Shown here piece by piece: positions 1 to 64,000 of a stretch of DNA of 64,000 nucleotides. How positions within the stretch are numbered: the stretch's first letter is position 1; every line of letters starts with the position of its first letter. The stretch comes from an uncultured Candidatus Saccharibacteria bacterium. GTDB taxonomy: Bacteria; Patescibacteriota; Dojkabacteria; B142; OLB20. The notes beneath the pieces are model-generated. The model had not been told where the DNA came from and ran no database searches. It saw only the letters and a list, made by a program, of their open reading frames with translations. A program made the translations under genes and the position numbers. Location of the stretch: assembly GCA_964461915.1 (NCBI GenBank), contig CAYWVD010000001.1, positions 90,211 through 154,210 of the forward strand, written 5' to 3'.

Positions 1-7
1 TATTTCA

Positions 8-1189
8 TTGATAGGGATAGTCCTTTTGATTTCTGGATATTTTATAAACATTAAATTAAAGAAACAATCACATAAGTTGTGGTCCACCCTAGTTATCGCC
101 ATACTAGGATTGATAATCGCCAATATATTTTTCGGAGAATTCACAAGTAAGTTAAGTAATATTATATTTGGATTTTTAGGGCCAAAGACCAGTGGCCCTG
201 TAGTAAGCGAGGCTCAGCCGATGCTAGATATTTACAGCGAAATAACATTACTTCCGCCTAATGTAGTATTTTTTCAGTTAACTCTATTTGCGCTTTCTCT
301 TTGGGGATTTGTGAAGATGTTAAATGGTAAGAATTTGATTATTGCATTATTCGGCTTGTTTATAGCGGCTCTATCTTTTCATCGAATCCGATCGGAATAC
401 TATTTCGTTGTGTTATCGGCAATTTCGCTAGCATACCTTACCTTAACTAATCCTAAACTTTTCAAATATTTCATTATCTTGATCATAGGATTCGCACTTA
501 CTTTTTATATTAGTTGGGTAGGAGATCTTAAAAACCAGCAAAGTAGTCTGGCTTTTACTTCGGCAGATTACAAAATGGCGAATTGGATGAAAGAGAACCT
601 CCCGGCCCAAAACTTAGATGATCCTTCTAGGGTTGGTGTTTTAGCAGATTGGCAACTAGGCTATTTATATACTTACATAGCTAGCCAACCTTTACTTGCT
701 GAACCGAATTTCTGTAATAACTTAAAGCCAATAGAATTCTTTTTAATGCAGGATGAAGAGAAGGCATTTCAATATGCCAAAGACAATAGAATCAAATACA
801 TTGTTACTAAAGAACTTGATTATTCAAAATACTATTATTATTTATCTCAAACAGGTGCTTCGGATGATTTCGGTATAGTTAAAGCCCAGTATTTTGGAAA
901 GGAATCGATTTACTATGATCAAGAATACTATCAGAGAATGTTTTCGAGACTTTATAATTTTAATGGGCTATCAAGTAGTGCAGATGCCGTTTATACAATT
1001 GATAAATCTGGGCAGGCAACTAAATTTAATTCATTCGAAGAGGCCCGAAAAACTTCACCGGGCTCAACATATTATAGTAACGATAATAAGAAATCCTCCG
1101 TTCCATTAAACGATTTGAAACACTTCAAGCTTGTTCATATTGAGGCCGACTTGTCTGGTGGAGTAAAGCTATTTGAGGTTTTAGATTGA
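8..1189 (+). CDS. Partial (5' end outside window, TTG at window edge) polytopic membrane protein. Its C-terminal soluble region resembles the C-terminal domain of the YYY/GT-C-like protein at 36088-38205.
   Basis: N-terminal half is a series of hydrophobic helices. C-terminal 'DYKMANWMKENLP...KYIVTKELDYSKYYYY' aligns by eye with 'DYAMINWINTNV...KYIVVGDKE' of the 36088-38205 product. The ORF is open to the window edge. Confidence 0.4.
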   Translation: MIGIVLLISGYFINIKLKKQSHKLWSTLVIAILGLIIANIFFGEFTSKLSNIIFGFLGPKTSGPVVSEAQPMLDIYSEITLLPPNVVFFQLTLFALSLWGFVKMLNGKNLIIALFGLFIAALSFHRIRSEYYFVVLSAISLAYLTLTNPKLFKYFIILIIGFALTFYISWVGDLKNQQSSLAFTSADYKMANWMKENLPAQNLDDPSRVGVLADWQLGYLYTYIASQPLLAEPNFCNNLKPIEFFLMQDEEKAFQYAKDNRIKYIVTKELDYSKYYYYLSQTGASDDFGIVKAQYFGKESIYYDQEYYQRMFSRLYNFNGLSSSADAVYTIDKSGQATKFNSFEEARKTSPGSTYYSNDNKKSSVPLNDLKHFKLVHIEADLSGGVKLFEVLD

Positions 1190-1220
1190 TCTACTGTTTG
1201 TCTTTTCTGAATATTTGTTA

Positions 1221-1229
1221 TGATATAAT
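1221..1229 (+). promoter_or_regulatory. Extended -10 promoter element TGATATAAT, 7 nt upstream of the iscU-like ATG (possible leaderless or short-leader mRNA)
   Basis: Sequence tgaTATAAT at 1221-1229; no good -35 at 17 bp. Confidence 0.3.
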
Positions 1230-1235
1230 GAATAT

Positions 1236-1610
1236 ATGAATATTTACCAAGAAAAATTAATCGATAATTACGAAAACCCTAGAAATTATGGGGTTATTGA
1301 AGACCCTTCTGCTCGTGCAAGGCTGGAAAATCTTAGTTGTGGTGATTCAATTGAAGTATTTCTTAAAATCCAAGATGAAAAGATTGAGGATATAAAATTT
1401 TCCGGCGAGGGTTGCTCAGTTGCCGTTGCGAGTATGTCCGTATTGAGCGAATTTGTTAAAAATAAAACAATTGATGATATTCTAAAGATAAATTTAGAAA
1501 AAATTGTTGAACTTTTAGGTGTCGAATTGACTTTATCAAGACTGAAATGTGCAGGTCTAGGGCTTGAGACTTTAAAGAAGGCAATAGGGGATTACCTTGA
1601 ACGTAGTTAG
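1236..1610 (+). CDS. Fe-S cluster assembly scaffold, IscU/NifU/SufU family
   Basis: Three conserved Cys in scaffold contexts 'NLSCGDSIEV', 'SGEGCSVAVASMS', 'LKCAGLG'; 124 aa is typical of U-type scaffolds. Confidence 0.75.
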   Translation: MNIYQEKLIDNYENPRNYGVIEDPSARARLENLSCGDSIEVFLKIQDEKIEDIKFSGEGCSVAVASMSVLSEFVKNKTIDDILKINLEKIVELLGVELTLSRLKCAGLGLETLKKAIGDYLERS

Positions 1611-1632
1611 TAATTGAGTTATACTTTTATTA

Positions 1633-2001
1633 ATGGATACGGATAATAACAAAGAAAATTTAATAAAACATTTTTTGACTATTGCTCCAAAGCATTGTGA
1701 AAATTGTGGTGCTAAATATTCTGAAGCCGATTTCAATGTCATAAAATCTAGCCCTCAGGGTATAGTTTTACACTTAACCTGCCAAGCCTGTAAAAACAAC
1801 TTCGTTTTGAATGTAATGGGCTCTGCAAATGGCGTATTTGGAACTCAAAAAGTACCTTTAAATATTGATCTCGAAAGTGAAGCAGAGATGGACTATTTTG
1901 CTGGTAATGATGCAATATCTGAAGATGATGCATTAGATGTTTTTAATGCAATTCCCGCAAAATCAAAGCGAGAAGATATCGAAAAATTATTCCAGTTTTA
2001 A
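1633..2001 (+). CDS. Hypothetical protein with Cys4 zinc-ribbon-like N-terminus (CENCG...CQAC)
   Basis: CxxC...CxxC pairs; acidic C-terminus; no family recognised. Confidence 0.35.
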   Translation: MDTDNNKENLIKHFLTIAPKHCENCGAKYSEADFNVIKSSPQGIVLHLTCQACKNNFVLNVMGSANGVFGTQKVPLNIDLESEAEMDYFAGNDAISEDDALDVFNAIPAKSKREDIEKLFQF

Positions 2002-3081
2002 TATACTCATTTTTTCAAGTAACCGTTTTGAATAATCCTCGATATGGGTTGTGGCGATAAACGTTTGCGTATCAAGCTCCTCAATAATTTTTTCTAAGCT
2101 AATTTTATTTTCATCATCGAGTTCAGCCATGGCATCATCAAGCAGAATTATTGGCTTTATCCCTTTTGAATCAAAAATATATTGCCACATTGAGAGTTTA
2201 AACAGAAGCGTGGATATCCTTTGTTGTCCTCTTGAACCAAAAAGTTTTAGATCTTTTTCATTGTTCAAAATCATAAAGTCATCTTTATGAGGTCCGTAAA
2301 GGGTTTGTCCGGCAGCAATTTCTTTAAATCGATTTTCTTTGATTTTTTCCTCGAATTCTTTTTTAGGGTTTTCGGAATTAAATTTAGTTATGTAAACGAT
2401 TTCTAAGTTATTTAATTTTTCATTAAATTTAGACTTGGCTTTGGCATTCATTATTGGGTTGAGCCTTTCAATCAAATTTTTTCTTTCGATGATTAATTTG
2501 GCGCCGAGTTGAACTAATTTTGAATCCCAATAATCAAGTTGGTCGGCGCCTCCATTACCCTCGCTTAATGCTCTTAGAAGACTATTTCGAGTTTTAATCA
2601 ATTCTTTATATTCATTTAAAGTCAAAGCATATTTAAAATCAAATGAGGAAGCAAAATCATCAAGCTCAAGCCGTCTGATATCAGGGGAACTTGTTAGTAG
2701 ATTTGTATTATGCGGAGCAAAAAGGATTACTGAAATGTTATTGATAAACTTGGCCCTAATTGTGGCCTTAGTATTTACAAATAGCCGCTTCTTTTCATAT
2801 TCAATTTCGGGGCTGGTGGCAAATACTATCTTGAGTGCTTTTTGAATATCGTCTTCTTCAATATTGGCTTCAATGACAGCGAATTCGGGTTTTTCAAAAT
2901 TTACATTGTTTTTTAATGTATAAGGTTTGAATGATTTCGCTAAACTTAGATGATAAATTGAATCAAGGAAGTTAGATTTACCTGTTCCATTCTTTCCCAA
3001 AATCAGATTAAAGCCAGCCTGAGGCTCAAACTTCAGATTAAGATTCCTGAAATTATTAATATCTAGCTTTGTAATTACCAA
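1987..3081 (-). CDS. recF: DNA replication and repair protein RecF (TTG start)
   Basis: N-terminus 'LDINNFRNL' and Walker A 'GKNGTGKSNFLDSI', Walker B 'ILLDDAMAELD'; 364 aa. Confidence 0.85.
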   Translation of the reverse strand: MVITKLDINNFRNLNLKFEPQAGFNLILGKNGTGKSNFLDSIYHLSLAKSFKPYTLKNNVNFEKPEFAVIEANIEEDDIQKALKIVFATSPEIEYEKKRLFVNTKATIRAKFINNISVILFAPHNTNLLTSSPDIRRLELDDFASSFDFKYALTLNEYKELIKTRNSLLRALSEGNGGADQLDYWDSKLVQLGAKLIIERKNLIERLNPIMNAKAKSKFNEKLNNLEIVYITKFNSENPKKEFEEKIKENRFKEIAAGQTLYGPHKDDFMILNNEKDLKLFGSRGQQRISTLLFKLSMWQYIFDSKGIKPIILLDDAMAELDDENKISLEKIIEELDTQTFIATTHIEDYSKRLLEKMSILKLE

Positions 3082-3087
3082 TTGTGT

Positions 3088-4146
3088 TTATTTATTAATT
3101 TGGTTTTTTAACCATTCAATTGCTCTTTGCTGTAATAGCACGGTCACCAAATACCTTTTGCCTTCTTGAGTTTCGAGCTGACTTTTTGTTTTTTCGTCAG
3201 TGATTTTTGCTAATTCAGCATTGATCTCTTCATCTTTAATCAAGATCTTTTGATCTCTGATGATGTGTAAGAGCAATAGTTCTTCTGAGAATCTATTTTC
3301 AGTTTCTTTGATCCATCCTTCTCTAAGCTTTTCCATGGTAGTGTTTTGAACCTTCAAGAATTCATCAACTTTAAGGTTTAGATCCTCTAATTTTTTAATA
3401 TAATCTTTTTCTTTTGCTTGAACACTTTCATCGACTAATGATTTAGGAGCTTGGATCTTACACATTTTGACTGCTTCTTTGATAATCGAGTCTAACCAAG
3501 CGATTTCAGAATTCTTTTTGTTAGTATTTTCCAATTCTTTTCTGACTTGATCTTGTAGATCTTTTAATGTATTAAAACCTAGATTTAAAGATTTTACCAT
3601 TTCATCGTTAATGTCCGAAGATTTGATTTCGGGCTCTTTTTCGGGTTCTTTGCCTTCTTCCTTTTTCTCTTGAGATTTCAAGGCGTTTTTATAGTATTGA
3701 ACAATTTTTGTGACTTCATTTGCAATATCTTCATCTTTAACTTGCTTATCTTCTTTTTTAACTTTGATTTTTGAAAAATCGGGAAGTTTAATTTCGGGTA
3801 ATTCAACGAATTTTGCTTTAAATTCGACACCTTCGGTGTCTGTGAATTTAACTAGATCGTAATGAACTTGATTAAGAGGTGTCAGTTTAGATTCCTCTAA
3901 AATTTCTGCAGTAATTTCTGGGATTAACCTATTTAATGTTTCATCATAAACTTTGCTTGAAATCTGTGCTTCAATCAAGGCTCTGGGAGCTTTTCCTGGT
4001 CTAAAACCTGGCAAAGTGACCTCTTGAGATAATTTATTATATACTTTTTCTTTTGTTGACAAGAATTTTTCTGAATTGACTTTGATAGTAAGTTCTACAT
4101 CTCCGTCCTTATTAATTTCTTTTGTGAATGAATAGCTTTTATCCAT
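3088..4146 (-). CDS. tig: Trigger factor (short form, probably lacking a full PPIase domain); start taken at internal Met MDKSYSF
   Basis: Signature ribosome-binding motif 'GFRPGKAP' in the N-terminal domain; acidic and K-rich C-terminal arm. Confidence 0.7.
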   Translation of the reverse strand: MDKSYSFTKEINKDGDVELTIKVNSEKFLSTKEKVYNKLSQEVTLPGFRPGKAPRALIEAQISSKVYDETLNRLIPEITAEILEESKLTPLNQVHYDLVKFTDTEGVEFKAKFVELPEIKLPDFSKIKVKKEDKQVKDEDIANEVTKIVQYYKNALKSQEKKEEGKEPEKEPEIKSSDINDEMVKSLNLGFNTLKDLQDQVRKELENTNKKNSEIAWLDSIIKEAVKMCKIQAPKSLVDESVQAKEKDYIKKLEDLNLKVDEFLKVQNTTMEKLREGWIKETENRFSEELLLLHIIRDQKILIKDEEINAELAKITDEKTKSQLETQEGKRYLVTVLLQQRAIEWLKNQINK

Positions 4147-4227
4147 GTGTAATAAAAATATACTTAAATACAAGAGATAAGTATATCAGCACATATCAAT
4201 TTGGTAAATGTTTTATAAGGAGAATAA

Positions 4228-4422
4228 TTATTCAGCGTCATTCATTTCGGCTGGATCTTCTTCAGTAATTTTGATGTCGTCACCGCCAAAGTCAAAATCA
4301 CTCAAGCCGGCTTCTTCTGGATCGTAGTAGTCATCTCCATCGTCAATCTTTGAAGAATCATCAGCTACTGCTGAGGTTGTTGAAACATCATCGTCGTCTG
4401 AATAAATATTGTCGTCGTTCAT
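4228..4422 (-). CDS. Hyper-acidic small protein (64 aa, about 45% Asp/Glu)
   Basis: ORF with extreme D/E content (DDDD, DDGDDYYD); function unknown, could be spurious. Confidence 0.3.
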   Translation of the reverse strand: MNDDNIYSDDDDVSTTSAVADDSSKIDDGDDYYDPEEAGLSDFDFGGDDIKITEEDPAEMNDAE

Positions 4423-4464
4423 TTTGTGTAAAAATAATTAATCGTTTTATATTATTGTAAAAGA

Positions 4465-5541
4465 TTATTTAGTATACGGTAGTTTGTCAAGATATTTATT
4501 AAAAATATTTTGAATTTCATCATAATGATTTACTTGAACTAATTCACTTCGAAGTTTGGATGCCCCTTCTATTGATTTTATATACCAAGCTAAATGTTTT
4601 CGAAGCGGTAAAATGTTTTGCCCTAAGACTAATTTATGGCGATCTGAATGTTCAAGCATAATTTTAAAGAGTTCTTCAATTTTAATCGGATTTAAACCTT
4701 GTGACTCATTAAATAGCCATGGTTTTCCAAGTGAGCCTCTGCCAATCAAGACTCCATCCAGATTATATGTTTCAGATTTTTCGATGCCTTCTTTATAGGA
4801 CAGAATGTCTCCATTACCTAAGACTTTGATTTTTTTGTTTTTCGATTTTATTAAACCTGCTGCCTTAGCGATAGCTTCCCAATTAGCATTACCAGTATAT
4901 AGCTGTTTAAAAGTTCTGCCATGTATTGCAATACAATCCGGTTCGGATTCAACTAGATAAGGAATCCACCTTTCAATTTCGTCTTCATAATATCCGATGC
5001 GGGTTTTCACCGAAACTGCTATATCTTTATTTATAGAGACTTCTGTGCCGAGTCTTTCAAATTCCTTTATTGTCGCTTTCAATTTTCCTTTAATTTTATC
5101 TGGTAGGTTTTCTTTTGAATCTATTGAATAATTCTCGACCGTTTTTTTTACTGAAGAGATTATTCTTTGAGCAATCTCCGGAGTTTTGATCAAACCCGCT
5201 CCGGCACCTCTTTCGGCTACATTTTTAGAAGGGCAGCCCATATTAATATCAATTCCATCAAAGCCTAATTCAATAGCAATAATAGTCGCATACTCAAAAA
5301 GTTTGGGATCATTTCCGAAAAATTGCGCCACAATTGGTCTTTGGTCCTTTTGGTAGAGCAATTTTTCGAGGATCAGCTTTGGAGCGTGGATTAGGCTGTC
5401 TACATTAACAAATTCAGTATAAATAACATCGGGAAGACTATATTTGGCAGTTATATACCTAAAGGGCTCGTCACTAACCCCATCCATTGGGGCTAGGCCA
5501 ACAATCTTTTTATCGAACTTATTCCAAAATGACATGGCCAA
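4465..5541 (-). CDS. dus: tRNA-dihydrouridine synthase (Dus family, TIM barrel)
   Basis: 'LAPMDGVSDEPFRYI' N-terminal motif and 'DINMGCP' catalytic Cys motif. Confidence 0.85.
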   Translation of the reverse strand: MAMSFWNKFDKKIVGLAPMDGVSDEPFRYITAKYSLPDVIYTEFVNVDSLIHAPKLILEKLLYQKDQRPIVAQFFGNDPKLFEYATIIAIELGFDGIDINMGCPSKNVAERGAGAGLIKTPEIAQRIISSVKKTVENYSIDSKENLPDKIKGKLKATIKEFERLGTEVSINKDIAVSVKTRIGYYEDEIERWIPYLVESEPDCIAIHGRTFKQLYTGNANWEAIAKAAGLIKSKNKKIKVLGNGDILSYKEGIEKSETYNLDGVLIGRGSLGKPWLFNESQGLNPIKIEELFKIMLEHSDRHKLVLGQNILPLRKHLAWYIKSIEGASKLRSELVQVNHYDEIQNIFNKYLDKLPYTK

Positions 5542-5552
5542 TAATAAAAAAT

Positions 5553-6230
5553 TTAGATAATTTTTGTGACAATTCCTTTGATTTCAGCCGCAATATCTTC
5601 CGGGCTTCTTAATTTGCCATCTTTCATGCAATTGATGAGCTTCCAATCTTTGCGTTCCTTACATAATCTCATCATAACTGCTTTTGCGTGTATTTGTACT
5701 TGTATGTTTTTTTCATTAATATCCTTTTTGTTTTTTAAATATGCACGCGCAGCTTTTTTGCCATTCAATTCTTTGGTAACTTCGGGATCGACAGATAAAG
5801 CCAAAACCAGGTCTGGTTTTACCAAGTTTAATTCTTTAAAAGCTGTGGTTTCTAACCAGTCTAGGTATTCATTTTTATCTTTAAGGACTTTAAAAAATCC
5901 AGTTTGAAAAATCATGCTTGAAGTCATATAACGATTACAAATTACGGATTTACCTTGTTCGAGGTCCTTTTTAAAAACATCAGATGCATCTTTTTGATCA
6001 AGAAGATAAAAAATTGACCTTAAATAAGGGTTTATTCTTGTGCCAAAATCGCCCCTAAGCATTCTGCCAACAACTCCGCCCCAATAATTATCGTAATATC
6101 TAGGGAAGTCATAAGTCACGAACTTGTCTTCCCCATAAGTCTTTACAAGGTATTTCGTTAAAAGATCTAATTGAGTTGCCTTCCCTGAGCCATCTAATCC
6201 TTCAAAAATGATTAATTTCCCTTTTTTCAT
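5553..6230 (-). CDS. tmk: Thymidylate kinase
   Basis: P-loop 'IIFEGLDGSGKATQ'; 225 aa. Confidence 0.85.
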   Translation of the reverse strand: MKKGKLIIFEGLDGSGKATQLDLLTKYLVKTYGEDKFVTYDFPRYYDNYWGGVVGRMLRGDFGTRINPYLRSIFYLLDQKDASDVFKKDLEQGKSVICNRYMTSSMIFQTGFFKVLKDKNEYLDWLETTAFKELNLVKPDLVLALSVDPEVTKELNGKKAARAYLKNKKDINEKNIQVQIHAKAVMMRLCKERKDWKLINCMKDGKLRSPEDIAAEIKGIVTKII

Positions 6231-6388
6231 AAAAATTTATTTTAATAAATATTTTAAATGCCTTGATAGGACTTTTTTATGGGAATTACTATTTTTATCA
6301 TTATCTTTTACAAGTACAAAATTTGCAAGTTATTATTTTTTGCTTCGTTTAAGATTTGAACTCTTTAAATTTTTATTATTAAAAACTC

Positions 6389-7000
6389 ATGGAAAATACT
6401 TACACTTTACCCAAATTGGATTATTCATTTGATGCTCTCGAGCCATCAATTGATGCTCAAACAATGGAAATTCATTATTCCAAACATCATCAAACATATC
6501 TCGATAAATTTATAGCTGCAATTTCTACTAAGCCCGAACTTAACGGTAAGCCAATTGAGGGATTGATCAAGAACCTGTATCAATTACCAGAAGATGTTCA
6601 AATGTCAATTCGAAATATGGGGGGAGGATACTACAACCACAATCTATTTTGGAATTCTATATCACCTAAAAAAGTTATCCCAGAGGCCTTAAAATCTAAA
6701 ATAGTTGAAGATTTCGGAACTTTTGAAAAATTCCAAGAGCTATTTACAAATGCTGCGCTTGGACTTTTCGGTAGCGGTTGGGCATGGCTTGTTAAAGATA
6801 ATTCAACACAAAAACTAAAAATATTAACAACTCAAAACCAAGACAATCCGATTAGTTCGTCTGATGTGACTATTCTTCTTGCGCTGGATGTCTGGGAACA
6901 TGCATATTATTTGAAATATCAAAACAAAAGGGCAGACTATGTAACAGCCTTTTGGAACATAATCAATTGGGATTATGCATTTGAGAATTTCAAGAAGTAA
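6389..7000 (+). CDS. sod: Superoxide dismutase, Fe/Mn family
   Basis: 'HYSKHHQTY' and 'DVWEHAYYL' metal-ligand motifs; 203 aa. Confidence 0.9.
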   Translation: MENTYTLPKLDYSFDALEPSIDAQTMEIHYSKHHQTYLDKFIAAISTKPELNGKPIEGLIKNLYQLPEDVQMSIRNMGGGYYNHNLFWNSISPKKVIPEALKSKIVEDFGTFEKFQELFTNAALGLFGSGWAWLVKDNSTQKLKILTTQNQDNPISSSDVTILLALDVWEHAYYLKYQNKRADYVTAFWNIINWDYAFENFKK

Positions 7001-7029
7001 TCTGTATTAGTTGTAGGGTTATTTGCGAT

Positions 7030-7950
7030 TTATTCCTGAAGGAATTTTTCCACATCTAGTGCTGCCATACACCCCATTCCGGCTGCTGTTATTGCTTGTC
7101 TATATGAGCGGTCTTTGACATCACCTGCAACAAATACTCCTTCTATGCTGGTTTTTGATTTTTCTTTAACAACAATATATCCTTCGGAATCGAGTTCTAA
7201 TACCCCTTTAAAAAGTTCGGTAGAAGGTATATGTCCAATGGCAAGGAAGACTCCGTCTAATTTAATATCCTGGTCTTTATTTTCTTTGTTATTTAAAAGC
7301 CTCAATCCATTAACCACGGTTCCATCACCTAAAATCTCTTTGATTTCTGTATTCCAAAGAATCTCGACTTTAGGATTAGCCTTTATCTTATCCTGCATTA
7401 TTCTTGAAGCTCTTAACTTATCAGATCGGTTTATTAAAAAAACTTTTTTGGCAAATCTAGTCAAAAATTGAGCCTCCTCGATTGCGCTATCGCCACCTCC
7501 GACCATTGCGACAACTTTTTCTTTATAAAATGCACCATCACAAGTTGCGCAAACGCTTACTCCTTTTCCCCAGTATTTTCTTTCGCTTTCGATATTTAGC
7601 CTTCGTGATTTAGCGCCAGTAGCAACAATAATTGCTTTGGCTTGATATTCCTTACCATTAGCAATCACTTTCTTTATTTTTCCTGAAAAATCAACTTTTT
7701 CAACATCATTAAACTCTATAGTAGTACCAAATTTTTGTGCCTGTTGCATCATGTTTTGCATTAATACAGGGCCTTCGATCCCTTCTGGGAACCCGGGAAA
7801 GTTTTCAATGACGGTGGTTCCCATAAGTTGACCACCAAACTCAAGCCCTCCAAAGACTATTGGTTTAAGTCCGGCTCTAGCTGTGTAAATTGCGGCAGTA
7901 AGTCCTGCAGGGCCTGATCCTATTATGATTAATTCGTGAATTTTATCCAT
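7030..7950 (-). CDS. trxB: Thioredoxin-disulfide reductase
   Basis: 'IIGSGPAG' FAD site, redox-active 'CATCDG', second dinucleotide site 'VGGGDSA'. Confidence 0.9.
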   Translation of the reverse strand: MDKIHELIIIGSGPAGLTAAIYTARAGLKPIVFGGLEFGGQLMGTTVIENFPGFPEGIEGPVLMQNMMQQAQKFGTTIEFNDVEKVDFSGKIKKVIANGKEYQAKAIIVATGAKSRRLNIESERKYWGKGVSVCATCDGAFYKEKVVAMVGGGDSAIEEAQFLTRFAKKVFLINRSDKLRASRIMQDKIKANPKVEILWNTEIKEILGDGTVVNGLRLLNNKENKDQDIKLDGVFLAIGHIPSTELFKGVLELDSEGYIVVKEKSKTSIEGVFVAGDVKDRSYRQAITAAGMGCMAALDVEKFLQE

Positions 7951-8003
7951 GAAATTTTGAATGAGAAATTATGATAATAATATATCATATTTTTTTATAA
8001 CTA

Positions 8004-8405
8004 TTAGCCGACAATTTCTAAAGGGAGTCTTAGGATTCCTTTAGCGGCTTGTGGGACAATGAATACTCTTTTATCAATGTCCCTTGGATAATAAATCTTA
8101 TTTCTTAAAACAGTATCGCCATACAAATCATGGAGTGCAGGGACGCAAATTTTAGGCGTACATGAATTTTCAGTTCGTAAATTACAATCCCCGCATGGAA
8201 CAGAATACAAAATTTGTTCATATAAATCTGGGAGAGAATATAGGTCCATTAATACTCTTAAATTGGCAATTTCTATTACTTTACCCATACCTATAAATCT
8301 ATTTCCACTCCAAACCCTATTGAATGGATATTTTAATTCCGCTAACCTACAATAAAAAGGTACCTCCCCGAAATAGAGTTTGGGTAATGCAAATTTTTTA
8401 GACAT
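8004..8405 (-). CDS. Hypothetical Cys-rich protein (CGDC...C...C...H), downstream partner of 8398-8805
   Basis: ORF only; 'VPCGDCNLRTENSCTPKICVPALH' looks like a metal-binding cluster; no family recognised. Confidence 0.4.
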   Translation of the reverse strand: MSKKFALPKLYFGEVPFYCRLAELKYPFNRVWSGNRFIGMGKVIEIANLRVLMDLYSLPDLYEQILYSVPCGDCNLRTENSCTPKICVPALHDLYGDTVLRNKIYYPRDIDKRVFIVPQAAKGILRLPLEIVG

Positions 8406-8805
8406 AATTTGTATTTTGATAAATTACTAGCCGTCCTTCTTGATCAATCTCAACAGGTTTTGTAACGTATAAAAGTCGGTAAGGTATGATGACAATACCT
8501 GACGGATTGTAAGATCTTCCTGCATGGTTTGGAAATTGAGATTGAAAATAGACTTCAGGAAAACATTTGTTCGATCTATATAAACTGCAGCTTAAACACT
8601 TACCTAAAATCGCCAAACTATCTGAAAATATTCCATGAGAAGTCTCAAGTGTTTCGCCTATCTTTGTACCAGTAATAGTATCGTAAACATCCATGAGGAA
8701 ATTAAATATACCAACTCCATTAAATTCGGGTGGGCTTGATAATAACACTGCGTACAGTGCTGGACATCCTTTAGGAATATTTGAACCCTCTACCATATAT
8801 AGCAA
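8398..8805 (-). CDS. Hypothetical protein. It overlaps 8004-8405 by 8 nt in a different frame, so the two could be one frameshifted gene.
   Basis: ORF only; low-Lys composition, unlike neighbouring genes. Confidence 0.4.
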   Translation of the reverse strand: MLYMVEGSNIPKGCPALYAVLLSSPPEFNGVGIFNFLMDVYDTITGTKIGETLETSHGIFSDSLAILGKCLSCSLYRSNKCFPEVYFQSQFPNHAGRSYNPSGIVIIPYRLLYVTKPVEIDQEGRLVIYQNTNYV

Positions 8806-8871
8806 TATTACTAATTATATTATACACAATAAAGCCGGGAATATATAGAGGCTATATAGACTGAGGTCCGT

Positions 8872-9738
8872 CTAAAAAAACAAAATAACCAATCCTGCAG
8901 TAACTCCGATTATTCCTATAACTTTTTTAAGTGGAAGTTCGTCTTTGAATATTAACGCTGACATCAATGATAATAGGGCGACTGAAGCTGCATTAGCAGC
9001 ATTAATAAATCCAACGTTTGGGGCAAGATCAAAACCTACCTGCATAAAATAGTTAAAAACAGCAGAGGAAATTCCGATAAGTATAAGCACAATTAATTGC
9101 TTTGATGAGATTTTGAATACTGCAACTTTTTTAACTATGATCTCGCCAAAAATGAAAAACACAACAATAGACATTGAGTAGATCAATCTAGTGAACACTG
9201 GGACACCAATATTTAATAAATATTTTGCAGTTAATGCTAAAAATCCCCAGCAAAAGAATGCCCCAATAGTATATGGTAGCCAAGATTTGTTATATTCTGT
9301 GGATACTTGGTTTTTATTTTTATCGATCATTATCAAGGCGGAAAAGCCAACTATTAAAAAGATAGCAATAACAGATGTAATTGTTAAAGGTGCATTGAAT
9401 AAAAAGATTGAAACGATAGAGGTAAAAACAACGTAGCTTTTTGAAATGATAAGGCTATAGCCAGGGTTTGGTGATTTCTGAATTCCTTTTAGTGAGAAAA
9501 CATTACCCAGATAACTAAAAAATATTGCGGATATGATTATCAAAATAGATTCCAGAAGATTCAGTTCAAATCGGACATCGGAATTAGCCGCTAAAATCAA
9601 ATAAGGGAAAATTGGGATCAAAAACATCGCAAGATTAGTTAATTGTTGAGGTGTCTTTAATAGATTGCTTTTCCTGACAAACAGATACAATACAACTGAA
9701 GTAAAAAACATTATTATGCTAGCAATTATCCAGTTCAT
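8872..9738 (-). CDS. EamA/DMT-superfamily-like 10-TM transporter; start trimmed to the ATG at 9738
   Basis: About ten hydrophobic helices in two halves. The tracked ORF's first 27 codons are the complementary-strand reading of tRNA-Lys, so they are not coding. Confidence 0.55.
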   Translation of the reverse strand: MNWIIASIIMFFTSVVLYLFVRKSNLLKTPQQLTNLAMFLIPIFPYLILAANSDVRFELNLLESILIIISAIFFSYLGNVFSLKGIQKSPNPGYSLIISKSYVVFTSIVSIFLFNAPLTITSVIAIFLIVGFSALIMIDKNKNQVSTEYNKSWLPYTIGAFFCWGFLALTAKYLLNIGVPVFTRLIYSMSIVVFFIFGEIIVKKVAVFKISSKQLIVLILIGISSAVFNYFMQVGFDLAPNVGFINAANAASVALLSLMSALIFKDELPLKKVIGIIGVTAGLVILFF

Positions 9739-9758
9739 ATGTGAAGAATGTACAAAAA

Positions 9759-9834
9759 TGGTGAGCCGACCGGGGCTCGAACCCGGGACACGAGGCTTAA
9801 GAGGCCTCTGCTCTACCAACTGAGCTATCGGCCC
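9759..9834 (-). tRNA. tRNA-Lys (anticodon CTT), CCA encoded
   Basis: Hand-folded cloverleaf GGGCCGA...GCTCAGTTGGTAGAGC...anticodon loop CTCTTAA...T-arm GGTTCGAGCCC...CCA. Confidence 0.85.
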
Positions 9835-9881
9835 ACTAATAAATTAATGGGTAAGAATATATGTTTGCAAAAGAACAATGA

Positions 9882-9890
9882 ATTATATCA
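9882..9890 (-). promoter_or_regulatory. Extended -10 element TGATATAAT upstream of tRNA-Lys
   Basis: Reverse complement of plus 9882-9890 reads tgaTATAAT, about 48 nt upstream of the mature tRNA 5' end. Confidence 0.3.
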
Positions 9891-9928
9891 GATTCCCAGG
9901 GATTTTAAAGGACGGCTTATAGCTCCTT

Positions 9929-11116
9929 TTAGTAGGCGTATTTTTGTTCAGGAGTGGGTTCATCTTTTCTAAGAGTTGGTGGAGCTTCAGGTTTTGGTGG
10001 TTCAACTTGTTTTCGACGACCTTTTTTGATCGAAACAAAGGTAACTAAACCTAAGAGAACAACAAAGATTGTGATCACCAACATAAATTCATTGCTGAAT
10101 CCTCCAAAATAGAATGCAATTAAAGAGATCGATGCAATTAGTGCTATTTCGATAAATAAGGTTTGAATTTGAGTAAATCCTAGAGCCATTATTCTATGGT
10201 GTAGATGAATGTTTCCACCAATAAATGGTCTTTTTAAAAGTGGAATATCTTTTAATTTGATTAATCTATAGAAAACCACCCAGATCATATCGATGACAGG
10301 TAAACTCAAAACGATTATTGCGCTTGTAATTTTTGACCCGCTTAAAATAGCGAGTACGGCAAGAATGTAGCCATAACCTGTTGTGCCCGCCGTACCACTA
10401 ATAATTTTGGAAGGGGGGAAGTTAAATGGAATATATCCCATAATACTTGATGCAAATATTCCAGATACCATTGCCAGCTCGTATTGATTTGCCCTTACTG
10501 CTAAAAGCATTGTTGTAAAAGATGCTATAAAAGTCATAAATTCTCCGATGGCGTCAATCCCACACATCCAATTGATGGCATTGATAATTAATAAAATCCA
10601 AAAGATAGTAATAAATGCTCCGGGGAAAATAAATTCGTATTGGAATATCCCAAAATCAAATATTTGCCTGAATGAATCAAATGCAAATCTCTGCCCTGCA
10701 AAATCAATATGAGCAATTGTAACTCCACTCAAAACGACAATGGTGGCTGCAATTAATTGAGCAATCATCTGCTTCCTAGCACTTAGTTCAAATTTGTCAT
10801 CAATAGCTCCAGCAACAAGTAAAACCACAAGACCCGCAAGCATTCCGATAATTTTCGGATTGAGATCACCTTGAACAAGAATTAATCCTATGAATGTTAT
10901 GAAAACAGCGATTCCGCCAAGCCTTAATTTGGGGATAGTATGGATCCTCTGAGCCAAAGTCTTATCGGTCCTTTTTCTTTTATCTTTGGGTAAATCAATG
11001 AATCCAAACCTTTTAGCAATCCATCCAACAATGGGGGTTAAAAAAATAGTAAGAATTAATCCAACTAATAATGTAGGTAGTAAATTAATGTATGGTTGTA
11101 AAGCCGTTGTATCCAT
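9929..11116 (-). CDS. Polyprenyl-phosphate hexosamine-1-phosphate transferase, glycosyltransferase family 4 (MraY/WecA-like), with a Pro/Lys-rich C-terminal tail
   Basis: About 10 TM helices. Cytoplasmic-loop motifs fit the MraY/WecA pattern: 'GLAGLVVLLVAGAIDDKFEL' (Asp-Asp), 'NAINWMCGIDAI', and a C-terminal HIGH-like 'GGNIHLHHRIMALG' (an aromatic/His-rich loop). MraY versus WecA cannot be decided. Confidence 0.6.
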   Translation of the reverse strand: MDTTALQPYINLLPTLLVGLILTIFLTPIVGWIAKRFGFIDLPKDKRKRTDKTLAQRIHTIPKLRLGGIAVFITFIGLILVQGDLNPKIIGMLAGLVVLLVAGAIDDKFELSARKQMIAQLIAATIVVLSGVTIAHIDFAGQRFAFDSFRQIFDFGIFQYEFIFPGAFITIFWILLIINAINWMCGIDAIGEFMTFIASFTTMLLAVRANQYELAMVSGIFASSIMGYIPFNFPPSKIISGTAGTTGYGYILAVLAILSGSKITSAIIVLSLPVIDMIWVVFYRLIKLKDIPLLKRPFIGGNIHLHHRIMALGFTQIQTLFIEIALIASISLIAFYFGGFSNEFMLVITIFVVLLGLVTFVSIKKGRRKQVEPPKPEAPPTLRKDEPTPEQKYAY

Positions 11117-11580
11117 TAAATTAATAATAAAGATGAAAGCTGGCTAATGCCAATGAAGATAAAAAAATATGTGATCAGTTCGGCGACATTCAAAATTAGA
11201 ACTAACCTCTTATCGAATGAATATATCTTCCCTTTAAAGTAAACCATCAAAAGGTTGAAAGTCAGTATTAATACTGGAAGAATTATTGAGAAATTTTTCG
11301 GAATAGTCTCCCATGTCTTATCCTTCTGTTGAAATATCAAAGGCAGGTCATCAGGCAATTTATTGAAGTTTTGGTAAATGAAAAAGGATAGGGCAATAAA
11401 TAGAAATAAGCCACAAACAAAGCTAAAAACGAAAAGAAAATTTCGCCATTGAGGAAGTACTCCAGCATAAAGGATCCGCTTGTTAATATTGCGTTTTAGC
11501 CCATACACCAATTCCCGCTTCTCTTTGATCGGCATAGGAATTTGTATGTTTTCAGTACCCTTTGTCGTTACCATATCCAT
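11116..11580 (-). CDS. Hypothetical small membrane protein (3-4 TM)
   Basis: ORF plus hydrophobic helices; 1-nt overlap with the upstream GT4 gene. Confidence 0.35.
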   Translation of the reverse strand: MDMVTTKGTENIQIPMPIKEKRELVYGLKRNINKRILYAGVLPQWRNFLFVFSFVCGLFLFIALSFFIYQNFNKLPDDLPLIFQQKDKTWETIPKNFSIILPVLILTFNLLMVYFKGKIYSFDKRLVLILNVAELITYFFIFIGISQLSSLLLI

Positions 11581-11643
11581 TATTATACTACATGAATTTT
11601 AACAAAATAAGGTATAATTCATACCTCAAAATTATATTTAGCA

Positions 11644-12360
11644 ATGGAAGCAAGAGCTGAGATAACAATTGAAAGACCGGCTTATATTGGACCTCTTGAA
11701 CAGAGTCTTTTATTGGCAACCGAAATTGGTGTAAAAAGTTTTTTGGGGCGAAATCCAGATTATCATCCATATTTAGGTGATGTTTCTTATTTTCTAAGAA
11801 CTAGTCAGGCCTTGACCTCAATAGGAGGTCATGTCAATGCAGATCAAAATGTCCAACATATTTTAATGACTGATTCTGACGGTGTTTTTATTGACCCTTT
11901 GGGTCGTATAAATCAGGCTTTAGTTCAACAAGTTAATGCATTATCGCTTCATTTAAGCCAAATGATGGTCGTTACAAATAGGTCGGCAGCTAATAGAAGA
12001 ATTTTCCGTACTAATAAGATTGAGGAGGTATGCAATTCGTTAGGATTGGATTGTAATAAAAATTTCTATGCCGGAATGGATCAGCAAACTGGAGTTTTCC
12101 GAGATCCAAAGAGATTTGCTGAATTGGCAACTTTTCTAGGTGACAAAATTTCTAAGGGTGTGGAAATTGGGAAAAAAACCATTATCCATTCTATAATGGA
12201 CTTAAATCCTGTCTTAGGTGGACCTCTAACCGCTCTTTGTGGCGGGAATTTCCATTTGATGTCGAGTTTGCTTCAACAAATTGAGGGTGGTGGAAATGGA
12301 TCCTCTCCCTCGGGCATGGCTCCACAAGTAAATCATTATTTTGTATTACAAGCTAATTAA
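11644..12360 (+). CDS. Hypothetical soluble protein, compositionally atypical (Lys-poor, Gly/Ala/Gln-rich)
   Basis: 238-aa ORF on the strand opposite its neighbours; no competing ORF on the minus strand; no motif recognised. Confidence 0.45.
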   Translation: MEARAEITIERPAYIGPLEQSLLLATEIGVKSFLGRNPDYHPYLGDVSYFLRTSQALTSIGGHVNADQNVQHILMTDSDGVFIDPLGRINQALVQQVNALSLHLSQMMVVTNRSAANRRIFRTNKIEEVCNSLGLDCNKNFYAGMDQQTGVFRDPKRFAELATFLGDKISKGVEIGKKTIIHSIMDLNPVLGGPLTALCGGNFHLMSSLLQQIEGGGNGSSPSGMAPQVNHYFVLQAN

Positions 12361-12375
12361 TTTCTCCAATTTTTC

Positions 12376-13197
12376 TTGCATTGTCCGAATTCTTTGGTAT
12401 CATGCCTTTTTGAAAAATTCGGAATGAAAGGAATTGCTGTTTCGGTTCGTGCACTTAACCATGTCTTGTATGCATCTGGTGTTGCTCAGAATATTATAGG
12501 ATACTCTCATGGCCCGATCTTCCCAACAACCGGTTATGTCTTCCCTGATTTAGGAAGTGTTAATAAGTTTGTTCAACAAGAAGGATTCCAAAATGACATT
12601 CAATTCCTTGATATCAATGGAGTAATTATCCCGGCCCCGAGTAGACGACATAGTATATTAAGGCTCATTACGGATAAAAATCTGCTTGCTTCAGTTTTTC
12701 CAGTAATAACGCCCGCTCTTGCTAGGCATTTGATTGATCCTGCGATAGGGCCCCTACTTAGAATGGAAGGTGTTACAAATATTGTGGCTTCTGCCAGTCC
12801 TGCTTGGTTACCTTGGGCAGGAGCTGTAGACCAACTTTTAAGAGATGAGGCCAAAAATAATATTCAAATATTTCATTCTGTACAAAGAAATCGAAAAATC
12901 CCACTAAGGTTACAGAACTTTCTAACTAAAACTATTGATGGTTTTAAAGGAGCGGGGTTAAATAAAGTCAATATCACCAGTATATTTGATATTCACCCTT
13001 TTCCCGAAATAGTGGGTACTGACTTTAAAAATTCTTTACCTTGGTTTGGCGATGGTCGGTTTTTAAATTCTGTTGCTCATCTATTTTTAGATGCCGGAAT
13101 ATCGCCCACTTTGAGAGCAATTATGATAAACAATCAAATAGAAGTTGCTTCGAGAGTTGATGTGCTTAACGGAAAATTGGTCCCAGTTACAATTTAA
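12376..13197 (+). CDS. Hypothetical soluble protein (likely true start at the Met of MKGIAV, about 12424), co-oriented with 11644-12360
   Basis: 273-aa ORF. A TTGCAT-N16-TATCAT promoter-like element lies at 12387-12414, overlapping the annotated 5' end. No family recognised. Confidence 0.45.
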   Translation: MHCPNSLVSCLFEKFGMKGIAVSVRALNHVLYASGVAQNIIGYSHGPIFPTTGYVFPDLGSVNKFVQQEGFQNDIQFLDINGVIIPAPSRRHSILRLITDKNLLASVFPVITPALARHLIDPAIGPLLRMEGVTNIVASASPAWLPWAGAVDQLLRDEAKNNIQIFHSVQRNRKIPLRLQNFLTKTIDGFKGAGLNKVNITSIFDIHPFPEIVGTDFKNSLPWFGDGRFLNSVAHLFLDAGISPTLRAIMINNQIEVASRVDVLNGKLVPVTI

Positions 13198-13260
13198 TGT
13201 AAAGAAGGGCTTTCATTTTCGTTAAAAATGTTTACAATATTTATTGTTTAAAAGATTTAA

Positions 13261-13674
13261 ATGACCATAGATTCAAATAAAAATAAGTTTTTTATGCCGG
13301 TGAATTTTTTTTCTAGCTTAAAGATAGCTTTAAAAGGGTTATATCTAATCATTAAGAACGAGAGGAATTTTAGGATCCAACTTTTTACAGCATTTATAAT
13401 CGGTATATTAGGTTTATTACTGCATTTTTCTCATCAAGATTGGGTGTCTATAGGACTTCTAGTCGCTATGGTACTGATTTCTGAGGCTTTTAACAGTTCA
13501 ATTGAAGCATTATCTGATACTATTTCACAAGAATTCCGTGTGAATATTAAGTATGCAAAGGATGTTTCTGCAGGAGCAGTTTTGATATCTGCAGCTACTT
13601 CAGTTATTGCAGGAGCAATAATAATTATCCCTTATATCTTGGAATATTTAAGATCGGTTGGGATTATTCAGTAA
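13261..13674 (+). CDS. dgkA: Diacylglycerol/undecaprenol kinase (DgkA family)
   Basis: 137 aa, 3 TM, 'SEAFNSSIEALSD' active-site-like motif (DgkA E..N(S/T)AIE..D). Confidence 0.65.
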   Translation: MTIDSNKNKFFMPVNFFSSLKIALKGLYLIIKNERNFRIQLFTAFIIGILGLLLHFSHQDWVSIGLLVAMVLISEAFNSSIEALSDTISQEFRVNIKYAKDVSAGAVLISAATSVIAGAIIIIPYILEYLRSVGIIQ

Positions 13675-13680
13675 TTCAGT

Positions 13681-14988
13681 CTAAGATTCTTCTTTATATC
13701 CCGTTTGCAAAAATTTGCACTTACTACAGTGATTATATAATGGGCAATTGATTACATTGCAGCCTACACTTTTGCCGTCCAAGACCATTGTGAGTCTTTC
13801 CATGTGTCTTAGGCGGGAACCTTTTAAATAAATAAAGTCGCCTTTTTTACAGATCATTTGTAAGATGGTTGCTGCTATTGTGATATCTTTTGCCCAAAAA
13901 AATTTACTAGGGGCTAATCCATTTTTAATGGCAGATTCTTTGGAATTTTGCAGTAAGGGGCCAATACCTATAATATAATTGATATTTCGTTGATCAGCGA
14001 TGAAATCTCCAAGTTCTTCATGTATTTTTATTTCGTTCTCGCCAATCTCGCCCATTTCTCCAATGATGGCTATTTTTTGTGAAGTCGTGCCTTTGATCTC
14101 ATTGAATGTTTTCAATCCTAATTTAGTGGATTCAATATTTGCCCTTAGAGAATCATTTAAAACTAACATTCCCTGAGGTCCTTTTTCAATATTCATTCTA
14201 CCTTCCAAAGGTTTTTGATTTTCGATAACTTCAACAAATTTTTCTTGCCAATTAGGTTCAGGCTTTTTTGAATTTTGATTTACGGTTTTGAAGGCAAGAT
14301 ATGAGGCCATTATGTTTGAGACATGATGAATACCAATAAGTTTGGTCGAAAGTCTGATTTCTTTTGATGGATCGTCTTTGTCGAATATTGAAAATTTGGT
14401 GCCTTTTAAATCTATCGAATAATTAGTATTTTCGGTAAGATTTGCATTTGTATAAACTTGGCAAAATTTTGGATTAGAACCATAAAACAGAACTTTTGCT
14501 TTGGTAAATTTTGCCATATCTCTAACATTTAAGTCGTCATAGTTTAAAATCGCAAAATCTTTTTGTGTAAGGACTTCAACAATTTTTCTTTTTTCCTTAA
14601 TGATATTTTCAAGAGATCCAAGATGGTTTGCGTCGATATGGACAGGAGATATGCCCGTAACTATTGAAATATTGGGTTTAACAATCTCTAAATGAAGAGA
14701 CATCTCTTGAGGCCTATCTATCCCCAACTCGAAAATGCAGAGTTGTTTGGCTTTCTTTATTTTAAGCGCAGTTATTGGAACATTATATAAAGTGTCGAGA
14801 TTAATATCTGTTCTTAAGGCTTTGGGCATTAAGCTTGCAAGTAGAGTAGTGGTATTTGTTTTCCCTTGGCTACCTGTAACGGCTATTGTATATGGCTCAT
14901 AAAGTTTATACCAATATTTTGCAGCAACCCTTCTGGCTTTGTGAAAGCTCTTTTTGAAAAAGTTTTGGTTTTTATTAGATTCTGACAT
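13681..14988 (-). CDS. Mur-ligase-family protein lacking the N-terminal domain (MurT/FolC/CapB-like), with a C-terminal Cys4 cluster
   Basis: 'IAVTGSQGKTNTTT' P-loop at residue about 35; central and C-terminal ligase domains by length; C-terminus 'CNVINCPLYNHCSKCK'. Confidence 0.6.
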   Translation of the reverse strand: MSESNKNQNFFKKSFHKARRVAAKYWYKLYEPYTIAVTGSQGKTNTTTLLASLMPKALRTDINLDTLYNVPITALKIKKAKQLCIFELGIDRPQEMSLHLEIVKPNISIVTGISPVHIDANHLGSLENIIKEKRKIVEVLTQKDFAILNYDDLNVRDMAKFTKAKVLFYGSNPKFCQVYTNANLTENTNYSIDLKGTKFSIFDKDDPSKEIRLSTKLIGIHHVSNIMASYLAFKTVNQNSKKPEPNWQEKFVEVIENQKPLEGRMNIEKGPQGMLVLNDSLRANIESTKLGLKTFNEIKGTTSQKIAIIGEMGEIGENEIKIHEELGDFIADQRNINYIIGIGPLLQNSKESAIKNGLAPSKFFWAKDITIAATILQMICKKGDFIYLKGSRLRHMERLTMVLDGKSVGCNVINCPLYNHCSKCKFLQTGYKEES

Positions 14989-14989
14989 T

Positions 14990-15547
14990 TTAAATTGGCT
15001 TATCTTTTAATTTTAATAAATATCCTATAAAGGTCGAAACTATATGGAGCAAAAAGTAAAAGATGAAAATATAAATAATAAATAATAAATTGCTAGAAAG
15101 ATAAGGTAATAAAAAAATACAACCGCCGATAATGTAGTCTATTTGATCGAATGGGAACCAAGGTTCGCCGGGTTTAATATTTGTCCTTCGTTTGAAAAAA
15201 CTTTTAATCGCATCCCCAAGCAATGCTCCTGATCCTGCAAGGATACCGAAAATAATTGGATTGATATCGTTGAAATTAATTGAAATATGGCTTTGCAACC
15301 AGGGTGATCCTAGATATGCGGATTGTTGAATTATTACAGTTAAAATGGCAATTATTACCCCGGATATTAAACCTCGAAATGTTTTGTGATCGCCAAAGAT
15401 CCTAATACCCTTATAGGATTTGTAGAAATCCAAGGGATAATTGATTTTATTTATGATAGGAATCTTATTTACAAAGACAGGAGTACCATTAGCTAAGCCA
15501 GCAGGTAAAAAGATCCAAATCGCAGTAAAAATATCAATCCAATTCAT
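14990..15547 (-). CDS. CDP-archaeol-synthase-like (CarS/DUF46) CTP transferase membrane protein
   Basis: 185 aa, about 5 TM; 'GDHKTFRG' and 'GDAIKSFFKRR' match the CarS signature G-D-x-x-x-S-F-x-K-R-R. Confidence 0.5.
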   Translation of the reverse strand: MNWIDIFTAIWIFLPAGLANGTPVFVNKIPIINKINYPLDFYKSYKGIRIFGDHKTFRGLISGVIIAILTVIIQQSAYLGSPWLQSHISINFNDINPIIFGILAGSGALLGDAIKSFFKRRTNIKPGEPWFPFDQIDYIIGGCIFLLPYLSSNLLFIIYIFIFYFLLHIVSTFIGYLLKLKDKPI

Positions 15548-16496
15548 TTAAAAGAACATTAATATATGTTTTTGTAAGGTTAAGGATCATGTCTGGAATT
15601 ATAAGGCCTCTTTTAATTGGATTGGCATTGTAATCCCAAAACCATCTAGTGTCGATGAATTTAATTTGTTGGTTATTTACTATTATATTATCAGTTTTTG
15701 TAAGCCAATTGTTGATCTGAAGAATCGGATATCTTGGCCTTGTATCGGGCACAATATGTATTTGGTAATTCATGAGAAGGATAAGGTAGAGCATCAAGGC
15801 CAATTGCCTTTGAATGGGAGGCTCAAGTTTTTTAGGGTCAAGGTCATGAAGCAATTGGCCTTCAACAAACTCCTGGATTATGAAAAAAGTTGTCTTCCTT
15901 TCATTTTCTTTGGAAATTCCTTGGCCGATGAGCAAATATTCTTTGGGGACAAAATTGTGATATTTTACATCCGAGCGTAAGATCTCATCGATATTGCTGT
16001 TGAATTGAACGCCGTAATATGTTTCGAGCGCTTCTTTGTGAATATACAAAGTTTCTCGGATGTTTTTTTGCGCATTTACGATTAAATCAAAATTGGGATG
16101 GTAGTATTCTTCTTTATTAGTAAAATAGCCAAAGTATTGAAGGAATTTTAAATAGCCTTTGTATTGTCTTAAAATTTCGTTAACTGTTGGCAAAAAAGAG
16201 GATGAAAATAAATTCATTGTTTTTTCAGCAAACTGTGCTGGCAAAGGCAATTTTGTTCCCCCGAAAAGATTCAATTCTAAATCCCATCGGCCTTCTTTAA
16301 CTACCCAGTTTTGGTTTTCAATTTTATACACACGGGCTTGAATTCCAGCTGAAATATATTTCAATTCTCTTTTTTGAAAGATCTTTTGAGTTGGGGCAAG
16401 TCTTACTGATTTTCGATCTGGTGTGAAAATAGCATAAGGCTGTATTTGCTTTTCGAAGTTCGATTCCTTTTTAAAAAGAAAGCTAGGTAATTTCAT
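15534..16496 (-). CDS. Hypothetical protein, possibly an ATP-grasp-like ligase
   Basis: 'WVVKEG' (Lys loop) and 'FFIIQEFVEGQ' resemble ATP-grasp ATP-binding motifs. This is a weak call made by eye only. Confidence 0.3.
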   Translation of the reverse strand: MKLPSFLFKKESNFEKQIQPYAIFTPDRKSVRLAPTQKIFQKRELKYISAGIQARVYKIENQNWVVKEGRWDLELNLFGGTKLPLPAQFAEKTMNLFSSSFLPTVNEILRQYKGYLKFLQYFGYFTNKEEYYHPNFDLIVNAQKNIRETLYIHKEALETYYGVQFNSNIDEILRSDVKYHNFVPKEYLLIGQGISKENERKTTFFIIQEFVEGQLLHDLDPKKLEPPIQRQLALMLYLILLMNYQIHIVPDTRPRYPILQINNWLTKTDNIIVNNQQIKFIDTRWFWDYNANPIKRGLIIPDMILNLTKTYINVLLNELD

Positions 16497-17152
16497 TTCT
16501 TATTAATTACTTTTTTAATTTTATTAAATTTGGGAGCAAAATATTCACGAAATTTTGATCTTTTTACTACAAACTCAGCAGACTTGATTAATTCAATTAA
16601 ATTGTTCTTGGTGGGCTCCTCATTTATCAAGTTAAAAGTCCGACCTAAGCCACTCATGCTGTGTGCATCGGATCCAACCCCGAATGGGATTCCTGTTCGT
16701 TTTGCGAATTTCATTGCAGAGGAATTTGAAATACCAACAATGGCTCTTGCATTAAACCCCTCAATTAAATCAATTGATTTGAAAATTTTGAAAAGATTTT
16801 CTTCACCAATTCCATGTCTCCTCGTTGAGAACGGATGTGGTACAAAGCAAAGCCCCCCTTGCTTTTTAATTAGGCTGACTGTCTCCTCAAGTGTTAAACC
16901 TTTTTTAATTTTTTCTTTTAAAAATAATCCGATAATTTCCCCATCTTTAGTTAAAATTTCCTCACCAACAATAATCTTTTTGCCGAATTTTGAATTCATT
17001 TTTAAAGCAAATTCAATTTCGTTGTGATCTGTAATGGCTATGTAGTTAAGTGTATTGGATGATAGTGTCCTCTCGATCTGTTCCTCACTAATTCCACCAT
17101 CGTGTGATAGAATTGAATGAACATGAAGATCTAATTTTAAAATTTTTTTCAT
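16493..17152 (-). CDS. PHP-domain metal-dependent phosphoesterase
   Basis: 'DLHVHSILSHDG' and later His/Asp motifs (ITDHN, HPF, GSDAH) typical of the PHP fold. Confidence 0.75.
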   Translation of the reverse strand: MKKILKLDLHVHSILSHDGGISEEQIERTLSSNTLNYIAITDHNEIEFALKMNSKFGKKIIVGEEILTKDGEIIGLFLKEKIKKGLTLEETVSLIKKQGGLCFVPHPFSTRRHGIGEENLFKIFKSIDLIEGFNARAIVGISNSSAMKFAKRTGIPFGVGSDAHSMSGLGRTFNLINEEPTKNNLIELIKSAEFVVKRSKFREYFAPKFNKIKKVINKK

Positions 17153-17155
17153 AAA

Positions 17156-17740
17156 ATGATAAGCGCCTACAAATCAAAATTTAATCCAATTATATTATTT
17201 TTTGCAAAACCTCTGAAGAATGTTAATCCATCAATTTTAACATTTTTAGGGTTAATACCACCATTATTATTTTACTATTTTATGAGCCGTGGTGAATTTG
17301 TCTGGGCTTTAATTAGTATGGTTGGAATGTTCTTTGATACATTAGATGGGGCAGTTGCCAGACTTACTAATCGCGTTTCGAAATTCGGAGGCCTACTAGA
17401 TTCCGTAATAGATCGTGTAGCCGACACACTATTCATTCTGGGATTTTATTTTCTATTTTCGATACCATTAGAACTCATCTTGGTTACAATATTTCAATCT
17501 CTCTTAATTAGCTATATTAGAGCTCGTGCAGAAGTTGATCTTGCAGGGAAGAAATTAAATGTTGGTATTATTGAAAGACCCGAAAGACTTTTAATAATTG
17601 TTATTGCTTTATTATTAGAAATTCTTTTTCCATTAAAATCGATTGCTTTTTGGATCTTCGTAATCTTAAACCTATTGTCGTTTGTCACGATAATTCAGAG
17701 GCTGGTATTTGCACAGAGATTATTTGTCGAAAAGGAATAA
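17156..17740 (+). CDS. CDP-alcohol phosphatidyltransferase family protein
   Basis: Canonical 'DTLDGAVARLTNRVSKFGGLLDSVIDRVAD' (D-G-x2-A-R...G-x3-D-x3-D). Confidence 0.8.
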   Translation: MISAYKSKFNPIILFFAKPLKNVNPSILTFLGLIPPLLFYYFMSRGEFVWALISMVGMFFDTLDGAVARLTNRVSKFGGLLDSVIDRVADTLFILGFYFLFSIPLELILVTIFQSLLISYIRARAEVDLAGKKLNVGIIERPERLLIIVIALLLEILFPLKSIAFWIFVILNLLSFVTIIQRLVFAQRLFVEKE

Positions 17741-17743
17741 AGT

Positions 17744-17752
17744 TGTTATAAT
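17744..17752 (+). promoter_or_regulatory. Extended -10 element TGTTATAAT upstream of tRNA-Asn
   Basis: tgtTATAAT at 17744-17752, 14 nt before the tRNA 5' end. Confidence 0.35.
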
Positions 17753-17766
17753 TATCACTGATTTGT

Positions 17767-17840
17767 TGCCTGATGGTGTAATGGTAGCACAGTTGGCTGT
17801 TAACCATCTAGTCGTGGTTCGAATCCACGTCGGGCAGCCA
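17767..17840 (+). tRNA. tRNA-Asn (anticodon GTT), CCA encoded
   Basis: Hand-folded: acceptor TGCCTGA/TCGGGCA, T-arm CGTGGTTCGAATCCACG, anticodon loop CTGTTAA; one mismatch in the anticodon stem. Confidence 0.7.
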
Positions 17841-17850
17841 GATTAAAATT

Positions 17851-17890
17851 AATCCCGATTTAAAATTTATTTTAAGTCGGGATTTTTTGT
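17851..17890 (+). terminator. Hairpin (8-bp stem AATCCCGA/TCGGGATT, 18-nt loop) followed by TTTTTT, after tRNA-Asn
   Basis: Inverted repeat plus T-tract; the loop is unusually long. Confidence 0.3.
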
Positions 17891-17947
17891 TAGATTTTAC
17901 TTCTACGCATCCATTAGTTAAAATATGTCAATTGTTAAAAATTTATA

Positions 17948-19174
17948 ATGCAAGAAACAACTCAAATTAATGAAATCCCTGAAGTCTCTGATCAAAAGCC
18001 TATCGAGGCAAAACCTAAAAAACTAATGGACAAAAAAGCAATCTACCTAGCAACTGGAGCATTGGTATTTGTTTGTCTTACCATTATTTTAGCTATATTT
18101 TTATTGCCCAAATTAATAAATTGGGAAAAAGATGCTGATGTAGATACTAATCCCTCAATTTCTCCCACTGCTTCAGTTCCTCAGGAGATAACAGTCTCTC
18201 CAACTTTTGATGAAAATCCTTATGAAACCGATGGAAATCCAATAAATGTTTATAAGTATATAGGGAATCAAATTAGTCCTTCGGATTTAGTTAAATATGA
18301 GGGCGGCCCAGTTGATTGTCAGCCTCTTTCATTCGATCCATCAAAAGACAAATATACATTAGAGAATGTAGAAGGGACTCCTTCAAAACTATATAAAATC
18401 GAAGGTTTTGATGATGGAATGATGATGATTAATGGATGGTTATCTGAGGGGTCTGAAAAAATTAATATAGATAATACATATTCAGTCAATTTTTACCAAT
18501 TTGGATGTGCCAGTTCTACAAGCTATACTCTTGATATTTTGAAGAATAAGACTAGGCAAAGATATTTTACACAAGTCGAAAATTTTGAATTTTCTGAAGA
18601 TGGTAAATTTGCCTATATTATTTTTAATTCATTAAATGATAGGAAAATAAACCGTGTGATATATGATGTGGTAAATAATACGATCAAAGATATCCCAACA
18701 TTACCATGTAACTCTTTCGATGCTTTTTGGCAACAGGACAGACTTTTAACTTATCATAAGAATTTCGATTCAAGTGAATACACAACTGACCTATGTATTT
18801 GGGATAAATCAGCGAACCTTATTGCTAGATCAAATCTAACCACTTATTGGTCATCTGCATCAAGAGATATTTTAAGTGAAAAGATTGGATTATTACCAGA
18901 AAATAAGAATATTCTATATTTCTACACCTCATCATCTTCAGACTACAACAATAAGTGTACGCTTTACACTGTTGATTTGGAAAATACTCCAAGCAAAGTT
19001 AAATCCGCACTCATTTTAGGAAAAGGTGAGTTTAAATGTGTAGAGCCGGAAGTTCAGTTTGATTTTATCGGAATGAAATCTGCAATCGGGACATTCAGCT
19101 TTAGATATAACAAAGCTGGATCTGATTCCGATACAAAATCGTGGTCAGAATGGAATGTTGTGACTACAAAATAG
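17948..19174 (+). CDS. Hypothetical bitopic membrane or secreted protein (N-terminal TM, about 350-aa ectodomain)
   Basis: Single N-terminal hydrophobic helix 'AIYLATGALVFVCLTIILAIFLL'; Ser/Thr/Asn-rich ectodomain; no family recognised. Confidence 0.4.
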   Translation: MQETTQINEIPEVSDQKPIEAKPKKLMDKKAIYLATGALVFVCLTIILAIFLLPKLINWEKDADVDTNPSISPTASVPQEITVSPTFDENPYETDGNPINVYKYIGNQISPSDLVKYEGGPVDCQPLSFDPSKDKYTLENVEGTPSKLYKIEGFDDGMMMINGWLSEGSEKINIDNTYSVNFYQFGCASSTSYTLDILKNKTRQRYFTQVENFEFSEDGKFAYIIFNSLNDRKINRVIYDVVNNTIKDIPTLPCNSFDAFWQQDRLLTYHKNFDSSEYTTDLCIWDKSANLIARSNLTTYWSSASRDILSEKIGLLPENKNILYFYTSSSSDYNNKCTLYTVDLENTPSKVKSALILGKGEFKCVEPEVQFDFIGMKSAIGTFSFRYNKAGSDSDTKSWSEWNVVTTK

Positions 19175-19240
19175 GCAAAAATCCTATTACTATCTAAATA
19201 ATTAATGGCTATAATAAATAAATAGTCTCTGCTAACTGCC

Positions 19241-20980
19241 GTGAATACTTTTGTTAAATTCTATAAATTTGTTTGGAGATATAAGGGAACTTTTCTCTGG
19301 GCAACCTTTTTATTGATAATTTCTCAAATTATTTATAATTTTGGAAATTATTATGTTCAATATTTAGTAGATGCGGCTAATACACCACATACGGCTCCTT
19401 ATGACTTTATTAATATTATTGCTGCATTTATTGCAATAATGTTATTTAGTATGGTTTTGAGTACTATAGCATGGACTGTTTCAGACAATAATTCTTTTAA
19501 GAGCGGCAGGGACTTACGAATAAAAGTACTATCCCAATTACATGATTTAGATTTTGCTTACCATGCCAACAAAAAAAGTGGATCGCTAATTTCATTGATA
19601 CGGCGCGGTGACGGTGCCTTTTTTAGTTTTTACCATGAACTTAATAAAGAAATTCTTCTAATTATTGTCGATTTCGTCTTTATTATCATTGCATTTGCAT
19701 CCATTGACTTTCGATTTGTAGCAATAATCTTAGTCTCAGTTGTTTTCATGTTAATAAGTACAGTCTTTTTATTAAGAGAAAATATTAAATCAAGAGCAAA
19801 ATTTAACAAAACGGAAGACGATATTTCAGGCATAATCGCTGATAATTTAATCAATTTTGAAACTGTTAAATTTTTTGCTAAAGAAAAATTTGAAAGACAT
19901 AGATTAGTTAAAAAGTTCCAAGAATGGCTGGCAAATCTTTGGGGATATTCATTTTCATTTAGACTTATTGGAATAGTAATAAGTTTAATTGAGGTATTTT
20001 CAATGGCCTTAATATTCTACGTGTGTGTGAATCTATTTCAATTCGGCGATTTATCTAATGGAGCTTTTGTTTTAGTAATTACATTTACTATTCGATTTTA
20101 TCCTCAGATGTTCAATTTGATCTTTAGATTAAGAGAAATTGCTAAAAATCACACTGACCTTGAAAAGTATATGAATATACTCGAAATCGAACCTCAGATA
20201 AAAGATAATAAAGGTGCTATTGAACTCAATAAAGCAAAAGGTGCAATTGAATTTAAGAATGTGTTCTTTGGATATAAGCCAGAAAACAGAGTTTTAGATG
20301 GGTTTAATCTTTCAATTAAACCTCATGAATCAGTTGCCTTTGTTGGAACATCCGGGGCTGGGAAAACTACTCTAGTGAAATTGTTATTAAGATTCTATGA
20401 TGTAGATGCCGGAGAAATTTTAATTGATGGTAAAAATATTAAAGATGTTAAAAAAAGCTCTCTAAGAGCTAATATTGGCTTAGTCCCACAAGAACCCGTC
20501 CTTTTTAACGATACAATTAAATACAATATTTCCTACCCTAAAAATAATATATCCATGGATGAGATCGAGAAGGCCGCGAGACACGCTAACCTTAACGATT
20601 TTATTAATAAACTTCCTGAAAAATATGAGACCGAAGTTGGAGAAAGAGGGATAAAATTATCCGGCGGTCAAAAACAAAGGTTGGCAATAGCTAGAGCTTT
20701 CTTGGCTGATACATCCGTTGTAGTCTTTGACGAGGCGACAAGTCAATTGGATTCATTCTCCGAAAAGCTCATACAAGATGCATTCTGGCGAGTCGCAAAA
20801 AACAAAACCTCAATAATAATTGCTCATAGGCTATCAACTGTGATGCGAGCAGATAGAATAATTGTCCTTCAAAACGGCAAAATTGTTGAAGAAGGTACAC
20901 ATAAACAACTTTCTTCTCGAAAGAACGGAGTTTATAAGGGCCTCTGGGAAATGCAAAGAGGCGGTATGCTTGTTGAGTAA
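19241..20980 (+). CDS. ABC transporter, fused permease/ATPase type-1 exporter (MsbA/MdlB-like)
   Basis: 6-TM N-terminal domain; Walker A 'GTSGAGKTT', signature 'LSGGQKQRLAIARAF', Walker B 'VVVFDEATS'. Confidence 0.9.
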   Translation: MNTFVKFYKFVWRYKGTFLWATFLLIISQIIYNFGNYYVQYLVDAANTPHTAPYDFINIIAAFIAIMLFSMVLSTIAWTVSDNNSFKSGRDLRIKVLSQLHDLDFAYHANKKSGSLISLIRRGDGAFFSFYHELNKEILLIIVDFVFIIIAFASIDFRFVAIILVSVVFMLISTVFLLRENIKSRAKFNKTEDDISGIIADNLINFETVKFFAKEKFERHRLVKKFQEWLANLWGYSFSFRLIGIVISLIEVFSMALIFYVCVNLFQFGDLSNGAFVLVITFTIRFYPQMFNLIFRLREIAKNHTDLEKYMNILEIEPQIKDNKGAIELNKAKGAIEFKNVFFGYKPENRVLDGFNLSIKPHESVAFVGTSGAGKTTLVKLLLRFYDVDAGEILIDGKNIKDVKKSSLRANIGLVPQEPVLFNDTIKYNISYPKNNISMDEIEKAARHANLNDFINKLPEKYETEVGERGIKLSGGQKQRLAIARAFLADTSVVVFDEATSQLDSFSEKLIQDAFWRVAKNKTSIIIAHRLSTVMRADRIIVLQNGKIVEEGTHKQLSSRKNGVYKGLWEMQRGGMLVE

Positions 20981-21079
20981 AAAAACTTCTAGTAAAGAAC
21001 TTCTTCCAAGAATTTTCAAAAAGTTAAGAAAAAATTAAGTTTATTCAATTAGAATCTTCGCATGTTAAAGGTTTTAATT

Positions 21080-21193
21080 ATGAATTCTCAAATACTTACA
21101 TTTCTAAATTATTTTCTAATTAGCGTTCTAATTTTATCCATATTCTCTTTTTTAAATGGGTTTATTAATTATTTAAAAAACAAGAAAAATTAA
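21080..21193 (+). CDS. 37-aa single-TM micro-protein (MNSQILTFLNYFLISVLILSIFSFLNGFINYLKNKKN), just upstream of the pilin gene
   Basis: ATG-initiated small ORF below the ORF-track cutoff; hydrophobic core; its position suggests a T4SS accessory peptide. Confidence 0.3.
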   Translation: MNSQILTFLNYFLISVLILSIFSFLNGFINYLKNKKN

Positions 21194-21212
21194 CATTTTA
21201 TTTATAATTTTT

Positions 21213-21548
21213 ATGAAGACAAAAATATTTAAGGCTGCCACTAAGTTCATTGCAATCCCTTTGGCTGGTGCTTTATCAAGTACCTACATAAGAGCAGAAG
21301 GTTCAGTAATTTCATTCCCAAGTCTTGATAATTTGCTTTGGAGCATAGTTGCCACTATTCAATATTACACCCTGCCGGTGATGGCAATAGGGCTCGTTTT
21401 ATTAGGCATAAAATTAGTTTCTAGCGGTGATGATACTGCAACTAAAGATATGGTGAAATCTTGGATGGTAAAGATCTTAATTGGTGGAATTTTAATTTTT
21501 GGTGCAAGTATGATTGCCAACTTAATTAAAACAGCAGTAGGAGGATAA
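21213..21548 (+). CDS. VirB2/TrbC-like T4SS pilin (signal peptide plus two hydrophobic helices)
   Basis: 111 aa; signal-like N-terminus, then 'LPVMAIGLVLLGIKLV' and 'ILIGGILIFGASMIANLI' helices; first gene of the VirB-like cluster. Confidence 0.5.
   Translation: MKTKIFKAATKFIAIPLAGALSSTYIRAEGSVISFPSLDNLLWSIVATIQYYTLPVMAIGLVLLGIKLVSSGDDTATKDMVKSWMVKILIGGILIFGASMIANLIKTAVGG
21540..21545 (+). promoter_or_regulatory. Shine-Dalgarno GGAGGA for the VirB6-like gene (inside the pilin gene 3' end)
   Basis: GGAGGA 3-4 nt before the ATG at 21549. Confidence 0.35.
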
Positions 21549-23420
21549 ATGAAAAAATATTTCAAAAAATTTAATTTGAAAGCTTTAAGTGATTCTTATC
21601 GAGTAGCTCGAAATAACTTTCTTGTGTTAAAAGCTAAGAAGAGGCGTTTAGCAATAATTATCTTATCAACATGGGCTTTCCTAGTAATAACAATTAGTAT
21701 TATTACTATCCTGAATATTTTCAATATTTGGGAAAAAAATACTTATCAACCGGTTGAGCAAAAGGAGCAAGTTGAACAACAAAATTTTTACCCAAATACT
21801 GGTTCGGAAAATGTTTATATCACTCAAATTAAAAACAGTTTGCAATCTACATCAACTCTATTTGATAATTTTATTGCTTTTACTCCTGATCCAACTGGAA
21901 AGTCAAAGTGCTTTAAGCAAGAAAGTTTGATTTGCGAATTAAATTTTTTACCTCAAGCGACCTTAACATTCCCTGCTACAAATGTTTCAATGCCTTCTAC
22001 CCAAAAAATTATTAATACTTTACTAGCCTTAGTTGTCCCTTTTGGCTTCATTTTAATATCAATACAAGGATTTAATTTCCTAGTTGCTGAAAATACAGCA
22101 GAATTAAAAAGTTTTTTATTCCGAGTTTTAGGCGGAATAGTTTTATTAATCATTACTCCATACATCTTGAGTATCTCAATTATGCTCGTTAACCAGTTAT
22201 CAAGCTTTTTATTAGGAAATTCGACTTTAACGGAATTTATTTCAAAATTTGTTGAAAGCCTTGAAAGTGAAACCCCAAACAATCTCTTTCAAGAATTATT
22301 AAAGAACTTTTTTGAACTTGGAAATAATGGTGGGATTAATCCCCTCAGTTATTTATATGCGATACCAGTAATAATCCCATTAAGCCTAATTTTTCTATTG
22401 TTATTATATATAAGTTTTCAATTCATCCTTAGATTTTTAAATTTATATTTTTTATCAGCAGTTTACCCATTTACTATAGTTTTTTCTTTTCATCCAAAAA
22501 CAACACAGATAGTGTCTAACTACTGGAAGCAATGGACTACATTTATAATTCAACAGCCGGTATTTGTTCTAGGATTCGTAATCATTAAAGAGGTTTTATT
22601 CAGCCTTTTCGATAATGGATTATCATTAGAAGTGATGATAATTTTTATAGGCCTCTTACTCTTTTTAGGAACAATTTCAGTTTTTGCATCAAGATTATGG
22701 GGCGATATATATACAGCGGTTGCCAATAATGTTTCTGCTGGTATAGCTGCCAACATGGTGAAAACTTCATTCATCGATAAACCTCTTGAATACGCAGGTA
22801 GATTAGCAAGTATTAAATCGGAGCAAAGTCTTGCTGGAATTTCGAAAAAATATCTTGATACAGAGTCTGCTCCAGCAGAGGAATCTAAGTCTAATACTAA
22901 CAAATCCCCTGAGAAAACTCCTTATAAAAGCCAGCTTGCAAAAGAACTTCAAGGCGGTGGGTTTTCTGTAAATGAATTACCAAATGGCAAGATAAGTACC
23001 AGCGGAAATTTTTATATGGATTCTAAAGATAATTCTGCAATTCAAAAATTATATATAAGCCCCCAAGATGCCCTAAAAGATGGAGTTAAGCCACAAAATA
23101 TTGGGAGCCAAAGAATATCAAATTTAACTCTACAAGACACTTCAAATACCAAAAAAATTGGAGCATATAATGGTGGGATTAAAGACTATGCAGGGGAAAA
23201 TTCAGGTCATGCCAAAAATATTAGCCTAAACTATAAAAGTACAGATAACAAAGTCAAAGAGAATATGACCATGGCTCGTAGCTACAATTTTATTAAAGGT
23301 GTCCAAGCTATCGGAGTTAAAAACGATGTGCAAAATGGTGATAAGTCAATATTGGGAGATAACATTATAAAAATTCATACTTATAAAGAGGTTTTAAAAA
23401 ATAAAAATGCAGGCTATTAG
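21549..23420 (+). CDS. VirB6/TrbL-like polytopic inner-membrane channel protein with a hydrophilic C-terminal tail
   Basis: 623 aa, at least 6 TM segments in the central region, about 220-aa Ser/Asn/Lys-rich C-terminal tail; positioned between pilin and VirB3/VirB4 as in Gram-positive T4SS. Confidence 0.5.
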   Translation: MKKYFKKFNLKALSDSYRVARNNFLVLKAKKRRLAIIILSTWAFLVITISIITILNIFNIWEKNTYQPVEQKEQVEQQNFYPNTGSENVYITQIKNSLQSTSTLFDNFIAFTPDPTGKSKCFKQESLICELNFLPQATLTFPATNVSMPSTQKIINTLLALVVPFGFILISIQGFNFLVAENTAELKSFLFRVLGGIVLLIITPYILSISIMLVNQLSSFLLGNSTLTEFISKFVESLESETPNNLFQELLKNFFELGNNGGINPLSYLYAIPVIIPLSLIFLLLLYISFQFILRFLNLYFLSAVYPFTIVFSFHPKTTQIVSNYWKQWTTFIIQQPVFVLGFVIIKEVLFSLFDNGLSLEVMIIFIGLLLFLGTISVFASRLWGDIYTAVANNVSAGIAANMVKTSFIDKPLEYAGRLASIKSEQSLAGISKKYLDTESAPAEESKSNTNKSPEKTPYKSQLAKELQGGGFSVNELPNGKISTSGNFYMDSKDNSAIQKLYISPQDALKDGVKPQNIGSQRISNLTLQDTSNTKKIGAYNGGIKDYAGENSGHAKNISLNYKSTDNKVKENMTMARSYNFIKGVQAIGVKNDVQNGDKSILGDNIIKIHTYKEVLKNKNAGY

Positions 23421-23688
23421 AATTTATAAAATAAAAATTCGAGAAAATATATTAAGGCAAATAATCTTTACCAATAAAAATATATTTATCGGCCTATTGG
23501 TATTAAATATCGCATTGATTTGGCTGATAGCGGGGACTCTTCCGATGGGCTTCAGGCTTTTGATTTCACTACTTTGTTCTGGTGTATCCCTATTAATATT
23601 CACAATGAAAATTGATGGACAATCTTTAATTAAAATATTTATTAGGATGGCAAAATTTACTTTTATAAATAAGAAATATCGCGGATGA
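23407..23688 (+). CDS. VirB3-like small 2-TM protein
   Basis: 93 aa, two hydrophobic helices, immediately upstream of VirB4. Confidence 0.4.
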   Translation: MQAIRIYKIKIRENILRQIIFTNKNIFIGLLVLNIALIWLIAGTLPMGFRLLISLLCSGVSLLIFTMKIDGQSLIKIFIRMAKFTFINKKYRG

Positions 23689-24200
23689 ATTACCCCTTAA
23701 GTATAAAAAACAATTTAATAATTTATTTCAAATCCATAATTGCAGTTTACGAACTCGATCCAGTCGATCTATTCATACTTCCTGAGGGGGATCAAGAGAT
23801 TTTTATTAAAGATATGGGCAACACACTAAATTCAATTAAGGATTCAGAAATCCAAATCATAATGAGAACGCGCAATGCACTCCCAGAAGATCTTAATACA
23901 CATCTAAATACCTTCAATAAATTCGAAGAAGACATGACAATAAATAAAACCTTAATTCAAAAGTATTCTGAAGATCTTACTGAACTTATTTCCAAGAATA
24001 TCATCCCAATAAAGGAATATTTTTTACTTATCAAACAAAACTGCGAGGTTAGTAAATCCGAGCAATTGACTAAAGGAATTAATTCCCTTGAACGAAAAGT
24101 CTCTCGAATTTTTAATAATATAAATTCTACTGGCATTGGCTTAAAGCAAATAACAGGAAAAGATTTAGATAAATTTTTAATTACCTTCACTAGATCATGA
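23685..24200 (+). CDS. VirB4 N-terminal-domain-like protein, read as the split 5' part of VirB4
   Basis: 171-aa ORF overlapping the ATPase ORF by ATGA; combined length of about 760 aa matches full-length VirB4/TraE/TcpF. Confidence 0.4.
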   Translation: MNYPLSIKNNLIIYFKSIIAVYELDPVDLFILPEGDQEIFIKDMGNTLNSIKDSEIQIIMRTRNALPEDLNTHLNTFNKFEEDMTINKTLIQKYSEDLTELISKNIIPIKEYFLLIKQNCEVSKSEQLTKGINSLERKVSRIFNNINSTGIGLKQITGKDLDKFLITFTRS

Positions 24201-25969
24201 TCACCTCAATCACCAAAGGGTTTCAATGGTATATCAGTGTTTGCGAATCGTTAGGAAAAGATTTTGCAAAGTTATTATTCTTTTTCGAAAAGAAAAAGAG
24301 CCAGGATGAATTTAGCCTAATTAAAAATCATCTTCAAAAAAAAGATGAAACACATTTAAAAAAGTTTTCATTCGATTCAATAATTGAAAAAGATAGATCC
24401 CTTTTGATCGGAGATAAACATCATCGAATTTTTTATTTAGCAGACTTGCCTCCATTTGTCTTCTACTCAACGATATTTAAATTAATCAATTTACCTATTC
24501 CGCTAACTTTTTCTTATCACATTAAAGATACCAACAAGGCATTAATGATTAGGGCTTGTAGAGCAAGGCTTAGCGTTCTAGAAAGTTCTAAAAATTCTGA
24601 TTTGAAGAAAAATAAAAATCCGAGTCCCGAGCTTGTCAAAGAAATTGAAGAATTAACTGTATATATTAACGATTTAGTTTACGATAAAGAAAAATCTTTC
24701 CTATTAAGCCTATATATAGAAATCCGAGCAGATACAAACAATCAACTCATAGAGTTTTCGAAAGTCCTGCAAGATGCCGGCTCAGACTTGGAATTTGTTT
24801 TTAACACTTATTCATTTGCTCAAAAAAAGGCCCTCGATTCAATAATGCCAATTTGTAACGATTCCGTTAAAGAAAGTCACCTTTTGCAAACTTCGGCCAT
24901 GGTCAATCTGCTTCCATTTTTAAGTAGGAATTTAAATGACCCCTCAGGAATATTCTTTGGTGTCGATCATTTTACCAATAGTTTAATTTTGTTAGACATT
25001 TTTAAAGCAAGGAATGCGAATATTAATATTTTCGGAACTTCGGGGTCGGGCAAATCCGTAACAGCAAAGTTATTAATGATGCGTTTTGTTTTGCGAGGTG
25101 TACAAAACTTAATTCTTGACCCCGAAGGTGAATATGTCGGTTTAACAAAAGCTTTAAAGGGGAAAGTATATCAGTTCGATTCAAATAATGGGATAGATCC
25201 ATTTCTGCTTTTACAGGCGTTAGATTGTGAAAAGGCTGATTTAGTTCAAATTATTAAACATTTTTTAAAGTTTTTCATTCAAGACAAGAATTATGATATG
25301 GCTTTACTAGATGAGCTTATAGTAAATTTTATTAAAAGCAAATCTATCCAAACATTTAATTCGTTTTTTATTTTCGTTCAAAAGAAGCTTGGAAAGTCTA
25401 ATGGCATAGTTGTTGACTTAAAACAGCTTATAACAGGGTCCTTAGCAGGCCTTTATACAAATAGTACAAATATTAACTTGTCAAACCAAATAATTTGTTT
25501 TGACTTATCTTTACTGAAAACTGATGAGCAAAAATTACCTTTAATGTACCTTCTTGGTAATGTTATTAATAAACTCTTAGACCTATCGGGAACAAGGAGA
25601 ATGGTTTTTATCGATGAGGCGCATAAATTCATCAAAGATAAAAATAATACTGATTTTTATGTGAACTTGGTTAAAACAGCAAGAAAAAGGAAAGCTGGTG
25701 TTGTAACAATCACACAAAATCCAGAAGATTTTAAAGAATCGGATAATTCAAAAACAATTATTACTCAAGCCGAAACGACAATTTTACTAAAACAAGCTGC
25801 CGCCTCAATTAATTTTATTAATCGCTTTGGGCTTTTTAAATTAAGTGATCGAGAATGCACAGATTTATCAGTATTTGGTGTGGGTGAAGCACTTTTCATT
25901 CGAGAAAAAGAACATATATATATTGATATTTTCCCATTCAAAAGTGAAAGGGAATTGGTTTTTACTTAG
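24197..25969 (+). CDS. VirB4-family T4SS ATPase (C-terminal ATPase portion)
   Basis: Walker A 'NIFGTSGSGKSVTAKLL', Walker B 'MVFIDEAHKF'; 590 aa. Confidence 0.85.
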   Translation: MITSITKGFQWYISVCESLGKDFAKLLFFFEKKKSQDEFSLIKNHLQKKDETHLKKFSFDSIIEKDRSLLIGDKHHRIFYLADLPPFVFYSTIFKLINLPIPLTFSYHIKDTNKALMIRACRARLSVLESSKNSDLKKNKNPSPELVKEIEELTVYINDLVYDKEKSFLLSLYIEIRADTNNQLIEFSKVLQDAGSDLEFVFNTYSFAQKKALDSIMPICNDSVKESHLLQTSAMVNLLPFLSRNLNDPSGIFFGVDHFTNSLILLDIFKARNANINIFGTSGSGKSVTAKLLMMRFVLRGVQNLILDPEGEYVGLTKALKGKVYQFDSNNGIDPFLLLQALDCEKADLVQIIKHFLKFFIQDKNYDMALLDELIVNFIKSKSIQTFNSFFIFVQKKLGKSNGIVVDLKQLITGSLAGLYTNSTNINLSNQIICFDLSLLKTDEQKLPLMYLLGNVINKLLDLSGTRRMVFIDEAHKFIKDKNNTDFYVNLVKTARKRKAGVVTITQNPEDFKESDNSKTIITQAETTILLKQAAASINFINRFGLFKLSDRECTDLSVFGVGEALFIREKEHIYIDIFPFKSERELVFT

Positions 25970-25982
25970 ACAATAAAATTTT

Positions 25983-26696
25983 ATGAAGGAAGAAGAACAA
26001 GCTGAATCAAATATTTTCAAAGTTACTGAGAATATTTTTTCAGGGATACTTGATATTGCATCTCTATTTACCAAAACTGGAAAAGCATTAAAACTTTTAA
26101 ATTCAAAAAACAATATTAATTATATACTTATCTTATTCTTTGTAATCTGTCTATGCGCAATATCCATTTTAATGTTCAGTCTTTCAATTAAATCAATATC
26201 TACAGATAATACTTATGGATACATGATTTATCATGATTTTGTTGATAGTGGGATTCCTCATTTATCTCCATTCGGTGGAGCTAAATATCAAATAACCACG
26301 GCTGATTTTCATGACTTAAATTATTATCAATATTATGGTAGGTGGCATCAAGGTATGGATTTAGTTCCAAATCAAAAATATTATCAAGAAGATTCAGGTT
26401 ATCTTGATTACAAAGATGTTTTAATTTATGCAACTTGTTCTGGAAATGCCAAGTCCCTTGTGGATTCGGCTGGTGCGAACTATATCTACCTTATTTGCGA
26501 TGGAGGGCTATATGCCTTGTTTTTTGTGCATAATAAATACAATTTAATTGAAAAAAACCATCAAGCTAAAGTAATTGCAGGACAGCCCATAGCAGTTATG
26601 GGTAATACTGGGAATTCTTTTGGTGCGCATGTCCATTATGCAATTAAAGATTTAAAAACTAATTCTTTTCTTGATCCAAAACTTTTTATGAATTAG
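25983..26696 (+). CDS. Membrane-anchored M23-family peptidoglycan endopeptidase (VirB1-like wall-opening function)
   Basis: N-terminal TM; 'HQGMD' (HxxxD) and 'GAHVHYAI' (HxH) zinc motifs. Confidence 0.8.
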   Translation: MKEEEQAESNIFKVTENIFSGILDIASLFTKTGKALKLLNSKNNINYILILFFVICLCAISILMFSLSIKSISTDNTYGYMIYHDFVDSGIPHLSPFGGAKYQITTADFHDLNYYQYYGRWHQGMDLVPNQKYYQEDSGYLDYKDVLIYATCSGNAKSLVDSAGANYIYLICDGGLYALFFVHNKYNLIEKNHQAKVIAGQPIAVMGNTGNSFGAHVHYAIKDLKTNSFLDPKLFMN

Positions 26697-28365
26697 CTTT
26701 TTTGTTATCCAAGCATGCATCAATAAACCCAAGAAAAATTGGATGTGGCGACGTAAAATGTGATTTTAATTCAGGATGATATTGTGTTCCCACAAAAAAT
26801 GGATGAAACTTTTTATCAAGTTCAATGGCTTCCACTAGATCCCCATTTGGACTTGTTCCAGAAATTATTAAGCCTAGCTTTTCAAGGGTATCTCTATATT
26901 CATTGTTGAATTCGTACCTGTGACGGTGCCTTTCATCGACAATTGGCATTTTTTGGAATAAATCGCTTTTGTTTTTATCATAAAGAGAAAAGAGTAGGGA
27001 GTTGTTTTTAAGTTTACATGGATAAGCTCCTAATCGAATCGTGCCACCATATTTTTTATCTAAAATATTTTGCTTTTGGCTTTCCATCATGTGAATCACT
27101 GGGAATTTTGTTTTGGGGTCAACTTCAGTTGAATTGGCGCCTTTTAGTTTAGCAACATTTCGAGCGTATTCGATTACTGCCATTTGCATCCCAAAACATA
27201 GGCCAAGATAGGGGATTTTATTAGTTCTTGCAATTTCGACTGCTTTGATTTTACCTTCAACACCTCGACTTCCCCAACCCTGTGGGACTATTAGTCCATC
27301 ATATTTTTTTAAAGATTCTTGAAGATTTTTATCATTTTCTAAATTATCAGAAACTATCCAATGTAGAATTGGCTTGCAGCCTCTTGCCCAAGCAGAATGA
27401 TTAACTGCTTCGATAACAGAGGCGTAGGAATCCTTTAAGCTAAAATTACCGCTTTGAAAATATTTAGCAATTACTCCGATATTAACTTCTTGCTTTGGAT
27501 TATCTAGGTTTTTAAGTAATTTACTCCATTTCTTTATCATCAGATTATTAGTCTGAGGCTTTTTCTTAATATGCAGGGCCTTTAGTATATTTTTACCGAT
27601 TCCCTGGTCATAATAATGCTTTGCCACTTTGTAGATATTGTCCATGTCAGGTGCAGAAAATACACTATTAGAATCAATCATACAATAGGCTGAAAGCTTG
27701 TTGGCTCTGATTTCATCAATGCCTTCTTCGGATCGAGCTAATAAGATTTCAGGGTTTATTCCGGCGCTATTGAGTTCTTTTACTGAAAGCTGAACCGGTT
27801 TGCTTTTCATTTCTCCGATATTTTTAGGAACAGGTAAATAGGATAAATGTACATGAATAACATCGTTAGGATATTTAATCTTCAGTATCCTATTAGCTTC
27901 TAAAAAAAGTTTGTTACCTATTTCGCCTACTGTGCCACCTATCTCGATGATTGTGACTTCGGCTTTTTTATCTTTTGCGAGTTTTTCGATCCAATCAACA
28001 ATTACTTGGGGGACATGGTAATCAATGTTTACCCATTTGCCTTCATAAGCTAAAGCGCGTTCATCTTTAATGACCTTATCAATTACAGCGCCACAAGTTA
28101 AAGAGTTTGGCCTCGTAAACTGTTCACCGGTGAATCTTTCATAAGTTCCAATGTCCATATCAGTTTCAAAGCCATCCTCAAGGACGAAAGTTTCGCCGTG
28201 CTCTAATGGATTCATTGTCCCAGCATCGACATTCAAATATGGATCCGCCTTCATCATTGTTATCTTAAACCCATAAGACTTCAAAATTACGGCAATTGAA
28301 GAAGAAGCAATACCTTTACCTAAACCCGAAATAACTCCACCTGAAATGAAGATAAATTTTTGCAT
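26686..28365 (-). CDS. pyrG: CTP synthase; start trimmed to the Met of MQKFIFISGG
   Basis: 'FIFISGGVISGLGKGIASSS' N-terminus, GATase domain 'GLCFGMQ' with catalytic Cys. Confidence 0.9.
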   Translation of the reverse strand: MQKFIFISGGVISGLGKGIASSSIAVILKSYGFKITMMKADPYLNVDAGTMNPLEHGETFVLEDGFETDMDIGTYERFTGEQFTRPNSLTCGAVIDKVIKDERALAYEGKWVNIDYHVPQVIVDWIEKLAKDKKAEVTIIEIGGTVGEIGNKLFLEANRILKIKYPNDVIHVHLSYLPVPKNIGEMKSKPVQLSVKELNSAGINPEILLARSEEGIDEIRANKLSAYCMIDSNSVFSAPDMDNIYKVAKHYYDQGIGKNILKALHIKKKPQTNNLMIKKWSKLLKNLDNPKQEVNIGVIAKYFQSGNFSLKDSYASVIEAVNHSAWARGCKPILHWIVSDNLENDKNLQESLKKYDGLIVPQGWGSRGVEGKIKAVEIARTNKIPYLGLCFGMQMAVIEYARNVAKLKGANSTEVDPKTKFPVIHMMESQKQNILDKKYGGTIRLGAYPCKLKNNSLLFSLYDKNKSDLFQKMPIVDERHRHRYEFNNEYRDTLEKLGLIISGTSPNGDLVEAIELDKKFHPFFVGTQYHPELKSHFTSPHPIFLGFIDACLDNKKANS

Positions 28366-28400
28366 AGTTTTTTTTGGAGAATTAAAGTTACTATACAACA

Positions 28401-28853
28401 CTAGGAAATTTTGGGCAAGGAGAATTTTTCCCAATCCTCGATTTCGCCTTCTATAACATCAAAAAGAGGGTTCGGATCAATTTGTTTTATTTTTTTTATT
28501 TGTTCAAATCTTTTTAGATCGCGAACAGTAAGTTTATGTAATAAATGCTGATATTCATATTCGATCTGTTTGTTTGTAACCTTAATTTTTAATTCTTCAA
28601 TACTTTCAATTATATTAATTTTTGTTTTATCAAATTTATACCCTCTATTTTGGGATTCATTGAAGATGAATAGTAAGTATTGATTAATTAGGAGAATCGG
28701 ACTATTTGAATCTTTAAATCTTTTTAATTGAGGATGGTTCTTGTAACCTTTGGTTTTTCCTTCAAGGACTTTTTTAGCTAATAAACTTTCGCGCCAAACA
28801 GCGACTAATCCTTTATTATCTAGATATTTTGGATGTATTGACCAGAGTCTCAT
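28401..28853 (-). CDS. Pyrimidine-dimer DNA glycosylase (T4 endonuclease V / Pyr_excise family)
   Basis: N-terminus 'MRLWSIHPKYLDNKGLVAVWRESLLAKKVL...GYKNHPQLKRF' matches the conserved start of that family. Confidence 0.7.
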   Translation of the reverse strand: MRLWSIHPKYLDNKGLVAVWRESLLAKKVLEGKTKGYKNHPQLKRFKDSNSPILLINQYLLFIFNESQNRGYKFDKTKINIIESIEELKIKVTNKQIEYEYQHLLHKLTVRDLKRFEQIKKIKQIDPNPLFDVIEGEIEDWEKFSLPKIS

Positions 28854-28895
28854 TTGGTGGATTAAAAAATGTTGGAATGCGGAAATTATAAAAAA

Positions 28896-28970
28896 TCGGA
28901 GCGGAGAGACTTGAACTCTCGACCTCGCGGTCCCAAACCGCGCGTTCTAAGCCAACTGAACTACGCTCCG
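28896..28970 (-). tRNA. tRNA-Pro (anticodon TGG), no encoded CCA
   Basis: Hand-folded: CGGAGCG acceptor, anticodon stem-loop CGCGG-TTTGGGA-CCGCG, T-arm GAGAGTTCAAGTCTCTC. Confidence 0.85.
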
Positions 28971-28990
28971 AAGTGTTTTAGAACACATGT

Positions 28991-28999
28991 ATTTTATCA
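28991..28999 (-). promoter_or_regulatory. Extended -10-like TGATAAAAT upstream of tRNA-Pro
   Basis: Reverse complement of 28991-28999 reads tgaTAAAAT, about 21 nt before the tRNA 5' end. Confidence 0.25.
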
Positions 29000-29017
29000 C
29001 AAATACGTATAGAAATT

Positions 29018-30361
29018 CTATTCTGAAATTTCTTCTCGATCATCAATAACTTTTTCCTCGAAATTTTTTGGAAGTTTTTGGATCTTTTTGTTTATTGTTT
29101 TTATTGAATCTTTACCAGTTAGGCTAATCGATTTAAAGAAAGCCTTGATCGTCCTAATAATCTTTTTGAATTTAATTGTGATAAACAAGAATACATTCAA
29201 AATCTTACTCACGAGTTTGAGAACAGATGTAACTATTTGTTCTTTGAATAAGATTATGTTGTTGTAAATTAATATCGAGCCCATTCTTACTCTAACTTTC
29301 AGTTGATAGAACATATATGTTAATGTTTTATCAAAATGAGATAGGCCAGCCCAAATATTATCTAAAAATCCTAAGAATCCTTCGTTAGTGGTAGACAAAC
29401 CCGATGAAAGTTTTTCTCCAGCACCTTCCCAGTATACTTGTCCGATCTTTATATAGAGGCCGGATTTATATAAGGCTACACCAAAGAATACAAATGCAAA
29501 TCCTAATATAATAACATCCACTTCGTCACTTATTAATGCAGTAGCTGGAATTGTCGATGTAGTAGGAGTAGTGCTTGTCACAACAACTGATCTTGTAGCT
29601 GTAGGAGTCATTGTCCTAGTTGCTGTAACGGTTGGGGTATTAGTATTTGTAGGAGTAGCAGTTACTCTGCCTGTAGAAGGAGAAACTGTTATTGTAAATG
29701 TTGGACTTACAGTTGGACTTGCTGAAGGGCTAGCCGATGGAGTCCCTATTGTGGCACCCGGTGTATTGGTGGGCGTTGCAGTAGGTGTATCTGTAGCAGC
29801 TAAGGGGACACAAATACTGCAAGAAAAAGGATATTCATTAACAGAACAAGTTGCAAAATAGCTCACAAGCCGCTCGTTACCAATACATGCGACAGCTTTG
29901 AAATTAGTAATAACTCCGGTTGCCATATCCCTATATTCTTGAGGAATATATGCTGAACAATCGCATTTAAAGTCTGAGCCATCTACCCATTCAATACCTG
30001 TATCTTTATTAGCTGTATAGTTACATCTTGCCATTTTCCCAATATCTTTCGTCCCAAATTTGATTAATTCAGTATTAAACTTACAAGAATTTGTATTTTC
30101 TTTATTTGAACAAGAATCACCTGAACTTTGAGGCGCTGAACAACAATTTGATAAAGATGGAGTCGAAGATGATGTTTCGCAAGCGCAATATCCTACTGCA
30201 TTTTCAAAACAACCTGGGGGGACTAGCGCACTTGAATCTTCAGGAGCAGTTGATGGGGTCTGACTAAGTTTTATCCCTATGAATATTGCTCCTCCAGTAA
30301 TTAAAAGAGTCAATACTACAAACATAACTAAAGCAACTTTTTTATATTTAGGGTAGTTCAT
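29018..30361 (-). CDS. Type-I surface protein, paralog A: N-terminal signal/anchor, Cys-rich ectodomain, Thr/Pro linker, 'IPATALISDEVD'-TM, and a roughly 150-aa tail
   Basis: Shared N-terminal helix 'GGAIFIGIKL' and C-terminal module 'PxTALISDEVD + TM + YKSGLYIKIGQVYW' with the three upstream paralogs; 22 Cys in the ectodomain. Confidence 0.6.
   Translation of the reverse strand: MNYPKYKKVALVMFVVLTLLITGGAIFIGIKLSQTPSTAPEDSSALVPPGCFENAVGYCACETSSSTPSLSNCCSAPQSSGDSCSNKENTNSCKFNTELIKFGTKDIGKMARCNYTANKDTGIEWVDGSDFKCDCSAYIPQEYRDMATGVITNFKAVACIGNERLVSYFATCSVNEYPFSCSICVPLAATDTPTATPTNTPGATIGTPSASPSASPTVSPTFTITVSPSTGRVTATPTNTNTPTVTATRTMTPTATRSVVVTSTTPTTSTIPATALISDEVDVIILGFAFVFFGVALYKSGLYIKIGQVYWEGAGEKLSSGLSTTNEGFLGFLDNIWAGLSHFDKTLTYMFYQLKVRVRMGSILIYNNIILFKEQIVTSVLKLVSKILNVFLFITIKFKKIIRTIKAFFKSISLTGKDSIKTINKKIQKLPKNFEEKVIDDREEISE
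29577..29800 (-). repeat. Imperfect tandem codon repeats encoding the Thr/Pro/Ser/Ala linker of paralog A
   Basis: Periodic gt(t/a)gg(a/t)g(t/g)... units; the antisense strand gives a spurious VGV ORF. Confidence 0.5.
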
Positions 30362-30363
30362 TT

Positions 30364-31815
30364 TTAATCCTTATTAACGACTTTTTGAGAATTAATTACT
30401 TCTTCTTCAAATGATTTTGCCTTACGGATCTTAATTGATTTTAAAGAGGCAGAAATTTTGAAGATTATTGTTTTACTAATTCTTTTAACAAAGATCAATG
30501 TATTCAATAAACCTAAGATAATTTGATTTTTAATTCCAGACAATTTATTAAATACAAATTTAAAGCTGTAAACAATATTAAGACCGATTTTTTTGAAACT
30601 CATGATTAGTGAAGTCTCAAATTCTTTTATAGAACTGAAAAGTGAATTCGATCCTTCTTTCAAATCCTCGGATACATTTAAAATGCCGGATGAAACATTC
30701 TTACCTCCGTTATTCCAATAAAGTTGGCCTATTGAAATATACAAGCCTGATTTGTAGATAAATCCGCCGGTAATAACTAACAATAAACCGAATACTATTA
30801 AATCAACTTCATTACTGATAAGAGCAGTAGGAGGAAGTATTGTCCCAGTAGGAGTATTTGTTACAGTCCTTGTAATAGTTCCGGTAGGAGTTCTTGTAAG
30901 AGTTCCTGTTGGAGTGTTTGTTGGTGTCCTTGTGGGAGTATTGGTTGGTGTGTTGGTAGGTGAATTTGTAATAGTTAATGTACCAGTAGGTGTATTTGTT
31001 GGAGTGTCAGTCGGTGTTGGGGTTATAGTAGTACCGGCGGGTACACAGGAGCAAGGATTTTCACCTGGTTCTAGTACTTCTCCGGGATCACAAGCAGTCT
31101 CTACCAATTGACACATTCCTTCGGACCCATCAGGATTAAGGTCATAATCAAAATCACATTCATAGTTGGGATTAATATTTTTACATTGGGCATCTTCGGT
31201 ACAAATTCCGGAGTTACAAGCAAGTGGTTCGGGTTCTTCTTTACAAATATCAAGGTTGCCAGTGTAGCCGGATAAGAAACATTCTGGAGCTACATCACCA
31301 TCAAATTCAACATCAATTTGTTGAAAATTACACCAGTCTCTTTGTAAACAAATTTGATAAACTGATTCTCCGGTATAAAATTCAGGATTAGCATCTCCAC
31401 TTGGATTTACCCATCTTGGAGTTATGTTTTGGATATGTGGGGCTGGATTATTTTTCCAACTTGATCGATCTGAACAATTCTGAGGAGTACCGCCGGGGCA
31501 GCTACATCCTTGACCATTAACGCTCCAATCGCCATCACAAAAGTGACTAGCAAACTGACTCGATGATCCATTTAAAAGATATCTATAATTACTTTTTACT
31601 TGAAGACAAACTGTCTCATCACGAAATACTAATTCACACTGTTTTGGGTCAGAGGGGCCGTATTGATAAATAATACCGTTATAAGTAGCAGCAGATACAT
31701 CGTCAGGTGTTACATCAGGTTGCTGTCCTAACTTTATACCAATATATACTGCTCCGCCTCCTATGATTATTGTAGCTAATATTAGGGCAAGTGCTATAAA
31801 TCTTTTTCTATTCAT
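30364..31815 (-). CDS. Type-I surface protein, paralog B (483 aa): large Cys-rich ectodomain, (TPTNTPT)n linker, 'LPPTALISNEVD'-TM, tail
   Basis: Same architecture and C-terminal module 'YKSGLYISIGQLYW'; about 30 Cys; 2-nt gap to paralog A. Confidence 0.6.
   Translation of the reverse strand: MNRKRFIALALILATIIIGGGAVYIGIKLGQQPDVTPDDVSAATYNGIIYQYGPSDPKQCELVFRDETVCLQVKSNYRYLLNGSSSQFASHFCDGDWSVNGQGCSCPGGTPQNCSDRSSWKNNPAPHIQNITPRWVNPSGDANPEFYTGESVYQICLQRDWCNFQQIDVEFDGDVAPECFLSGYTGNLDICKEEPEPLACNSGICTEDAQCKNINPNYECDFDYDLNPDGSEGMCQLVETACDPGEVLEPGENPCSCVPAGTTITPTPTDTPTNTPTGTLTITNSPTNTPTNTPTRTPTNTPTGTLTRTPTGTITRTVTNTPTGTILPPTALISNEVDLIVFGLLLVITGGFIYKSGLYISIGQLYWNNGGKNVSSGILNVSEDLKEGSNSLFSSIKEFETSLIMSFKKIGLNIVYSFKFVFNKLSGIKNQIILGLLNTLIFVKRISKTIIFKISASLKSIKIRKAKSFEEEVINSQKVVNKD
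30841..31035 (-). repeat. Tandem imperfect 18/21-nt repeats encoding TPTNTPT/TRTPT units
   Basis: Visible periodicity (ggagt(a/g)tt(t/g)gt(t/a)gg...). Confidence 0.55.
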
Positions 31816-31885
31816 TATTATTTCGTAAAAAGTTTTTTAAATATTAATATATTTATAATCAGTATAAGTAATTTCTTCTAAGAAA

Positions 31886-32722
31886 TTAATCGATTTTTGA
31901 CATTTTCTTATCAAATTTGCTTCTATCTTTGTCATACTTCCCTTTAAAGAATCCATCTTTTAAAACAGCCGAGTAAAAACCATTCCTTCCTAAATTGAAT
32001 AAAAATTCGCCTAATTTAATGGTATATCCCGATTTAAAGATTCCGAAACCTAATAATAATAGAGCTCCACCAATTAAGATTCTATCTACCTCATCCGAAA
32101 CTAATGCAGTTGGTGGTAAAGGACTTGAAGTCACTGTTGATGGTGGAACTGAAGTGCTAATAGGTGGCTTTGTAGTTTTTGGAGGAACAGTAGTTGTTGG
32201 AGGGACAGTAGTTGTTGGAGGGACAGTTGTTGTTGGAGGAACTGTAGTCACTGGTGGTTTAGAACATTTACATGTAAAAAGCTGACCGCAATTATCACAG
32301 GTTTGAGTTATAGTGTTTGTCCCGCCTTCGTTTCCGATTCCATCCAGGCAATCCTCTTCGCACTGAGCTTCATCACAACCGCAGGTACCCCAAGTAACTC
32401 CATCATCAGCTAAATAACAACGAGGATCATTATTTGTTTGAGAGGTTCTCCCAAAAGCGCAATAATAGCCACCTTTTGAAGAGTTATACCAGCATCCTGT
32501 CATGTGCTCATTTGGTGGATTTCCAATTTTATTACAGGTTTTTCCGCTACCTCCACGGCCTGTACAGGTCTCGTTTGACCAGATAATGTCAGAGGGAGTT
32601 GCAGCAGAGGCATTTTCGGGGCTGGTATCAACTGTAGCTAACTTTGCGCCAATATATATAGCAATTCCAGATAAAACTATCATAAAGCCGACTAGTATGT
32701 ATATGACTACTTTTTTATTCAT
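31886..32722 (-). CDS. Type-I surface protein, paralog C (278 aa): Cys-rich domain, (TTVPP)n linker, 'LPPTALVSDEVD'-TM, short tail
   Basis: Shares N-terminal 'GIAIYIGAKL' and C-terminal 'FKSGYTIKLGEFLFNLG' with its paralogs. Confidence 0.6.
   Translation of the reverse strand: MNKKVVIYILVGFMIVLSGIAIYIGAKLATVDTSPENASAATPSDIIWSNETCTGRGGSGKTCNKIGNPPNEHMTGCWYNSSKGGYYCAFGRTSQTNNDPRCYLADDGVTWGTCGCDEAQCEEDCLDGIGNEGGTNTITQTCDNCGQLFTCKCSKPPVTTVPPTTTVPPTTTVPPTTTVPPKTTKPPISTSVPPSTVTSSPLPPTALVSDEVDRILIGGALLLLGFGIFKSGYTIKLGEFLFNLGRNGFYSAVLKDGFFKGKYDKDRSKFDKKMSKID
32164..32252 (-). repeat. Four to five near-perfect 18-bp tandem repeats (ggagg(g/a)ac(a/t)gt(a/t)gt(t/c)(g/a)(t/c)t) encoding (P)TTVPPT repeats
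   Basis: Directly visible tandem units at 32181-32252. Confidence 0.7.
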
Positions 32723-33662
32723 CTTTATCTTTAATAATATTATTTTCGAATTTTAAGTTTTTATTTCCTTTAAACTTGGAAAGAATGTTAATGTATAAAT
32801 TTTCTAGACCTAAATTCCATAGTAGTTGTCCGATCTTTTCATCATAGTTTTTCTTAATAAAAATAATTCCTATGAAAATCAAAACTGATCCACCAACTAT
32901 AAAGACAATTTGATTACCATCTAAGTCGGTGCATGGAATTATCTCGATTTTCATGGTGTGTGTTATTGTCTCTAGAGTAGATGTGTTTTGATGAGCTGAT
33001 ATTGTTGAAATATATGATTTTCCATTTTCGCTTGTTGGGACTATTGCTTCGTATGTTAATTCAACTTTCCCATTATTTGCCTTTATTGATAAATCTGTCC
33101 ATTCAATGTCTTTACCTGATAATTTACCATTATTAGAAATCTTATTATTTGTAAGATATTTAACATCAAATTCATTTGCCAGTTTTTCAATTAATTTAAT
33201 ATTGGTTAAATCTGATTGGCCTTTATTAATTAAAGTTATCACAATATTGATCTTGGTGCCATTTGCAGAACATGCAAAACTTGCTTCTTTAGCAATTGAT
33301 AAACTTGATTTAATCGTACAAAGATCGTTATTGCAAAGATTATTAAGCGTTAGAGGTGAAGTAGTTTTGTTTATACAAACATCTAATACGCATCGCTTAC
33401 TCGCATTCACTGAAATACAGGTTGAACCGGCTTGGCAGGAACTATCAGTGCAAGGAGATCCGCATGCAACAGCAGGCTTTAATGTCGGAGTTGGTGTTGG
33501 GGTCCTTGTTATTGATTGGCTGGGAGAAATGAAGATTGTTGGAGTAGGGGTAACTGCCGGTGTTTTCTTTTTTGATAAATTATACCCAAGATAAAGGGTA
33601 ATACCACCCAGAATAATAGTAATGATAAATAGTATTATTACTGTTACCTTCTTAGAGTTCAT
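32715..33662 (-). CDS. Type-I surface protein, paralog D (315 aa): N-terminal Thr/Pro linker, Cys-rich region, beta-rich repeat-like domain, 'IPCTDLDGNQ'-TM, tail 'KIGQLLWNLG'
   Basis: Divergent member; conserved N-terminal helix 'GGITLYLGYNL' and C-terminal 'KIGQLLWNLG'; overlaps paralog C by 8 nt. Confidence 0.5.
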   Translation of the reverse strand: MNSKKVTVIILFIITIILGGITLYLGYNLSKKKTPAVTPTPTIFISPSQSITRTPTPTPTLKPAVACGSPCTDSSCQAGSTCISVNASKRCVLDVCINKTTSPLTLNNLCNNDLCTIKSSLSIAKEASFACSANGTKINIVITLINKGQSDLTNIKLIEKLANEFDVKYLTNNKISNNGKLSGKDIEWTDLSIKANNGKVELTYEAIVPTSENGKSYISTISAHQNTSTLETITHTMKIEIIPCTDLDGNQIVFIVGGSVLIFIGIIFIKKNYDEKIGQLLWNLGLENLYINILSKFKGNKNLKFENNIIKDKDE

Positions 33663-33682
33663 TAAACAAACTTGCCAATTAA

Positions 33683-35149
33683 TTAAGCATTAATAAAAAT
33701 ATTAATATAATTTAAAGAACATAACAAATATATTGAAAATAAAATTATTAAAGCTATTGAAATCCTTTTCATTACTCTTAAGAAGTATTCTTTTTCCTCA
33801 GACAGGGTAAGGAATTGGGTTGCTTGAGTAGAAAAATTGCATTCTTTTCCATCCTTAGTAAATACTTTTTCAATGATTAGTATTAAAGAAGCGGAAGCGG
33901 ATAAGGCTATCAGAGGGAAAATTGAAGAGGACGATGAAAGAATATAAAACAAGAAAATATTGATGATTAATATTGTTAAAGTTTTAAACAGAATCCTGGC
34001 TTGTACATTCATAATTCTTTTTAAAATTTGAAGAGAATGTTTGGCAAAAAAGAATCCGATTAGTCCAAGGGCAAGAAATGGCACAAGTCCGTATGCATTT
34101 ATAAATTGAAAAAGCAATGGCACTGGAACAGTATTTGTTAAACCTCTTCCAAGGAATATACTAACACCATGTAATTCTGAAAGACTAGCAAATCCGTTAT
34201 AAATAAAATAGTAATCGTTTACATTAGGGATTTTTATAATCGAATAAATCCCTACAGCTATAAGAATTAAAGTAATGATCAAAATTGAAATGTTCAGATT
34301 CTTTGAGATTGATTCATAAATGTTTTTCTGTTTTTTATCTATATTTTTAAACATTTTAGCTAAAGAATCTCTCTTCGAAATTATTAATGTTAAAAAAATT
34401 ATAAATAAAGTGATTATTGATACTAATATATTAATCGGGTTATAGAAGTATAAAAGACAGAATAAGCTTATTAAAAGATTTATTCCATTTAAAATATCAA
34501 CCTTAGGCTTTGATTTACCTGAAAAATTGACATAAAAAGACCAAATCAATTGAGCCGGAAATAAAATTGTTAAGAATTCTATTGCTGAATTTGAGATTTG
34601 AAGGTTGAATAGAATAATTAAAATGAATGATATCAGGGGCGAAACTTTGAACGCATTGATCATCCGGCGTATTGAAAGCTTTGATTGATTGTTAATATAG
34701 AAAAAATAATAGATCAAAGAAATTGATATAATTGATACGCCGGAAATGGCGTTTAAAGAAGGCCCGCCCCAAATATTTGTATTTGTTCTAACAATGGCAG
34801 TGTTATAAAAAAATGATAAGGCAATTAATGTTGTGAAAATTAATATCGGAATATCAAGTGGAATACCCAAAAAGTGCGGGCCTTTAACAGTTAAAACCCT
34901 CAAGATTTGTATAACAAAAAAGATAATTGCTAGACCATAGATCAGGATATTTAATACAGATAGATTATTTTGGTCTGTAAGGCTAGGTAGTAAAAAAAAT
35001 AATAATGCAATGGCTATTGAAAAGTTTCGCCCCACAAAATCCAATAAATTTATCGCTTTTTTTGCTGGCTCTTTAAATGAATTCTTGTCTGGGATAGTTA
35101 AGTTTAATTTGTATTTAGGGGTAATACTTATGCTAATTTTCCTAGCCAT
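33683..35149 (-). CDS. Polytopic membrane protein (at least 10 TM), possibly Wzy_C/O-antigen-ligase-like; first gene of the surface-protein operon
   Basis: 488 aa, almost entirely hydrophobic helices with one larger loop containing 'SELHGVSIFLGRGLTN'. The family assignment is a guess from topology and this loop. Confidence 0.35.
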   Translation of the reverse strand: MARKISISITPKYKLNLTIPDKNSFKEPAKKAINLLDFVGRNFSIAIALLFFLLPSLTDQNNLSVLNILIYGLAIIFFVIQILRVLTVKGPHFLGIPLDIPILIFTTLIALSFFYNTAIVRTNTNIWGGPSLNAISGVSIISISLIYYFFYINNQSKLSIRRMINAFKVSPLISFILIILFNLQISNSAIEFLTILFPAQLIWSFYVNFSGKSKPKVDILNGINLLISLFCLLYFYNPINILVSIITLFIIFLTLIISKRDSLAKMFKNIDKKQKNIYESISKNLNISILIITLILIAVGIYSIIKIPNVNDYYFIYNGFASLSELHGVSIFLGRGLTNTVPVPLLFQFINAYGLVPFLALGLIGFFFAKHSLQILKRIMNVQARILFKTLTILIINIFLFYILSSSSSIFPLIALSASASLILIIEKVFTKDGKECNFSTQATQFLTLSEEKEYFLRVMKRISIALIILFSIYLLCSLNYINIFINA

Positions 35150-35190
35150 TTGGTATAATTAACGAGTGAAATATTTATTAGTTTAGCAAT

Positions 35191-35199
35191 TGGTATTAT
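35191..35199 (+). promoter_or_regulatory. Extended -10-like TGGTATTAT upstream of folD
   Basis: tggTATTAT, 12 nt before the proposed ATG at 35211. Confidence 0.25.
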
Positions 35200-35210
35200 T
35201 ATATTCAAGT

Positions 35211-36059
35211 ATGGAAATTTTAAACGGTATTGAATTATCTGAAAAATTATTAGCTGAATTAAAACCGGCTGTTGATTCTTTCGCTTTAAAGCCAAGATTA
35301 GATATTGTGTTTATTGGCCAAAATGAGGCCAGTCAAGTTTATGTTAACAAAAAAATTGCTGCTGGAGAATTTTTGGGTATAAAAGTTGTTGTCCATTCGT
35401 TTTTAAAATCAACTACCGAAGAGATTCTCGAACTTGTAAAAGCTTTAGCAAACGATTCAGAAGTGCATGGGATTATTATCCAATTACCTGCTCCTGATAT
35501 TGATACTGAAAAGATTTTCCCATTGATTCCTGTTGAAAAAGATGTTGATGGTTTAAACCCAAAGACCTTGGGTAATATTTATCATGGAGATTTAAGTATT
35601 GTTCCTGCAACTGTGCGCGGAATAATTTATGTATTTGAACACATTGCACAAAAACAAAACCTCAGTCTAAAAGATTTCTTATCGGGAAAAAATGTCTTAA
35701 TTGCAAACAGATCTTTGATAATTGGAAAACCCCTAATGGGTGTTTTGAATAAATATAATGCAACTTGTACGATGGCGCATTCTAAAACTGAAAATATTAA
35801 TGATTTTGTCGGCGCCGCAGATATTATAGTTCTAGGTACCGGTTCAAAGGTTGAACTTGATTATTCACTGTTTAAAAAAAGCGTCGTATTAATTGATGCG
35901 GGTTTTAATAAAAAAGGCAAAAAGATTGAGGGGGATGTTTCAGCAGAAAAATTAAACCAAAATGTAGCATTTTTATCTCCAGTCCCTAATGGGATAGGAC
36001 CTCTCGGAGTCGCCTTTTTGCTAATAAATACTTTTGAAGCTTTCAAAAAGCTCTCTTAA
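35211..36059 (+). CDS. folD: Bifunctional methylenetetrahydrofolate dehydrogenase/methenyl-THF cyclohydrolase; start at the Met of MEILNG
   Basis: 'ASQVYVNKK' (active-site Lys region), 'GIIIQLPAP', 'DVDGLNP', 'PATVRGI'. Confidence 0.85.
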   Translation: MEILNGIELSEKLLAELKPAVDSFALKPRLDIVFIGQNEASQVYVNKKIAAGEFLGIKVVVHSFLKSTTEEILELVKALANDSEVHGIIIQLPAPDIDTEKIFPLIPVEKDVDGLNPKTLGNIYHGDLSIVPATVRGIIYVFEHIAQKQNLSLKDFLSGKNVLIANRSLIIGKPLMGVLNKYNATCTMAHSKTENINDFVGAADIIVLGTGSKVELDYSLFKKSVVLIDAGFNKKGKKIEGDVSAEKLNQNVAFLSPVPNGIGPLGVAFLLINTFEAFKKLS

Positions 36060-36087
36060 ATAATTCGTACCCAATCTTTAAATGGTT

Positions 36088-38205
36088 TTATAATTTGCAC
36101 TCGTAGATCACAGAGTCATTTGATCTAAATGATTCGGTGCAATATTGCTTAATGATATCAGTACTAAGGTCTGTATAAGTTTCCCGTTCTTTATCACCAA
36201 CTACGATATATTTAACGAAATATTTTTTTACAATTTTCAAAAAATCGTCTTTTGATTCTGTTGTATAGATATCTTTAAGTTCTTCTTTTCTAGCATTAAT
36301 CTCGTCAATATTGCTTCGCCATTGCCATTCATGCGTGGGCCAGCCAATAATATCGGTTAATCCTGTATTTGCAGAGATTCTGCAATAGTAGGTGTAAGCA
36401 TCGCCAACTGCTTCAGCAATCACTGCTTGTCCAGTAACATTGGTATTAATCCAATTGATCATGGCATAATCTTCTGGGTAAAGCTTTTTAATATATGCAT
36501 TACCATCGATCGTATCATAAAGCTTGAGGGTCTTATCGCCATTTAATAGTTGATCGAAAGAGAAGTTTTTTCCGTCTTCAAATTTGAAAAATGAATAAAA
36601 ATCATTCAAAGCTTCAAAAATGTACGAAAAAGAAGATACAAAAACAATCAATATCACCAACCCATTAATCGCTAATAATAAAAAGCCGTTTTTAAGAGGT
36701 GTGGTGTAGATTTTACGGGAAATGGCATTTATAAAATAAAAGCATGAGATGAAAAATATAGGCCATGCTGCAAAGTAGAATTTAAAGACTGTATTTGTTC
36801 GAAAATAGGGTGGATTAGCTTGATCAAAAAGATCTTTTACATAAAGTATTTCGACTCCAATTATAAGGGCAAATGCAGCAAATCCCAATAGAAAAGCAAA
36901 GATCGAAACATCGTTTTCCTTAATTAAGCTCTTAATGTGGTTTTTAATATTCGAAGCTTTAGACTTCATTAGAACCAAATATGAAATCCCAACTGTAAAA
37001 ATGATCGACAATTGGGCGCCCCACATCAATAACCATTCTTTAAGATCTCGTTCAGTATTAAGTGGAACAAATCCTATACCTCCCACGGCAGGTTTAAAAT
37101 TGTAGAAGTATGGAGCCATAAAGATCAATCCGGGAAGTAAAAGAGTAGTTTCTAAAATCAAAAGCGTGACCAATTTCTTTTTTAATTCACCTTCAAACAT
37201 TAAAAATTGGACAAAGTTTATTAGTAAAAATAGAAAGTTTGCAGTAATAAAATCCCAACTATTGATTCCATACAAAGCAACTAGTGGAACTGATAAAAAG
37301 AGCATCATTTCAACTCTTTCCTTGGAATTAAATTTTGTATGCCATATGTTGTACAAAAAGGCCACCATCATTACTAAAAATGGGAATCCGATGAAATGGC
37401 CATGAAGATCGCCTAAGATAATTGAATATGCAGGGAATTCATTTATAACAAAGGGAATAGTCCTTGTTGCATCCGGGAACCAATATGAAAAATTCTCATG
37501 ATTAATAAATGCTTCTAATAATTTGTAAATGTAATGGAAGTTACCCCCAAAACAAATTAATGTAGCACCCATTAAAGCAATTACGCCTGACCATTTTTTC
37601 AAAGAAGCTTTTGTAAGCTGGAAAATTATTGCAAAACTAGCGATAAAACCATAAGAAATTATTGTATTCAGACCGAAGTTGTATGCAAAAGAAATTGGGA
37701 TCGAGCCGATCTTGGCAACAAAAGTGTATAAATAATGTCCAATATAATAATAATTAATCGACGATCCTGCGAACCACATATCTGATGGGGGCATAAATTC
37801 TGTTCTATTTATTGAATTCATAAAAGCAATATTCATGAATTTTTCAGTACCCTCGACTTGTGCATTTGTAGATTTAATCAGATTCCAAAGGACGAAAATG
37901 AACAAAAAAACGAGTTCTTCTTTAAGCATTGTTTTAGTGAACTTAAACTTGCTTTTCATTAAACGATAACCGGAAAATGCAAGCAGAATAACAAAGACTA
38001 TTAGGGAACTCCATTCTGTAAATGGTATTAATTTTATAGAACTAAATATCCATAAGATGAGGCCTGAAATTAGGAAACCTAGAAATTTAGATATTGCATA
38101 GCCTTTATCGAACCATTTTCTAAAATATTTTTCACCAAATCCCAAACCAATAACATTAAAACACAAAAATACCAGATACCAAATAATCATGTATTTTAGT
38201 TCCAT
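36088..38205 (-). CDS. Large polytopic membrane protein with a YYYxG motif (Chlor_Arch_YYY/DUF2298-like; putative GT-C-fold glycosyltransferase) and a C-terminal soluble domain
   Basis: 705 aa, more than 12 TM helices, 'SSINYYYIGHYLYTF' motif, C-terminal extramembrane domain of about 200 aa. Confidence 0.5.
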   Translation of the reverse strand: MELKYMIIWYLVFLCFNVIGLGFGEKYFRKWFDKGYAISKFLGFLISGLILWIFSSIKLIPFTEWSSLIVFVILLAFSGYRLMKSKFKFTKTMLKEELVFLFIFVLWNLIKSTNAQVEGTEKFMNIAFMNSINRTEFMPPSDMWFAGSSINYYYIGHYLYTFVAKIGSIPISFAYNFGLNTIISYGFIASFAIIFQLTKASLKKWSGVIALMGATLICFGGNFHYIYKLLEAFINHENFSYWFPDATRTIPFVINEFPAYSIILGDLHGHFIGFPFLVMMVAFLYNIWHTKFNSKERVEMMLFLSVPLVALYGINSWDFITANFLFLLINFVQFLMFEGELKKKLVTLLILETTLLLPGLIFMAPYFYNFKPAVGGIGFVPLNTERDLKEWLLMWGAQLSIIFTVGISYLVLMKSKASNIKNHIKSLIKENDVSIFAFLLGFAAFALIIGVEILYVKDLFDQANPPYFRTNTVFKFYFAAWPIFFISCFYFINAISRKIYTTPLKNGFLLLAINGLVILIVFVSSFSYIFEALNDFYSFFKFEDGKNFSFDQLLNGDKTLKLYDTIDGNAYIKKLYPEDYAMINWINTNVTGQAVIAEAVGDAYTYYCRISANTGLTDIIGWPTHEWQWRSNIDEINARKEELKDIYTTESKDDFLKIVKKYFVKYIVVGDKERETYTDLSTDIIKQYCTESFRSNDSVIYECKL

Positions 38206-39527
38206 TTGTTAGAAGAAATTATGTTAAATAATTCATTAGCTTGGGCAATAGCATAATTTGTGCCTCGATCATGCGGGAAGATCTGGGCAAAGTGAGCAAA
38301 AAGTAAACCATTTTGTCCTGATTTATATGATAGTATCTCGAAGTCGGTTGTTGCAATATGTTGGGCTTCAGGTGATTTAAAGAATTCAACGGATTCGATC
38401 TCCTGCTCATTAAATGCTGGGTTGATCTTTTTTAAATATTCAATGCATTTTTTTAGAAGTTCCTCTTTTGTCGATTTAAATAATTCTGAATTATTATCCG
38501 TGTATTTACCCAAATAAACTATTGTCTTATTATTGAATTTTGATTTTTCAATAAAATTCGTATGCTCAACCAAAGCCACAAATGGAGACTTTGTATCGTT
38601 TACGCTTGTCCAATAGAATTTACTTAAAGAGTTTTTTAGTGTCAAAATAAAACAATAGGCGCCAATAAATTTAATCTTTTTCAGTTTATCAGCATATTTT
38701 TTCGGTGGATTAAAAATCTGGATAAAGTGTTTTGGTGGTATAGTCGAGACAATAATATCAAACTTTTTTGTGACGGACTTATTTGCGTCGCCAGATGTAA
38801 ATTCAATTCTATGAGTGTCTTTAATCCTAGTATAGTTTGTAATTGACGAGTTTTTATAAATCTCTCCCCCTTGTTCAATTATCTTTTTTTCAAGACTATT
38901 AATCAGTTTATTGAAACTGCCGTCAATATATCCGAGTTTTTCATCCTTTGTGGGGAAATCTCTAGAACTTGATCTATCATGGATTCTTGTCCAAAACCAA
39001 GTCATAGCAATGTTTTTGTATTCACCTTCAAATTTTGATTCCAGCAAAGGCTTCCACATAACGGCTGTGACTGTTTTTCCGAAATATTTATTGCACCAAT
39101 CAAATGCAGTCCATTTTTCAAATTGCTTGATATTTTTTGTCTTTTGTAGATAGAAGCTGACAAGACCAAGTCTTAGCCTATTAAAAATATTTAATTTAGG
39201 GAAGGTCAGAATGTCTAATGCAGATGAGAATGTTAAAAGAGATTTGCCATCAAATAAGCCCATTTTGCTAGGTATCCATTGAATCGCATCTCCAATATTT
39301 AATTCGGTGAGTAAATTTTGTAAATCTATATCGCTTTTAAAGAAGTGATGGTAATATTTTTCTATGGGTTGATTTTCAATTTTTAAACCTGAAGCCAAAC
39401 CACCTAAAATGGGGGATTTTTCGATTATACTGACGATGAATCCGTTTTTTGATAGTCTGTATGCCAACGTAAGGCCCAAAATCCCGCCCCCGATGATTCC
39501 TATGGTAGGTAGTTTTGACTTTTGCAT
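38196..39527 (-). CDS. FAD/NAD(P)-binding oxidoreductase (amine-oxidase/protoporphyrinogen-oxidase-like fold)
   Basis: N-terminal 'IGIIGGGILGLTLAYRL...GGLASG' dinucleotide-binding motif; 443 aa; 10-nt overlap with the downstream YYY gene. Confidence 0.6.
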   Translation of the reverse strand: MQKSKLPTIGIIGGGILGLTLAYRLSKNGFIVSIIEKSPILGGLASGLKIENQPIEKYYHHFFKSDIDLQNLLTELNIGDAIQWIPSKMGLFDGKSLLTFSSALDILTFPKLNIFNRLRLGLVSFYLQKTKNIKQFEKWTAFDWCNKYFGKTVTAVMWKPLLESKFEGEYKNIAMTWFWTRIHDRSSSRDFPTKDEKLGYIDGSFNKLINSLEKKIIEQGGEIYKNSSITNYTRIKDTHRIEFTSGDANKSVTKKFDIIVSTIPPKHFIQIFNPPKKYADKLKKIKFIGAYCFILTLKNSLSKFYWTSVNDTKSPFVALVEHTNFIEKSKFNNKTIVYLGKYTDNNSELFKSTKEELLKKCIEYLKKINPAFNEQEIESVEFFKSPEAQHIATTDFEILSYKSGQNGLLFAHFAQIFPHDRGTNYAIAQANELFNIISSNKWN

Positions 39528-39550
39528 TTATATAGATTTAAAAAATCAAT

Positions 39551-39580
39551 TTGCTATAAAGAAGAATCATATCATATCAT
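39551..39580 (+). promoter_or_regulatory. Candidate promoter TTGCTA-N18-TATCAT for glyA
   Basis: Hexamers at 39551-39556 and 39575-39580, about 25 nt before the ATG. Confidence 0.25.
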
Positions 39581-39604
39581 AATTTATACTTTAAATTTTT
39601 CAAA

Positions 39605-40963
39605 ATGAATACAGCAAAACTACAAGATCGAGATCCAGAAGTAAATTCCTTAATAGAAAAAGAATCCGAAAGACAAAGAACACATTTATCTTTAATTCCA
39701 TCTGAAAATATTTTTAGCCCTGCAGTTAGAGAGGCAGTTGGCTCAGTGTTTATGCAGAAGTATTCAGAGGGTAATGTCGGAGCAAGATATTACGAGGGGA
39801 ATGAATTTGTTGATGAACTCGAAAGATTAACAATGGATCGAGCTCGCAAACTTTTTAATCTTCCTGATGATTGGAGCGTCAATGTACAGGCATTAGCTGG
39901 AAGCAATGCGAATATTGCAGTATATCTTGGTATACTTCCGCCGGGTTCAACAATTCTATCGATGTATTTACCCGATGGTGGGCATTTATCACACGGCTGG
40001 TCATATTCGCCCCAAAAAGATAAAACATCTGTAAATGCTGAAGTTTATCTAGGTGGAACAAAAAAAGTTAACATTTCTTCGAGACTTTACAATATAGTCC
40101 AATACAAAACCGATCCAAAAACGCATTTATTTGATTACCATCAAATTCAAAAACTAGCTCAGGAGCACAAGCCCAATCTCATAATTACCGGTGGGACAGC
40201 TTATCCAAGAGATATTGATTACAAAAAGATGAAGGCGATAGCCGATTCTGTTGGCGCCTTGTATATGGCTGATATTGCTCATGAGGCAGGTTTAATTGCT
40301 TCTTCAGTCTTGAATTCTCCCGTTGGCATAGCCGATGTCGTCACGATGACTACCCATAAGACTTTACGATCAGGTCGTGGTGCAATAATTTTAGGCAAAA
40401 AAGACTTAATTAAAAAAATTGATAAAGGGGTTTTACCAGGGTTACAGGGTGGCCCATTCAATAATAATATAGCAGGAATTTGTGTAGGATTAGGCGAGGC
40501 TTTACAAAGTGATTTTAAAATTTATGCAAAAGCAGTTATTGATAATGCAAAAGTCCTTGCTGAGGCACTTAAAGGATACGGATTTGATTTATTAACTGGC
40601 GGTACCGATAAACACCTAATCCTAATTAATATGACCAATAAGGGAATCTTTGGGAAATATACTGCTAGAGCCCTAAATTATGCAGGTCTAGTGTGTAATA
40701 TGAACACAATGCCACAAGAAAATCGATCCCCAGCAGATCCATCTGCAATTCGTTTGGGGACTCCATCCGTCACAACTAGAGGTTTAAGAGCCAACGAAAT
40801 GAAGCTCATAGCCAAATGGATAAATTCGGTTGTTGAAGAAATTAAACCATGGGCAGAATTAGACTTCGAATCTTTTCAAGAAAAAGTTAAAAGCTCCTCG
40901 ATAATTCTTGGAATCAATAAAGAAGTAGAAGCACTTTGTGAAAAGTTCCCGGTCGGATTTTAA
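39605..40963 (+). CDS. glyA: Serine hydroxymethyltransferase
   Basis: 'SLIPSENIFSPAVREA', PLP-Lys motif 'VTMTTHKTLRSGRGAII'; 452 aa. Confidence 0.9.
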   Translation: MNTAKLQDRDPEVNSLIEKESERQRTHLSLIPSENIFSPAVREAVGSVFMQKYSEGNVGARYYEGNEFVDELERLTMDRARKLFNLPDDWSVNVQALAGSNANIAVYLGILPPGSTILSMYLPDGGHLSHGWSYSPQKDKTSVNAEVYLGGTKKVNISSRLYNIVQYKTDPKTHLFDYHQIQKLAQEHKPNLIITGGTAYPRDIDYKKMKAIADSVGALYMADIAHEAGLIASSVLNSPVGIADVVTMTTHKTLRSGRGAIILGKKDLIKKIDKGVLPGLQGGPFNNNIAGICVGLGEALQSDFKIYAKAVIDNAKVLAEALKGYGFDLLTGGTDKHLILINMTNKGIFGKYTARALNYAGLVCNMNTMPQENRSPADPSAIRLGTPSVTTRGLRANEMKLIAKWINSVVEEIKPWAELDFESFQEKVKSSSIILGINKEVEALCEKFPVGF

Positions 40964-41505
40964 ATTGAGGTCGCAATAGATTCGATCTTCCAAGATCCTT
41001 CAGATTTACCAAGTGTAATAAATCTTGTATTTTGGCCTTGATCCCATATAGGTTCATGAGCATTGGGTTTAAATTGGATATTGATCTGAACCTCAAACAT
41101 TGGGTTCTTTTTATCAGATTCTTCCGTTAGTCTATTTATGCTTATTACTTCAACTTTCTCGAAATGAGAAAATGTAACTCCATAAGCTTGAAGAATTGAA
41201 TTTAATTGTGGGGGCTCTTCACCAACTAGTTTTGTACTCAAGAGATTAAGTGCTAGCCCAATTTCGTCCTTATCTAAATATTCGAAGAACATTCTTACCG
41301 TATCTTCATCTGAATTGTCAGTTGTTGTAGTTACTGTAGTAGTGGGAGATGCTTGAACTTCTTCGCTACCATTATATAAATGATTCAAGTTTTGATCGAA
41401 ATCATTTGAAGACTTGGTCTGTTGATTAATTACAACAATAATAAGCGCTATTAAAAGAATTAGGGGGATAAATCCTATAGCAAAAATCATAGTATTTTTA
41501 TTCAT
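40960..41505 (-). CDS. Hypothetical membrane-anchored or secreted protein (N-terminal TM, poly-Thr spacer, about 110-aa alpha+beta domain)
   Basis: ORF with N-terminal hydrophobic helix and 'TTTVTTTTD' spacer; no family recognised. Confidence 0.4.
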   Translation of the reverse strand: MNKNTMIFAIGFIPLILLIALIIVVINQQTKSSNDFDQNLNHLYNGSEEVQASPTTTVTTTTDNSDEDTVRMFFEYLDKDEIGLALNLLSTKLVGEEPPQLNSILQAYGVTFSHFEKVEVISINRLTEESDKKNPMFEVQINIQFKPNAHEPIWDQGQNTRFITLGKSEGSWKIESIATSI

Positions 41506-41535
41506 GATTTGCCAACTTGTATGTTTGATTATATA

Positions 41536-42036
41536 TCAAAAGTTCGTTGAAATGAAAGCATCGCAATTTATATCAAAAGGTCTTACGCCAGTTACTTGTC
41601 CCGAAGCCCTCCATAAAAAATGAGTTCCATTAGCTCCAAGATTTTCAATTGTATATCCCAATTGAACTTTTAAGATTTCTTGCATTGGAATTAAATTCTT
41701 TGAAGTCCATCTGGAGTATTTAACTCCCCGGTCTGATGAAGTGATTGCAACATCGCTAGTAAAAAAAGTTAAAAAGCCACCATCGCCCACATGGCTATAG
41801 ATTGTATTAACAGCCGCAGCCCATAGTATTCGGCCTAAATGCTGATTCCTGTTCGCAAAATCTAATCTAAAAAAAGTCCTCCAATATTCTGATATATCAT
41901 TTAATTCAGGGTATAAATATGATATGGGAATAGAATCTCTATAGAAATTAGCTTCCCCTAAAAATTTCCCATCACCTTGAAATTGATAACTTATTCGTCC
42001 TAATGGGTCAGTGATTTGTGATGGAATTATATGCAT
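41536..42036 (-). CDS. Small GNAT-like protein, paralog 3 of a tandem triplet
   Basis: Aligns by eye with 42754-43290: 'QHLGRILWAAAV' ~ 'LHKGIGVYAWAL', 'YSRWTSKNLIPMQEILKV' ~ 'YTNWSSKQINFMHSLLSV', 'THFLWRASGQ' ~ 'EHIIWEALNG'. Confidence 0.45.
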   Translation of the reverse strand: MHIIPSQITDPLGRISYQFQGDGKFLGEANFYRDSIPISYLYPELNDISEYWRTFFRLDFANRNQHLGRILWAAAVNTIYSHVGDGGFLTFFTSDVAITSSDRGVKYSRWTSKNLIPMQEILKVQLGYTIENLGANGTHFLWRASGQVTGVRPFDINCDAFISTNF

Positions 42037-42053
42037 CCCTTATGAAGTAAAAA

Positions 42054-42215
42054 TTATATTTGGTCTTGAATAACTAATGGGTATTCAGAATAATCACTAT
42101 CAAAATGTGCAGAATATCTTGCAACTCGGGCTATTTTACCATTAGGATTAAATGAAAGTATATCCACATGTGGATAGTTAAAGTCTTTTGTGTCAGGTAT
42201 GCCAAATATTTTCAA
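42054..42215 (-). pseudogene. Remnant N-terminal fragment (about 53 codons, no ATG) of a fourth paralog of the GNAT-like family
   Basis: Translation '(L)KIFGIPDTKDFNYPHVDILSFNPNGKIARVARYSAHFD...' parallels 'MRIFGIPIQSEKAVNPMSTIAIADQNGELVGRFDAFVS' of 42754-43290 and ends at a TAA 18 nt before paralog 3. Confidence 0.35.
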
Positions 42216-42254
42216 TTTAAAAATATATTAAAGTTAAATATAAAAAAGTTAAAT

Positions 42255-42731
42255 TTAATTCCCCCAGGCATTAGATAAATCACATGAACGAACTTGTCCT
42301 TGAGTACCCCAAAACCACCAATGCGAGCCGTAATCATTTACACCAGAAATAAATTGGTTAATTCTGAGTCCGAAAAATTTCACCAGGTTTTGTTGCACAT
42401 CACCAATATGTTTTGTAGTCCAATTATTATCAGATGCATCTACTGTGAAAAAATATGATTCCTTAAGTTTTCTGTCGTATAGTAATTGGGCTATAGACTT
42501 AGACCATAATGGGACTCCATATCTTTGCCCGGGCTGCTGAATGTCGAGAAATCCTTGCCAGACATGCGGTTCCTGTAACATACGGTATGCTAAATCTAGA
42601 TATGAATTATAGCTAGGTCTTAGAGGAGTTTGCCAAAAAGTCATAGAACCAATTTCTAAACCTTTGTCGTCAATGTATTTATATTTCGAAACACTTTTTG
42701 TCATAACTTCTTTTTTTGGAATCAAAATCAT
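42255..42731 (-). CDS. Small GNAT-like protein, paralog 2
   Basis: 'QRYGVPLWSKSIAQLL' and 'NWTTKHIGDVQQNLVKFFGL', 'SHWWFWGTQGQ' correspond to the conserved blocks of paralogs 1 and 3. Confidence 0.45.
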   Translation of the reverse strand: MILIPKKEVMTKSVSKYKYIDDKGLEIGSMTFWQTPLRPSYNSYLDLAYRMLQEPHVWQGFLDIQQPGQRYGVPLWSKSIAQLLYDRKLKESYFFTVDASDNNWTTKHIGDVQQNLVKFFGLRINQFISGVNDYGSHWWFWGTQGQVRSCDLSNAWGN

Positions 42732-42753
42732 AATAAACGCATCAAATATAATA

Positions 42754-43290
42754 TTAAATATCTAAGTAAAAATGATCATTTTTAAAATTCTCAGAGCTCC
42801 CTGACCTTGGTATCGGTCCATTTAGAGCTTCCCAAATAATATGCTCGCGGCCTTCATAATCATCTTCCCAAAATCTATTTACTGAAATATCAAACTTAAC
42901 ACTAAGTAAGGAATGCATAAAATTAATTTGTTTACTTGACCAGTTAGTGTATGGACCAAAAGGTTTTAATTTATCTTTAGCTTGATCAATTGTATAAAAA
43001 ACCTTAGTTAAACCAGATTGAGATTTCAAAAGGCCCACAACTCCAAGTGCCCATGCGTATACTCCAATCCCCTTGTGTAAATAAGGGGCTTCAAGTTCAA
43101 CATGTGAAATCCAGGCCCCATTTTGAATCAATTTATCATATATTCCACTTGGGTAAACAAATGGCGAAAAACTTCTTGAAACAAAGGCATCAAATCTCCC
43201 AACAAGTTCACCATTTTGGTCAGCTATCGCAATGGTTGACATTGGGTTAACTGCCTTTTCACTTTGTATTGGTATGCCAAATATTCTCAT
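42754..43290 (-). CDS. Small GNAT-like protein, paralog 1 (178 aa)
   Basis: 'ISHVELEAPYLHKGIGVYAWALGVVGLL' resembles GNAT motif A (h-V-x-x-x-x-R/K-G-x-G-x-x-L). Confidence 0.45.
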   Translation of the reverse strand: MRIFGIPIQSEKAVNPMSTIAIADQNGELVGRFDAFVSRSFSPFVYPSGIYDKLIQNGAWISHVELEAPYLHKGIGVYAWALGVVGLLKSQSGLTKVFYTIDQAKDKLKPFGPYTNWSSKQINFMHSLLSVKFDISVNRFWEDDYEGREHIIWEALNGPIPRSGSSENFKNDHFYLDI

Positions 43291-43374
43291 TCGAAATTAT
43301 ATCATAGATATATACCAATTTTAAACCCACTTTTTCTACTTTACAAAAAAAAATCATCGTGTAACAATTTAGCT

Positions 43375-44148
43375 ATGAATCTAATTGCTATAGCAAAAGC
43401 GTTGGGTGTTGATGATATTACATCTCCGACTATTCCTTTTGTCCCTCCAACGGGGACTGTTACTGGTTTACCTACTACCACCGATAGTCCAACAACTGGG
43501 GCGAGTATCTCATTAAAGGCCGATGTAACAAGTATTAAGAAAGATACAGAAACTGATATCAGTGTCATCATATTCAGTAATTCGGAGGAGATAAAATCTT
43601 TAAAATTTACAGTTTCTTATGATCCCAATATTTTTGAAATAGTTGATGGTAGCGATTCTGAAGCTGGTGTTCAAATCCATTATTTAAATTCTTTTTTTGT
43701 AACAAGTAAAAATTCAGTTGATACAGTTAATGGAATAATAACACTTGAAGCAGGTTCCCAAACAGGTACAGCTACTATTAGCAATAGAACAATAGCAAAA
43801 ATCAAAGTTAAGGCCTTAAAAGATGGAATCGGTGAGTTTCGAGTAGTTAAAGATCAATCAAATCTTTTGAAAAGTGATGGGACAAATGTCTTGGTTCAAA
43901 TTCAGGGTGTTACTTTGAGAGTTGGAGAAGGTCAGTTGACTGGGACTCCGAGTGTTAGTACTTCTGTAACTGGTAGCACTACTGGATCTCCCACTGGAAG
44001 TGATATTCAAAAGCCCTTTGATAAGACTCCGGATACTGCTCTATTTGATACACCAGGGAGTATATCGGCTGTGGTTGGGGGTCTTTTCTTGATTGTCACT
44101 GGAATATATTTATACAAGAAGAAGGGTAGCCATGATTTACAGCGCTGA
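43375..44148 (+). CDS. Secreted surface protein with a beta-sandwich (cohesin-like?) domain and a C-terminal 'TPDTALFDTPG'-TM-KKKGSHDLQR sorting-signal-like tail; start taken at the Met of MNLIAIAKALG
   Basis: Thr/Pro/Gly linkers around a roughly 140-aa domain (FTVSYDPNIFEIV...GIITLEAGS); C-terminus = motif + hydrophobic helix + basic tail. The upstream 37 codons of the tracked ORF overlap the convergent gene, so they were excluded. Confidence 0.4.
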   Translation: MNLIAIAKALGVDDITSPTIPFVPPTGTVTGLPTTTDSPTTGASISLKADVTSIKKDTETDISVIIFSNSEEIKSLKFTVSYDPNIFEIVDGSDSEAGVQIHYLNSFFVTSKNSVDTVNGIITLEAGSQTGTATISNRTIAKIKVKALKDGIGEFRVVKDQSNLLKSDGTNVLVQIQGVTLRVGEGQLTGTPSVSTSVTGSTTGSPTGSDIQKPFDKTPDTALFDTPGSISAVVGGLFLIVTGIYLYKKKGSHDLQR

Positions 44149-45121
44149 AGAAGTTTTCATGAATACAATCATTCGTATTCAAATTGTTTCAAATCAAGGC
44201 ACTATTTTCACGAAAGAAAAGTTATACAAAGCATTTGACTGCTTTAAATATGTTGTTGATAAATTTTCCAGGTTCAAAAAAGACAGTGAGCTGTCACTAT
44301 TAAATACAGGAAAAATTAAGGATGGTATTGTTTCACAAGAGCTCTTCGATTTAATTAATCTCACTTTAAAGGCTTCAAAAGAAACTGATGGGATTTACGA
44401 TCCGACAATAATCGATTTACTTGAACTCTATGGCTATGACGAAAAGGGCTCATTTAGTGGATTATCGAATAAAAAGCTCTCGGATGAGGTTATAATAATG
44501 TGTAAAAATAGGCCATCAGTAAATGATATTGTGCTTGATAAAAAACAAAAAAAAATCCAATTATTAAAAAATCAAAAGATCGATTTAGGAAGTGTAGGAA
44601 AGGGTTATGCAGTTGATCTTGCATATGATTTCCTGCGGAAATTCAATTTTGATGGTATATTAATAAATGCAGGGGGAGATATCCGATCCTTTGGAGTCAA
44701 TGCTCATGGATTACCCTGGACAATTGCCTTATACAGAGCTCAATTACCAAATAATGCAATTGATCACAACACAAAAATTGATGGTAATAGCTGGGGAAAT
44801 GTTATTCTAGAAAATGAGAGCATTTCGGGTTCTGGTGGATGGGCAAGAAAGATTGGAGTATTCCATCATCTCTTGAATCCAAAAACAGGATTCCCGATTA
44901 ATGAAGTCTCTCAGTCTTTCGTAATAGCAAAAACAGCTACTGAGAGTGATTTGTATTCGACTATATTGTTTTTATTGGGTCCAAAAGGGTTATCATTAAT
45001 TAGTAAAAAAGGACTCAAGGGATTTGTGGTAGATTTTAAAGGTAATATTTTTAAATCTACAGATTTTAATTATTTTTTAAGTTTTAAAACATCCTATGGA
45101 AATATCAGAAATTATTACTAA
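44132..45121 (+). CDS. apbE: FAD:protein FMN transferase (ApbE family); start at 44132 or 44159
   Basis: 'IDLGSVGKGYAVDLAYDFL' and 'HHLLNPKTGFP' ApbE motifs. Confidence 0.7.
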   Translation: MIYSAEEVFMNTIIRIQIVSNQGTIFTKEKLYKAFDCFKYVVDKFSRFKKDSELSLLNTGKIKDGIVSQELFDLINLTLKASKETDGIYDPTIIDLLELYGYDEKGSFSGLSNKKLSDEVIIMCKNRPSVNDIVLDKKQKKIQLLKNQKIDLGSVGKGYAVDLAYDFLRKFNFDGILINAGGDIRSFGVNAHGLPWTIALYRAQLPNNAIDHNTKIDGNSWGNVILENESISGSGGWARKIGVFHHLLNPKTGFPINEVSQSFVIAKTATESDLYSTILFLLGPKGLSLISKKGLKGFVVDFKGNIFKSTDFNYFLSFKTSYGNIRNYY

Positions 45122-47207
45122 TATTCAAAATGGTTTTTCAGAACTTTCAATAGATAATAAATATAAAAGTGAGGCGTTAAAGAACATTGAATTGTGGCTT
45201 AAAGATGAGATTTACAAAGACTATATTCCTCAAATTGAATATTTAGTGGAAACAAAAAAATGGGATTTATTACTAGATTCTTTTTATCAGGTAATCCCTT
45301 TCGGGACAGGAGGTCGTAGGGGTTTTGTAGGTATTGGTCCAAATAGGATTAATACGATTACAATTCAGCTTTCGGCTCAAGGACATTCACAATACCTTAT
45401 AAAAAAGTATGGTGAAGATGCTAAAACCCGTGGTATAGTTATTTCTTATGATGTTCGAAAATTCATTAAAAAAGGTATTTTCGATGATCAAAGGCAGAAT
45501 CCCGTAAAAGATCTAAGCTGTAAAGACTTAGCTGAAAAGGCCGCGGTAGTTTATGCTGGCAATGGCATAAAGGTCTATATGTTCGATACATTTTCATCTA
45601 CTCCAGAACTATCTTTTCAAGTAAGAAGGAAAAACTGTGTTGGCGGTGATATGATTAGTGCTTCTCATAATCCTCCGGAGTATAATGGCAAAAAAGTAGT
45701 CGATGAGCATGGTGGACAGCTTACTCCACCACAGGATGAGGAATTGGTTGATGTTGTTACCAAAGAAGTTGAAACTATTAAAACAATTCCTTTTGATGAG
45801 GCGAAACAACAGGGTTTAATTGAGTTTTTAACACAACAAGATCATATAGCATATATCGAAGCGGCTTCACAAACTTCTATTTCAAATTATCGTGACATCA
45901 AGATCCTTTTTTCTCCATTTCATGGAACTGCTTCCACATCTGTTTATCCGGTGTTAAAAAGGCTCGGATTTCATGTCAATATGGATAAAAACTCTTCAAT
46001 TCCGGATCCTAGCTTTTCGAGTATCGTTTTTAATATCCCAAATCCCGAGGTAATCGAAGCTTATACCAATCTTTTACCCGAAGCCGACAATATTAATGCC
46101 GATATTATTATGGTGGCTGATCCTGATGCCGATAGAATCGGACTCATGTCAAAGGAATCAAATATTTGGCGATTTTACAATGGCAACGAGATTTTCGTAT
46201 TAGCTACAAGTTATCTTCTTGAAGAATACAAAAAGCAAAATAAGTTGAACCCAGAGAAATTGATATTAAAAACTCTGGTGACGACAAATTTTATTCAGGT
46301 CTTAGCTGAAAAATTTGGAATAAAGATAAAAGGAGACTTATTGGTGGGGTTCAAATATATAGGGAATATAATGAATGAGATGGAATCTAAGGGTGAACTT
46401 GATAATTTATTGATCGCAGGAGAAGAAAGTCATGGCAGTGTAGTAGGTGGGTATATTAGAGATAAAGATACTTGCGTTCCAGCTATTTTAGTTGCAGAAT
46501 TAGCTTCCAGACTTAAAAAAGAAGGTCTCACTTTGGGGCAATATTTGGATAATCTTTATGAAGAGAATGGTTTTTACCAAAATTATTTAACTGAAATTAG
46601 GCTTCCTGGTGCTGAAGGTATGAGTAAGATGAATTTAATCCAAGAAGCGATCCGCAATAATCCTCCTGACTTTTTTGGTAATTTCGAGATCGAAACAATT
46701 TCAGACTATTGGAAAGGGGAGCCATTCAAATCTGAAACTGATAAAGTATCTAGAAATGTTCTTAAAATAACATTCAAACCTATTGATAAGATTAAGTATA
46801 TGCATGTTGTGATCAGGCCATCGGGTACTGAACCTAAAACAAAATTCTATTTTGAAATCGGCCTTAATCCAAATTCTGATACCAAACTTGATGACGAGAA
46901 ATCCCTTGTGGCAGGAGTATTACAGGAATTAGAAAAAGCTGTAATAAAATATTGTTACAAAGTAATCGGAATCGACTTCCCAGATAGAGGTTTTCTCTTG
47001 TTTTGGCAATTAGATGCAGTAAATAAAATGCTTTACTTTAAAATTGAGCCTCAAATCGAAGAAATTAAAAAAATTGAAGATAAACAATTAAGAAAAGAAA
47101 AACTTAATGAACTTTTATCCTTTTTAGGGAGTGATCCAATACGAAAAGTAGATAAGGCATTTAAAGCAAAATATGGTGTTGGCATTGAAAGTTTCTTGGA
47201 ATTATAA
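45096..47207 (+). CDS. pgm: Phosphoglucomutase/phosphomannomutase (alpha-D-phosphohexomutase superfamily) with a C-terminal extension
   Basis: Phospho-Ser loop 'MISASHNPPEYNG', metal loop 'VADPDADRIGL', sugar loop 'GEESHG'. Confidence 0.85.
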   Translation: MEISEIITNIQNGFSELSIDNKYKSEALKNIELWLKDEIYKDYIPQIEYLVETKKWDLLLDSFYQVIPFGTGGRRGFVGIGPNRINTITIQLSAQGHSQYLIKKYGEDAKTRGIVISYDVRKFIKKGIFDDQRQNPVKDLSCKDLAEKAAVVYAGNGIKVYMFDTFSSTPELSFQVRRKNCVGGDMISASHNPPEYNGKKVVDEHGGQLTPPQDEELVDVVTKEVETIKTIPFDEAKQQGLIEFLTQQDHIAYIEAASQTSISNYRDIKILFSPFHGTASTSVYPVLKRLGFHVNMDKNSSIPDPSFSSIVFNIPNPEVIEAYTNLLPEADNINADIIMVADPDADRIGLMSKESNIWRFYNGNEIFVLATSYLLEEYKKQNKLNPEKLILKTLVTTNFIQVLAEKFGIKIKGDLLVGFKYIGNIMNEMESKGELDNLLIAGEESHGSVVGGYIRDKDTCVPAILVAELASRLKKEGLTLGQYLDNLYEENGFYQNYLTEIRLPGAEGMSKMNLIQEAIRNNPPDFFGNFEIETISDYWKGEPFKSETDKVSRNVLKITFKPIDKIKYMHVVIRPSGTEPKTKFYFEIGLNPNSDTKLDDEKSLVAGVLQELEKAVIKYCYKVIGIDFPDRGFLLFWQLDAVNKMLYFKIEPQIEEIKKIEDKQLRKEKLNELLSFLGSDPIRKVDKAFKAKYGVGIESFLEL

Positions 47208-47234
47208 ATAATATTTAATTATTAAAACTCTGCT

Positions 47235-48311
47235 ATGAAAATAGTAATCTTTGCAGGTGGAACTGGTAAAAGATTTTGGCCAGCAAGTAGGATAAGTAAT
47301 CCAAAGCAATTTCAAAATGTACAAGGCGATAAACCATTAGTTAGGTTGGCTTACGAACAACTTTTAGAGGGGATAGCCCAAGAAGATATTTATTTTTGTA
47401 CTGGAAAAACATACGAAAAAGAGATTAAATCTATCTTACCCGAAGTATCTTCCGAGAATTTTATTTTTGATCCTGTAATGCGAGATACTGGACCTGCTGT
47501 AACATTAGCGGTTGCTTATCTAAATAAAAAATTCCCTGAAGATGTGGTGGTAATAAGATGGGCTGATAATTTAATCAAAGATAATAAAACATATATAGAT
47601 GCTTTAATAGAAGCGGAAAATCAGGTGAAGTTAAATAATAAATTTGTTTTTATTGCCGTACCAGCTAGGTTCGCATCTCCGCATAGAGGATATCTAAAAT
47701 TTGGTAAGGAATTGCAGGTTTTTAATAATCCAAAGAATATATTAAAAAAATTTGTTAGATTTGTTGAAAAACCTAGTCAAGAAGTGGCACAAGAATATTT
47801 ACTATCAGGTGAATATGCATGGAATCCTGGTTATTGGGTAATAAAACCATCAGCATATTTAACAAAAGTAGCTCAAACTAATAAGAAGATTTTTAATGTT
47901 TGCCAGGAAGTAGTAGATTCTAATTTTTCCGAAGAAGCTAATAATAAATATGCACAATTGGAAAAAATCTCTGCTGACTATGTTTTTGCCGAGAAAGTTT
48001 TCCCTGATGAAGCACTAATAATTCATTCCGATATGGGTTGGAGTGATGTAGGTGAATGGATAGCTCTAAAAGAAGCCCTTGAAAAAAATAAAGACGATGT
48101 AGTCACAAAAGGTAATGTCTATCCATATCAAACTAAGGATAGTATTATTTACAATTACGAAGAGGGTAAAATGATAACTACAATAGGGATTAATGGTTTT
48201 GTAGTCGTTAATACCCCTGATGTGATTGCAATTTTCCCTAAAGAAGATAATACTAAACTAAAGGAGCTTTTGAAAAAATTTGAAGGTACTGAATACGAAA
48301 AATATTTATAA
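47235..48311 (+). CDS. manC: Mannose-1-phosphate guanylyltransferase-like sugar nucleotidyltransferase
   Basis: 'IVIFAGGTGKRFWPASRISNPKQF' N-terminal motif typical of ManC/CpsB. Confidence 0.7.
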   Translation: MKIVIFAGGTGKRFWPASRISNPKQFQNVQGDKPLVRLAYEQLLEGIAQEDIYFCTGKTYEKEIKSILPEVSSENFIFDPVMRDTGPAVTLAVAYLNKKFPEDVVVIRWADNLIKDNKTYIDALIEAENQVKLNNKFVFIAVPARFASPHRGYLKFGKELQVFNNPKNILKKFVRFVEKPSQEVAQEYLLSGEYAWNPGYWVIKPSAYLTKVAQTNKKIFNVCQEVVDSNFSEEANNKYAQLEKISADYVFAEKVFPDEALIIHSDMGWSDVGEWIALKEALEKNKDDVVTKGNVYPYQTKDSIIYNYEEGKMITTIGINGFVVVNTPDVIAIFPKEDNTKLKELLKKFEGTEYEKYL

Positions 48312-48322
48312 GATTTTTATCT

Positions 48323-48745
48323 ATGGTTGCAGAATATCAAACAATTAAAATCCAAGATGTCGAAGAAATTGTGGAATTTCTAAAATTCCGCCATTTAATA
48401 CCCGAAATCGAGGCCCAAAAGCTAAATGATTTTATTAAAAGGAATCCCGAAACCTCGGTAAAAGCGGTCATAGATAATAGAATCATTGGATTGACTCTTG
48501 TTAGTTTTGATGGCATCAAAGGACAAATCTATAAATTGGTAGTAGATGAAGATTATAGAAGTCATGGAATAGGGCGTGCACTAATACAAGAGGCAATTGA
48601 TAGATTGAAGATTCTACATGCGGTGGAAATTTCAATTAATTGCCGTCCACTTTTAATTAAATGGTATGAATCACAAGGCTTTCAAAAGATTGAATCTACT
48701 CACTATGCTAGGCCGATTGATTCAGAATTAAATAACTTTTGCTAG
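48323..48745 (+). CDS. GNAT-family N-acetyltransferase
   Basis: Motif A 'YRSHGIGRALIQEAI'; 140 aa. Confidence 0.7.
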   Translation: MVAEYQTIKIQDVEEIVEFLKFRHLIPEIEAQKLNDFIKRNPETSVKAVIDNRIIGLTLVSFDGIKGQIYKLVVDEDYRSHGIGRALIQEAIDRLKILHAVEISINCRPLLIKWYESQGFQKIESTHYARPIDSELNNFC

Positions 48746-48777
48746 AGTCTTAAATTAATTTATTATAACTGCTCAAA

Positions 48778-49434
48778 ATGAAAATTTTTATAGATACCGC
48801 CGATCCTAGCTTAATTAAAAAATACTGGGATATGGGGATGATAGATGGAGTTACCACTAATCCATCACTAGCTTCCAAAGTCGGAAGACCTTTTGAAGAT
48901 GTAGTTAAGGAAATTTTCCAAACTGTAGATGGGCCAATTAGCCTTGAAGTATTATCTACGGATTTTGAAGGTATATTAAGAGAAGCTCGATCGCTTGCCT
49001 TACTTAACAAAAATGTTGTCGTAAAGATTCCACTTATTGAAGAAGGTCTAAAGGCAGTTAAAGTCCTATCTAAAGAGGATATTAAAACCAATGTTACACT
49101 TGTTTTCTCTGCAAATCAGGCCTTGTTAGCTGCAAAAGCTGGGGCAACATATATAAGCCCCTTTTTAGGCAGGCTTGATGATAATGGAGAAAATGGTCTA
49201 GAGGTTTTGAAAGAGATAGTTGATATAGTTCATGGCTATAAATTTAGCTCTATGGTTTTAGCCGCCTCAATAAGATCAGACGCAATGGTAAAACAGGTCG
49301 CCTTAATTGGTGCTGATGTTGCTACAATTCCACCTGAAATCTTAGAAAAGCTTTCAAAGCATGAACTTACTACAAAGGGTCTTGAAAAATTCCTGAATGA
49401 TTATAAAGAGGCTGGGCTTAAGCCTTTAGTTTAA
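48778..49434 (+). CDS. tal: Transaldolase / fructose-6-phosphate aldolase (short TalC/FSA type)
   Basis: 'IFIDTADP', 'GVTTNPSL', Schiff-base Lys region 'VVVKIP'; 218 aa. Confidence 0.85.
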   Translation: MKIFIDTADPSLIKKYWDMGMIDGVTTNPSLASKVGRPFEDVVKEIFQTVDGPISLEVLSTDFEGILREARSLALLNKNVVVKIPLIEEGLKAVKVLSKEDIKTNVTLVFSANQALLAAKAGATYISPFLGRLDDNGENGLEVLKEIVDIVHGYKFSSMVLAASIRSDAMVKQVALIGADVATIPPEILEKLSKHELTTKGLEKFLNDYKEAGLKPLV

Positions 49435-50061
49435 AATCTCTTTTTTAAGATTTTCATACGCCTGTAAAGGATTGTCGGCTTTACTTAAAGTAGATCCTAC
49501 ACTGATAATGTCGATAGGAAATGTTTTTATTAGATCAATCGTTTTGAAATTTACTCCGCCATCGATCTCGATTAGACCGTTAAATCCTGCTTTTTTAATA
49601 CTATCAATTAAATCCAGCCTGGATTTTATAAAAGAACCTCCCTGTTTCCCCGGTTCTACAGTATATATCTGAACTATATCAATCAATTTTATAAATCGAA
49701 GAACATCTTTGAAGTTATTATCAGGATTAAGAGAAATCCCAGCCATCTTTTTATAATGATGGATTAGGTCAATTAATTCAGAAATATTATCTTTGCATTC
49801 AAGATTAATGATAATGTATTTTACCCTCTCATCATTTAATAGCTTTTTAATCACTTTTTTTGGATGATCCATCATCAGATCAAAGTTCAGGCTAAAATCA
49901 CCTTTAACCTTAAGTGCTTCATCAACTGATAGGGTAGAGGTATCGGTCCTTTCCCAGTCAATAATATCGATGTCAAAAAACTTTGTCACTGGGGCGAGAG
50001 CAGATATTTGTAGTAAATAATCGGTAAGACTAGTTACTAGGATTGCTGGGTGGATTTTCAT
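49426..50061 (-). CDS. rpe: Ribulose-phosphate 3-epimerase-like TIM-barrel protein (divergent)
   Basis: Start 'MKIHPAIL' parallels Rpe 'MKIAPSIL'; 'ISLNP', 'VEPGKQGGSF', 'IEIDGGV' match Rpe blocks, but the His-x-Asp metal site reads 'DIDIID'. Confidence 0.55.
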   Translation of the reverse strand: MKIHPAILVTSLTDYLLQISALAPVTKFFDIDIIDWERTDTSTLSVDEALKVKGDFSLNFDLMMDHPKKVIKKLLNDERVKYIIINLECKDNISELIDLIHHYKKMAGISLNPDNNFKDVLRFIKLIDIVQIYTVEPGKQGGSFIKSRLDLIDSIKKAGFNGLIEIDGGVNFKTIDLIKTFPIDIISVGSTLSKADNPLQAYENLKKEILN

Positions 50062-50491
50062 AATCTGAAATCTGTTTAAGTCTTCGAATATGTCGTTCTT
50101 CTTGGGAAAAACCTGTGAAGATAAAAGTTTTTATTATTTCAAAATCTATTTTTTCATTGAATGTTAATTTGTCTAACACTAGGACATTACAATTATTATG
50201 TTCTTTAGCTAATCTGGCAGCTTCAACGGATTGAATACACGCTGCTCTCGCCCCTTTGACTTTATTAGCGGCTATTGTCATACCAACTCCGCTGCTGCAA
50301 ATCAGTATTCCTAAAGAAAAAGCTTCCTTGGCAGCTGCTTCTGCTACATCAAAAGCAAATAATGGATAATCATCCTCTTTAATGAATTCATAAGGCCCCA
50401 TGTCTTTATAAAGCATGCCAATTGATGCTAAATAATCCTTTACGGCCTCTTTAACCTCAAATCCAGCATGGTCTGATCCAATATAAATCAT
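50030..50491 (-). CDS. rpiB: Ribose-5-phosphate isomerase B
   Basis: 'IYIGSDHAGFEVK', 'GILICSSGVGMTIAANKVKGARAA'. Confidence 0.85.
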   Translation of the reverse strand: MIYIGSDHAGFEVKEAVKDYLASIGMLYKDMGPYEFIKEDDYPLFAFDVAEAAAKEAFSLGILICSSGVGMTIAANKVKGARAACIQSVEAARLAKEHNNCNVLVLDKLTFNEKIDFEIIKTFIFTGFSQEERHIRRLKQISDYENPPSNPSN

Positions 50492-50554
50492 AAATTACAA
50501 ATTAATTGTATATAAAAAATTGTAATGAAATTCGGGAAAGTAAGCAAATATTTT

Positions 50555-52273
50555 TTAAAGCTCTTTTGTTTGATAAAGCTTTTGCAATGAGTATCCTAGC
50601 TTTTTGTAATATTCACGGGTTCCTATTGCAGAAATTACGCTTATTTTTTTGAAGTTATTTTTGAATGAGATTTCTTCTGCAATTTTTATTAAAGTTTTTC
50701 CAACACCAGTATGTTGAGCTTTTTCTCCGATTGATTTTCCAATGCCTACAACTTGACCGTAAACATGGACTTCTCGGATTATTGCGGAATCTTTAATTTC
50801 TTCATATAAATGGTTTGAATTTGGATTTTTTCTCTGGTAATTTTTGTCTGACAAAAAGAGTCGTAAAAATCCTGCAATTTTGTTTTGAGTTTCTAGGCTA
50901 ATGAAATAGTCAGTCCCAGTCTCTGATTTGTACTCAACTACTTTTTTTACTAAATCATTAAAATCTACTTTTGTGTTTTTGATTTCTCTGCATCTGATGC
51001 ACTGGCATGGCGTCCCTTCATTTAGTAATTCATTTTCAATAATTTGTCTTAAATTTGTAGTTTTATTACCGGCCTCGATTTCATTTGATGGGATGTCTCG
51101 GATAATTCGTGTCAGCCTGCAATATTTGGGTGTGTTCTTTAAACAAAATTTGAGTAGATCAGTTAATTCTTCATTAGAATATGGTTTGTATTTACCTTCT
51201 CTGAAATACTTATAAAGTAAAGTGCCTTTAATAATCGATGTCGGATATATTTTTAACTCGTCGGGTTTAACAAGTTCAAAGAGATCCAAATAATCTTGTT
51301 TATCAATTTCTATAGATGATCCATAAAGATTGGGCATCCAATGTGCATGGATTTTAAATCCGCCAGCTCGGATTAGGTTGACTGCATTAATAATCTGGGT
51401 TCTAGTTGTGTCTCTTTGGTTTAATTCTAAAATCTTATCGTTTAAAGATTGGACTCCAATTTGTATCTTAGTTGCACCAAATTTTCTTAATTCTAGAACT
51501 TCTTTTGGTGTAACAAAGTCGGGACGGGTTTCAAGTACTAAACCGACATTTCGGGATTTGGCATTTTGGTTTTTCAACTGTTCTTGGAATAATTCGTCCC
51601 AAGTGGCATTTTCGTTATCAACATTCTTTTTAAAATCGATTGTAGAATTGTAAGTAATTATGGCATCTTTATCTTTGACAGGATCCTCAACAAGCATCGA
51701 AGGTTTTTCGATACGATTATCTGAAAAGCCAAAATCATTCATAGCTTCAAAACATCTTTTTATAAACCAAATTTTGTATTCAATTGGGTAATATGACCAA
51801 GTTCCGCCAAGTACAATTAATTCAATTTTTTCAGTATTATGCCCGATATTTTTTAGAGCAAGTAGCCTGTTATAAGTTTGTAAATAAGGATCAAATGCAT
51901 TCCTAGCAGCTCTTTGTGCACCTGGTTCAGAACTTATATAGCTTTTGGGCATTCTGATATCATTTGGGCAAAAGATACACCTACCAGGACAAGGATAAGG
52001 TTTTGTTAAAACGGTAATAACTGTAACACCGGACATTGTCCTACTAGGCTTCAGTTTCAAGTCTTCAAGTATTTGATCATCAAATTCTAAAAACCCTTTT
52101 TCACAATAATTTTTATAAGAAGAAATCAATTGGTCTCGGCTGTAGAGTTCATTACCTCGGGGGTATTTCCTCAGTAAAACTTGAATCCTTTTATTATTAA
52201 CTTTTTTTAAACTCTCGAGTTCTTTAAAAAACTCTAAAGGAACTTGCATAATTTGTATTGTAATGTCATTCAT
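50555..52273 (-). CDS. elp3: Elp3-family radical-SAM/GNAT protein (tRNA wobble-uridine carboxymethyl modification homolog)
   Basis: Radical-SAM 'CPGRCIFCP' about 90 aa from the N-terminus; C-terminal GNAT 'GQVVGIGKSIGEKAQHTGVGKTLI'; 572 aa. Confidence 0.75.
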   Translation of the reverse strand: MNDITIQIMQVPLEFFKELESLKKVNNKRIQVLLRKYPRGNELYSRDQLISSYKNYCEKGFLEFDDQILEDLKLKPSRTMSGVTVITVLTKPYPCPGRCIFCPNDIRMPKSYISSEPGAQRAARNAFDPYLQTYNRLLALKNIGHNTEKIELIVLGGTWSYYPIEYKIWFIKRCFEAMNDFGFSDNRIEKPSMLVEDPVKDKDAIITYNSTIDFKKNVDNENATWDELFQEQLKNQNAKSRNVGLVLETRPDFVTPKEVLELRKFGATKIQIGVQSLNDKILELNQRDTTRTQIINAVNLIRAGGFKIHAHWMPNLYGSSIEIDKQDYLDLFELVKPDELKIYPTSIIKGTLLYKYFREGKYKPYSNEELTDLLKFCLKNTPKYCRLTRIIRDIPSNEIEAGNKTTNLRQIIENELLNEGTPCQCIRCREIKNTKVDFNDLVKKVVEYKSETGTDYFISLETQNKIAGFLRLFLSDKNYQRKNPNSNHLYEEIKDSAIIREVHVYGQVVGIGKSIGEKAQHTGVGKTLIKIAEEISFKNNFKKISVISAIGTREYYKKLGYSLQKLYQTKEL

Positions 52274-52301
52274 ATATTATACAATATGATATACTCACTT
52301 T

Positions 52302-53357
52302 ATGTCAAAAATGTCGTTTATCAAAAGTAAAAAATGGTGGATTCTTTTGGGACTATTATTTATTGCCCTTATTATCATTTTTAAACCACAAGGGAATTCT
52401 GCTTCTACTGATTATGTTTATGAATCGGTTAAAAGAACAGATATTATTGAACAGGTAAACGCGAATGGGTCCGTTAGTTTTAAAAACACATACAACATCA
52501 ATCCCCGAGTCAATGCCAAAGTTGTTGCAGTCAACGCCAAAGCGGGCGATTTAGTAAAAAAAGATCAAGAACTAATTAAATTTGATGATACAGACCTTCA
52601 GAATGCCTATAAAAGCGCTCAATATTCTTTCAATTCAGCAGTTTATGGTCGAGATAGATTAAAAAATGCCCCAATAGTTGATGACTATGCTGTAAAACAA
52701 GCTCAACAACAAGTGAATTTAACTTGGGTCAGTCTAGAAAATGCTAAAAGAAATCTTGAATATGCTGTAATTAAAAGTCCAATCGATGGGGTAGTTTCAA
52801 CAATAAATTTAAAGGTTGGTGATTTTGCGAGTCTTACTCAATTGTCACCGGCAATTATCGTGGGTGAAAATGGAGTGCTCACAGCCAATCTTACTGTTAA
52901 CGAACTTGATATTGCTAAAGTAAAAATTGATCAAGATATTGATCTTGAAATTGAAGCAATAGGTAAAGTAATCAAGGGGAAGGTTACTCAAATAAGTCCA
53001 AGTGGAGTAAATCTTGCTGGCGTTGTAAGCTTTTCAGTTAAAGCATCCATTCCTGATCAAAAAGATCTTTTACCTGAAATGACTATTAATGGATTGATTA
53101 CTGTAAAAAATACTCCTAATGTACTATCTTTGCCCTCATCTGCTATACGCGAAAAAAGTGGTAAGTCATTCGTGTATATTCCGGAATTTAATGAATCAGG
53201 TACCCTAACAAAAGTAATCGAAAAAGAAATTCAAATTGGAGTAAATAATAATTCAATGGTTGAAATAATTTCTGGTCTAAATGAAGGTGATAAGGTAGTT
53301 TTAAACTATGACCTTTCTGTTAATACAATCAATTTTAGTCTTGGCGGGTCAAATTAA
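52302..53357 (+). CDS. Periplasmic adaptor (HlyD/MacA membrane-fusion family)
   Basis: N-terminal TM, coiled-coil and beta-barrel regions; directly upstream of the MacB-like ATPase and permease. Confidence 0.7.
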   Translation: MSKMSFIKSKKWWILLGLLFIALIIIFKPQGNSASTDYVYESVKRTDIIEQVNANGSVSFKNTYNINPRVNAKVVAVNAKAGDLVKKDQELIKFDDTDLQNAYKSAQYSFNSAVYGRDRLKNAPIVDDYAVKQAQQQVNLTWVSLENAKRNLEYAVIKSPIDGVVSTINLKVGDFASLTQLSPAIIVGENGVLTANLTVNELDIAKVKIDQDIDLEIEAIGKVIKGKVTQISPSGVNLAGVVSFSVKASIPDQKDLLPEMTINGLITVKNTPNVLSLPSSAIREKSGKSFVYIPEFNESGTLTKVIEKEIQIGVNNNSMVEIISGLNEGDKVVLNYDLSVNTINFSLGGSN

Positions 53358-53359
53358 CT

Positions 53360-54049
53360 ATGCCTCTTATTAAATTAGTCTCAATAAAAAAGTCCTATAG
53401 TGCTGGGCCAAATAAATTCGAAGCTCTGAAGGGGGTCGATCTTTCAATCGAAAAGGGTGAATTTGTAGCAATAATGGGGCCTTCTGGGTCGGGGAAATCT
53501 ACGATGATGCATATTATTGGATGCTTGGATTCTCCAACAAGTGGGACATACTTCCTTAAAGATAAAAATGTTGCAAAGATGAAAGATGCTGATCTCGCAA
53601 GAGTTCGGAATGAAGATATTGGGTTTGTATTTCAAGCCTTCAATCTTTTACCAAGAATTTCAGTTGAACAAAATGTGCGATTACCTTTTTCATATAATAA
53701 AAAACAAATTCCAATTGAAGAACAGAACCGTCGAGTTGAACAAGCTCTAAAAATGGTGGGTCTTTTTGATAAAAGACGAAATAAATCAAATGAACTTTCT
53801 GGAGGTCAAATACAAAGAACAGCAATAGCTAGAAGTTTAATTCTCGATCCAGCAATGATTTTGGCTGATGAACCAACTGGGAATCTAGACACAAAAACCG
53901 GCGAAGAGATTATGAAAGTCTTTAAAGAATTAAATAGTAAAGGGCATACCATTGTATTAGTTACCCATGAAGAAGATATAGCTCAAAACGCAAAAAGAAT
54001 AATTAAATTAAAAGATGGTTTGATAATTTCTGATAAAAAATGCGATTAA
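53360..54049 (+). CDS. ABC transporter ATP-binding protein (MacB/LolD type)
   Basis: 'GPSGSGKST', 'LSGGQIQRTAIARSL', 'ILADEPTGNLD'. Confidence 0.85.
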   Translation: MPLIKLVSIKKSYSAGPNKFEALKGVDLSIEKGEFVAIMGPSGSGKSTMMHIIGCLDSPTSGTYFLKDKNVAKMKDADLARVRNEDIGFVFQAFNLLPRISVEQNVRLPFSYNKKQIPIEEQNRRVEQALKMVGLFDKRRNKSNELSGGQIQRTAIARSLILDPAMILADEPTGNLDTKTGEEIMKVFKELNSKGHTIVLVTHEEDIAQNAKRIIKLKDGLIISDKKCD

Positions 54050-55254
54050 ACACTTTACTTAAAAATGCCTTAGATTCGTTGACAGTCAACAAATTAAGGA
54101 CTTTCTTAACGGTACTTGGTATTGTGATTGGAATAACTTCTGTAATAACCTTGGTAAACATCGGTGAGGCAGCTCAAGGGACTATTGAATCTTCTGTTTC
54201 AGCTTTTGGGTCTGATCTTATAACAATAATCCCAGGAAAATTTTCAAGCGGATCTCAGGGTTTCTCGTTTGATCTATCTGCCTCATTTGATTTTCAAAAT
54301 GTTGTGGATTTAAAGTCAAAACCAAATCTTTATTTAAAAGGCATTTCAACTGAGTCTTCGAAATTAACAAATGTCAGGGTAGGGCTTAACAATCAGCAAA
54401 TGTCTATTACTGGTGTTTATGGTGATTATTTTTTAGTTAGATCCGTAGAACTTCTGGCTGGCAGAGAGATTAATTTAAAGGATTCAGATACTCTTTCAAG
54501 AGTTGCTGTTATAGGGCCTGATATTCGCGATAAGTTTTTTGATGAAAATCCAATCGGAAAAACAATAAATATTTCAAATCAGAACTATACTATTGTTGGG
54601 ATAACGAAACCAAGGGGTAGTAATGGGTTCCAAAATCTCGACGAAGTTGTGATTATCCCTTTAAAAACGATGCAGAAATTAATTACTGGGACCACTACAG
54701 TCCGTTCCATAATTGTTTCAGCCAGCGATCCTAAATACATTAGTCTGGCTGCAGAAGAGGTTAAGAATAATCTTCGAGACATTCGCGGAATTGATAAGAG
54801 CGAAGACTCAGACTTTACTGTCAGAACTTCAGCTCAAGCCTTAGGAATTTTAACTGACATTACAAATATATTCACAATATTTCTCGCGCTTATTTCAGGA
54901 ATATCTTTACTGGTTGGGGGGATTGGGATTATGAATATTATGTTCGTAAGCGTCAAAGAGAGAACTCGTGAAATTGGTTTGCGAAAGGCTCTTGGCGCAA
55001 CTAGGAACGACATTCTCTATCAATTTTTAACTGAATCTATTGCCGTTACAATGTTAGGAGGAATTTTAGGAACCATACTCGGAATCCTATTAACTTATAT
55101 TTTCACTCAAGTGGCAGCACTAGCTTTTTCTATCAATATCAACACTGTAATCCTTGCTGTTGGCGTATCTGGCCTGATCGGGTTAATTTTTGGAAGTTAT
55201 CCTGCTTGGCAAGCTGCAAAACTTGATCCTATTGTGGCTCTACGATATGAATAA
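54040..55254 (+). CDS. ABC transporter permease, FtsX/MacB type (4 TM plus large periplasmic domain)
   Basis: N-terminal TM, about 220-aa periplasmic domain, three C-terminal TM helices with 'GIGIMNIMFVSVKERTREIGLRKALGA'. Confidence 0.8.
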   Translation: MRLNTLLKNALDSLTVNKLRTFLTVLGIVIGITSVITLVNIGEAAQGTIESSVSAFGSDLITIIPGKFSSGSQGFSFDLSASFDFQNVVDLKSKPNLYLKGISTESSKLTNVRVGLNNQQMSITGVYGDYFLVRSVELLAGREINLKDSDTLSRVAVIGPDIRDKFFDENPIGKTINISNQNYTIVGITKPRGSNGFQNLDEVVIIPLKTMQKLITGTTTVRSIIVSASDPKYISLAAEEVKNNLRDIRGIDKSEDSDFTVRTSAQALGILTDITNIFTIFLALISGISLLVGGIGIMNIMFVSVKERTREIGLRKALGATRNDILYQFLTESIAVTMLGGILGTILGILLTYIFTQVAALAFSININTVILAVGVSGLIGLIFGSYPAWQAAKLDPIVALRYE

Positions 55255-55990
55255 AGAAATAGAAGAAAAAATAATTGAGTTAAATAAAAAATTTTATAGA
55301 ATAACTCGCGAAACATTTTCAAAATCTCGCAACTATACTTGGGCAGGCTGGGATAAACTTTTTAATTACATCAATGATAAAAAATTAGCGATAAATAGTG
55401 TTCTTGATCTAGCATGCGGGAATGGGCGGTTTGTAAATGTTCTTAAAAAGAATCTGGATAACTTTAACTATCTAGGGATTGATTCTGATAAATTTTTAAT
55501 AACAGAAGCAATAAAAAATTTTGATGCTCCTACCATAAAATTTATTAAATGTGACTTACTAAATACCATAGAATTGGAGACTTTAAACTTAGATGTCAAA
55601 AACGATTTAATTGTCTCTTTTGGATTCATGCATCATATTCCTTCAATTGAAAAAAGAATTGAATTTTTTAAGTATGTTTATAAAAACCTAAGTGAGCAGG
55701 GAGTGTTTTGCTTTAGTGTCTGGGATTTCCCTGGTAAAAAATACCAAGAAAGGGTAAATCAAGAGGAAATTGCTGAGGAATTGAATCTTAAAGCAGCCAT
55801 AAAAGATTCAAATGACTACTTTTTAGATTGGCGGGAGGGCAAGAAGGCATTCCGTTTCGCAAAGTATTATACAGAATCGGATTTGGATACATTATTAAAA
55901 CAATCAAATTTTGAAAAAATCTATTCTTTTACTGCAGATGGTCGAGATCAAAAAAGTAATAGATATTTTATTGTTAAGAAAAAGTCATAA
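55247..55990 (+). CDS. Class I SAM-dependent methyltransferase; start at the Met of MNKEIEEK
   Basis: Motif I 'VLDLACGNGRF'; acidic post-I 'LGIDSD'. Confidence 0.7.
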   Translation: MNKEIEEKIIELNKKFYRITRETFSKSRNYTWAGWDKLFNYINDKKLAINSVLDLACGNGRFVNVLKKNLDNFNYLGIDSDKFLITEAIKNFDAPTIKFIKCDLLNTIELETLNLDVKNDLIVSFGFMHHIPSIEKRIEFFKYVYKNLSEQGVFCFSVWDFPGKKYQERVNQEEIAEELNLKAAIKDSNDYFLDWREGKKAFRFAKYYTESDLDTLLKQSNFEKIYSFTADGRDQKSNRYFIVKKKS

Positions 55991-56057
55991 CGACTTTACT
56001 TTTCCGGATGTATCATTTATCATTGGAGATATCCACTAGATTGGGCATCATTATATA

Positions 56058-56086
56058 TTGATTTTTTCCCATAATAGTTAGATAAT
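56058..56086 (+). promoter_or_regulatory. Candidate sigma70-type promoter TTGATT-N17-GATAAT upstream of fusA
   Basis: Hexamers at 56058-56063 and 56081-56086, about 30 nt before the ATG. Confidence 0.35.
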
Positions 56087-56115
56087 CATTTTTCGAAATT
56101 TTTAAAATAAATTCT

Positions 56116-58257
56116 ATGGCCAAAATTGATTACTCAGCAGTAAAAGATCTGCAAAATTATAGAAATATCGGTATTATTGCTCATGTAGATGCTGGTAAAA
56201 CTACAACTACAGAAAGAATCCTTTTTTTTACCGGTAAAAAACATAAAGTCGGTGAAACCCATGATGGCGCTGCCGATATGGATTTTATGGTTCAAGAAAG
56301 AGAAAGGGGAATCACAATTACTTCAGCGGCAACTACTTGTTTTTGGACACTAGATAATGTTTTGCATAGAATTAATATTATCGATACACCGGGGCATGTG
56401 GATTTTACTGCTGAAGTCGAGAGGTCACTTAGAGTTCTCGATGGAGCTGTCGTTATTTTTGATGGTAAAATGGGAGTCGAACCTCAATCAAGTAAGGTTT
56501 GGGGTCAAGCTGATAAATATATTGTTCCTAGAATTTGCTTCATTAATAAGTTAAACCTCATAGGTGGAGATTTTGAAATGAGCCTAAAGTCAATTCAAGA
56601 TGAATTGTCTTCTCATGCAGTTGCAATCACTTATCCTATCGGTAAAGAACATGAGCTACATGGTTATGTCGATCTAGTTACAATGAAAGCTTACGAATAT
56701 GCAGATGAAGAAAAACATGAATATAAAGAAATTGAAATTCCTGCAAATATTAAAGATCGATGCGACGAGCTACATTCAGTATTAGTCGAAAAGCTAGCTG
56801 AATCGGACGATGTTTTAATGGAAAAATATTTGAATGACGGTGTTTTAGAATTAAATGAATTATACACAGCTTTAAGAATTTGTACTCTTTCAAGCAAAAT
56901 ATTCCCTGTCATGGGTGGTGATTCAAGAATGGCAGATACCAAAGTACTTCTTGATAATGTATGTAGGTATTTACCTTCTCCATATCAAAAAAGATATATA
57001 TTTGAGAACAAGGAAACGGGTGAAAAAGAAGAATATGTTGGTAAAATCGTTGGAATAAACACAGACACAGAAGAAAAATTTGTATATGATGCAAAAGAAA
57101 CTGAGCCATTTGTTGGCTTAGTCTTCAAAATTTCAGTTGACCCTCATATTGGACAGTTAATGTTTGTTAGAGTTTACTCAGGGACATTATCCTCAGGTTC
57201 TTTTGTAAATAACAGCACAAAAGATAAAAGAGAAAGAGTTGGAAGATTACTTTTAATGCATGCTAATCATTCAGAAGACATTACTCAAGCAAGAGCTGGA
57301 GACATCGTTGGTGTCGTTGGATTCAAAGAATCATTTACAGGAAATACTATCTGTGGAGACAATCAAAATGTTGTACTAGAAAGTATTGACTTCCCAGATC
57401 CAGTTGTTAGTCTTGCAATCGAACCAAAGACTAAATCTGATCAAGAAAAGCTTGGAGAAGCATTACATAAATTAATGCAAGAAGATCCAACCTTTAATGC
57501 AAAGACAGATGTAGAAACAGGTCAGACTATAGTTTCTGGTATGGGTGAACTTCACTTAGATATCAAAATGGACATTTTAAAGAGGACTTACGGTATCGAA
57601 GTCACAGCTGGTATGCCTCAAGTTGCTTACAAAGAAACTATTTCCTCAGCAGTGAGTCATAGAGAAATTCTCAAAAAACAAACAGGTGGTGCAGGACAAT
57701 TTGCCGATATCGAATTAATCCTCGAACCTCAAGAAAGAGGTAAAGGATATGAATTTGTTAACGAAATTAAAGGAGGATCTGTTCCAAAAGAATTTATCCC
57801 TTCTGTAGATAAAGGTATCCAAGAATCTCTACCAAACGGTGTCTTGGGTGGCTTCCCAGTAGTAGATGTAAAGGTTAGACTAGTTGATGGGTCATATCAT
57901 GAGGTTGACTCAAATACAGATACATTTAGAGTTTGCGGCTCAAAAGGATTTAAAGCAGCTATGAAGCTAGCAAAACCAATTCTATTAGAACCTATTATGA
58001 AAGTTCCAGTAGTCACTCCAGATGAATACGCAGGCGATGTCACAGGAGCCTTATCCTCAAAAAGAGGTATTATTAAATCAATGAATCCAAAAGGTAAAAT
58101 GCAGGAAATCACAGCCTATGTACCTATTGGTAATATGTTCGGATGGGTCAACTCACTTAGATCAATGACAAAAGGCAGAGCAAATAGTTATATGGAATTT
58201 AGTCACTATGAAAAAGTGCCCGAGGGCTTAGTTAACCAAGTTTTAGGAATAAAATAG
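56116..58257 (+). CDS. fusA: Translation elongation factor G
   Basis: 'GIIAHVDAGKTTTTERIL', 'DTPGHVDF', 713 aa. Confidence 0.95.
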   Translation: MAKIDYSAVKDLQNYRNIGIIAHVDAGKTTTTERILFFTGKKHKVGETHDGAADMDFMVQERERGITITSAATTCFWTLDNVLHRINIIDTPGHVDFTAEVERSLRVLDGAVVIFDGKMGVEPQSSKVWGQADKYIVPRICFINKLNLIGGDFEMSLKSIQDELSSHAVAITYPIGKEHELHGYVDLVTMKAYEYADEEKHEYKEIEIPANIKDRCDELHSVLVEKLAESDDVLMEKYLNDGVLELNELYTALRICTLSSKIFPVMGGDSRMADTKVLLDNVCRYLPSPYQKRYIFENKETGEKEEYVGKIVGINTDTEEKFVYDAKETEPFVGLVFKISVDPHIGQLMFVRVYSGTLSSGSFVNNSTKDKRERVGRLLLMHANHSEDITQARAGDIVGVVGFKESFTGNTICGDNQNVVLESIDFPDPVVSLAIEPKTKSDQEKLGEALHKLMQEDPTFNAKTDVETGQTIVSGMGELHLDIKMDILKRTYGIEVTAGMPQVAYKETISSAVSHREILKKQTGGAGQFADIELILEPQERGKGYEFVNEIKGGSVPKEFIPSVDKGIQESLPNGVLGGFPVVDVKVRLVDGSYHEVDSNTDTFRVCGSKGFKAAMKLAKPILLEPIMKVPVVTPDEYAGDVTGALSSKRGIIKSMNPKGKMQEITAYVPIGNMFGWVNSLRSMTKGRANSYMEFSHYEKVPEGLVNQVLGIK

Positions 58258-58288
58258 AAAAAAATAGAACGAAAAGTTCAAAAATGTA

Positions 58289-58317
58289 TTGCACATTTTT
58301 CCTAAATTTGTTATAAA
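58289..58317 (+). promoter_or_regulatory. Candidate promoter TTGCAC-N17-TATAAA (with TGn extended -10) upstream of tuf
   Basis: 58289-58294 TTGCAC, 58309-58317 tgtTATAAA. Confidence 0.4.
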
Positions 58318-58384
58318 CTAAGCTGGATTTAAGGCAATTATTGTCTTTATTTATTTAATTACATTTATTTATTAAATACAAAAA

Positions 58385-59581
58385 ATGGCTAATAAAGTTT
58401 TTGAAAGGACAAAACCCCATGTCAATGTCGGAACATTAGGTCATATTGATCATGGTAAAACAACTTTAACAGCAGCTTTAATTGCTCACTCAAAGAGAAA
58501 AGGCAGAATGGCTTCTGAAAAAGGTTATAATGAAATCGCAAAAGGTGGAGTCGTTAGAGATAAAACCAAAATCGTAACTGTTGCAACATCTCATGTTGAA
58601 TACGAATCAGAAAAGAGACATTATGCACATATCGATTGTCCAGGGCATAAAGATTACATCAAAAACATGATTACTGGAGCAGCTCAAATGGATGGAGCAA
58701 TCCTAGTAGTTTCTGCTTCAGATGGTCCAATGCCACAAACCAAAGAACATATCATTTTAGCCAGACAAGTCGGAGTAGAACATTTCGTTGTCTTCCTAAA
58801 CATGTTCGATGATGACATGGATGAAGAATTACTAATGTTAGTTGAAGATGAAATTAGAGAATTATTAAAGAAATACGAATACGATGGTGATAATGTCACA
58901 ATCGTTAGAGGTAGTGCATTAAAAGGTCTAAATGGCGATCCAGATGGCGAAAGAGCAATGGATGAATTAATGGCTGCACTAGATAAAGATATTCCAGAGC
59001 CAGTAAGAGAATTAGACAAACCATTCTTAATGTCAGTTGAAGATGTTTTCTCTATCGAAGGTAGAGGTACAGTTGCAACTGGTAGAATTGAAAGAGGTAA
59101 AGTAAAAGTTGGTGAAGAATTAGACCAAATCGGTTTAATGGATGAAGTTAAAAAGGTTACAGTAACCGGTGTCGAAATGTTTAACAAACAATTAGAATAC
59201 GGTCAAGCTGGAGATAATGTAGGTGTACTTTTAAGAGGTATTAAAAGAGAAGAAATTCAAAGAGGTCAAGTATTAGCTGCAAAAGGCTCAATTAAACCTC
59301 ATACAGAATTCGAAATTGAAGCATATGTATTATCCAAAGAAGAAGGTGGTAGACACACAGCTTTCGTAAGCGGATATAAACCACAATTCTATGTAAATAC
59401 AGCTGATATTACAGGTGAAGTTACATTGAAAGAAGGTGTTGAAATGGTAATGCCAGGTGATCATGCAACATTTATTGTAAAACTAAACAAACCTGCTGCA
59501 GTCGAGGAAAAGATGTCACTTGCTATTAGAGAAGGTGGTAGAACAGTAGGTGCAGGAATTGTAACTAAACTTATAAAATAA
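58385..59581 (+). CDS. tuf: Translation elongation factor Tu
   Basis: '[23 protein letters not shown]', 'DCPGHKDY', 398 aa. Confidence 0.95.
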
Positions 59582-59592
59582 TTAAAATGATG

Positions 59593-59630
59593 TTGAGGAG
59601 CTTGGTTAGTCAAGCTCCTCAATTTTAAAC
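59593..59630 (+). terminator. Rho-independent terminator after tuf (12-bp stem TTGAGGAGCTTG/CAAGCTCCTCAA, 6-nt loop, T-run)
   Basis: Perfect inverted repeat followed by TTTTAAACTTT. Confidence 0.6.
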
Positions 59631-59639
59631 TTTACTTTT

Positions 59640-59939
59640 ATGCAAAAAATAAGGATTAAAATAAAAGGTTACGATGCAAAAGTTGTTGATAAAGCAGCTT
59701 TGCTAATTTTAGAAACTGCTGTTAGAACAGGAGCTAAAACTTTTGGACCTATTCCTCTTCCAACAAAAAAGAGAAAATTCGTCACATTAAAATCTCCTCA
59801 TGTTGACGCAAAATCTAAAGAACACTTTAAAATCCATACACATAAAAGATTAATTGATATTGTCGAACCAACAAGCAAAACAATAGATTCATTAACTCAT
59901 TTACAACTCGCTGCCGGAGTCGGAATCGAAATTAAATAG
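59640..59939 (+). CDS. rpsJ: 30S ribosomal protein S10
   Basis: 'IRIKIKGYD...[24 protein letters not shown]'. Confidence 0.9.
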
Positions 59940-59958
59940 TAAGAAATTTTAAACTAAA

Positions 59959-60567
59959 ATGAAAACTTTGATCGGTATAAAAAAGAATATGTCTCAGATT
60001 TTTCAAGATGATGGAACTGTAGTACCAGTAACTTTCATTGATTCTTCTGATGTAATTGTTGCACATAAAAAAGTTAACGAAAAAGATGGATATACTGCTT
60101 ATGTTTTAGGTTTAGGAACAAAAAAGAATCCTACTAAAGCCGAAGTCGGTAAATTCAAAGAACTAGGGTTTGTGCCACAATATGCAGTTGAAGTTCAACT
60201 AGATATGGAATTAAACATTAAAGATAAAGTTTCCGTTGAAATTTTTGAACAAATTAAGAAAGTAAATGTTACAGGTACAACTAAAGGTAAAGGTTTTCAA
60301 GGTGTAGTTAAAAGATGGGGTTTCAAAGGAGGTCCTAGAACTCACGGTCAATCTGATAGAATGAGACATCCAGGATCAATCGGTATGAGAACAACTCCAG
60401 GCAGAGTTTTCAAAGGTCATAAAATGGGTGGAAGAATGGGAGCCGATACAAAAACCACAAAGAATTTAAGAGTAATTAGTATAGACAAAGAAAATAATTT
60501 ATTAGCCCTAAAAGGTGCAGTTCCAGGTAACAAAGAATCATTAGTTATTATTACAGGAAACAAATAA
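59959..60567 (+). CDS. rplC: 50S ribosomal protein L3
   Basis: 'GKGFQGVVKRWGFKGGPRTHGQS'. Confidence 0.9.
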   Translation: MKTLIGIKKNMSQIFQDDGTVVPVTFIDSSDVIVAHKKVNEKDGYTAYVLGLGTKKNPTKAEVGKFKELGFVPQYAVEVQLDMELNIKDKVSVEIFEQIKKVNVTGTTKGKGFQGVVKRWGFKGGPRTHGQSDRMRHPGSIGMRTTPGRVFKGHKMGGRMGADTKTTKNLRVISIDKENNLLALKGAVPGNKESLVIITGNK

Positions 60568-61256
60568 TGTTAGTAGAATATTTTGATAACAAAGGTAAAG
60601 AAATCAAATCTAAAATAGAACTTAGAGATGATGTTTTTGGAGCTAAAGTAAACAAAGTTTTGCTTGCTCAAGCTGTTAGAACATATTTAGCAAATAACAG
60701 ACAAAGTAATGCTAATACAAAAAATAGAGGTGAAGTTAGTGGTGGTGGTAAAAAACCATGGAAGCAAAAAGGGACAGGTAGAGCGAGAGCTGGATCAAGT
60801 AGATCTCCAATCTGGAAAGGTGGCGGTGTAACCTTTGGTCCAACAAATGAAATTAATTACAAAAAGACTTTGACTAAGAAAATGAGAAAACTTGCTATGA
60901 TATCAAGTTTTTCTCTACAAGCTAAAGAAGGTAATATTGTCATTTTTCAAGATTTGAAATTCGAAAAACCAAGTACACAAGATTTAGTTAAAGTCTTAGG
61001 GAAATTAAGTGATGAAAAAGTTTTATTGATTCAAAAAGATGCTGATCAAAACTTAGTAAACTCAGCACATAATATTGAATCTCTAAATTTAGAAGTTGTT
61101 AATGCAGTTAATTATTATGATATTTTGAATTCTAAAAAAGTTATTGTATTAGAATCTGCTTTAGAATCCATTTATAATTTCTGGGGTTCCAAATCAGAAT
61201 CTGCTAAACCAGTTAAAAAAGAAGTTAAACCAAAAACAGTTAAATCAACAAAATAA
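60567..61256 (+). CDS. rplD: 50S ribosomal protein L4 (with a Lys-rich C-terminal extension)
   Basis: 'GGGKKPWKQKGTGRARAGSSRSPIWKGGG'. Confidence 0.85.
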   Translation: MLVEYFDNKGKEIKSKIELRDDVFGAKVNKVLLAQAVRTYLANNRQSNANTKNRGEVSGGGKKPWKQKGTGRARAGSSRSPIWKGGGVTFGPTNEINYKKTLTKKMRKLAMISSFSLQAKEGNIVIFQDLKFEKPSTQDLVKVLGKLSDEKVLLIQKDADQNLVNSAHNIESLNLEVVNAVNYYDILNSKKVIVLESALESIYNFWGSKSESAKPVKKEVKPKTVKSTK

Positions 61257-61561
61257 TGGAAAGTGTTTCAAAAATTAACAAATTAATAGTAAAACCTTTA
61301 ATTAGTGAAAAATCATTAAAGGCTATCGACTTATATAATAAATATACATTTATTGTTGAGAATGCTAGTAATAAAATTGAAATAGGGAAATATATTGAAA
61401 AAACTTTTTCTGTAAAAGTATTAGATATCCAGACCATTGTAAATAGTGGTAAAATAGTAAGATTTGGGAAAAAACGAACACTAGGTAGAAGGAGTGATTT
61501 TAAAAAAGCGATAGTAACCTTAAAAAAGGGAGATAAAATTAATCTTTTTGATATTAAATAA
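61256..61561 (+). CDS. rplW: 50S ribosomal protein L23
   Basis: Position in the S10 operon and L23-like sequence 'KYTFIVENASNKIEIGKYIEKTFSVKV'. Confidence 0.8.
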   Translation: MESVSKINKLIVKPLISEKSLKAIDLYNKYTFIVENASNKIEIGKYIEKTFSVKVLDIQTIVNSGKIVRFGKKRTLGRRSDFKKAIVTLKKGDKINLFDIK

Positions 61562-61566
61562 TAGTA

Positions 61567-62436
61567 ATGGCTTTAAAGATTTATAAACCAACAACACCAA
61601 CAAGAAGATTTACGGTTTTAGTAAATAACAACGAAGTTACTTCCGATAAACCTGAGAAATCTTTATTAAAATATAGAAAATATAAAGCAGGTCGTAATGC
61701 TCATGGAAAAGTAACAGTCCGCCATCAAGGTGGTCGTGTTAAAAGACAATTCAGAGTTATCGATTTTAAAAGAGAAAAATTCAATATTCCAGCTAAAGTA
61801 GTTAGTATTGAATACGATCCTTTTAGAACTAGTTTTATTGCTCTTTTACAGTATGCAGATGGAGAAAAAAGATATATCTTGGCTCCATTAGGCTTAAAGG
61901 TTGGAGAAGAATTAATGAGTGGCGATAAAGCTCAAGTTAAGGTTGGAAATACTCTCCCATTAAAGAATATTCCACAAGCTATGTTTGTTCATAACATTGA
62001 ACTTATTCCAGGGAATGGTGGAATTTTAGTTAGATCAGCAGGAGTTGGAGCACAAATTCAAGGTGGTGAAAAAGGATATGTTCAAATTAAAATGCCAAGT
62101 GGAGAAATTAGATTAATAAAAGAGACCTGTTTAGCAACTATCGGTACTTTATCAAACATTGAAAATAAGAATGAAAAATTTGGTAAAGCTGGTAGAAAAA
62201 GGAAAATGGGTATCAAACCTACAGTAAGAGGAACAGCAATGAGTGGTGGTAAACATCCTCACGGTGATGGACAAGGTAAATCTGGTAGACACGGTCCAGG
62301 TGGTCCAGCTAAAGATAGATGGGGTAATAGAATTGGTGTAAATACAAGGAATAGACCAAATACAAATAAGTTCATAATTAAACGACGCTCAAATGTGCGT
62401 GGTAAAAAACATAAAACATATAAAACTATTATATAA
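61567..62436 (+). CDS. rplB: 50S ribosomal protein L2
   Basis: '[15 protein letters not shown]', '[22 protein letters not shown]'. Confidence 0.95.
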
Positions 62437-62438
62437 TC

Positions 62439-62747
62439 ATGTCTAGATCATTAAAAAAAGGTCCTTACATAGACCAGAAATTGTTAGAAAAAGTTAATAA
62501 AGCAAAAACAAGTGGGAACAACAAGGCCATTAAAACATGGGCAAGAAGTTCTTCAATAACTCCAGAAATGGTTGGCGTAAATTTTGATGTTTATAATGGT
62601 AAAGAATTTTTTAAAGTCTTTGTTACAGAATCAATGGTAGGTCATAAATTTGGTGAATTTGTTTTGACCCGTAAATTCACCGGTCATAGTAAGAAAGGTA
62701 AAATTGCTAAAAGCACTGGAACAATGGGTCGTGTACTTAAAGATTAA
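62439..62747 (+). CDS. rpsS: 30S ribosomal protein S19
   Basis: '[13 protein letters not shown]...[28 protein letters not shown]'. Confidence 0.9.
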
Positions 62748-62764
62748 AAATTGTTTAAAACATA

Positions 62765-63256
62765 ATGCAAAAAGTCGTATATGCAAAATTAAAGAATTCA
62801 TTAATATCTGCTAGAAAAGTCAGATTAGTAGCCGATTTAGTCAGAGGTAAAACTCCTAAACAGGCAGAAGGTATTTTACAATTCACAGACAAAACAGCTG
62901 CAAAAGATGTTTTGAAGAATTTAAGATCTGCAGTAGCAAATGCTGTAAATAACGAGGGTTGGAATGCAAATGACCTTTTAATTAAAGAAATATTTGTAGA
63001 TGATGCTCAAATTTATAAAAGAGGGAGACCAGCAGCAAGAGGAAGATACAGAGCTATTATGAAAAGGAATTGTCATATAACTATTGGTTTAGTAAATATT
63101 AAAGAAAATACTGAAGTTTCAAAAGAAAAATCAGCCGAGAAATCAGTTAAAGTTGAAAAAGTAGAAAAGGCTGAAAAAGAAGTGGAAAAAGAATCAGTGT
63201 CAACAAAAAAGGAAGTTAAACCTAAATTATCTAAAATTAAGAAAGAATCTAAATAA
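62765..63256 (+). CDS. rplV: 50S ribosomal protein L22 with a roughly 50-aa Lys/Glu-rich C-terminal extension
   Basis: 'ARKVRLVADLVRGKTPKQA...RGRYRAIMKRNCHITIGL', then a KEK-rich tail. Confidence 0.85.
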   Translation: MQKVVYAKLKNSLISARKVRLVADLVRGKTPKQAEGILQFTDKTAAKDVLKNLRSAVANAVNNEGWNANDLLIKEIFVDDAQIYKRGRPAARGRYRAIMKRNCHITIGLVNIKENTEVSKEKSAEKSVKVEKVEKAEKEVEKESVSTKKEVKPKLSKIKKESK

Positions 63257-63262
63257 TAAATT

Positions 63263-63910
63263 ATGGGACATAAAGTCAATCCAACAGCATATAGAACAGG
63301 TGTAAACAAAGGATGGTCATCTATTTGGTATACATCTAAAGCTCAATTTGCTGATTATTTACATGAAGATCTAAAAGTTAGAGAGTTTGTAAACAAGAAG
63401 TTAATGAATGCTGGTGTTCAAGAGGTCAAAGTAAAAAGATCAATGAACAAGGTTTTAGTCGAAATTAAAGTAGCTAGACCAGGTATTGTTATTGGTCGAG
63501 GTGGAGCAGGTATTGAAGAATTAAAAACATCTTTAAAAAAGATGATTAAAGGAGATGTAGATTTAAAGATCTTTGAAATTAAAAGACCAGAAGCTTCTGC
63601 TAAATTAATTGCAGATACTGTTAAAGCTCAATTAGAAAGACGTATTGTTCCTAAATATGCAGTTTCGAGAGAAATTGAAAATGCAAAAAATTCTAACTCT
63701 GTAAAAGGAATTAGAGTATGGGTAAGTGGTAGAATAAAAGGTGCTGAAATTGCTAGAACTGAAAAGTTCCAATGGGGAACTGTTCCTTTGCAAACTTTAA
63801 GAGCAGATATTGATTACTATTATCTAACTGCTGATGTCCCAAATGCTGGAAAACACGGAATCAAAGTCTGGGTTTTTACCGGCGAAAAACATAATATTGA
63901 ATATGATTAA
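63263..63910 (+). CDS. rpsC: 30S ribosomal protein S3
   Basis: 'MGHKVNPTAYRTG', KH domain 'GIVIGRGGAGIEEL'. Confidence 0.9.
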   Translation: MGHKVNPTAYRTGVNKGWSSIWYTSKAQFADYLHEDLKVREFVNKKLMNAGVQEVKVKRSMNKVLVEIKVARPGIVIGRGGAGIEELKTSLKKMIKGDVDLKIFEIKRPEASAKLIADTVKAQLERRIVPKYAVSREIENAKNSNSVKGIRVWVSGRIKGAEIARTEKFQWGTVPLQTLRADIDYYYLTADVPNAGKHGIKVWVFTGEKHNIEYD

Positions 63911-63920
63911 TTAACTAAAA

Positions 63921-64000
63921 ATGTTAGAACCTAAAAGAGTAAAACATAGAAAAGTATTTAGAGGGAAAAATAGAGGTGTTGCCTTAAGAGGCAATACTTT
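63921..64000 (+). CDS. rplP: 50S ribosomal protein L16, 5' portion (continues beyond the window)
   Basis: 'MLEPKRVKHRKVFRGKNRG'. Confidence 0.8.
   Translation, partial: MLEPKRVKHRKVFRGKNRGVALRGNT

Follow-up and report, generated by a model that had tools for sequence, protein, structure and literature searches.

A total of seven genes were found on the plus strand between positions 21080 and 26696 of the window, the whole 64-kb stretch of DNA analysed here. They encode a 37-aa transmembrane (TM) ORF, a pilin, a VirB6-like protein, a VirB3-like protein, a TrsD-like protein, a VirB4 ATPase and an M23 peptidase (Table 1). An earlier sequence-only reading had described this region as a reduced, Gram-positive-style type IV secretion system (T4SS) comprising VirB2, VirB6, VirB3, VirB4 and a wall hydrolase. 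Every ORF that it listed was found where it had been placed, on the plus strand, and the core of this description holds; its list of six genes is incomplete as the 171-aa TrsD-like ORF was missed.

Table 1. Genes of the T4SS locus in the window, with the basis of each assignment.
Feature	Position	Strand	Basis
37-aa single-TM ORF	21080-21193	+	ORF call; one hydrophobic segment; directly upstream of pilin gene
VirB2/TrbC-like pilin, 111 aa	21213-21548	+	Pfam TrbC/VirB2, 30.9 bits (cut-off 27.9); T4SS_pilin, 23.5 bits
Extended VirB6/TrbL-like polytopic protein, 623 aa	21549-23420	+	Homologue profiles and fold
VirB3/PrgI/TcpE-like two-TM protein, 93 aa	23407-23688	+	Topology, position, weak TcpE match
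TrsD-like soluble protein, 171 aa	23685-24200	+	NCBIfam VirB4_plasma NF045975; TrsD/TraD NF041427
VirB4-family T4SS ATPase, short form, 590 aa	24197-25969	+	NCBIfam and Pfam profiles; Walker motifs
Membrane-anchored M23 metallopeptidase, 237 aa	25983-26696	+	Pfam Peptidase_M23, 34.2 bits (cut-off 28.7)

The 590-aa protein can be assigned firmly to the VirB4 family on its profile matches and motifs. Both the Walker A (GTSGSGKS; residues 280-287, nt 25034-25057) and the Walker B motif (MVFIDE; residues 469-474, nt 25601-25618) noted earlier are present, and the top NCBIfam matches are all VirB4, TraC or TrbE families (CD1110 VirB4-like, 216.7 bits; Mbov_0397 VirB4, 196; TraC, 126; VirB4_CagE, 95.5), with scores that fall below the equivalog cut-offs. 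The Pfam matches were P-loop_TraG, AAA_10 and DUF87. A total of 159 VirB4 homologues were found. By profile score and homologue ranking, the best curated VirB4 matches are of the monoderm (MPF-FATA) type and the nearest genome loci are MAGs, for the most part labelled as CPR lineages.

The 171-aa ORF overlaps virB4 by 4 nt (ATGA) and resembles the N-terminal part of VirB4 (NF045975 positions 113-274, E 1.8e-6), with a further match to the TrsD/TraD profile (E 8.6e-4). Since the 590-aa ATPase matches NF045975 from position 276 onward, taking up exactly at the point where the TrsD-like match stops, the two ORFs jointly cover this profile contiguously. The moderate-confidence AF2 model of the 171-aa protein (pLDDT 72, pTM 0.67) was found to match best the TrwK/VirB4 chains of R388 in the PDB, with probabilities of 0.90-1.00 and marginal E-values of 0.015-0.05. 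In 72 of the 81 loci compared, virB4 is immediately preceded by a TrsD-like ORF, and separate TrsD-like and VirB4 ORFs recur in independent assemblies.

The gene for the 93-aa protein shares 14 nt with the VirB6-like gene before it and 4 nt with the TrsD-like gene after it. Its product has two hydrophobic segments and matches Pfam TcpE weakly (E 0.011, below the cut-off); no curated profile passed. Six relatives (L003, L004, L005, L007, L008 and L010) have 269-aa ORFs whose first 97 residues are homologous to it (E 1e-6 to 1e-9); there the VirB3-like part runs on into a TrsD-like domain. This putative N-terminal module of VirB4, a free polypeptide in the window, is fused to VirB3 in WWE3, Roizman- and Levybacteria relatives, and these fusion ORFs provide independent support for the VirB3-like and TrsD-like proteins working together. 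At the position of the 93-aa gene, locus L015 carries a gene matching Pfam PrgI (E 6.5e-8). Topology, position, the weak TcpE match and the TrsD fusion in relatives support a putative VirB3-like identity for this protein, as predicted in the earlier reading.

The 623-aa protein has roughly 6-7 hydrophobic segments and ends in a ~200-aa hydrophilic tail. An N-terminal TM segment is followed by an extracytoplasmic stretch bearing the conserved motif TPDPTG, then by a helical TM bundle and a linker; the C-terminal domain (about residues 460-620) has an alpha/beta fold and is conserved in the homologue alignment. The window protein itself gave no Pfam or NCBIfam matches. Three of its 13 homologues match Pfam TrbL (best E 4.8e-6) and others match PF19590; PF04610 TrbL is carried by homologue P0142 and PF19590 TrbL_3 by P0132, P0138 and P0141, with the profile-bearing homologues being 33-74% identical to the 623-aa protein. 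The best Foldseek matches of the moderate-confidence AF2 model (pLDDT 66; 85-90 in the C-terminal domain) in the PDB were to the TrwJ/VirB5-TrwI/VirB6 stalk complex of R388, with probabilities of 0.93-0.98 and marginal E-values (8rt9_F: probability 0.98, E 0.048, TM-target 0.47; further matches 8rtd_L and 7o3v_J/F). The homologue profiles and the modelled fold indirectly support the VirB6-like identity that had been suggested for this protein.

The VirB2-like pilin was recognised by the earlier reading and its Pfam score exceeds the cut-off (Table 1). It has a signal-peptide-like N-terminus followed by two hydrophobic helices at about residues 45-72 and 80-105, and in L002-L010 a homologue (E 1e-27 to 1e-38) immediately precedes the VirB6-like gene. 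The pilin gene occurs as a single copy in the window and does not form an array. The longest version of the small ORF upstream of it begins at 21062 (43 aa), but L082, the relative used as reference for codon comparison (VirB4 85% identical), shares just the ATG at 21080. The L082 counterpart is also exactly 37 aa, free of indels and with conserved start and stop; the upstream intergenic DNA has indels. The two versions differ by 12 synonymous and 9 non-synonymous codons, at a nucleotide identity (76%) like that of virB4. No counterpart was found in L083 or in a profile search of the remaining loci, and the 37-aa ORF probably encodes a clade-restricted small membrane protein. A 51-aa one-TM ORF of unrelated appearance occupies the same position in L002.

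The M23 peptidase is a predicted peptidoglycan hydrolase in the VirB1-equivalent position. The wall-hydrolase role assigned to it earlier agrees with its Pfam match above the cut-off, a single TM segment at residues 48-66 and the HQGMD and HVH motifs. In 26 of the 81 loci the gene after virB4 encodes an M23 peptidase, and in Saccharibacteria a CHAP hydrolase is found there instead. The suggestion that an ABC exporter and a bitopic protein encoded upstream also belong to the locus could not be established: the exporter is syntenic solely within a small clade (4 of 81 loci), and the 408-aa bitopic protein occurs only in the window species and L082.

The best 80 related loci, obtained through the VirB4 homologue search, all come from MAGs, the majority labelled as Patescibacteria/CPR lineages. 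The order of pilin, VirB6-like, VirB3-like, TrsD-like, VirB4 and hydrolase genes is common to the related loci and was seen in WWE3, Roizman-, Levy-, Daviesbacteria and Saccharibacteria MAGs. The recurrence of the seven-gene order in dozens of independent genomes argues against chance. The locus genes are intact in four independent assemblies, and virB4 differs from that of L082 by 253 synonymous and 87 non-synonymous codons. The chromosomal context of the locus is the same in L001 and L082. Housekeeping genes flank it on both sides, and its GC content is 31-32% compared to 33-35% in the flanks. On either side of the region there is a tRNA gene (17767-17840 and 28895-28971), with CTP synthase among the housekeeping genes situated between the two. 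Promoter and terminator scans of the locus gave chance-level results only.

In agreement with the earlier reading, the scanned ORFs of the window included no relaxase, VirD4, VirB11 or integrase. The scan comprised Pfam searches of 40 further window ORFs and precomputed domains for 13681-17740 and 26686-28853; outside the locus it returned only housekeeping or unannotated proteins. A query resembling CPR coupling proteins (T4CP) had no match within the window, and nothing VirB8-like could be recognised in the locus. As most Patescibacteria genomes have VirD4-like genes elsewhere, away from virB4 (PMC12102498), the absence of a coupling protein holds for the window only.

The locus is very probably a chromosomal Patescibacteria-clade T4SS derived from monoderm MPF-FATA conjugation machinery. 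It represents an ordinary and intact version of the relaxase-less cluster carried by most ultra-small Patescibacteria (CPR), and since this cluster was reported phylum-wide in 2023-2025, the locus is an already known one and not new. The Patescibacteria clade was found in 2,407 assemblies and falls within MPF-FATA; VirB4 is partnered most often by TrsD, VirB2-like pilins occur widely and there are hardly any relaxases (Quinonero-Coronel et al. 2025, Microb Genom, PMC12102498). Its functional prototype is SEML1_0006-0019 of Southlakia epibionticum ML1, where Tn-seq found the T4SS and pilins to be essential for epibiotic growth (Wang et al. 2023, Cell, PMC10633639). These two papers describe systems of the kind that the earlier reading had mentioned for some ultra-small episymbionts.

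The window locus resembles this clade in being chromosomal and relaxase-free, with a TrsD-like gene immediately upstream of virB4, adjacent putative VirB3/PrgI-like, VirB6-like and VirB2-like pilin genes, a hydrolase gene immediately downstream of virB4, and a closest profile affinity to monoderm MPF-FATA VirB4s. It differs in having one pilin gene, whereas S. epibionticum has a six-pilin array, and an M23 peptidase where Saccharibacteria loci encode a CHAP or lysozyme-type hydrolase. In the examined Saccharibacteria loci the second gene downstream of virB4 is VirD4-like, and no such gene was found in the window. Another difference is the long VirB6-like protein (623 aa), whose folded C-terminal domain is conserved and which the standard VirB6 profiles do not detect.

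Among the better-known systems, the MPF-FATA plasmids pGO1 and pSK41 (TrsC, TrsD, TrsE, TrsG) likewise encode a small TrsD just upstream of the VirB4 ATPase (TrsE), and share the putative VirB3-like protein (TrsC in the plasmids), a wall hydrolase and a monoderm envelope with no outer-membrane core. However, these plasmids possess a relaxase and a coupling protein and transfer DNA, whereas the window locus has neither gene; they have no VirB2-type pilin and the pGO1 subclass has no recognisable VirB6 (PMC12102498), whereas both are present in the window. The putative VirB3-VirB4-VirB6 module and the VirB2 pilin are shared with the R388 Trw and Agrobacterium VirB systems (MPF-T), and the 623-aa and 171-aa models both found their best matches in R388. 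In contrast to these two systems, the locus lacks VirB5, VirB7, VirB9, VirB10, VirB11 and VirD4, the N-terminal part of VirB4 is a separate polypeptide and the place of the VirB1 lytic transglycosylase is taken by an M23 peptidase.

The identities, order, conservation and intact motifs given above come from this analysis, whereas the assembly roles can be proposed from the protein families and published work. The membrane channel and platform would consist of the polytopic VirB6-like and the two-TM VirB3-like proteins, and at its cytoplasmic face the VirB3-like and TrsD-like proteins would dock the VirB4 ATPase, with TrsD being presumably the detached N-terminal module of VirB4. VirB4 may then drive the extraction of the VirB2-like pilin from the membrane and its assembly into a pilus or conduit, and the M23 peptidase may locally open the cell's own peptidoglycan so that the apparatus can pass through the wall.

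Because the locus has no relaxase or coupling protein and lies in housekeeping surroundings, the machine is most likely used at the site of contact with a host bacterium, where it would move proteins, nucleic acids or other molecules, and not for conjugating a mobile element. The earlier suggestion that it may serve DNA uptake or cell-cell interaction instead of conjugation agrees with current published opinion, and a pilus conduit for exchange with the host or uptake from it has been proposed (PMC12857230).

It is possible, though somewhat unlikely, that the locus encodes a machine dedicated to import, comparable to the Ced system of archaea, which would bring host DNA, RNA or nutrients into a nucleotide-auxotrophic epibiont via a VirB2-type pilus. 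Both Ced and the window locus have a VirB4-related ATPase and no relaxase, import is a conceivable function of the latter, which has no T4CP at the locus either, and uptake through the pilus conduit has been put forward in the review cited above. A 2026 preprint describes tubular structures, maybe T4SS pili, at the interface of an RNA-feeding cultivated parasite (10.64898/2026.06.21.733656). The window VirB4 is weakly similar to CedD and relatives also match CedB, but the CedD score (51 bits) is far below that for conjugative VirB4s (217) and CedB is not among the window matches. CedA-type membrane proteins (CedA, CedA1, CedA2) were not detected in the locus by profile search, and Ced works with a type IV pilus and not with a VirB2-type pilin. 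The comEC competence pathway is dispensable in S. epibionticum (PMC12857230), but this counts only against ComEC-dependent DNA uptake as an essential nucleotide source.

A coupling-protein-independent exporter or effector translocator, similar to Bordetella Ptl or Brucella VirB and delivering proteins to or into the host bacterium, would be about as possible, and likewise somewhat unlikely. Protein-secreting T4SSs with no T4CP exist (PMC12102498, PMC12857230) and Wang et al. suggest possible protein export by the S. epibionticum system (PMC10633639), but candidate effector genes were not recognised in the cluster and the upstream 408-aa bitopic protein is lineage-specific. More doubtful still is the idea that a VirB4 built from exchangeable pieces, an extended VirB6, a single pilin and the lack of a coupling protein at the locus amount to a stripped-down pilus conduit importing host macromolecules such as RNA or nucleotides. 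If true, this last reading would make the system a T4SS run in reverse that serves as a feeding organelle.

We consider it very unlikely that the cluster is the mating-pair-formation module of an ICE, or its decaying remnant, with relaxase, coupling protein and integrase lying outside the window or lost. In favour of this, the curated profiles nearest to the window VirB4 represent conjugative VirB4s from Firmicutes and Mollicutes ICEs (CD1110, Mbov_0397), tRNA genes flank the region on both sides, and some Saccharibacteria loci carry the VirD4-like gene mentioned above. On the other hand, none of the three missing genes was found in the scanned ORFs, housekeeping genes including CTP synthase lie between the tRNAs, and the GC contrast is small. 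The genes are all intact, most virB4 substitutions are synonymous and gene order is kept from class to class; in the published survey, relaxases were found in 103 of 3,035 genomes and inter-class transfer of VirB4 is rare (PMC12102498). An ATPase of another FtsK/HerA-clade family accompanied by membrane proteins unrelated to T4SS, the case that the earlier reading had named as its own refutation, can practically be dismissed: the window VirB6-like and VirB3-like proteins have no significant curated-profile match and VirB4 scores under the equivalog cut-offs, but the HerA, FtsK and VirD4 matches are marginal (E 1e-2 to 1e-4) compared to the VirB4, TraC and TrbE families that top the ranking, the pilin exceeds the TrbC cut-off, 623-aa homologues match TrbL and the fold matches are VirB6 and VirB4 of R388.

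To the study of the Patescibacteria T4SS the window contributes only one more intact example, from a poorly sampled lineage. For annotation, the 'hypothetical' 623-aa and 93-aa proteins can be renamed as putative VirB6-like and VirB3-like proteins respectively, and the 171-aa ORF as TrsD-like. Small additions are the VirB3-TrsD fusion ORFs in some relatives and the fold and homologue support for a divergent VirB6-like protein. The window locus is closest to WWE3 and Microgenomates-type loci, in which VirB6 genes and VirB3 genes linked to virB4 were seldom detected by published profile searches.

The closely packed run of open reading frames at 21080-26696 on the plus strand is a type IV secretion system (T4SS) of the Patescibacteria clade, a system that is already known and published, and its earlier interpretation as a reduced T4SS from the sequence alone was correct as it matches this published system. 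All of the genes listed in the sequence-only reading are present, but a 171-aa ORF similar to TrsD was overlooked. Three of the junctions in the cluster are overlaps (14 nt, 4 nt and 4 nt) and the remaining junctions have gaps of 0-19 nt. Promoter and terminator scans of the locus gave results at chance level and define no operon.

Genes of the T4SS cluster in the window and VirB3-TrsD fusion ORFs in related virB4 loci (L handles)
Feature	Position	Strand	Length
Small one-TM ORF	21062/21080-21193	+	43 or 37 aa
Pilin	21213-21548	+	111 aa
Polytopic VirB6-like protein	21549-23420	+	623 aa
VirB3-like two-TM protein	23407-23688	+	93 aa
TrsD-like soluble protein	23685-24200	+	171 aa
VirB4 ATPase	24197-25969	+	590 aa
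M23 peptidase, one TM	25983-26696	+	237 aa
Fusion ORF	L003:8802-9611		269 aa
Fusion ORF	L004:8664-9473		269 aa
Fusion ORF	L005:8664-9473		269 aa
Fusion ORF	L007:8595-9404		269 aa
Fusion ORF	L008:8637-9446		269 aa
Fusion ORF	L010:8647-9456		269 aa

The top NCBIfam matches of the 590-aa protein are all VirB4-type ATPases, namely CD1110 VirB4-like (216.7 bits), Mbov_0397 ICE VirB4 (196), TraC (126) and VirB4_CagE (95.5), and its matches to VirD4, HerA and FtsK profiles in Pfam and NCBIfam are marginal. Both the Walker A (GTSGSGKS, residues 280-287) and Walker B (MVFIDE, 469-474) motifs are intact, and the virB4 codon differences from L082, a relative with a VirB4 about 85% identical, are mostly synonymous (253 versus 87 non-synonymous). 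The 171-aa ORF matches the TrsD/TraD family (E 8.6e-4) and positions 113-274 of the Mbov_0397 VirB4 profile (E 1.8e-6), while the 590-aa protein covers this same profile from position 276 on, so that the two ORFs jointly span the VirB4 profile contiguously, a finding that is mildly new. A word-based search for TrsD homologues gave three close proteins only, and the AlphaFold model was therefore built on a shallow alignment (pLDDT 72, pTM 0.67). As the TrsD profile found nothing but a chance coiled-coil match among PDB sequences, a fold search was used, in which the best PDB matches of the model were the R388 TrwK/VirB4 chains (probability 0.90-1.00, E 0.015-0.05). A sequencing artefact as the source of the separate TrsD-like protein and short VirB4 is rejected, because the identical arrangement occurs in independent assemblies, from the same species as well as from relatives with VirB4 about 85% and about 60% identical. 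VirB4 length is bimodal among the relatives, about 570-640 aa versus about 700-780 aa, and the profile matches of long forms such as P0013 and P0019 (776-777 aa) begin close to the N-terminus, although these near relatives also possess a TrsD-like gene. One related locus with a 777-aa VirB4 (L002:9302-11635) has a separate upstream TrsD-like gene, and TrsD is thus maybe duplicated and not simply a split-off module; it may be a detached VirB4 N-terminal module or a duplicated one.

The VirB3-like and TrsD-like proteins are found as a single 269-aa ORF in six WWE3/Roizman/Levy-type relatives, in which residues 1-97 align cleanly with the 93-aa protein and residues 105-269 with the 171-aa protein of the window, where the counterpart is two overlapping ORFs. 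The fusion gives independent evidence that these two proteins act together. In the known VirB3-VirB4 fusions VirB3 is likewise N-terminal, as it precedes the VirB4-N-like module in the 269-aa ORFs. The survey of Quinonero-Coronel et al. 2025 found no VirB3-VirB4 fusions in Patescibacteria and does not mention a VirB3-TrsD fusion (PMC12102498), and these fusion ORFs are mildly new.

Profile searches bore out the proposed VirB4 and pilin, the latter lying above the Pfam TrbC/VirB2 cut-off (30.9 bits versus 27.9) and also matching T4SS_pilin, but not the remaining two assignments, as the 623-aa protein had no match in direct Pfam and NCBIfam scans and the 93-aa protein gave only a weak match to Pfam TcpE (E 0.011). 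A profile of 13 homologues of the 623-aa protein also had no match among PDB sequences. Because these direct and PDB profile searches were empty, the link to VirB6 was drawn from the domains of the homologues and from a fold search. TrbL was matched by three of the 13 homologues (best E 4.8e-6); PF04610 TrbL/VirB6 is found in the homologue P0142 and PF19590 TrbL_3 in P0132, P0138 and P0141. The structure prediction suggested in the sequence-only reading (pLDDT 66) favoured the same family, with the R388 TrwJ/VirB5-TrwI/VirB6 stalk entries as best matches (8rt9_F, probability 0.98, E 0.048; 8rtd_L; 7o3v_J/F). The hydrophilic tail is conserved among the homologues and is modelled as a confident alpha/beta domain (residues about 460-620, pLDDT 85-90), and with such a conserved, folded tail the protein agrees with the ‘extended VirB6’ type mentioned in a 2025 FEMS review (PMC12857230). 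This fold and homologue support for the divergent long polytopic proteins of the lineage as probable VirB6 proteins is mildly new, and it matters because VirB6 was found to be scarce in Microgenomatia by profile searches (PMC12102498). Since the 93-aa protein has a weak profile match of its own, its putative assignment as VirB3-like rests mainly on context; in the related locus L015, the two-TM gene that occupies this position matches Pfam PrgI (E 6.5e-8). The 237-aa protein is above the Peptidase_M23 cut-off (34.2 versus 28.7) and has one TM segment together with HxxxD and HxH motifs.

A total of 159 VirB4 homologues were detected. The window's own species was not among the matches of the VirB4 scan of species-representative genomes, the best of which had 58% identity. 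The best 80 loci from these genomes are all in metagenome-assembled genomes, most of them carrying labels of Patescibacteria lineages (WWE3, Roizman-, Levy-, Davies-, Woese-, Uhr- and Saccharibacteria), some bins being evidently mislabelled. The ORF maps show a recurring order of a pilin (85-139 aa, 2-3 TM), a polytopic protein (410-660 aa or more), a two-TM protein (93-178 aa), a TrsD-like protein (170-260 aa), VirB4 (570-780 aa) and a one-TM hydrolase. In 72 of 81 loci the gene immediately upstream of virB4 is a TrsD-like ORF, and an M23 peptidase follows virB4 in 26 of 81, with a CHAP hydrolase instead in Saccharibacteria; the published survey likewise reports M23 or lysozyme-type hydrolases downstream of virB4 (PMC12102498). 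Locus counts were used for TrsD, VirB4 and M23 only. The pilin, VirB6 and VirB3 families were judged by single-sequence phmmer alone because the iterated profiles were contaminated, with TrsD drawn into the VirB3 profile by way of the fusion ORFs and with cross-matches on TM helices between the profiles of the pilin and of VirB6.

For the small ORF, the 43-aa reading is rejected as its start ATG at 21062 is lost in L082, where the ORF is exactly 37 aa long, has no indels and keeps its start and stop, whereas the intergenic DNA just upstream carries indels; the codon differences are 12 synonymous and 9 non-synonymous. The right length is 37 aa. As the ORF is absent in the related locus L083 and undetectable in the other loci, it would be no more than a small membrane protein restricted to the clade. 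The MsbA-like ABC exporter (19241-20980) and the 408-aa bitopic protein (17948-19174), which had been thought possible members of the locus, are not counted in it. The exporter is adjacent to the cluster in only 4 of 81 loci; it stays beside the cluster in two other species of the clade, L082 and L083 (59.5% identity; in L083 an opposite-strand gene separates the two), even though the other flanks differ. The bitopic protein is found only in the window's species and L082 (58% identity). A strong terminator-like hairpin with a 15-bp stem and a T-run (17851-17884, plus strand) lies directly 3' of tRNA-Asn (17767-17840) and ahead of the 408-aa gene.

The earlier observation that VirD4, VirB11, relaxase and integrase are missing holds for the 64-kb window: no VirD4/TraG, VirB11, relaxase or integrase domains were found in a Pfam scan of 40 other ORFs and in precomputed domains for the remaining neighbourhood, and an 858-aa VirD4-like query from a Saccharibacteria T4SS locus (L022) had no phmmer match in the window even at E 10. 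Those ORFs that carry an annotation are housekeeping genes (among them RecF, trigger factor, Dus, thymidylate kinase, SOD, thioredoxin-reductase-like, FolD, SHMT, CTP synthase, a MacB-type ABC system, EF-G and EF-Tu) and the remaining scanned ORFs encode surface or hypothetical proteins without annotation. An integrative element or genomic island between tRNA-Asn and tRNA-Pro is rejected, given the housekeeping genes inside, the lack of an integrase in the window and the conserved context. In Saccharibacteria loci, a VirD4/T4CP-like gene occurs two genes downstream of virB4, after the CHAP hydrolase, with no counterpart in the window; that of L022 (L022:12186-14762) matches TrwB_AAD_bind, TraG-D_C and T4SS-DNA_transf, and similar ORFs of about 860-895 aa are found in many of these loci (e.g., L019, L021, L023 and L024).

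VirB4 was reported in 2,417 of 3,035 Patescibacteria assemblies, with 2,425 of these proteins falling into a single clade nested within the monoderm MPF-FATA class and with VirB3/PrgI, VirB6 and VirB2-like pilins nearby; relaxases occur in only 103 genomes and VirD4-like genes are mostly distant from virB4 (PMC12102498). In Southlakia epibionticum, T4SS genes and pilins were essential for epibiotic growth by Tn-seq, and no recognisable coupling or relaxase proteins were found (Wang et al. 2023; PMC10633639). In the FEMS review, the system is a newcomer within the T4SS superfamily, and its pilus is speculated to be a conduit through which exchange or uptake takes place (PMC12857230); a 2026 preprint reports tubular structures, possibly T4SS pili, at the interface of a host-RNA-feeding parasite (10.64898/2026.06.21.733656). 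Going by the protein families, the VirB6-like and VirB3-like proteins would form a membrane platform and TrsD and VirB4 a cytoplasmic ATPase assembly, where VirB4 would power the extraction and polymerisation of the pilin and the M23 peptidase would open the cell's own wall. Conjugation is an unlikely function of this system; export of proteins and import of macromolecules are of roughly equal plausibility.

The cumulative GC skew is lowest at about 6-10 kb and climbs steadily from there, and recF lies at 1987-3081. As reported for many Patescibacteria, a replication origin may be situated within about 15 kb of the T4SS, but the window showed neither dnaA nor dnaN. Another strain of the species (L001, ERR3438382) has three extra genes at 14807-16395, between tRNA-Pro and the first surface-protein gene (window counterpart about 28971-29018), encoding a 266-aa CntK_N-domain protein, a 118-aa acetyltransferase and a 67-aa ORF, which the comparison marks as a small strain-variable insertion beside a tRNA. 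The surface proteins form a tandem family on the minus strand (29018-30361, 30364-31815 and 31886-32722, possibly also 32715-33662 and 33683-35149), the first two members of which had no Pfam match. Their layout consists of an N-terminal TM, a Cys-rich domain, a Thr/Pro-rich linker, a conserved motif, a TM helix and a C-terminal region, with the motif P-x-T-A-L-(I/V)-S-(D/N)-E-V-D before the TM helix and YKSG(L)Y; this may be a module for anchoring or sorting that is specific to the lineage.

Follow-up and report, generated by a model that had tools for sequence, protein, structure and literature searches.

The window, a 64-kb stretch of DNA from a CPR bacterium (Dojkabacteria/WS6), carries five co-directional open reading frames on its minus strand, with exactly the coordinates first given for them (29018-35149, Table 1). 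The lead gene encodes a polytopic protein with ~13 predicted transmembrane (TM) helices and is followed by the genes of four surface proteins, P4, P3, P2 and P1, at intergenic distances of +20, -8 (an overlap), +70 and +2 bp. A tRNA-Pro(UGG) gene lies 46 bp 3′ of P1 on the same strand; what had been called a six-gene operon consists of five protein genes and this tRNA. A T4SS-like locus had been placed next door, and such genes are indeed present (21213-25969), but they lie 3 kb away behind three unrelated genes and are missing in every syntenic locus that reaches beyond the end of the cassette.

Table 1 Features of the cassette and of a related signal elsewhere in the window.
Feature	Position	Strand	Remarks and basis
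13-TM polytopic protein gene	33683..35149	-	488 aa; lead gene of the cassette; ORF list
P4 gene	32715..33662	-	315 aa; ORF list
P3 gene	31886..32722	-	278 aa; ORF list
P2 gene	30364..31815	-	483 aa; ORF list
P1 gene	29018..30361	-	447 aa; ORF list
tRNA-Pro (anticodon UGG)	28895..28971	-	ARAGORN and Rfam
P1 C-terminal anchor module (box, TM helix, cytoplasmic tail)	29018..29551	-	motif position and family consensus
P2 C-terminal anchor module	30364..30837	-	motif position and family consensus
P3 C-terminal anchor module	31886..32119	-	motif position and family consensus
P4 C-terminal anchor module	32715..32939	-	box degenerate; TM helix and tail conserved
P3 linker tandem repeat	32172..32248	-	18 nt x 4.3; codes (T)TTVPP; TRF score 119
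P2 linker imperfect tandem repeats	30865..30954	-	12/24 nt; code TxTPTN; TRF
Short C-terminal signal of the family's type, cohesin-domain protein	44026..44148	+	within ORF 43264-44148

P1-P4 share an N-terminal helix and a C-terminal module, and the plan noted in the preliminary description, unlike ectodomains on a constant anchor, is real. The N-helix reads TGGAIFIGIKL in P1, GGGAVYIGIKL in P2, SGIAIYIGAKL in P3 and GGITLYLGYNL in P4, a motif particular to the family and missing from the other N-anchored proteins of the window. It belongs to a hydrophobic stretch of 22-24 residues with a putative cleavage site ~13 residues past it, where position -5 is a Pro and positions -3 and -1 are taken by small residues (...P-[DE]-[DE]-x-x-A). 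The C-terminal module opens with [LI]PxTA-LISDExDR, continues with a TM helix (G..L...G...Y) and [KR]xG..[IL]G..FWNxGGK, and closes with a variable tail that has FExK at its very end. Small-residue patterns mark both helices (T...GG.A.YIG in the N-helix, the pattern just given in the C-helix). The [LIV]PxT[AG] box lies ~10 residues upstream of the TM helix, which K/R directly follows; in the family alignment all 12 box residues are conserved, evenly and beyond PxTA alone (101 aligned modules: P 99, T 95, A 94, D(+7) 87, D(+10) 88, G(+22) 93). The tail behind the helix has a median length of 50 aa and reaches 186 aa; 105 of 106 members have 30 aa or more there, and in 85 of the 106 it ends in an FExK-like motif.

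Each surface protein varies this plan. P1 consists of the N-helix, a 14-Cys ectodomain, a Thr/Pro/Ser linker, the IPATALISDEVD box, the TM helix and a 150-aa tail ending in FEEKVI; P2 has an 18-Cys beta-rich ectodomain, a TxTPTN linker, the LPPTALISNEVD box, the TM helix and a helical tail of 130 aa ending in FEEEVI; and in P3 a 13-Cys ectodomain is followed by a TTVPP-repeat linker, the LPPTALVSDEVDR box, the TM helix and a tail. P4 differs: behind the family N-helix come a Thr/Pro stretch, on the N-terminal side of the protein, then a Cys-rich segment, a DUF11 domain (PF01345, E 9.4e-6, 26.4 bits against a cut-off of 24.6 bits), a degenerate box (IPCTDLDGNQIV), the TM helix and the conserved tail. 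The box motif once ascribed to all four proteins thus holds for P1, P2 and P3 and has lost its canonical form in P4, whereas the single TM helix and the cytoplasmic block behind it are found in all four. Tandem repeats encode the Thr/Pro linkers of P3 and P2, as described, but TRF detected none in P1 or P4. The Cys counts are 14, 18, 13 and 10 for P1, P2, P3 and P4, below the 20-30 per ectodomain first reported; that the four ectodomains have no detectable mutual similarity was borne out. So was the view that the C-terminal module is no named domain: Pfam, NCBIfam and PDB sequences gave no match to it, public records read "hypothetical protein", and P1-P4 had no anchor match in Pfam or NCBIfam, LPXTG-anchor models included. 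The anchor module shared by these four Cys-rich surface proteins is previously undescribed.

A profile built from the four C-modules was used for an exhaustive search of 1.84 billion proteins, which returned 118 cluster representatives at E ≤ 1e-3 and 36 at E ≤ 1e-10, nearly all of the 118 matching at their own C-terminus. Judged by sequence, the similarity of the C-modules within this family is far above chance. All named sources and loci of the family are Candidatus Dojkabacteria/WS6, an uncultivated lineage, and its proteins are annotated as "hypothetical". In more than 10 syntenic loci, the 13-TM gene is followed by 2-5 family genes, the DUF11-type gene always first, and usually by tRNA-Pro(UGG), which ends the cluster in six loci (the window, L003, L004, L006, L007 and L009). 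A family gene begins 5-45 bp past the polytopic gene, on the same strand, in these six and in L010, L011, L016 and L018. We tentatively take the 13-TM protein, its 2-5 paralogous surface proteins and the tRNA-Pro to make up a core cassette for the envelope that only Candidatus Dojkabacteria (WS6) possess.

The polytopic protein (N-in, C-out) matches nothing in Pfam, NCBIfam or PDB, and its AF2 model is poor (pLDDT 45). Its homologues (19-97% identity) always lie directly upstream of a family gene, an order kept even where the polytopic proteins are only 19-21% identical. Y71, D99, T106, S112, W127-G-G, S139, Y147-Y148, P198, G334xG336 and Y353-G354 are invariant in the homologue alignment, whereas no Cys, His or Arg is; D99, the only invariant acid, is predicted to lie on the cytoplasmic side, and on the outer face conservation is confined to Gly and aromatic residues (WGG, GxG, YG, NxF). 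A Wzy_C-like identity, suggested earlier, was considered and found unsupported: 13 homologues lacked a Pfam match even at E ≤ 10, and the outer face has no conserved His or Arg. On these comparisons, the protein forms an orphan family. What speaks for its role in the cassette is synteny, and synteny only; the housekeeping genes upstream of the cassette are syntenic as well.

The four surface proteins had been described as rapidly diverging, a diversifying repertoire for adhesion or host interaction in which hypervariable ectodomains and repeat-length variation would sit on a constant anchor. Such a repertoire would agree with paralogous ectodomains that are mutually unrelated and evolve faster than housekeeping genes: between the window and L003, orthologous ectodomains are 49-64% identical, against 78-85% for housekeeping neighbours. 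Of the substitutions between near-identical strain variants, 6 of 11 in P1 and 3 of 7 in P2 also bunch directly behind the signal helix, and the P1 ectodomain type is confined to the clade, occurring among the representatives only in its own near-identical variant, with an orthologue in L003. However, the 49-64% identity of the ectodomains compares with 61% for the polytopic protein of the same two loci, the other three types recur widely between genomes and are kept across the lineage (47 representatives for the P4/DUF11 type, 25 for P2, 11 for P3), and the order of the genes is conserved. Strain variants are equal in length, with substitutions of 1.4-2.5% in the surface proteins, not above the 3.3% of the polytopic protein, and no repeat was seen to alter its copy number; hence, given equal lengths and 1.4-3.3% substitutions, the ectodomains are not hypervariable. 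A rapidly diversifying repertoire is very improbable and already largely refuted: the surface proteins are old, stable paralogues. They may nonetheless act as adhesins or in attachment to a host.

The architecture, the family with its restriction to one lineage, the synteny and the fact that the paralogues are stable are matters of observation. As to function, we favour, tentatively, exported, stalked envelope proteins whose PxTA box and TM helix resemble a sortase-type (LPNTA-like) signal, extended by a cytoplasmic tail and with the 13-TM protein as probable partner. Each protein would be exported via the family-specific N-terminal signal helix, the Pro at -5 and the small residues at -3 and -1 looking like a signal-peptidase site, and would fold into a disulfide-rich, mostly beta ectodomain (DUF11/Ig-like or one of three more conserved types) that a Thr/Pro stalk, probably glycosylated, spaces from the membrane in most members. 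The C-terminal module, read as an extended cell-wall-sorting-type signal, would then retain it. Its box may be likened to LPNTA, a proven motif of class D sortases (PMC3208642), and its extras beyond canonical signals are the acidic juxtamembrane LISDExDR, the patterned TM helix and the conserved tail (G..[IL]G..FWNxGGK...FExK). By way of its TM helix and tail the precursor might dock onto the 13-TM protein encoded with it, leaving the box open to transpeptidation, after cleavage between T and A, onto a Gram-positive-like wall; the cleavage is the most conjectural of these steps.

Several observations agree with this reading. DUF11 is matched in 11 family members and a GBS104-like tip-pilin Ig domain in 2, and both domains are typical among sortase substrates. 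The cohesin-domain protein of the window ends in TPDTALFD, a TM helix (GGLFLIVTGIYLY) and a 10-aa tail, KKKGSHDLQR; its orthologue in L004 has TPRTGIVDD, an A-to-G exchange (PxTG). A glycosylation toolkit lies near the cassette (DUF2298/Chlor_Arch_YYY, PMM, ManC), and STT3, GT2, GtrA and LCP genes just upstream of the window. The envelope of CPR bacteria is Gram-positive-like; they carry MdbA/VKOR disulfide machinery, and more than half of their genomes encode a sortase (PMC6744442). Against the reading, no sortase was found in the window or the ~20 kb added at its ends (~84 kb), nor beside family genes in about 20 loci, and P1-P4 match no LPXTG-anchor model of NCBIfam.

The missing nearby sortase would suit a somewhat doubtful but serious alternative, in which the box is never processed and the proteins are permanent membrane proteins of type-I or two-anchor (N-in, C-in) topology, forming a membrane-embedded rather than wall-anchored envelope complex. 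LPxTA-LISDExDR would then have a structural or docking function and bind the 13-TM protein on its outer face, the patterned helix or helices would pack on that protein, and through the tail the surface domains would be connected with a partner in the cytoplasm. A long conserved tail is superfluous in a sorting signal and fits a permanently anchored protein better; in this clade P4 retains helix and tail although its box is lost; and conservation extends evenly over the 12-residue box, beyond PxTA, and to the small-residue patterns of both helices. The 22-24-residue N-terminal stretch could itself suffice as a stable anchor, with the putative cleavage site ~13 residues beyond, and the Gly/aromatic conservation of the 13-TM outer face looks like a binding surface, not a catalytic site. 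Conversely, the box agrees with a motif proven for sortases and sits at the canonical place, the residues past the N-helix suit signal-peptidase cleavage, and the PxT[AG]-TM-KKK end of the cohesin protein, with its 10-aa tail, resembles a disposable sorting signal.

It is also conceivable, although unlikely, that the cassette is a new dedicated sorting system and the 13-TM protein its processing or attachment enzyme, an analogue of exosortase, archaeosortase or rhombosortase unrelated to them. It would recognise the box and the patterned TM helix, in family and cohesin proteins alike; a helix pattern common to both is what one would expect with an intramembrane reader, and is unexpected for a sortase. 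The layout is also that of known systems, with several paralogues per genome sharing a C-terminal signal next to a polytopic gene. However, the protein matches no family model, none of its Cys, His or Arg residues is invariant, its predicted outer face offers no conserved nucleophile or acid (D99 being predicted cytoplasmic), and the long conserved tails differ from all known CTERM signals.

Among known systems, LPXTG-type anchored proteins of Gram-positive bacteria (including class D LPNTA proteins and those with YSIRK signal peptides) share with the cassette family an N-terminal signal, a Pro/Thr-rich spacer and a tripartite C-terminus ([LI]PxT[AG] box, hydrophobic helix, K/R), as well as DUF11 or Ig-like pilin-type ectodomains and multiple substrates per locus. 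Their tail is 5-10 basic residues, whereas that of the cassette family is conserved and about 30-186 aa long; the family also conserves LISDExDR behind the box and the TM helix, matches no anchor HMM and is encoded with a 13-TM protein instead of a sortase in or near the cluster.

The archaeosortase/PGF-CTERM, exosortase/PEP-CTERM and rhombosortase/GlyGly-CTERM systems likewise combine several paralogues bearing a lineage-specific motif-TM-basic signal with one polytopic membrane protein gene adjoining the target genes, and have a Thr-rich (O-glycosylated) linker ahead of the signal (e.g., the Haloferax S-layer glycoprotein with ArtA). However, the polytopic protein of the cassette has no similarity to EpsH/ArtA or rhomboid proteins and is without the catalytic residues of either (Cys/Arg/His or Ser/His), and the family signal is extended by a long conserved cytoplasmic part.

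Unlike sortase-assembled pilus clusters, the cassette has no pilus-specific (class C) sortase gene, and the Cys-rich ectodomains of P1-P3 are unrelated in sequence to known pilins. The clusters are nevertheless alike in their 2-5 tandem genes, Ig-like/DUF11 domains and C-terminal LPxT-type signals, and two members of the cassette family match the GBS104-like tip-pilin Ig domain.

Five closely spaced ORFs occupy 29018-35149 of the minus strand and encode a polytopic membrane protein followed by four single-pass-type surface proteins, P4, P3, P2 and P1, with successive intergenic distances of +20, −8, +70 and +2 bp. As a tRNA-Pro(UGG) gene follows P1 on the same strand, the unit, earlier called a six-gene operon, consists of five protein genes and one tRNA. 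In six Dojkabacteria loci (the window and five others; see the table below), the last family gene is directly followed by this tRNA gene in the same orientation. Pro codons make up 6.0% of the codons in the cassette genes against 3.8% in neighbouring genes, and Thr codons 11.0% against 4.8%; it is possible that the tRNA is co-transcribed with the cassette or linked to the supply of the Pro-rich linkers. Consensus promoter and terminator scans of the cassette gave results no better than shuffled sequence or antisense to the repeats, the terminator-like matches on the plus strand sitting within the linker repeats. Long Val/Gly-rich ORFs on the plus strand (29571-29861, 30914-31111, 31995-32285 and 33106-33594) lie opposite the Thr/Pro-coding repeats and were rejected as genes, being mirror-image artefacts of the linker sequence.

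Features of the cassette, its surroundings and related loci (window coordinates unless a locus is named)
Feature	Location	Strand	Remark
STT3-family oligosaccharyltransferase	8-1189	+	runs into window start
CarS-like CDP-archaeol synthase, 185 aa	14990-15547	-	PF01864, E 1.3e-25
TrbC/VirB2-type pilin, 111 aa	21213-21548	+	
Unannotated 623-aa protein	within 21213-25969	+	in T4SS-like locus
VirB4/TraG-like ATPase, 590 aa	24197-25969	+	
M23 peptidase	25983-26696		after VirB4/TraG-like ATPase
tRNA-Pro(UGG)	28895-28971	-	46 bp past P1
P1, 447 aa	29018-30361	-	single-pass-type ORF
P2, 483 aa	30364-31815	-	single-pass-type ORF
P3, 278 aa	31886-32722	-	single-pass-type ORF
P4, 315 aa	32715-33662	-	single-pass-type ORF
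Polytopic membrane protein, 488 aa	33683-35149	-	ORF
Glycosylation genes	36088-38205		
Cohesin-domain protein	43264-44148	+	short-tailed C-terminal signal 44026-44148
Glycosylation genes	45096-48311		
Glycosylation genes	L021/L022 1-9954		
Cohesin-domain protein orthologue	L003 2154-2894		
Cohesin-domain protein orthologue	L004 2788-3528		
tRNA-Pro(UGG)	L003 16442-16518		
tRNA-Pro(UGG)	L004 17126-17200		
tRNA-Pro(UGG)	L006 11744-11819		
tRNA-Pro(UGG)	L007 10515-10590		
tRNA-Pro(UGG)	L009 11914-11989		
Family members outside the canonical cassette	L012 450-4240		
Family members outside the canonical cassette	L008 8405-10216		

Alignment of the four proteins bore out the proposal of a constant scaffold carrying different ectodomains, as all four share an N-terminal helix (N-helix: TGGAIFIGIKL, GGGAVYIGIKL, SGIAIYIGAKL and GGITLYLGYNL) and a C-terminal block. 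In P1-P3 this block, the C-module, consists of the box [LI]PxTAL[IV]S[DN]EVD, a TM helix and [YF]KSG..I.[IL]G, with an LPXTG-like pentapeptide close to the C-terminus (IPATA, LPPTA and LPPTA, respectively). The box, which had been assigned to all four proteins, deviates in P4 (IPCTDLDGNQIV), where the pentapeptide position reads IPCTD and is not LPXTG-like, while the helix and the next block are retained. Other details of the preliminary description needed correction: P1-P4 contain 14, 18, 13 and 10 Cys rather than 20-30 each; tandem DNA repeats of 18-21 nt, expected in all four genes, were found by TRF in P3 (18 nt × 4.3), with units of 12/24 nt in P2 and none elsewhere; and a Thr/Pro linker precedes the anchor except in P4, whose Thr/Pro stretch comes after the N-helix.

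When the C-module was used as query in a word-indexed search, the single homologue returned was a fragment from the same organism. Searched exhaustively with HMMER, 1.84 billion cluster representatives yielded 118 proteins at E≤1e-3, including 36 at E≤1e-10; the match is almost always C-terminal, and the named proteins belong to Dojkabacteria/WS6. The consensus of 101 stacked modules is a T/P-rich stretch, L-P-x-T-A-L-I-S-D-E-[VA]-D-R, a TM helix patterned by G(+15), L(+18), G(+22) and Y(+26), and [RK]-x-G-x-[YH]-x-x-[IL]-G-x-x-F-W-N-x-G-G-K, with P present in 99 modules, T in 95, A in 94, G(+22) in 93, D(+10) in 88 and D(+7) in 87. Beyond the helix comes a tail of median length 50 aa (range 13-186); it measures 30 aa or more in all but one of the 106 family members, and 85 of them close with a [FY][EDQ]x[KR]-type motif. 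At the other end, the members begin with MNKKR and a hydrophobic stretch of about 20 residues carrying T(-6), GG, A(+1), [IV], Y, I, G(+5) and L(+8), followed by P(+12), P(+16), [DE][DE], x, x and A(+21), a pattern absent from the other N-anchored proteins in the window. Ahead of the conserved Ala, a Pro at −5 and small residues at −3/−1 would fit signal peptidase I; the length of the hydrophobic stretch of the N-helix, 22-24 residues, and the position of the putative cleavage site, about 13 residues beyond it, speak against such processing. The view that the C-module is not a named domain was upheld: its profile matched no PDB sequence at E≤10, and P1-P3 and the polytopic protein matched nothing in Pfam or NCBIfam. 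Family members are called "hypothetical protein" in public records, and no description of them was found in the literature on Dojkabacteria/Patescibacteria with sortase or LPXTG. The family and its cassette are genuine, lineage-specific and not described before, and the family is rare.

All named loci recovered from the genome collection, scanned with a 13-sequence subset alignment of the C-module, come from Candidatus Dojkabacteria or candidate division WS6, and the others have the same gene order. Homologues of the polytopic protein are few (19-97% identity), and wherever its gene occurs (the window, L003, L004/5, L006, L007, L009, L010, L011, L016 and L018) the order is SHMT, amine oxidase, DUF2298/Chlor_Arch_YYY, FolD (on the opposite strand), the polytopic gene and, directly downstream, two to five family genes, the first of which is always of the DUF11 type. 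The metagenome scan mostly added copies of the same cassette. The C-module is not strictly confined to it, since members also occur outside the canonical cassette in two other loci (L012 and L008): a lone 603-aa protein on a separate contig of OLB20, and three adjacent genes in one MAG with no polytopic gene nearby.

The genes past the cassette end vary between loci, and no T4SS genes were found downstream in any locus extending past it; the T4SS neighbourhood is thus incidental. The T4SS-like genes that had been placed beside the cassette lie 3 kb away in the window, separated by the M23 peptidase, CTP synthase and pyrimidine-dimer glycosylase genes, and are not syntenic in other genomes.

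The four ectodomains are unrelated to each other, and they had been taken for rapidly diverging parts of a hypervariable adhesin repertoire. Their types nevertheless recur widely among family representatives: that of P4 (DUF11) is common to 47, that of P2 to 25 and that of P3 to 11, only the P1 type being limited to its own near-identical variant. DUF11 (PF01345) was recognized in P4 residues 121-226 (26.4 bits against a cut-off of 24.6 bits, E 9.4e-6) and in 11 of the 106 members at E≤0.001; DUF7927 (6 members), a GBS104-like tip-pilin Ig domain (2), Laminin_G and Fn3-like domains were also detected. An AF2 model of P2 built from 13 sequences has a moderately confident β-rich ectodomain (residues ~41-190, pLDDT 70-88), a disordered linker, and the TM segment and tail as a long helix of low confidence. 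Between the window and the syntenic locus L003, the ectodomains are 49-64% identical and the polytopic protein 61%, against 78-85% for FolD, amine oxidase and SHMT. Strain variants of equal length differ by 11 of 447 residues in P1 (variant P0009), 7 of 483 in P2 (variant P0010) and 16 of 488 in the polytopic protein, and a Logan contig (L002) is 100% identical across P3. No change in repeat number, which the preliminary description suggested comparing, was seen between strain variants. Judged from these identities, P1-P4 are old, stable paralogues, diverging faster than housekeeping genes and no faster than the polytopic protein. A hypervariable adhesin repertoire is accordingly very improbable, and the analysis removes a tempting reading that is almost surely wrong. 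Just past the putative site of signal-peptide cleavage, substitutions between strain variants form a cluster (in P1, 6 of 11, codons 43-56, about 30194-30235; in P2, 3 of 7, codons 56-58), so that the mature N-terminus may carry a small variable patch that is exposed.

Hydropathy, the positive-inside rule and the model helices suggest that the polytopic protein has about 13 TM helices, with its N-terminus inside and its C-terminus outside. Thirteen homologues gave no match in Pfam or NCBIfam even at E≤10, nor did their alignment profile among PDB sequences at E≤10; the AF2 model from seven sequences reached a pLDDT of 45, so that a fold search was not justified. A 12-sequence alignment has Y71, D99, T106, S112, W127-G-G, S139, Y147-Y148, P198, G334xG336, Y353-G354 and an LNYINIF-like C-terminal end as invariant, with no invariant Cys, His or Arg. 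D99, the one acid that is conserved, falls on the predicted cytoplasmic side together with the conserved bases (K89, K/R370 and K428), and in the outer loop 306-354 conservation is limited to Gly, Tyr and Phe. These features argue against outer-face catalysis of the sortase, exosortase, rhomboid, WaaL/Wzy_C or GT-C type. The name "Wzy_C-like" (PF04932) given earlier to the lead gene is unsupported, as there is neither a family match nor a conserved outer-face catalytic residue, Arg and His included. A GT-C paralogue was also considered and dropped (hhalign probability 0.3% with the adjacent DUF2298 and 0.1% with the upstream STT3).

The arrangement of an [LIV]PxT[AG] box, a TM helix about 10 residues further on and K/R directly behind the helix is that of a cell-wall sorting signal. 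Pfam and NCBIfam include LPXTG anchor models, which are so short as to be insensitive, and P1-P4 gave no Gram_pos_anchor or LPXTG anchor match (Pfam E≤0.1, NCBIfam E≤1). Sortases are recognized by PF04203 and its TLxTC catalytic Cys; none was found in the 64-kb window, in its ~20 kb of extensions (10 kb at each end, carrying glycosylation and ribosomal genes; about 84 kb in total) or in ~20 related loci, and no sortase adjoins the metagenome copies of the cassette. Experiments have shown that the class D sortase of Bacillus anthracis cleaves the motif LPNTA (PMC3208642). The envelope of CPR bacteria is Gram-positive-like, and a sortase is encoded by over half of these bacteria (PMC6744442). 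CPR bacteria also carry MdbA/VKOR-type disulfide machinery (PMC6744442), which would suit Cys-rich exported proteins. The window encodes a Mur ligase and MraY-type enzymes, and a gene for an LCP-family (LytR_cpsA_psr) protein lies just upstream.

The sorting-signal reading is supported by a cohesin-domain protein whose gene is syntenic in three genomes. It ends in TPDTALFD...GGLFLIVTGIYLY-KKKGSHDLQR, with TPRTGIVDD in the L004 orthologue, so that its signal is a minimal short-tailed form with an A/G exchange, and it probably passes through the anchoring machinery that also serves the family. The TM pattern G..L/I...G...Y-K-x-G is common to both; nothing else hints as strongly that the signal is read by a partner embedded in the membrane. 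The 13-TM protein is tied to the family by strict same-strand adjacency.

A plain sortase signal is at odds with the long, conserved tail, with the conservation of the entire 12-residue box and TM helix, with P4 of this clade, which lacks the box yet keeps helix and tail, and with the absence of a sortase from about 84 kb of genome and from beside the family in any locus. The ranking of the readings follows from these observations. Our tentative preference is that the C-module is an extended sorting-type anchor that would dock at the 13-TM protein and probably be processed at PxT|A. In second place, and not quite so probable, is a permanent membrane anchor with the box as a docking element; it would go with the retained tail and the missing sortase, and the short-tailed cohesin-domain protein speaks for a sorting signal. 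It is unlikely that the 13-TM protein, despite its adjacency, is itself a new sorting enzyme, given its lack of invariant Cys, His or Arg, and the adhesin repertoire comes last.

Numerous glycosylation genes (located in the table) surround the cassette: the syntenic DUF2298/Chlor_Arch_YYY gene, phosphomannomutase and a ManC-type nucleotidyltransferase (GDP-mannose route) are encoded in the window, and STT3 oligosaccharyltransferase, GT2 with GtrA, GT4 enzymes and the LCP protein just upstream. This context makes a glycosylated Thr/Pro stalk plausible. The CarS-like protein matches a family of lipid enzymes of archaeal type, here in a bacterial genome; its gene adjoins that of the Mur ligase and is close to one for a CDP-alcohol phosphatidyltransferase.

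The Dojkabacteria, a CPR lineage without cultivated members, have tiny genomes, and their envelope is, to our knowledge, almost wholly uncharacterised. The architecture proposed at the outset stands; its evolutionary reading, lead-gene name and several counts do not. The analysis defines a lineage-wide anchor domain that, as an HMM, could serve to list the Dojkabacteria surface proteome, together with an orphan 13-TM partner and a conserved cassette ending in tRNA-Pro. All three could be approached by cryo-ET, proteomics and antibodies to study surface construction and, possibly, host attachment. Should the box prove to be a sortase site whose functional tail is retained, or the 13-TM protein a new sorting factor, the known range of bacterial surface-anchoring mechanisms would widen.

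Compared with LPXTG-type substrates, the family (P4 excepted) has the pentapeptide near the C-terminus and shares the helix and K/R, but where a short positive tail ends those proteins, it continues into a long tail with conserved motifs. Like exosortase, archaeosortase and rhombosortase systems, it combines paralogues bearing a common C-terminal motif-TM-basic signal with a polytopic gene adjoining the targets. The enzymes of those systems are EpsH/ArtA- or rhomboid-like with a Cys-Arg-His or Ser-His set, which the polytopic protein lacks. It is a rather improbable proposal that the 13-TM protein and a bipartite signal (N-helix and PxTA-LISDExDR/TM/FWNxGGK) form a new, Dojkabacteria-specific sorting or envelope-assembly system, analogous to sortase/exosortase systems around an unrelated polytopic protein, whose targets, including the cohesin-domain protein, would make up the surface that meets the host. 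On balance the family is best placed among envelope proteins anchored by sorting signals, of which it is a variant whose partner is possibly novel.

Follow-up and report, generated by a model that had tools for sequence, protein, structure and literature searches.

A conserved C-terminal module of Dojkabacteria surface proteins, seemingly related to the sortase sorting signal

Sorting signals of the LPXTG type (NCBIfam TIGR01167) place a pentapeptide with a free X a few residues ahead of a hydrophobic helix near the C-terminus, which is followed by a tail of 5-10 basic residues. The wall-spanning regions of Gram-positive LPXTG proteins are Thr/Pro-rich, and LPXTA variants of the signal include LPNTA of Bacillus anthracis SrtC and TIGR04383, the 'processed acidic surface protein'. 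LPXTA signals have been described from Bacillus (PMC3617157; NCBIfam TIGR04383). In the exosortase, archaeosortase and rhombosortase systems (PEP-CTERM, PGF-CTERM, GlyGly-CTERM, IPTL-CTERM) a lineage-specific motif abuts a TM helix with a short, Arg-rich tail, the signal is borne by many unrelated surface proteins, and a polytopic membrane protein with Cys-Arg-His or Ser-His catalytic residues is encoded beside its substrates. Finally, the streptococcal M26 IgA1 metalloproteases carry an N-terminal LPXTG beside membrane-spanning segments (PMC9637739).

In the 64-kb window, that is the whole stretch of DNA analysed here, P-x-T-[AD]-L was found in five proteins, A to E, each time 6-8 residues ahead of a C-proximal TM helix, and the five open reading frames and their motifs were exactly as a preliminary description had given them. 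Protein A (447 aa; 29018..30361, minus strand) is composed of the family N-terminal signal-anchor, a Cys-rich ectodomain, a Thr/Pro linker and the module (29399..29551, minus strand), in which IPATAL (29534-29551) is followed by ISDEVDV, the TM helix and YKSGLYIKIGQVYWEGAGEK; its long tail ends in KNFEEKVI. Protein B (483 aa; 30364..31815, minus strand) shares this architecture and has a tail ending in KSFEEEVI, and its module (30685..30837, minus strand) runs from LPPTAL (30820-30837) through ISNEVDL and the TM helix to YKSGLYISIGQLYWNNGGK. Protein C (278 aa; 31886..32722, minus strand) has its module at 31970..32119 (minus strand), with LPPTAL (32102-32119), VSDEVDR, the TM helix and FKSGYTIKLGEFLFNLGRNG. 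Protein D (315 aa; 32715..33662, minus strand), which contains a DUF11/CLIPPER-type domain, carries a divergent subtype of the module (32793..32939, minus strand), its folded domain running straight into IPCTDL (32922-32939), then DGNQIVF, the TM helix and IKKNYDEKIGQLLWNLGLEN. The N-termini of A-D read as a basic stretch followed by a 22-residue hydrophobic helix. The fifth protein, E, has TPDTA as its pentapeptide.

Given the amino-acid make-up of the ~70 proteins in the window (20,618 residues), 0.44 copies of P.T[AD]L would be expected vs the 7 observed. Five of the seven immediately precede a C-proximal TM helix and the remaining two lie in proteins without a predicted TM helix. The chance of a single hit within the 12 pre-helix positions is 0.0003-0.01 per protein with the Thr/Pro-rich linker composition allowed for, and about 0.001 ahead of the helix of E; all window proteins that combine an ectodomain with a C-proximal TM helix have the motif (5/5). 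Since A-D are paralogs they count as one event, and E belongs to a family independent of them. The short P-x-T-A-L motif is real, and it opens a strongly conserved C-terminal anchoring module.

The long version of this module, found in A-D, spans about 50 aa and can be written as [LI]PxTA[LI]-[IV]SDExDR, a TM helix (Gx6Gx3Y) and [KR]SGxYxxIGxxFWNxGGK; after a spacer of variable sequence comes a terminal KxFE+x-hydrophobic motif. In a full HMMER scan with a 56-aa A-D profile (E <= 1e-3, clusters at 50% identity) it was recovered in 113 clusters, in every case near the C-terminus, and all named genomes that carry it are Candidatus Dojkabacteria (WS6). The ectodomains have no relation to one another (DUF11, DUF7927, laminin-G and a 'choice-of-anchor Q' domain occur, and most have no Pfam match), and in some 6-7 full-length members an ordinary Sec signal peptide replaces the family N-terminus; the module is therefore portable. 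The scan thus bore out the proposal of a lineage-specific signal, one that is no peculiarity of the four paralogs. No Pfam-A or NCBIfam model spans the long module, the nearest catalogued one being the LPXTA end of TIGR04383 (weak match, E 0.21), and A-D were matched neither by TIGR01167 nor by PEP-CTERM, PGF-CTERM, GlyGly-CTERM and similar NCBIfam models. The long module is uncatalogued and is shared by more than 100 surface-protein families of the Dojkabacteria, which are tiny and uncultured.

Within the 113 clusters the P is kept in 106, the T in 109 and the A in 105, while X is free. When 105 sequences are aligned at the Thr, the columns L, P, X, T, A and L hold 2.8, 3.9, 1.0, 4.0, 3.9 and 3.7 bits, and conservation jumps at L-P from a linker with about 1 bit per column. 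Read from this alignment, the profile is the pattern of an LPXT[GA] sortase pentapeptide with its free X. Also like LPXTG signals, the pentapeptide ([LIT]-P-x-T-[A/G]) stands a few residues before the helix and unrelated ectodomains lie upstream of it, with Thr/Pro-rich stalks preceding it. Unlike them, the long version has an additional L-I-S-D-E-x-D-R, as conserved as the pentapeptide itself, fixed TM glycines, a conserved cytoplasmic segment of ~25 residues and the conserved FE motif, and Gly was never seen at position 5. Its tails measure 20-180 residues (70-180 in A-D, of which about 45-145 when counted from the end of the TM helix), against the 5-10 basic residues of LPXTG signals, and conserved tail positions include a W in 91/113 and a G in 100/113 sequences, with the terminal FE motif kept in ~89/113. 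The long conserved tail of A-D had been remarked upon before as unlike classical substrates, and with two further conserved motifs in it the difference is larger than was stated.

A short version of the signal is found in protein E (257 aa; 43375..44148, plus strand), which is cohesin-like and syntenic with ApbE. Here (44026..44145, plus strand) TPDTAL (44026-44043) is followed by FDTPGS, the TM helix (Gx6Gx3Y) and KKKGSHDLQR, the only short basic tail among the five proteins. PxTAL and Gx6Gx3Y[KR] are common to the short and long versions, and E and its ortholog in L007 match positions 2-31 of the long-module HMM. The P, T, A and L of the E type are invariant in seven sequences with identity down to 38%, and the ortholog in L020 has TPRTG. 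The preliminary description took E for a textbook tripartite signal; against TIGR01167, whose curated cut-off is 15.9 bits, E scored 14.3 bits. Its orthologs scored 14.1, 15.6, 16.6, 18.9, 21.9 and 23.2 bits, with one giving no match, so that half of the E-type C-termini (4/8; 16.6-23.2 bits) lie above the cut-off. PEP_CTERM and Loki-CTERM gave sub-threshold matches only, all of them in the TM helix of E-type orthologs (for PEP_CTERM at best 13.1 bits vs a cut-off of 16, in one E-type sequence only). From these features, the short version would be an LPXTG-class anchor with a shifted pentapeptide, [TI]PxT[A/G], then 6-8 residues, the TM helix and a basic tail. All five proteins had been described as extracytoplasmic; for E, which begins simply with MNLIAIAKALG, no N-terminal signal peptide could be recognised, and a stop in frame shortly upstream in the L020 ortholog confirms the start codon, so that in its case we infer the location.

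At the other end of the long-module proteins a literal LP[QTE]TG occurs in 12 of 112, at a fixed distance past the N-terminal helix, and three L012 paralogs carry it as well; at that register most other members have P-[ED]-[DE]-x-x-A. As LPxTG is found here alongside the C-terminal LPxTA, the family uses a sortase-type pentapeptide twice. The M26 proteases are a precedent for an N-terminal sortase pentapeptide near a TM segment, though in them the order is signal peptide, LPXTG and TM helices, whereas here the N-terminal helix comes before the LPxTG; the P-[ED]-[DE]-x-x-A of most members and the second, C-terminal LPxTA also set the module proteins apart. Small-residue motifs are conserved in both TM helices, GGxAxYxG in the N-terminal and Gx6G in the C-terminal one.

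Directly upstream of A-D, on the same strand, lies the gene for an unannotated membrane protein of 488 aa with ~11 predicted TM helices (33683..35149, minus strand), the one conserved genomic partner, which the preliminary description had missed. A membrane protein of ~485 aa followed by 2-5 tandem module genes on the same strand was seen in ten contigs/genomes, although the membrane-protein orthologs are merely 19-40% identical. No Pfam, NCBIfam or PDB relative of the protein was found, comparing profiles against the DUF2298 protein and against STT3 gave nothing, and its AlphaFold model (pLDDT 43.6) was unusable. Invariant in 11 orthologs are K89, D99, T106, S112, WGG 127-129, S139, Y148, three G and a P, whereas Cys, His, Arg and Glu are absent from the invariant positions. 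The protein is a candidate partner or processing factor for the module proteins. As the whole surrounding region (SHMT, FolD, DUF2298) is syntenic throughout the lineage, the adjacency may also be a matter of gene order handed down in the lineage rather than of coupled function.

Judged by its sequence features, the module looks like a relative of the Gram-positive sortase wall-anchoring signal, and processing is predicted. We tentatively favour the reading that P-x-T-[AD]-L forms the exposed element recognised in a Dojkabacteria-specific C-terminal sorting or anchoring signal with sortase-type processing. The precursor would be exported via its N-terminal signal (export of E being presumed), and the C-terminal helix would halt transfer and keep an unstructured LPxTA ~7 residues above the membrane. 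The Thr-Ala (or Thr-Gly) bond would then be cut by a sortase-class transpeptidase, presumably encoded elsewhere in the genome, which would join the Thr to the wall and so leave the Thr/Pro stalk spanning it. For the long version, helix and tail, both conserved, might serve as retention or recognition elements before or during cleavage, probably together with the co-operonic ~11-TM protein. In the AlphaFold model of C (mean pLDDT 74.5), residues 3-30 form an N-terminal helix and 47-154 a folded Cys-rich domain, and the linker is disordered. At residues 202-207, LPPTAL is a low-confidence, unstructured coil directly above the TM helix (210-230), which begins at DEVDR (D210), 3 residues past LPPTAL; cytoplasmic helices follow at 233-254 and 259-277. 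Placed as in this model, LPPTAL would be open to access as a linear motif.

A sortase is encoded in over half of the CPR genomes (PMC6744442), and peptidoglycan machinery is encoded here (Mur ligase, LCP protein, M23 peptidase). The sortase search that had been suggested for this genome was negative as far as it extended: no TLxTC motif, Pfam Sortase domain (PF04203) or SrtA similarity was found in the 64-kb window, part of a genome of ~0.8 Mb, in its 20 kb of flanks or in ~400 kb of further loci, mostly one syntenic Dojkabacteria region, and no sortase in the 10 kb on either side of the module locus in ten contigs/genomes. The suggestion of a sortase-like signal is partly supported, by the conservation pattern of the pentapeptide, the TPRTG of the E type and the four scores above the TIGR01167 cut-off. 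It is weakened by the negative sortase search over this DNA, for the long module by a position 5 that is never Gly, for A-D by tails that are not short and basic and by the failure to match the LPXTG-anchor model, and for E by its score below the cut-off and its want of a recognisable signal peptide. One would not expect a sorting remnant that is discarded to be as conserved as the A-D tail, and the conserved L-I-S-D-E-x-D-R beyond the pentapeptide is unusual for a sortase substrate.

The main alternative, which we regard as possible but somewhat less likely, is that the module is an uncleaved bitopic membrane anchor. The TM helix would be permanent, the cytoplasmic tail would dock to a cytoplasmic or membrane partner, and LPxTAL-ISDExDR would be an extracellular linear motif next to the membrane that binds the ~11-TM protein or packs with the N-terminal helix, which is conserved to an equal degree. 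The sequence-specific selection on the tail ([KR]SGxYxxIGxxFWNxGGK, and KxFE+x-hydrophobic), the small-residue motifs of both helices, the unbroken conservation from pentapeptide to helix and the blank sortase search over the DNA covered all fit such an anchor. It need not pair with the N-terminal helix, since the ~6-7 members mentioned above have ordinary cleavable signal peptides, and the position of the module genes directly behind the membrane-protein gene in ten contigs/genomes, which also favours it, may be accounted for by regional synteny. A permanent anchor leaves unexplained why a conserved juxtamembrane segment should be patterned like LPXT[A/G], its X left free, why TPxTA is exchanged for TPRTG in E-type proteins that score as LPXTG anchors, and why 12 members carry a literal LPxTG at the N-terminal membrane boundary.

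It was also considered that the co-operonic ~485-aa protein itself processes or attaches the module, a parallel to the exosortase systems with unrelated chemistry. The likeness lies in the lineage-specific motif and TM helix on unrelated surface proteins and in a polytopic membrane protein encoded beside them; the operon order kept despite low identity, the partner's lack of catalogued relatives, and a substrate helix and tail suited to recognition by an intramembrane machine agree with it, and the invariant polar residues of the partner could form a catalytic or binding site. Unlike in exosortase-type signals, the motif here does not abut the helix and the long tail is not of the short, Arg-rich kind. 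With no invariant Cys, His, Arg or Glu, the partner lacks the catalytic sets of exosortase/archaeosortase, rhomboid and metalloproteases; moreover its fold has no support from the model or the profile comparisons, E-type proteins bear the motif outside this operon, and a scaffold, or a glycosyltransferase acting on the Thr/Pro linkers, is just as plausible a role for the partner. We consider this explanation unlikely.

Less probable still, and well toward the speculative end, is that both ends are cut by a sortase-type transpeptidase, at the N-terminal LPxTG or P-[ED]-[DE]-x-x-A site and at the C-terminal LPxTA. If so, the ectodomain would be freed from both membrane helices, and its new N-terminal Gly/Ala could resolve the C-terminal Thr acyl-enzyme of the same or another molecule, giving cyclised surface proteins or head-to-tail covalent fibres with the 11-TM protein as platform. 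Such products could supply the adhesins still lacking from Patescibacteria's essential type IV secretion system.

That the motif is a functionless relic of recent paralogs, matched in E by coincidence, might have been suggested by the tandem arrangement of A-D and by P/T-rich linkers that raise the chance of P-x-T, but it is effectively refuted by the retention of P, T and A beside an unconstrained linker in 113 clusters with unrelated ectodomains, by an E-type P, T, A and L invariant at 38% identity, and by a chance of only ~0.001 for the motif ahead of the helix of E. As regards the neighbourhood of the module genes, type IV secretion system genes were seen to adjoin the module cluster in three genomes.

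Attachment to other cells is the way of life of bacteria of the Candidate Phyla Radiation (CPR, Patescibacteria), and we know of almost nothing on how they display proteins at their surface. The window has a G+C content of about 33% and includes genes for Mur ligase, SHMT and FolD, an operon of ribosomal proteins and a small cluster of type IV secretion genes. Its gene order is also that of genomes labelled Candidatus Dojkabacteria or candidate division WS6 (SHMT identity 60-68%); a 121-kb Logan contig includes the same DNA, and an 808-kb contig encodes E with identical sequence. Five window proteins had been described as carrying a P-x-T-[AD]-L motif before a C-proximal transmembrane (TM) helix, and this was borne out, each motif being encoded as stated with the hydrophobic helix 6-8 residues downstream. 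Four are tandem genes on the minus strand, A (29018-30361, IPATAL), B (30364-31815, LPPTAL), C (31886-32722, LPPTAL) and D (32715-33662, IPCTDL), and the fifth, E (43375-44148, plus strand, TPDTAL), is a single gene. The window proteome's composition predicts 0.44 occurrences of P.T[AD]L; seven were observed, five of them at the pre-helix position, and the motif is present in all five window proteins built as an ectodomain followed by a C-proximal helix. Since A-D are paralogs, the independent test of the motif is E: across seven E-type sequences, the most distant at 38% identity, all four of its P, T, A and L stay unchanged, and the adjoining linker is variable. Long antisense open reading frames rich in V, G and L lie opposite the Thr/Pro-linker codons of A (29571-29861, plus), C (31995-32285, plus) and D (33106-33594, plus); they were rejected as genes, being mirror-image artefacts of repetitive ACN/CCN codons.

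In A-D the motif belongs to a longer C-terminal module. A profile of their 56 C-terminal residues was run in a full HMMER scan of 1.84 billion cluster representatives and retrieved 113 proteins at E <= 1e-3, 34 of them at <= 1e-10; the full scan was needed, as a word-indexed protein search with the same profile found a fragment of D only. The related-locus search, made from a 12-sequence subset of the module, responds to nothing but exact copies of TALISDE[VA]D, which makes the taxonomic range a lower bound. The consensus runs from [LI]-P-x-T-A-[LI]-[IV]-[ST]-D-[EQ]-x-D-R through a helix with G-x6-G-x3-Y to [KR]-[S]-G-x-[YH]-x-x-[IL]-G-x-[LF]-[FL]-W-N-x-G-G-K, with P in 106, T in 109, A in 105, L/I in 112, the two D in 102 and 100, the two G in 110 and 100, and W in 91 of the 113 sequences. 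When these are aligned on the Thr, conservation rises abruptly from about 1 bit per column in the linker to 2.8, 3.9, 1.0, 4.0, 3.9 and 3.7 bits over L-P-x-T-A-L. Close to the C-terminus, at a distance of 5-15 residues, about 89 of 113 sequences have a third conserved element, [KR]-x-[FY]-E-x-[KR]-hydrophobic, its window versions being KNFEEKVI, KSFEEEVI, SKFDKKM and LKFENNI. The module is portable, being carried on unrelated ectodomains (DUF11, DUF7927, laminin-G, an isopeptide-forming fimbrial domain, 'choice-of-anchor Q' and mostly nothing known), and it is uncatalogued, no Pfam-A or NCBIfam model covering it. A literature search for CPR sorting signals, including a full-text search of LPXTG with Patescibacteria or Candidate Phyla Radiation (titles), found none.

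The placement of the motif was examined in an AlphaFold model of C (20-sequence alignment, mean pLDDT 74.5). An N-terminal helix (residues 3-30) and a confident, small Cys-rich domain (47-154) are followed by a Thr/Pro linker modelled as disordered, within which LPPTAL (202-207) is coil with pLDDT below 50, then by a helix (210-230) that starts at D-E-V-D-R, and by two cytoplasmic helices (233-254 and 259-277). Since LPPTAL is coil before the helix, the prediction is that the motif is exposed, as a linear stretch immediately outside the membrane. A PDB fold search with the confidently modelled ectodomain gave nothing below E = 1.

The reading that we tentatively favour, while holding it short of probable, is that the motif of A-D and E undergoes sortase-type cleavage. 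In favour are the motif's exact agreement with LPXT[A/G], in which X is free, its position, predicted disorder and preceding stalk, and its portability among unrelated ectodomains. The short version of the signal in E points the same way. E has PxTAL and G-x6-G-x3-Y-K in common with the long module, and E and its ortholog at the related locus L007 match module HMM positions 2-31, but after the helix E ends in a basic tail, KKKGSHDLQR. Scanned alone against the NCBIfam model TIGR01167 (LPXTG_anchor, cut-off 15.9 bits), the C-terminus of E scored 14.3 bits and those of its orthologs 14.1, 15.6, 16.6, 18.9, 21.9 and 23.2 bits, with one ortholog giving no match. The ortholog at L020 has TPRTG in place of TP[DK]TAL, an Ala/Gly exchange at position 5 such as one expects of a sortase pentapeptide. 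The long module behaves in the manner of an LPXTA sortase signal, and its recognition may be of the same kind; the module suggests a sortase recognition logic (LPxT plus a small residue) to which a conserved helix and cytoplasmic tail have been added.

Several observations speak against sortase-type processing. The helix and tail of A-D are long and specifically conserved, as is L-I-S-D-E-x-D-R, and Gly never occupies position 5 in the long form; of the features that define the LPXTA sortase signals, the A-D form fails two, the model score and a tail that is short and basic. In E no signal peptide can be recognised. Its start codon is set by a stop that precedes it in L020 and by a promoter-like TTTACA-17-TAACAAT situated 6 nt ahead of the ATG, from which the transcript appears leaderless. 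No sortase was seen either: neither TLxTC or a relaxed form of it nor a Pfam Sortase domain was found in the window, its 20-kb flanks or about 400 kb of related loci, and phmmer with S. aureus SrtA gave no similarity there. As the loci compared are mostly one syntenic Dojkabacteria region of the genome, this non-detection is absence of evidence only. Peptidoglycan functions are present in the region; a search of the literature on sortase in Dojkabacteria or WS6 returned a CPR-wide statement only, namely that sortase is reported from over half of the CPR genomes (PMC6744442).

E is always followed, with slight overlap, by an ApbE flavin-transferase gene, the pair lying at 43375-45121 (plus) in the window, 9844-11464 in L007 and 1-928 in L020, and the ApbE protein is likewise without an obvious signal peptide. 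This adjacency raised E as a flavinylation substrate, which was not adopted; besides an invariant N-terminal peptide, IAKALGxDDxTSPTIPF, E has an invariant G-[ST]-A-T that resembles but mismatches the target motif D-x-x-[ST]-G-A-[ST] (PMC12052999).

A further point in favour of sortase-type processing is that this family has a second, literal LPxTG. Of 112 module proteins, 82 share an N-terminal signal-anchor specific to the family, M-x-K-K ... L-T-x3-G-G-x-A-x-Y-I-G-x-K-L, which within the window is matched by A-D only (30218-30361, 31681-31815, 32588-32722 and 33528-33662, all minus); about six or seven full-length module proteins have ordinary Sec signal peptides in its place. Most family members carry [ST]-P-[ED]-[DE]-x-x-A at a fixed distance, 8-11 residues, past the conserved core of the N-terminal helix. 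At the same register 12 of 112 members (P0034, P0038, P0050, P0062, P0069, P0073, P0076, P0081, P0093, P0099, P0107 and P0116) and three paralogs in L012 (7168-7965, 7971-9173 and 9242-10456) have a literal (E)-L-P-[QTE]-T-G with a folded domain immediately after it, and in an alignment of C with its true orthologs 'S-PENASAATPS' falls opposite 'LLPQTGAP--S'. Judged by sequence, this is a putative sortase pentapeptide just outside the N-terminal helix, for which the streptococcal M26 IgA1 proteases are a precedent (PMC9637739). It was also considered that signal peptidase I might read P-[ED]-[DE]-x-x-A; the Ala at -1 and S/A/I/T/V at -3 fit, yet the site is 12-15 residues beyond a 22-residue helix.

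A second reading, possible though on the doubtful side, is that the module is an uncleaved anchor or docking module, and here the conserved helix, tail and L-I-S-D-E-x-D-R that weigh against cleavage have to be set against the pentapeptide pattern and the Ala/Gly swap among E-type proteins. Were cleavage excluded, the module would represent a bitopic bacterial anchor of a new type, whose cytoplasmic tail serves for docking; were it confirmed, the range of known sortase signals would be widened and a new ligation motif become available.

A third reading, a new partner-dependent sorting system, we hold to be improbable. The module defines a conserved operon with an orphan 488-aa protein of about 11 predicted TM helices, encoded immediately upstream of the module genes (33683-35149, minus). 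One gene order was found in ten contigs or genomes (the window, L011, L012, L014, L015, L016, L020/21, L023, L032 and L033; L027 is a duplicate of L011, and L014 is a close relative of L016): an FAD amine-oxidase-like gene (not in L014 and L016), DUF2298, FolD on the opposite strand, the membrane protein of about 485 aa and one to five module genes on the same strand, with short intergenic gaps and with SHMT upstream wherever the locus extends that far, L033 excepted. As housekeeping genes share this synteny, inheritance of gene order may account for part of the adjacency. The membrane protein has no Pfam, NCBIfam or PDB sequence relative and only four database homologs, its AlphaFold model was unusable (pLDDT 43.6), and hhalign gave no similarity to the neighbouring DUF2298 protein or STT3. 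The 11 orthologs compared keep K89, D99, T106, S112, W127-G128-G129, S139, Y148, P198, G334, G336 and G354 invariant and no Cys, His, Arg or Glu, for which reason an exosortase, archaeosortase, rhomboid or zinc protease was rejected. That the motif has no function at all is, beside its counts in the window and among the 113 module proteins, so remote that we dismiss it; the little probability left over is given to no reading.

A survey of type IV secretion systems in Patescibacteria detected no adhesins (PMC12102498), and, cleaved or not, A-D-type proteins are candidates for them; the module HMM is a sequence handle for the surface-protein repertoire of one whole lineage. In the window a type IV secretion-like cluster (21213-26696, plus), convergent to the A-D cluster, encodes a TrbC/VirB2 pilin (21213-21548), a 6-TM VirB6-like protein (21549-23420), two small proteins, a VirB4/TraG-like ATPase (24197-25969) and an M23 peptidase (25983-26696), all on the plus strand. 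Such a cluster directly adjoins the module genes in L011 and L012, and does not in L014, L020, L023, L032 and L033.

In A-C and E the Thr/Pro linkers could plausibly be glycosylated. The window opens inside an STT3-type oligosaccharyltransferase gene (8-1189, plus), upstream of which (L018, 1-9954) lie several glycosyltransferases, GtrA and an LCP (LytR_cpsA_psr) protein, and a DUF2298 polytopic protein (36088-38205, minus) is encoded two genes from the module operon. Strain-level indels separate the window from Logan contig ERR3438382_802 (L001): three Pfam-less window genes (166, 158 and 178 aa; 41536-43290, minus) correspond to one 108-aa gene there, and between A and the pyrimidine-dimer glycosylase gene L001 has three additional genes (67 aa, a GNAT acetyltransferase and a CntK_N protein) where the window has 165 bp only (28853-29018).
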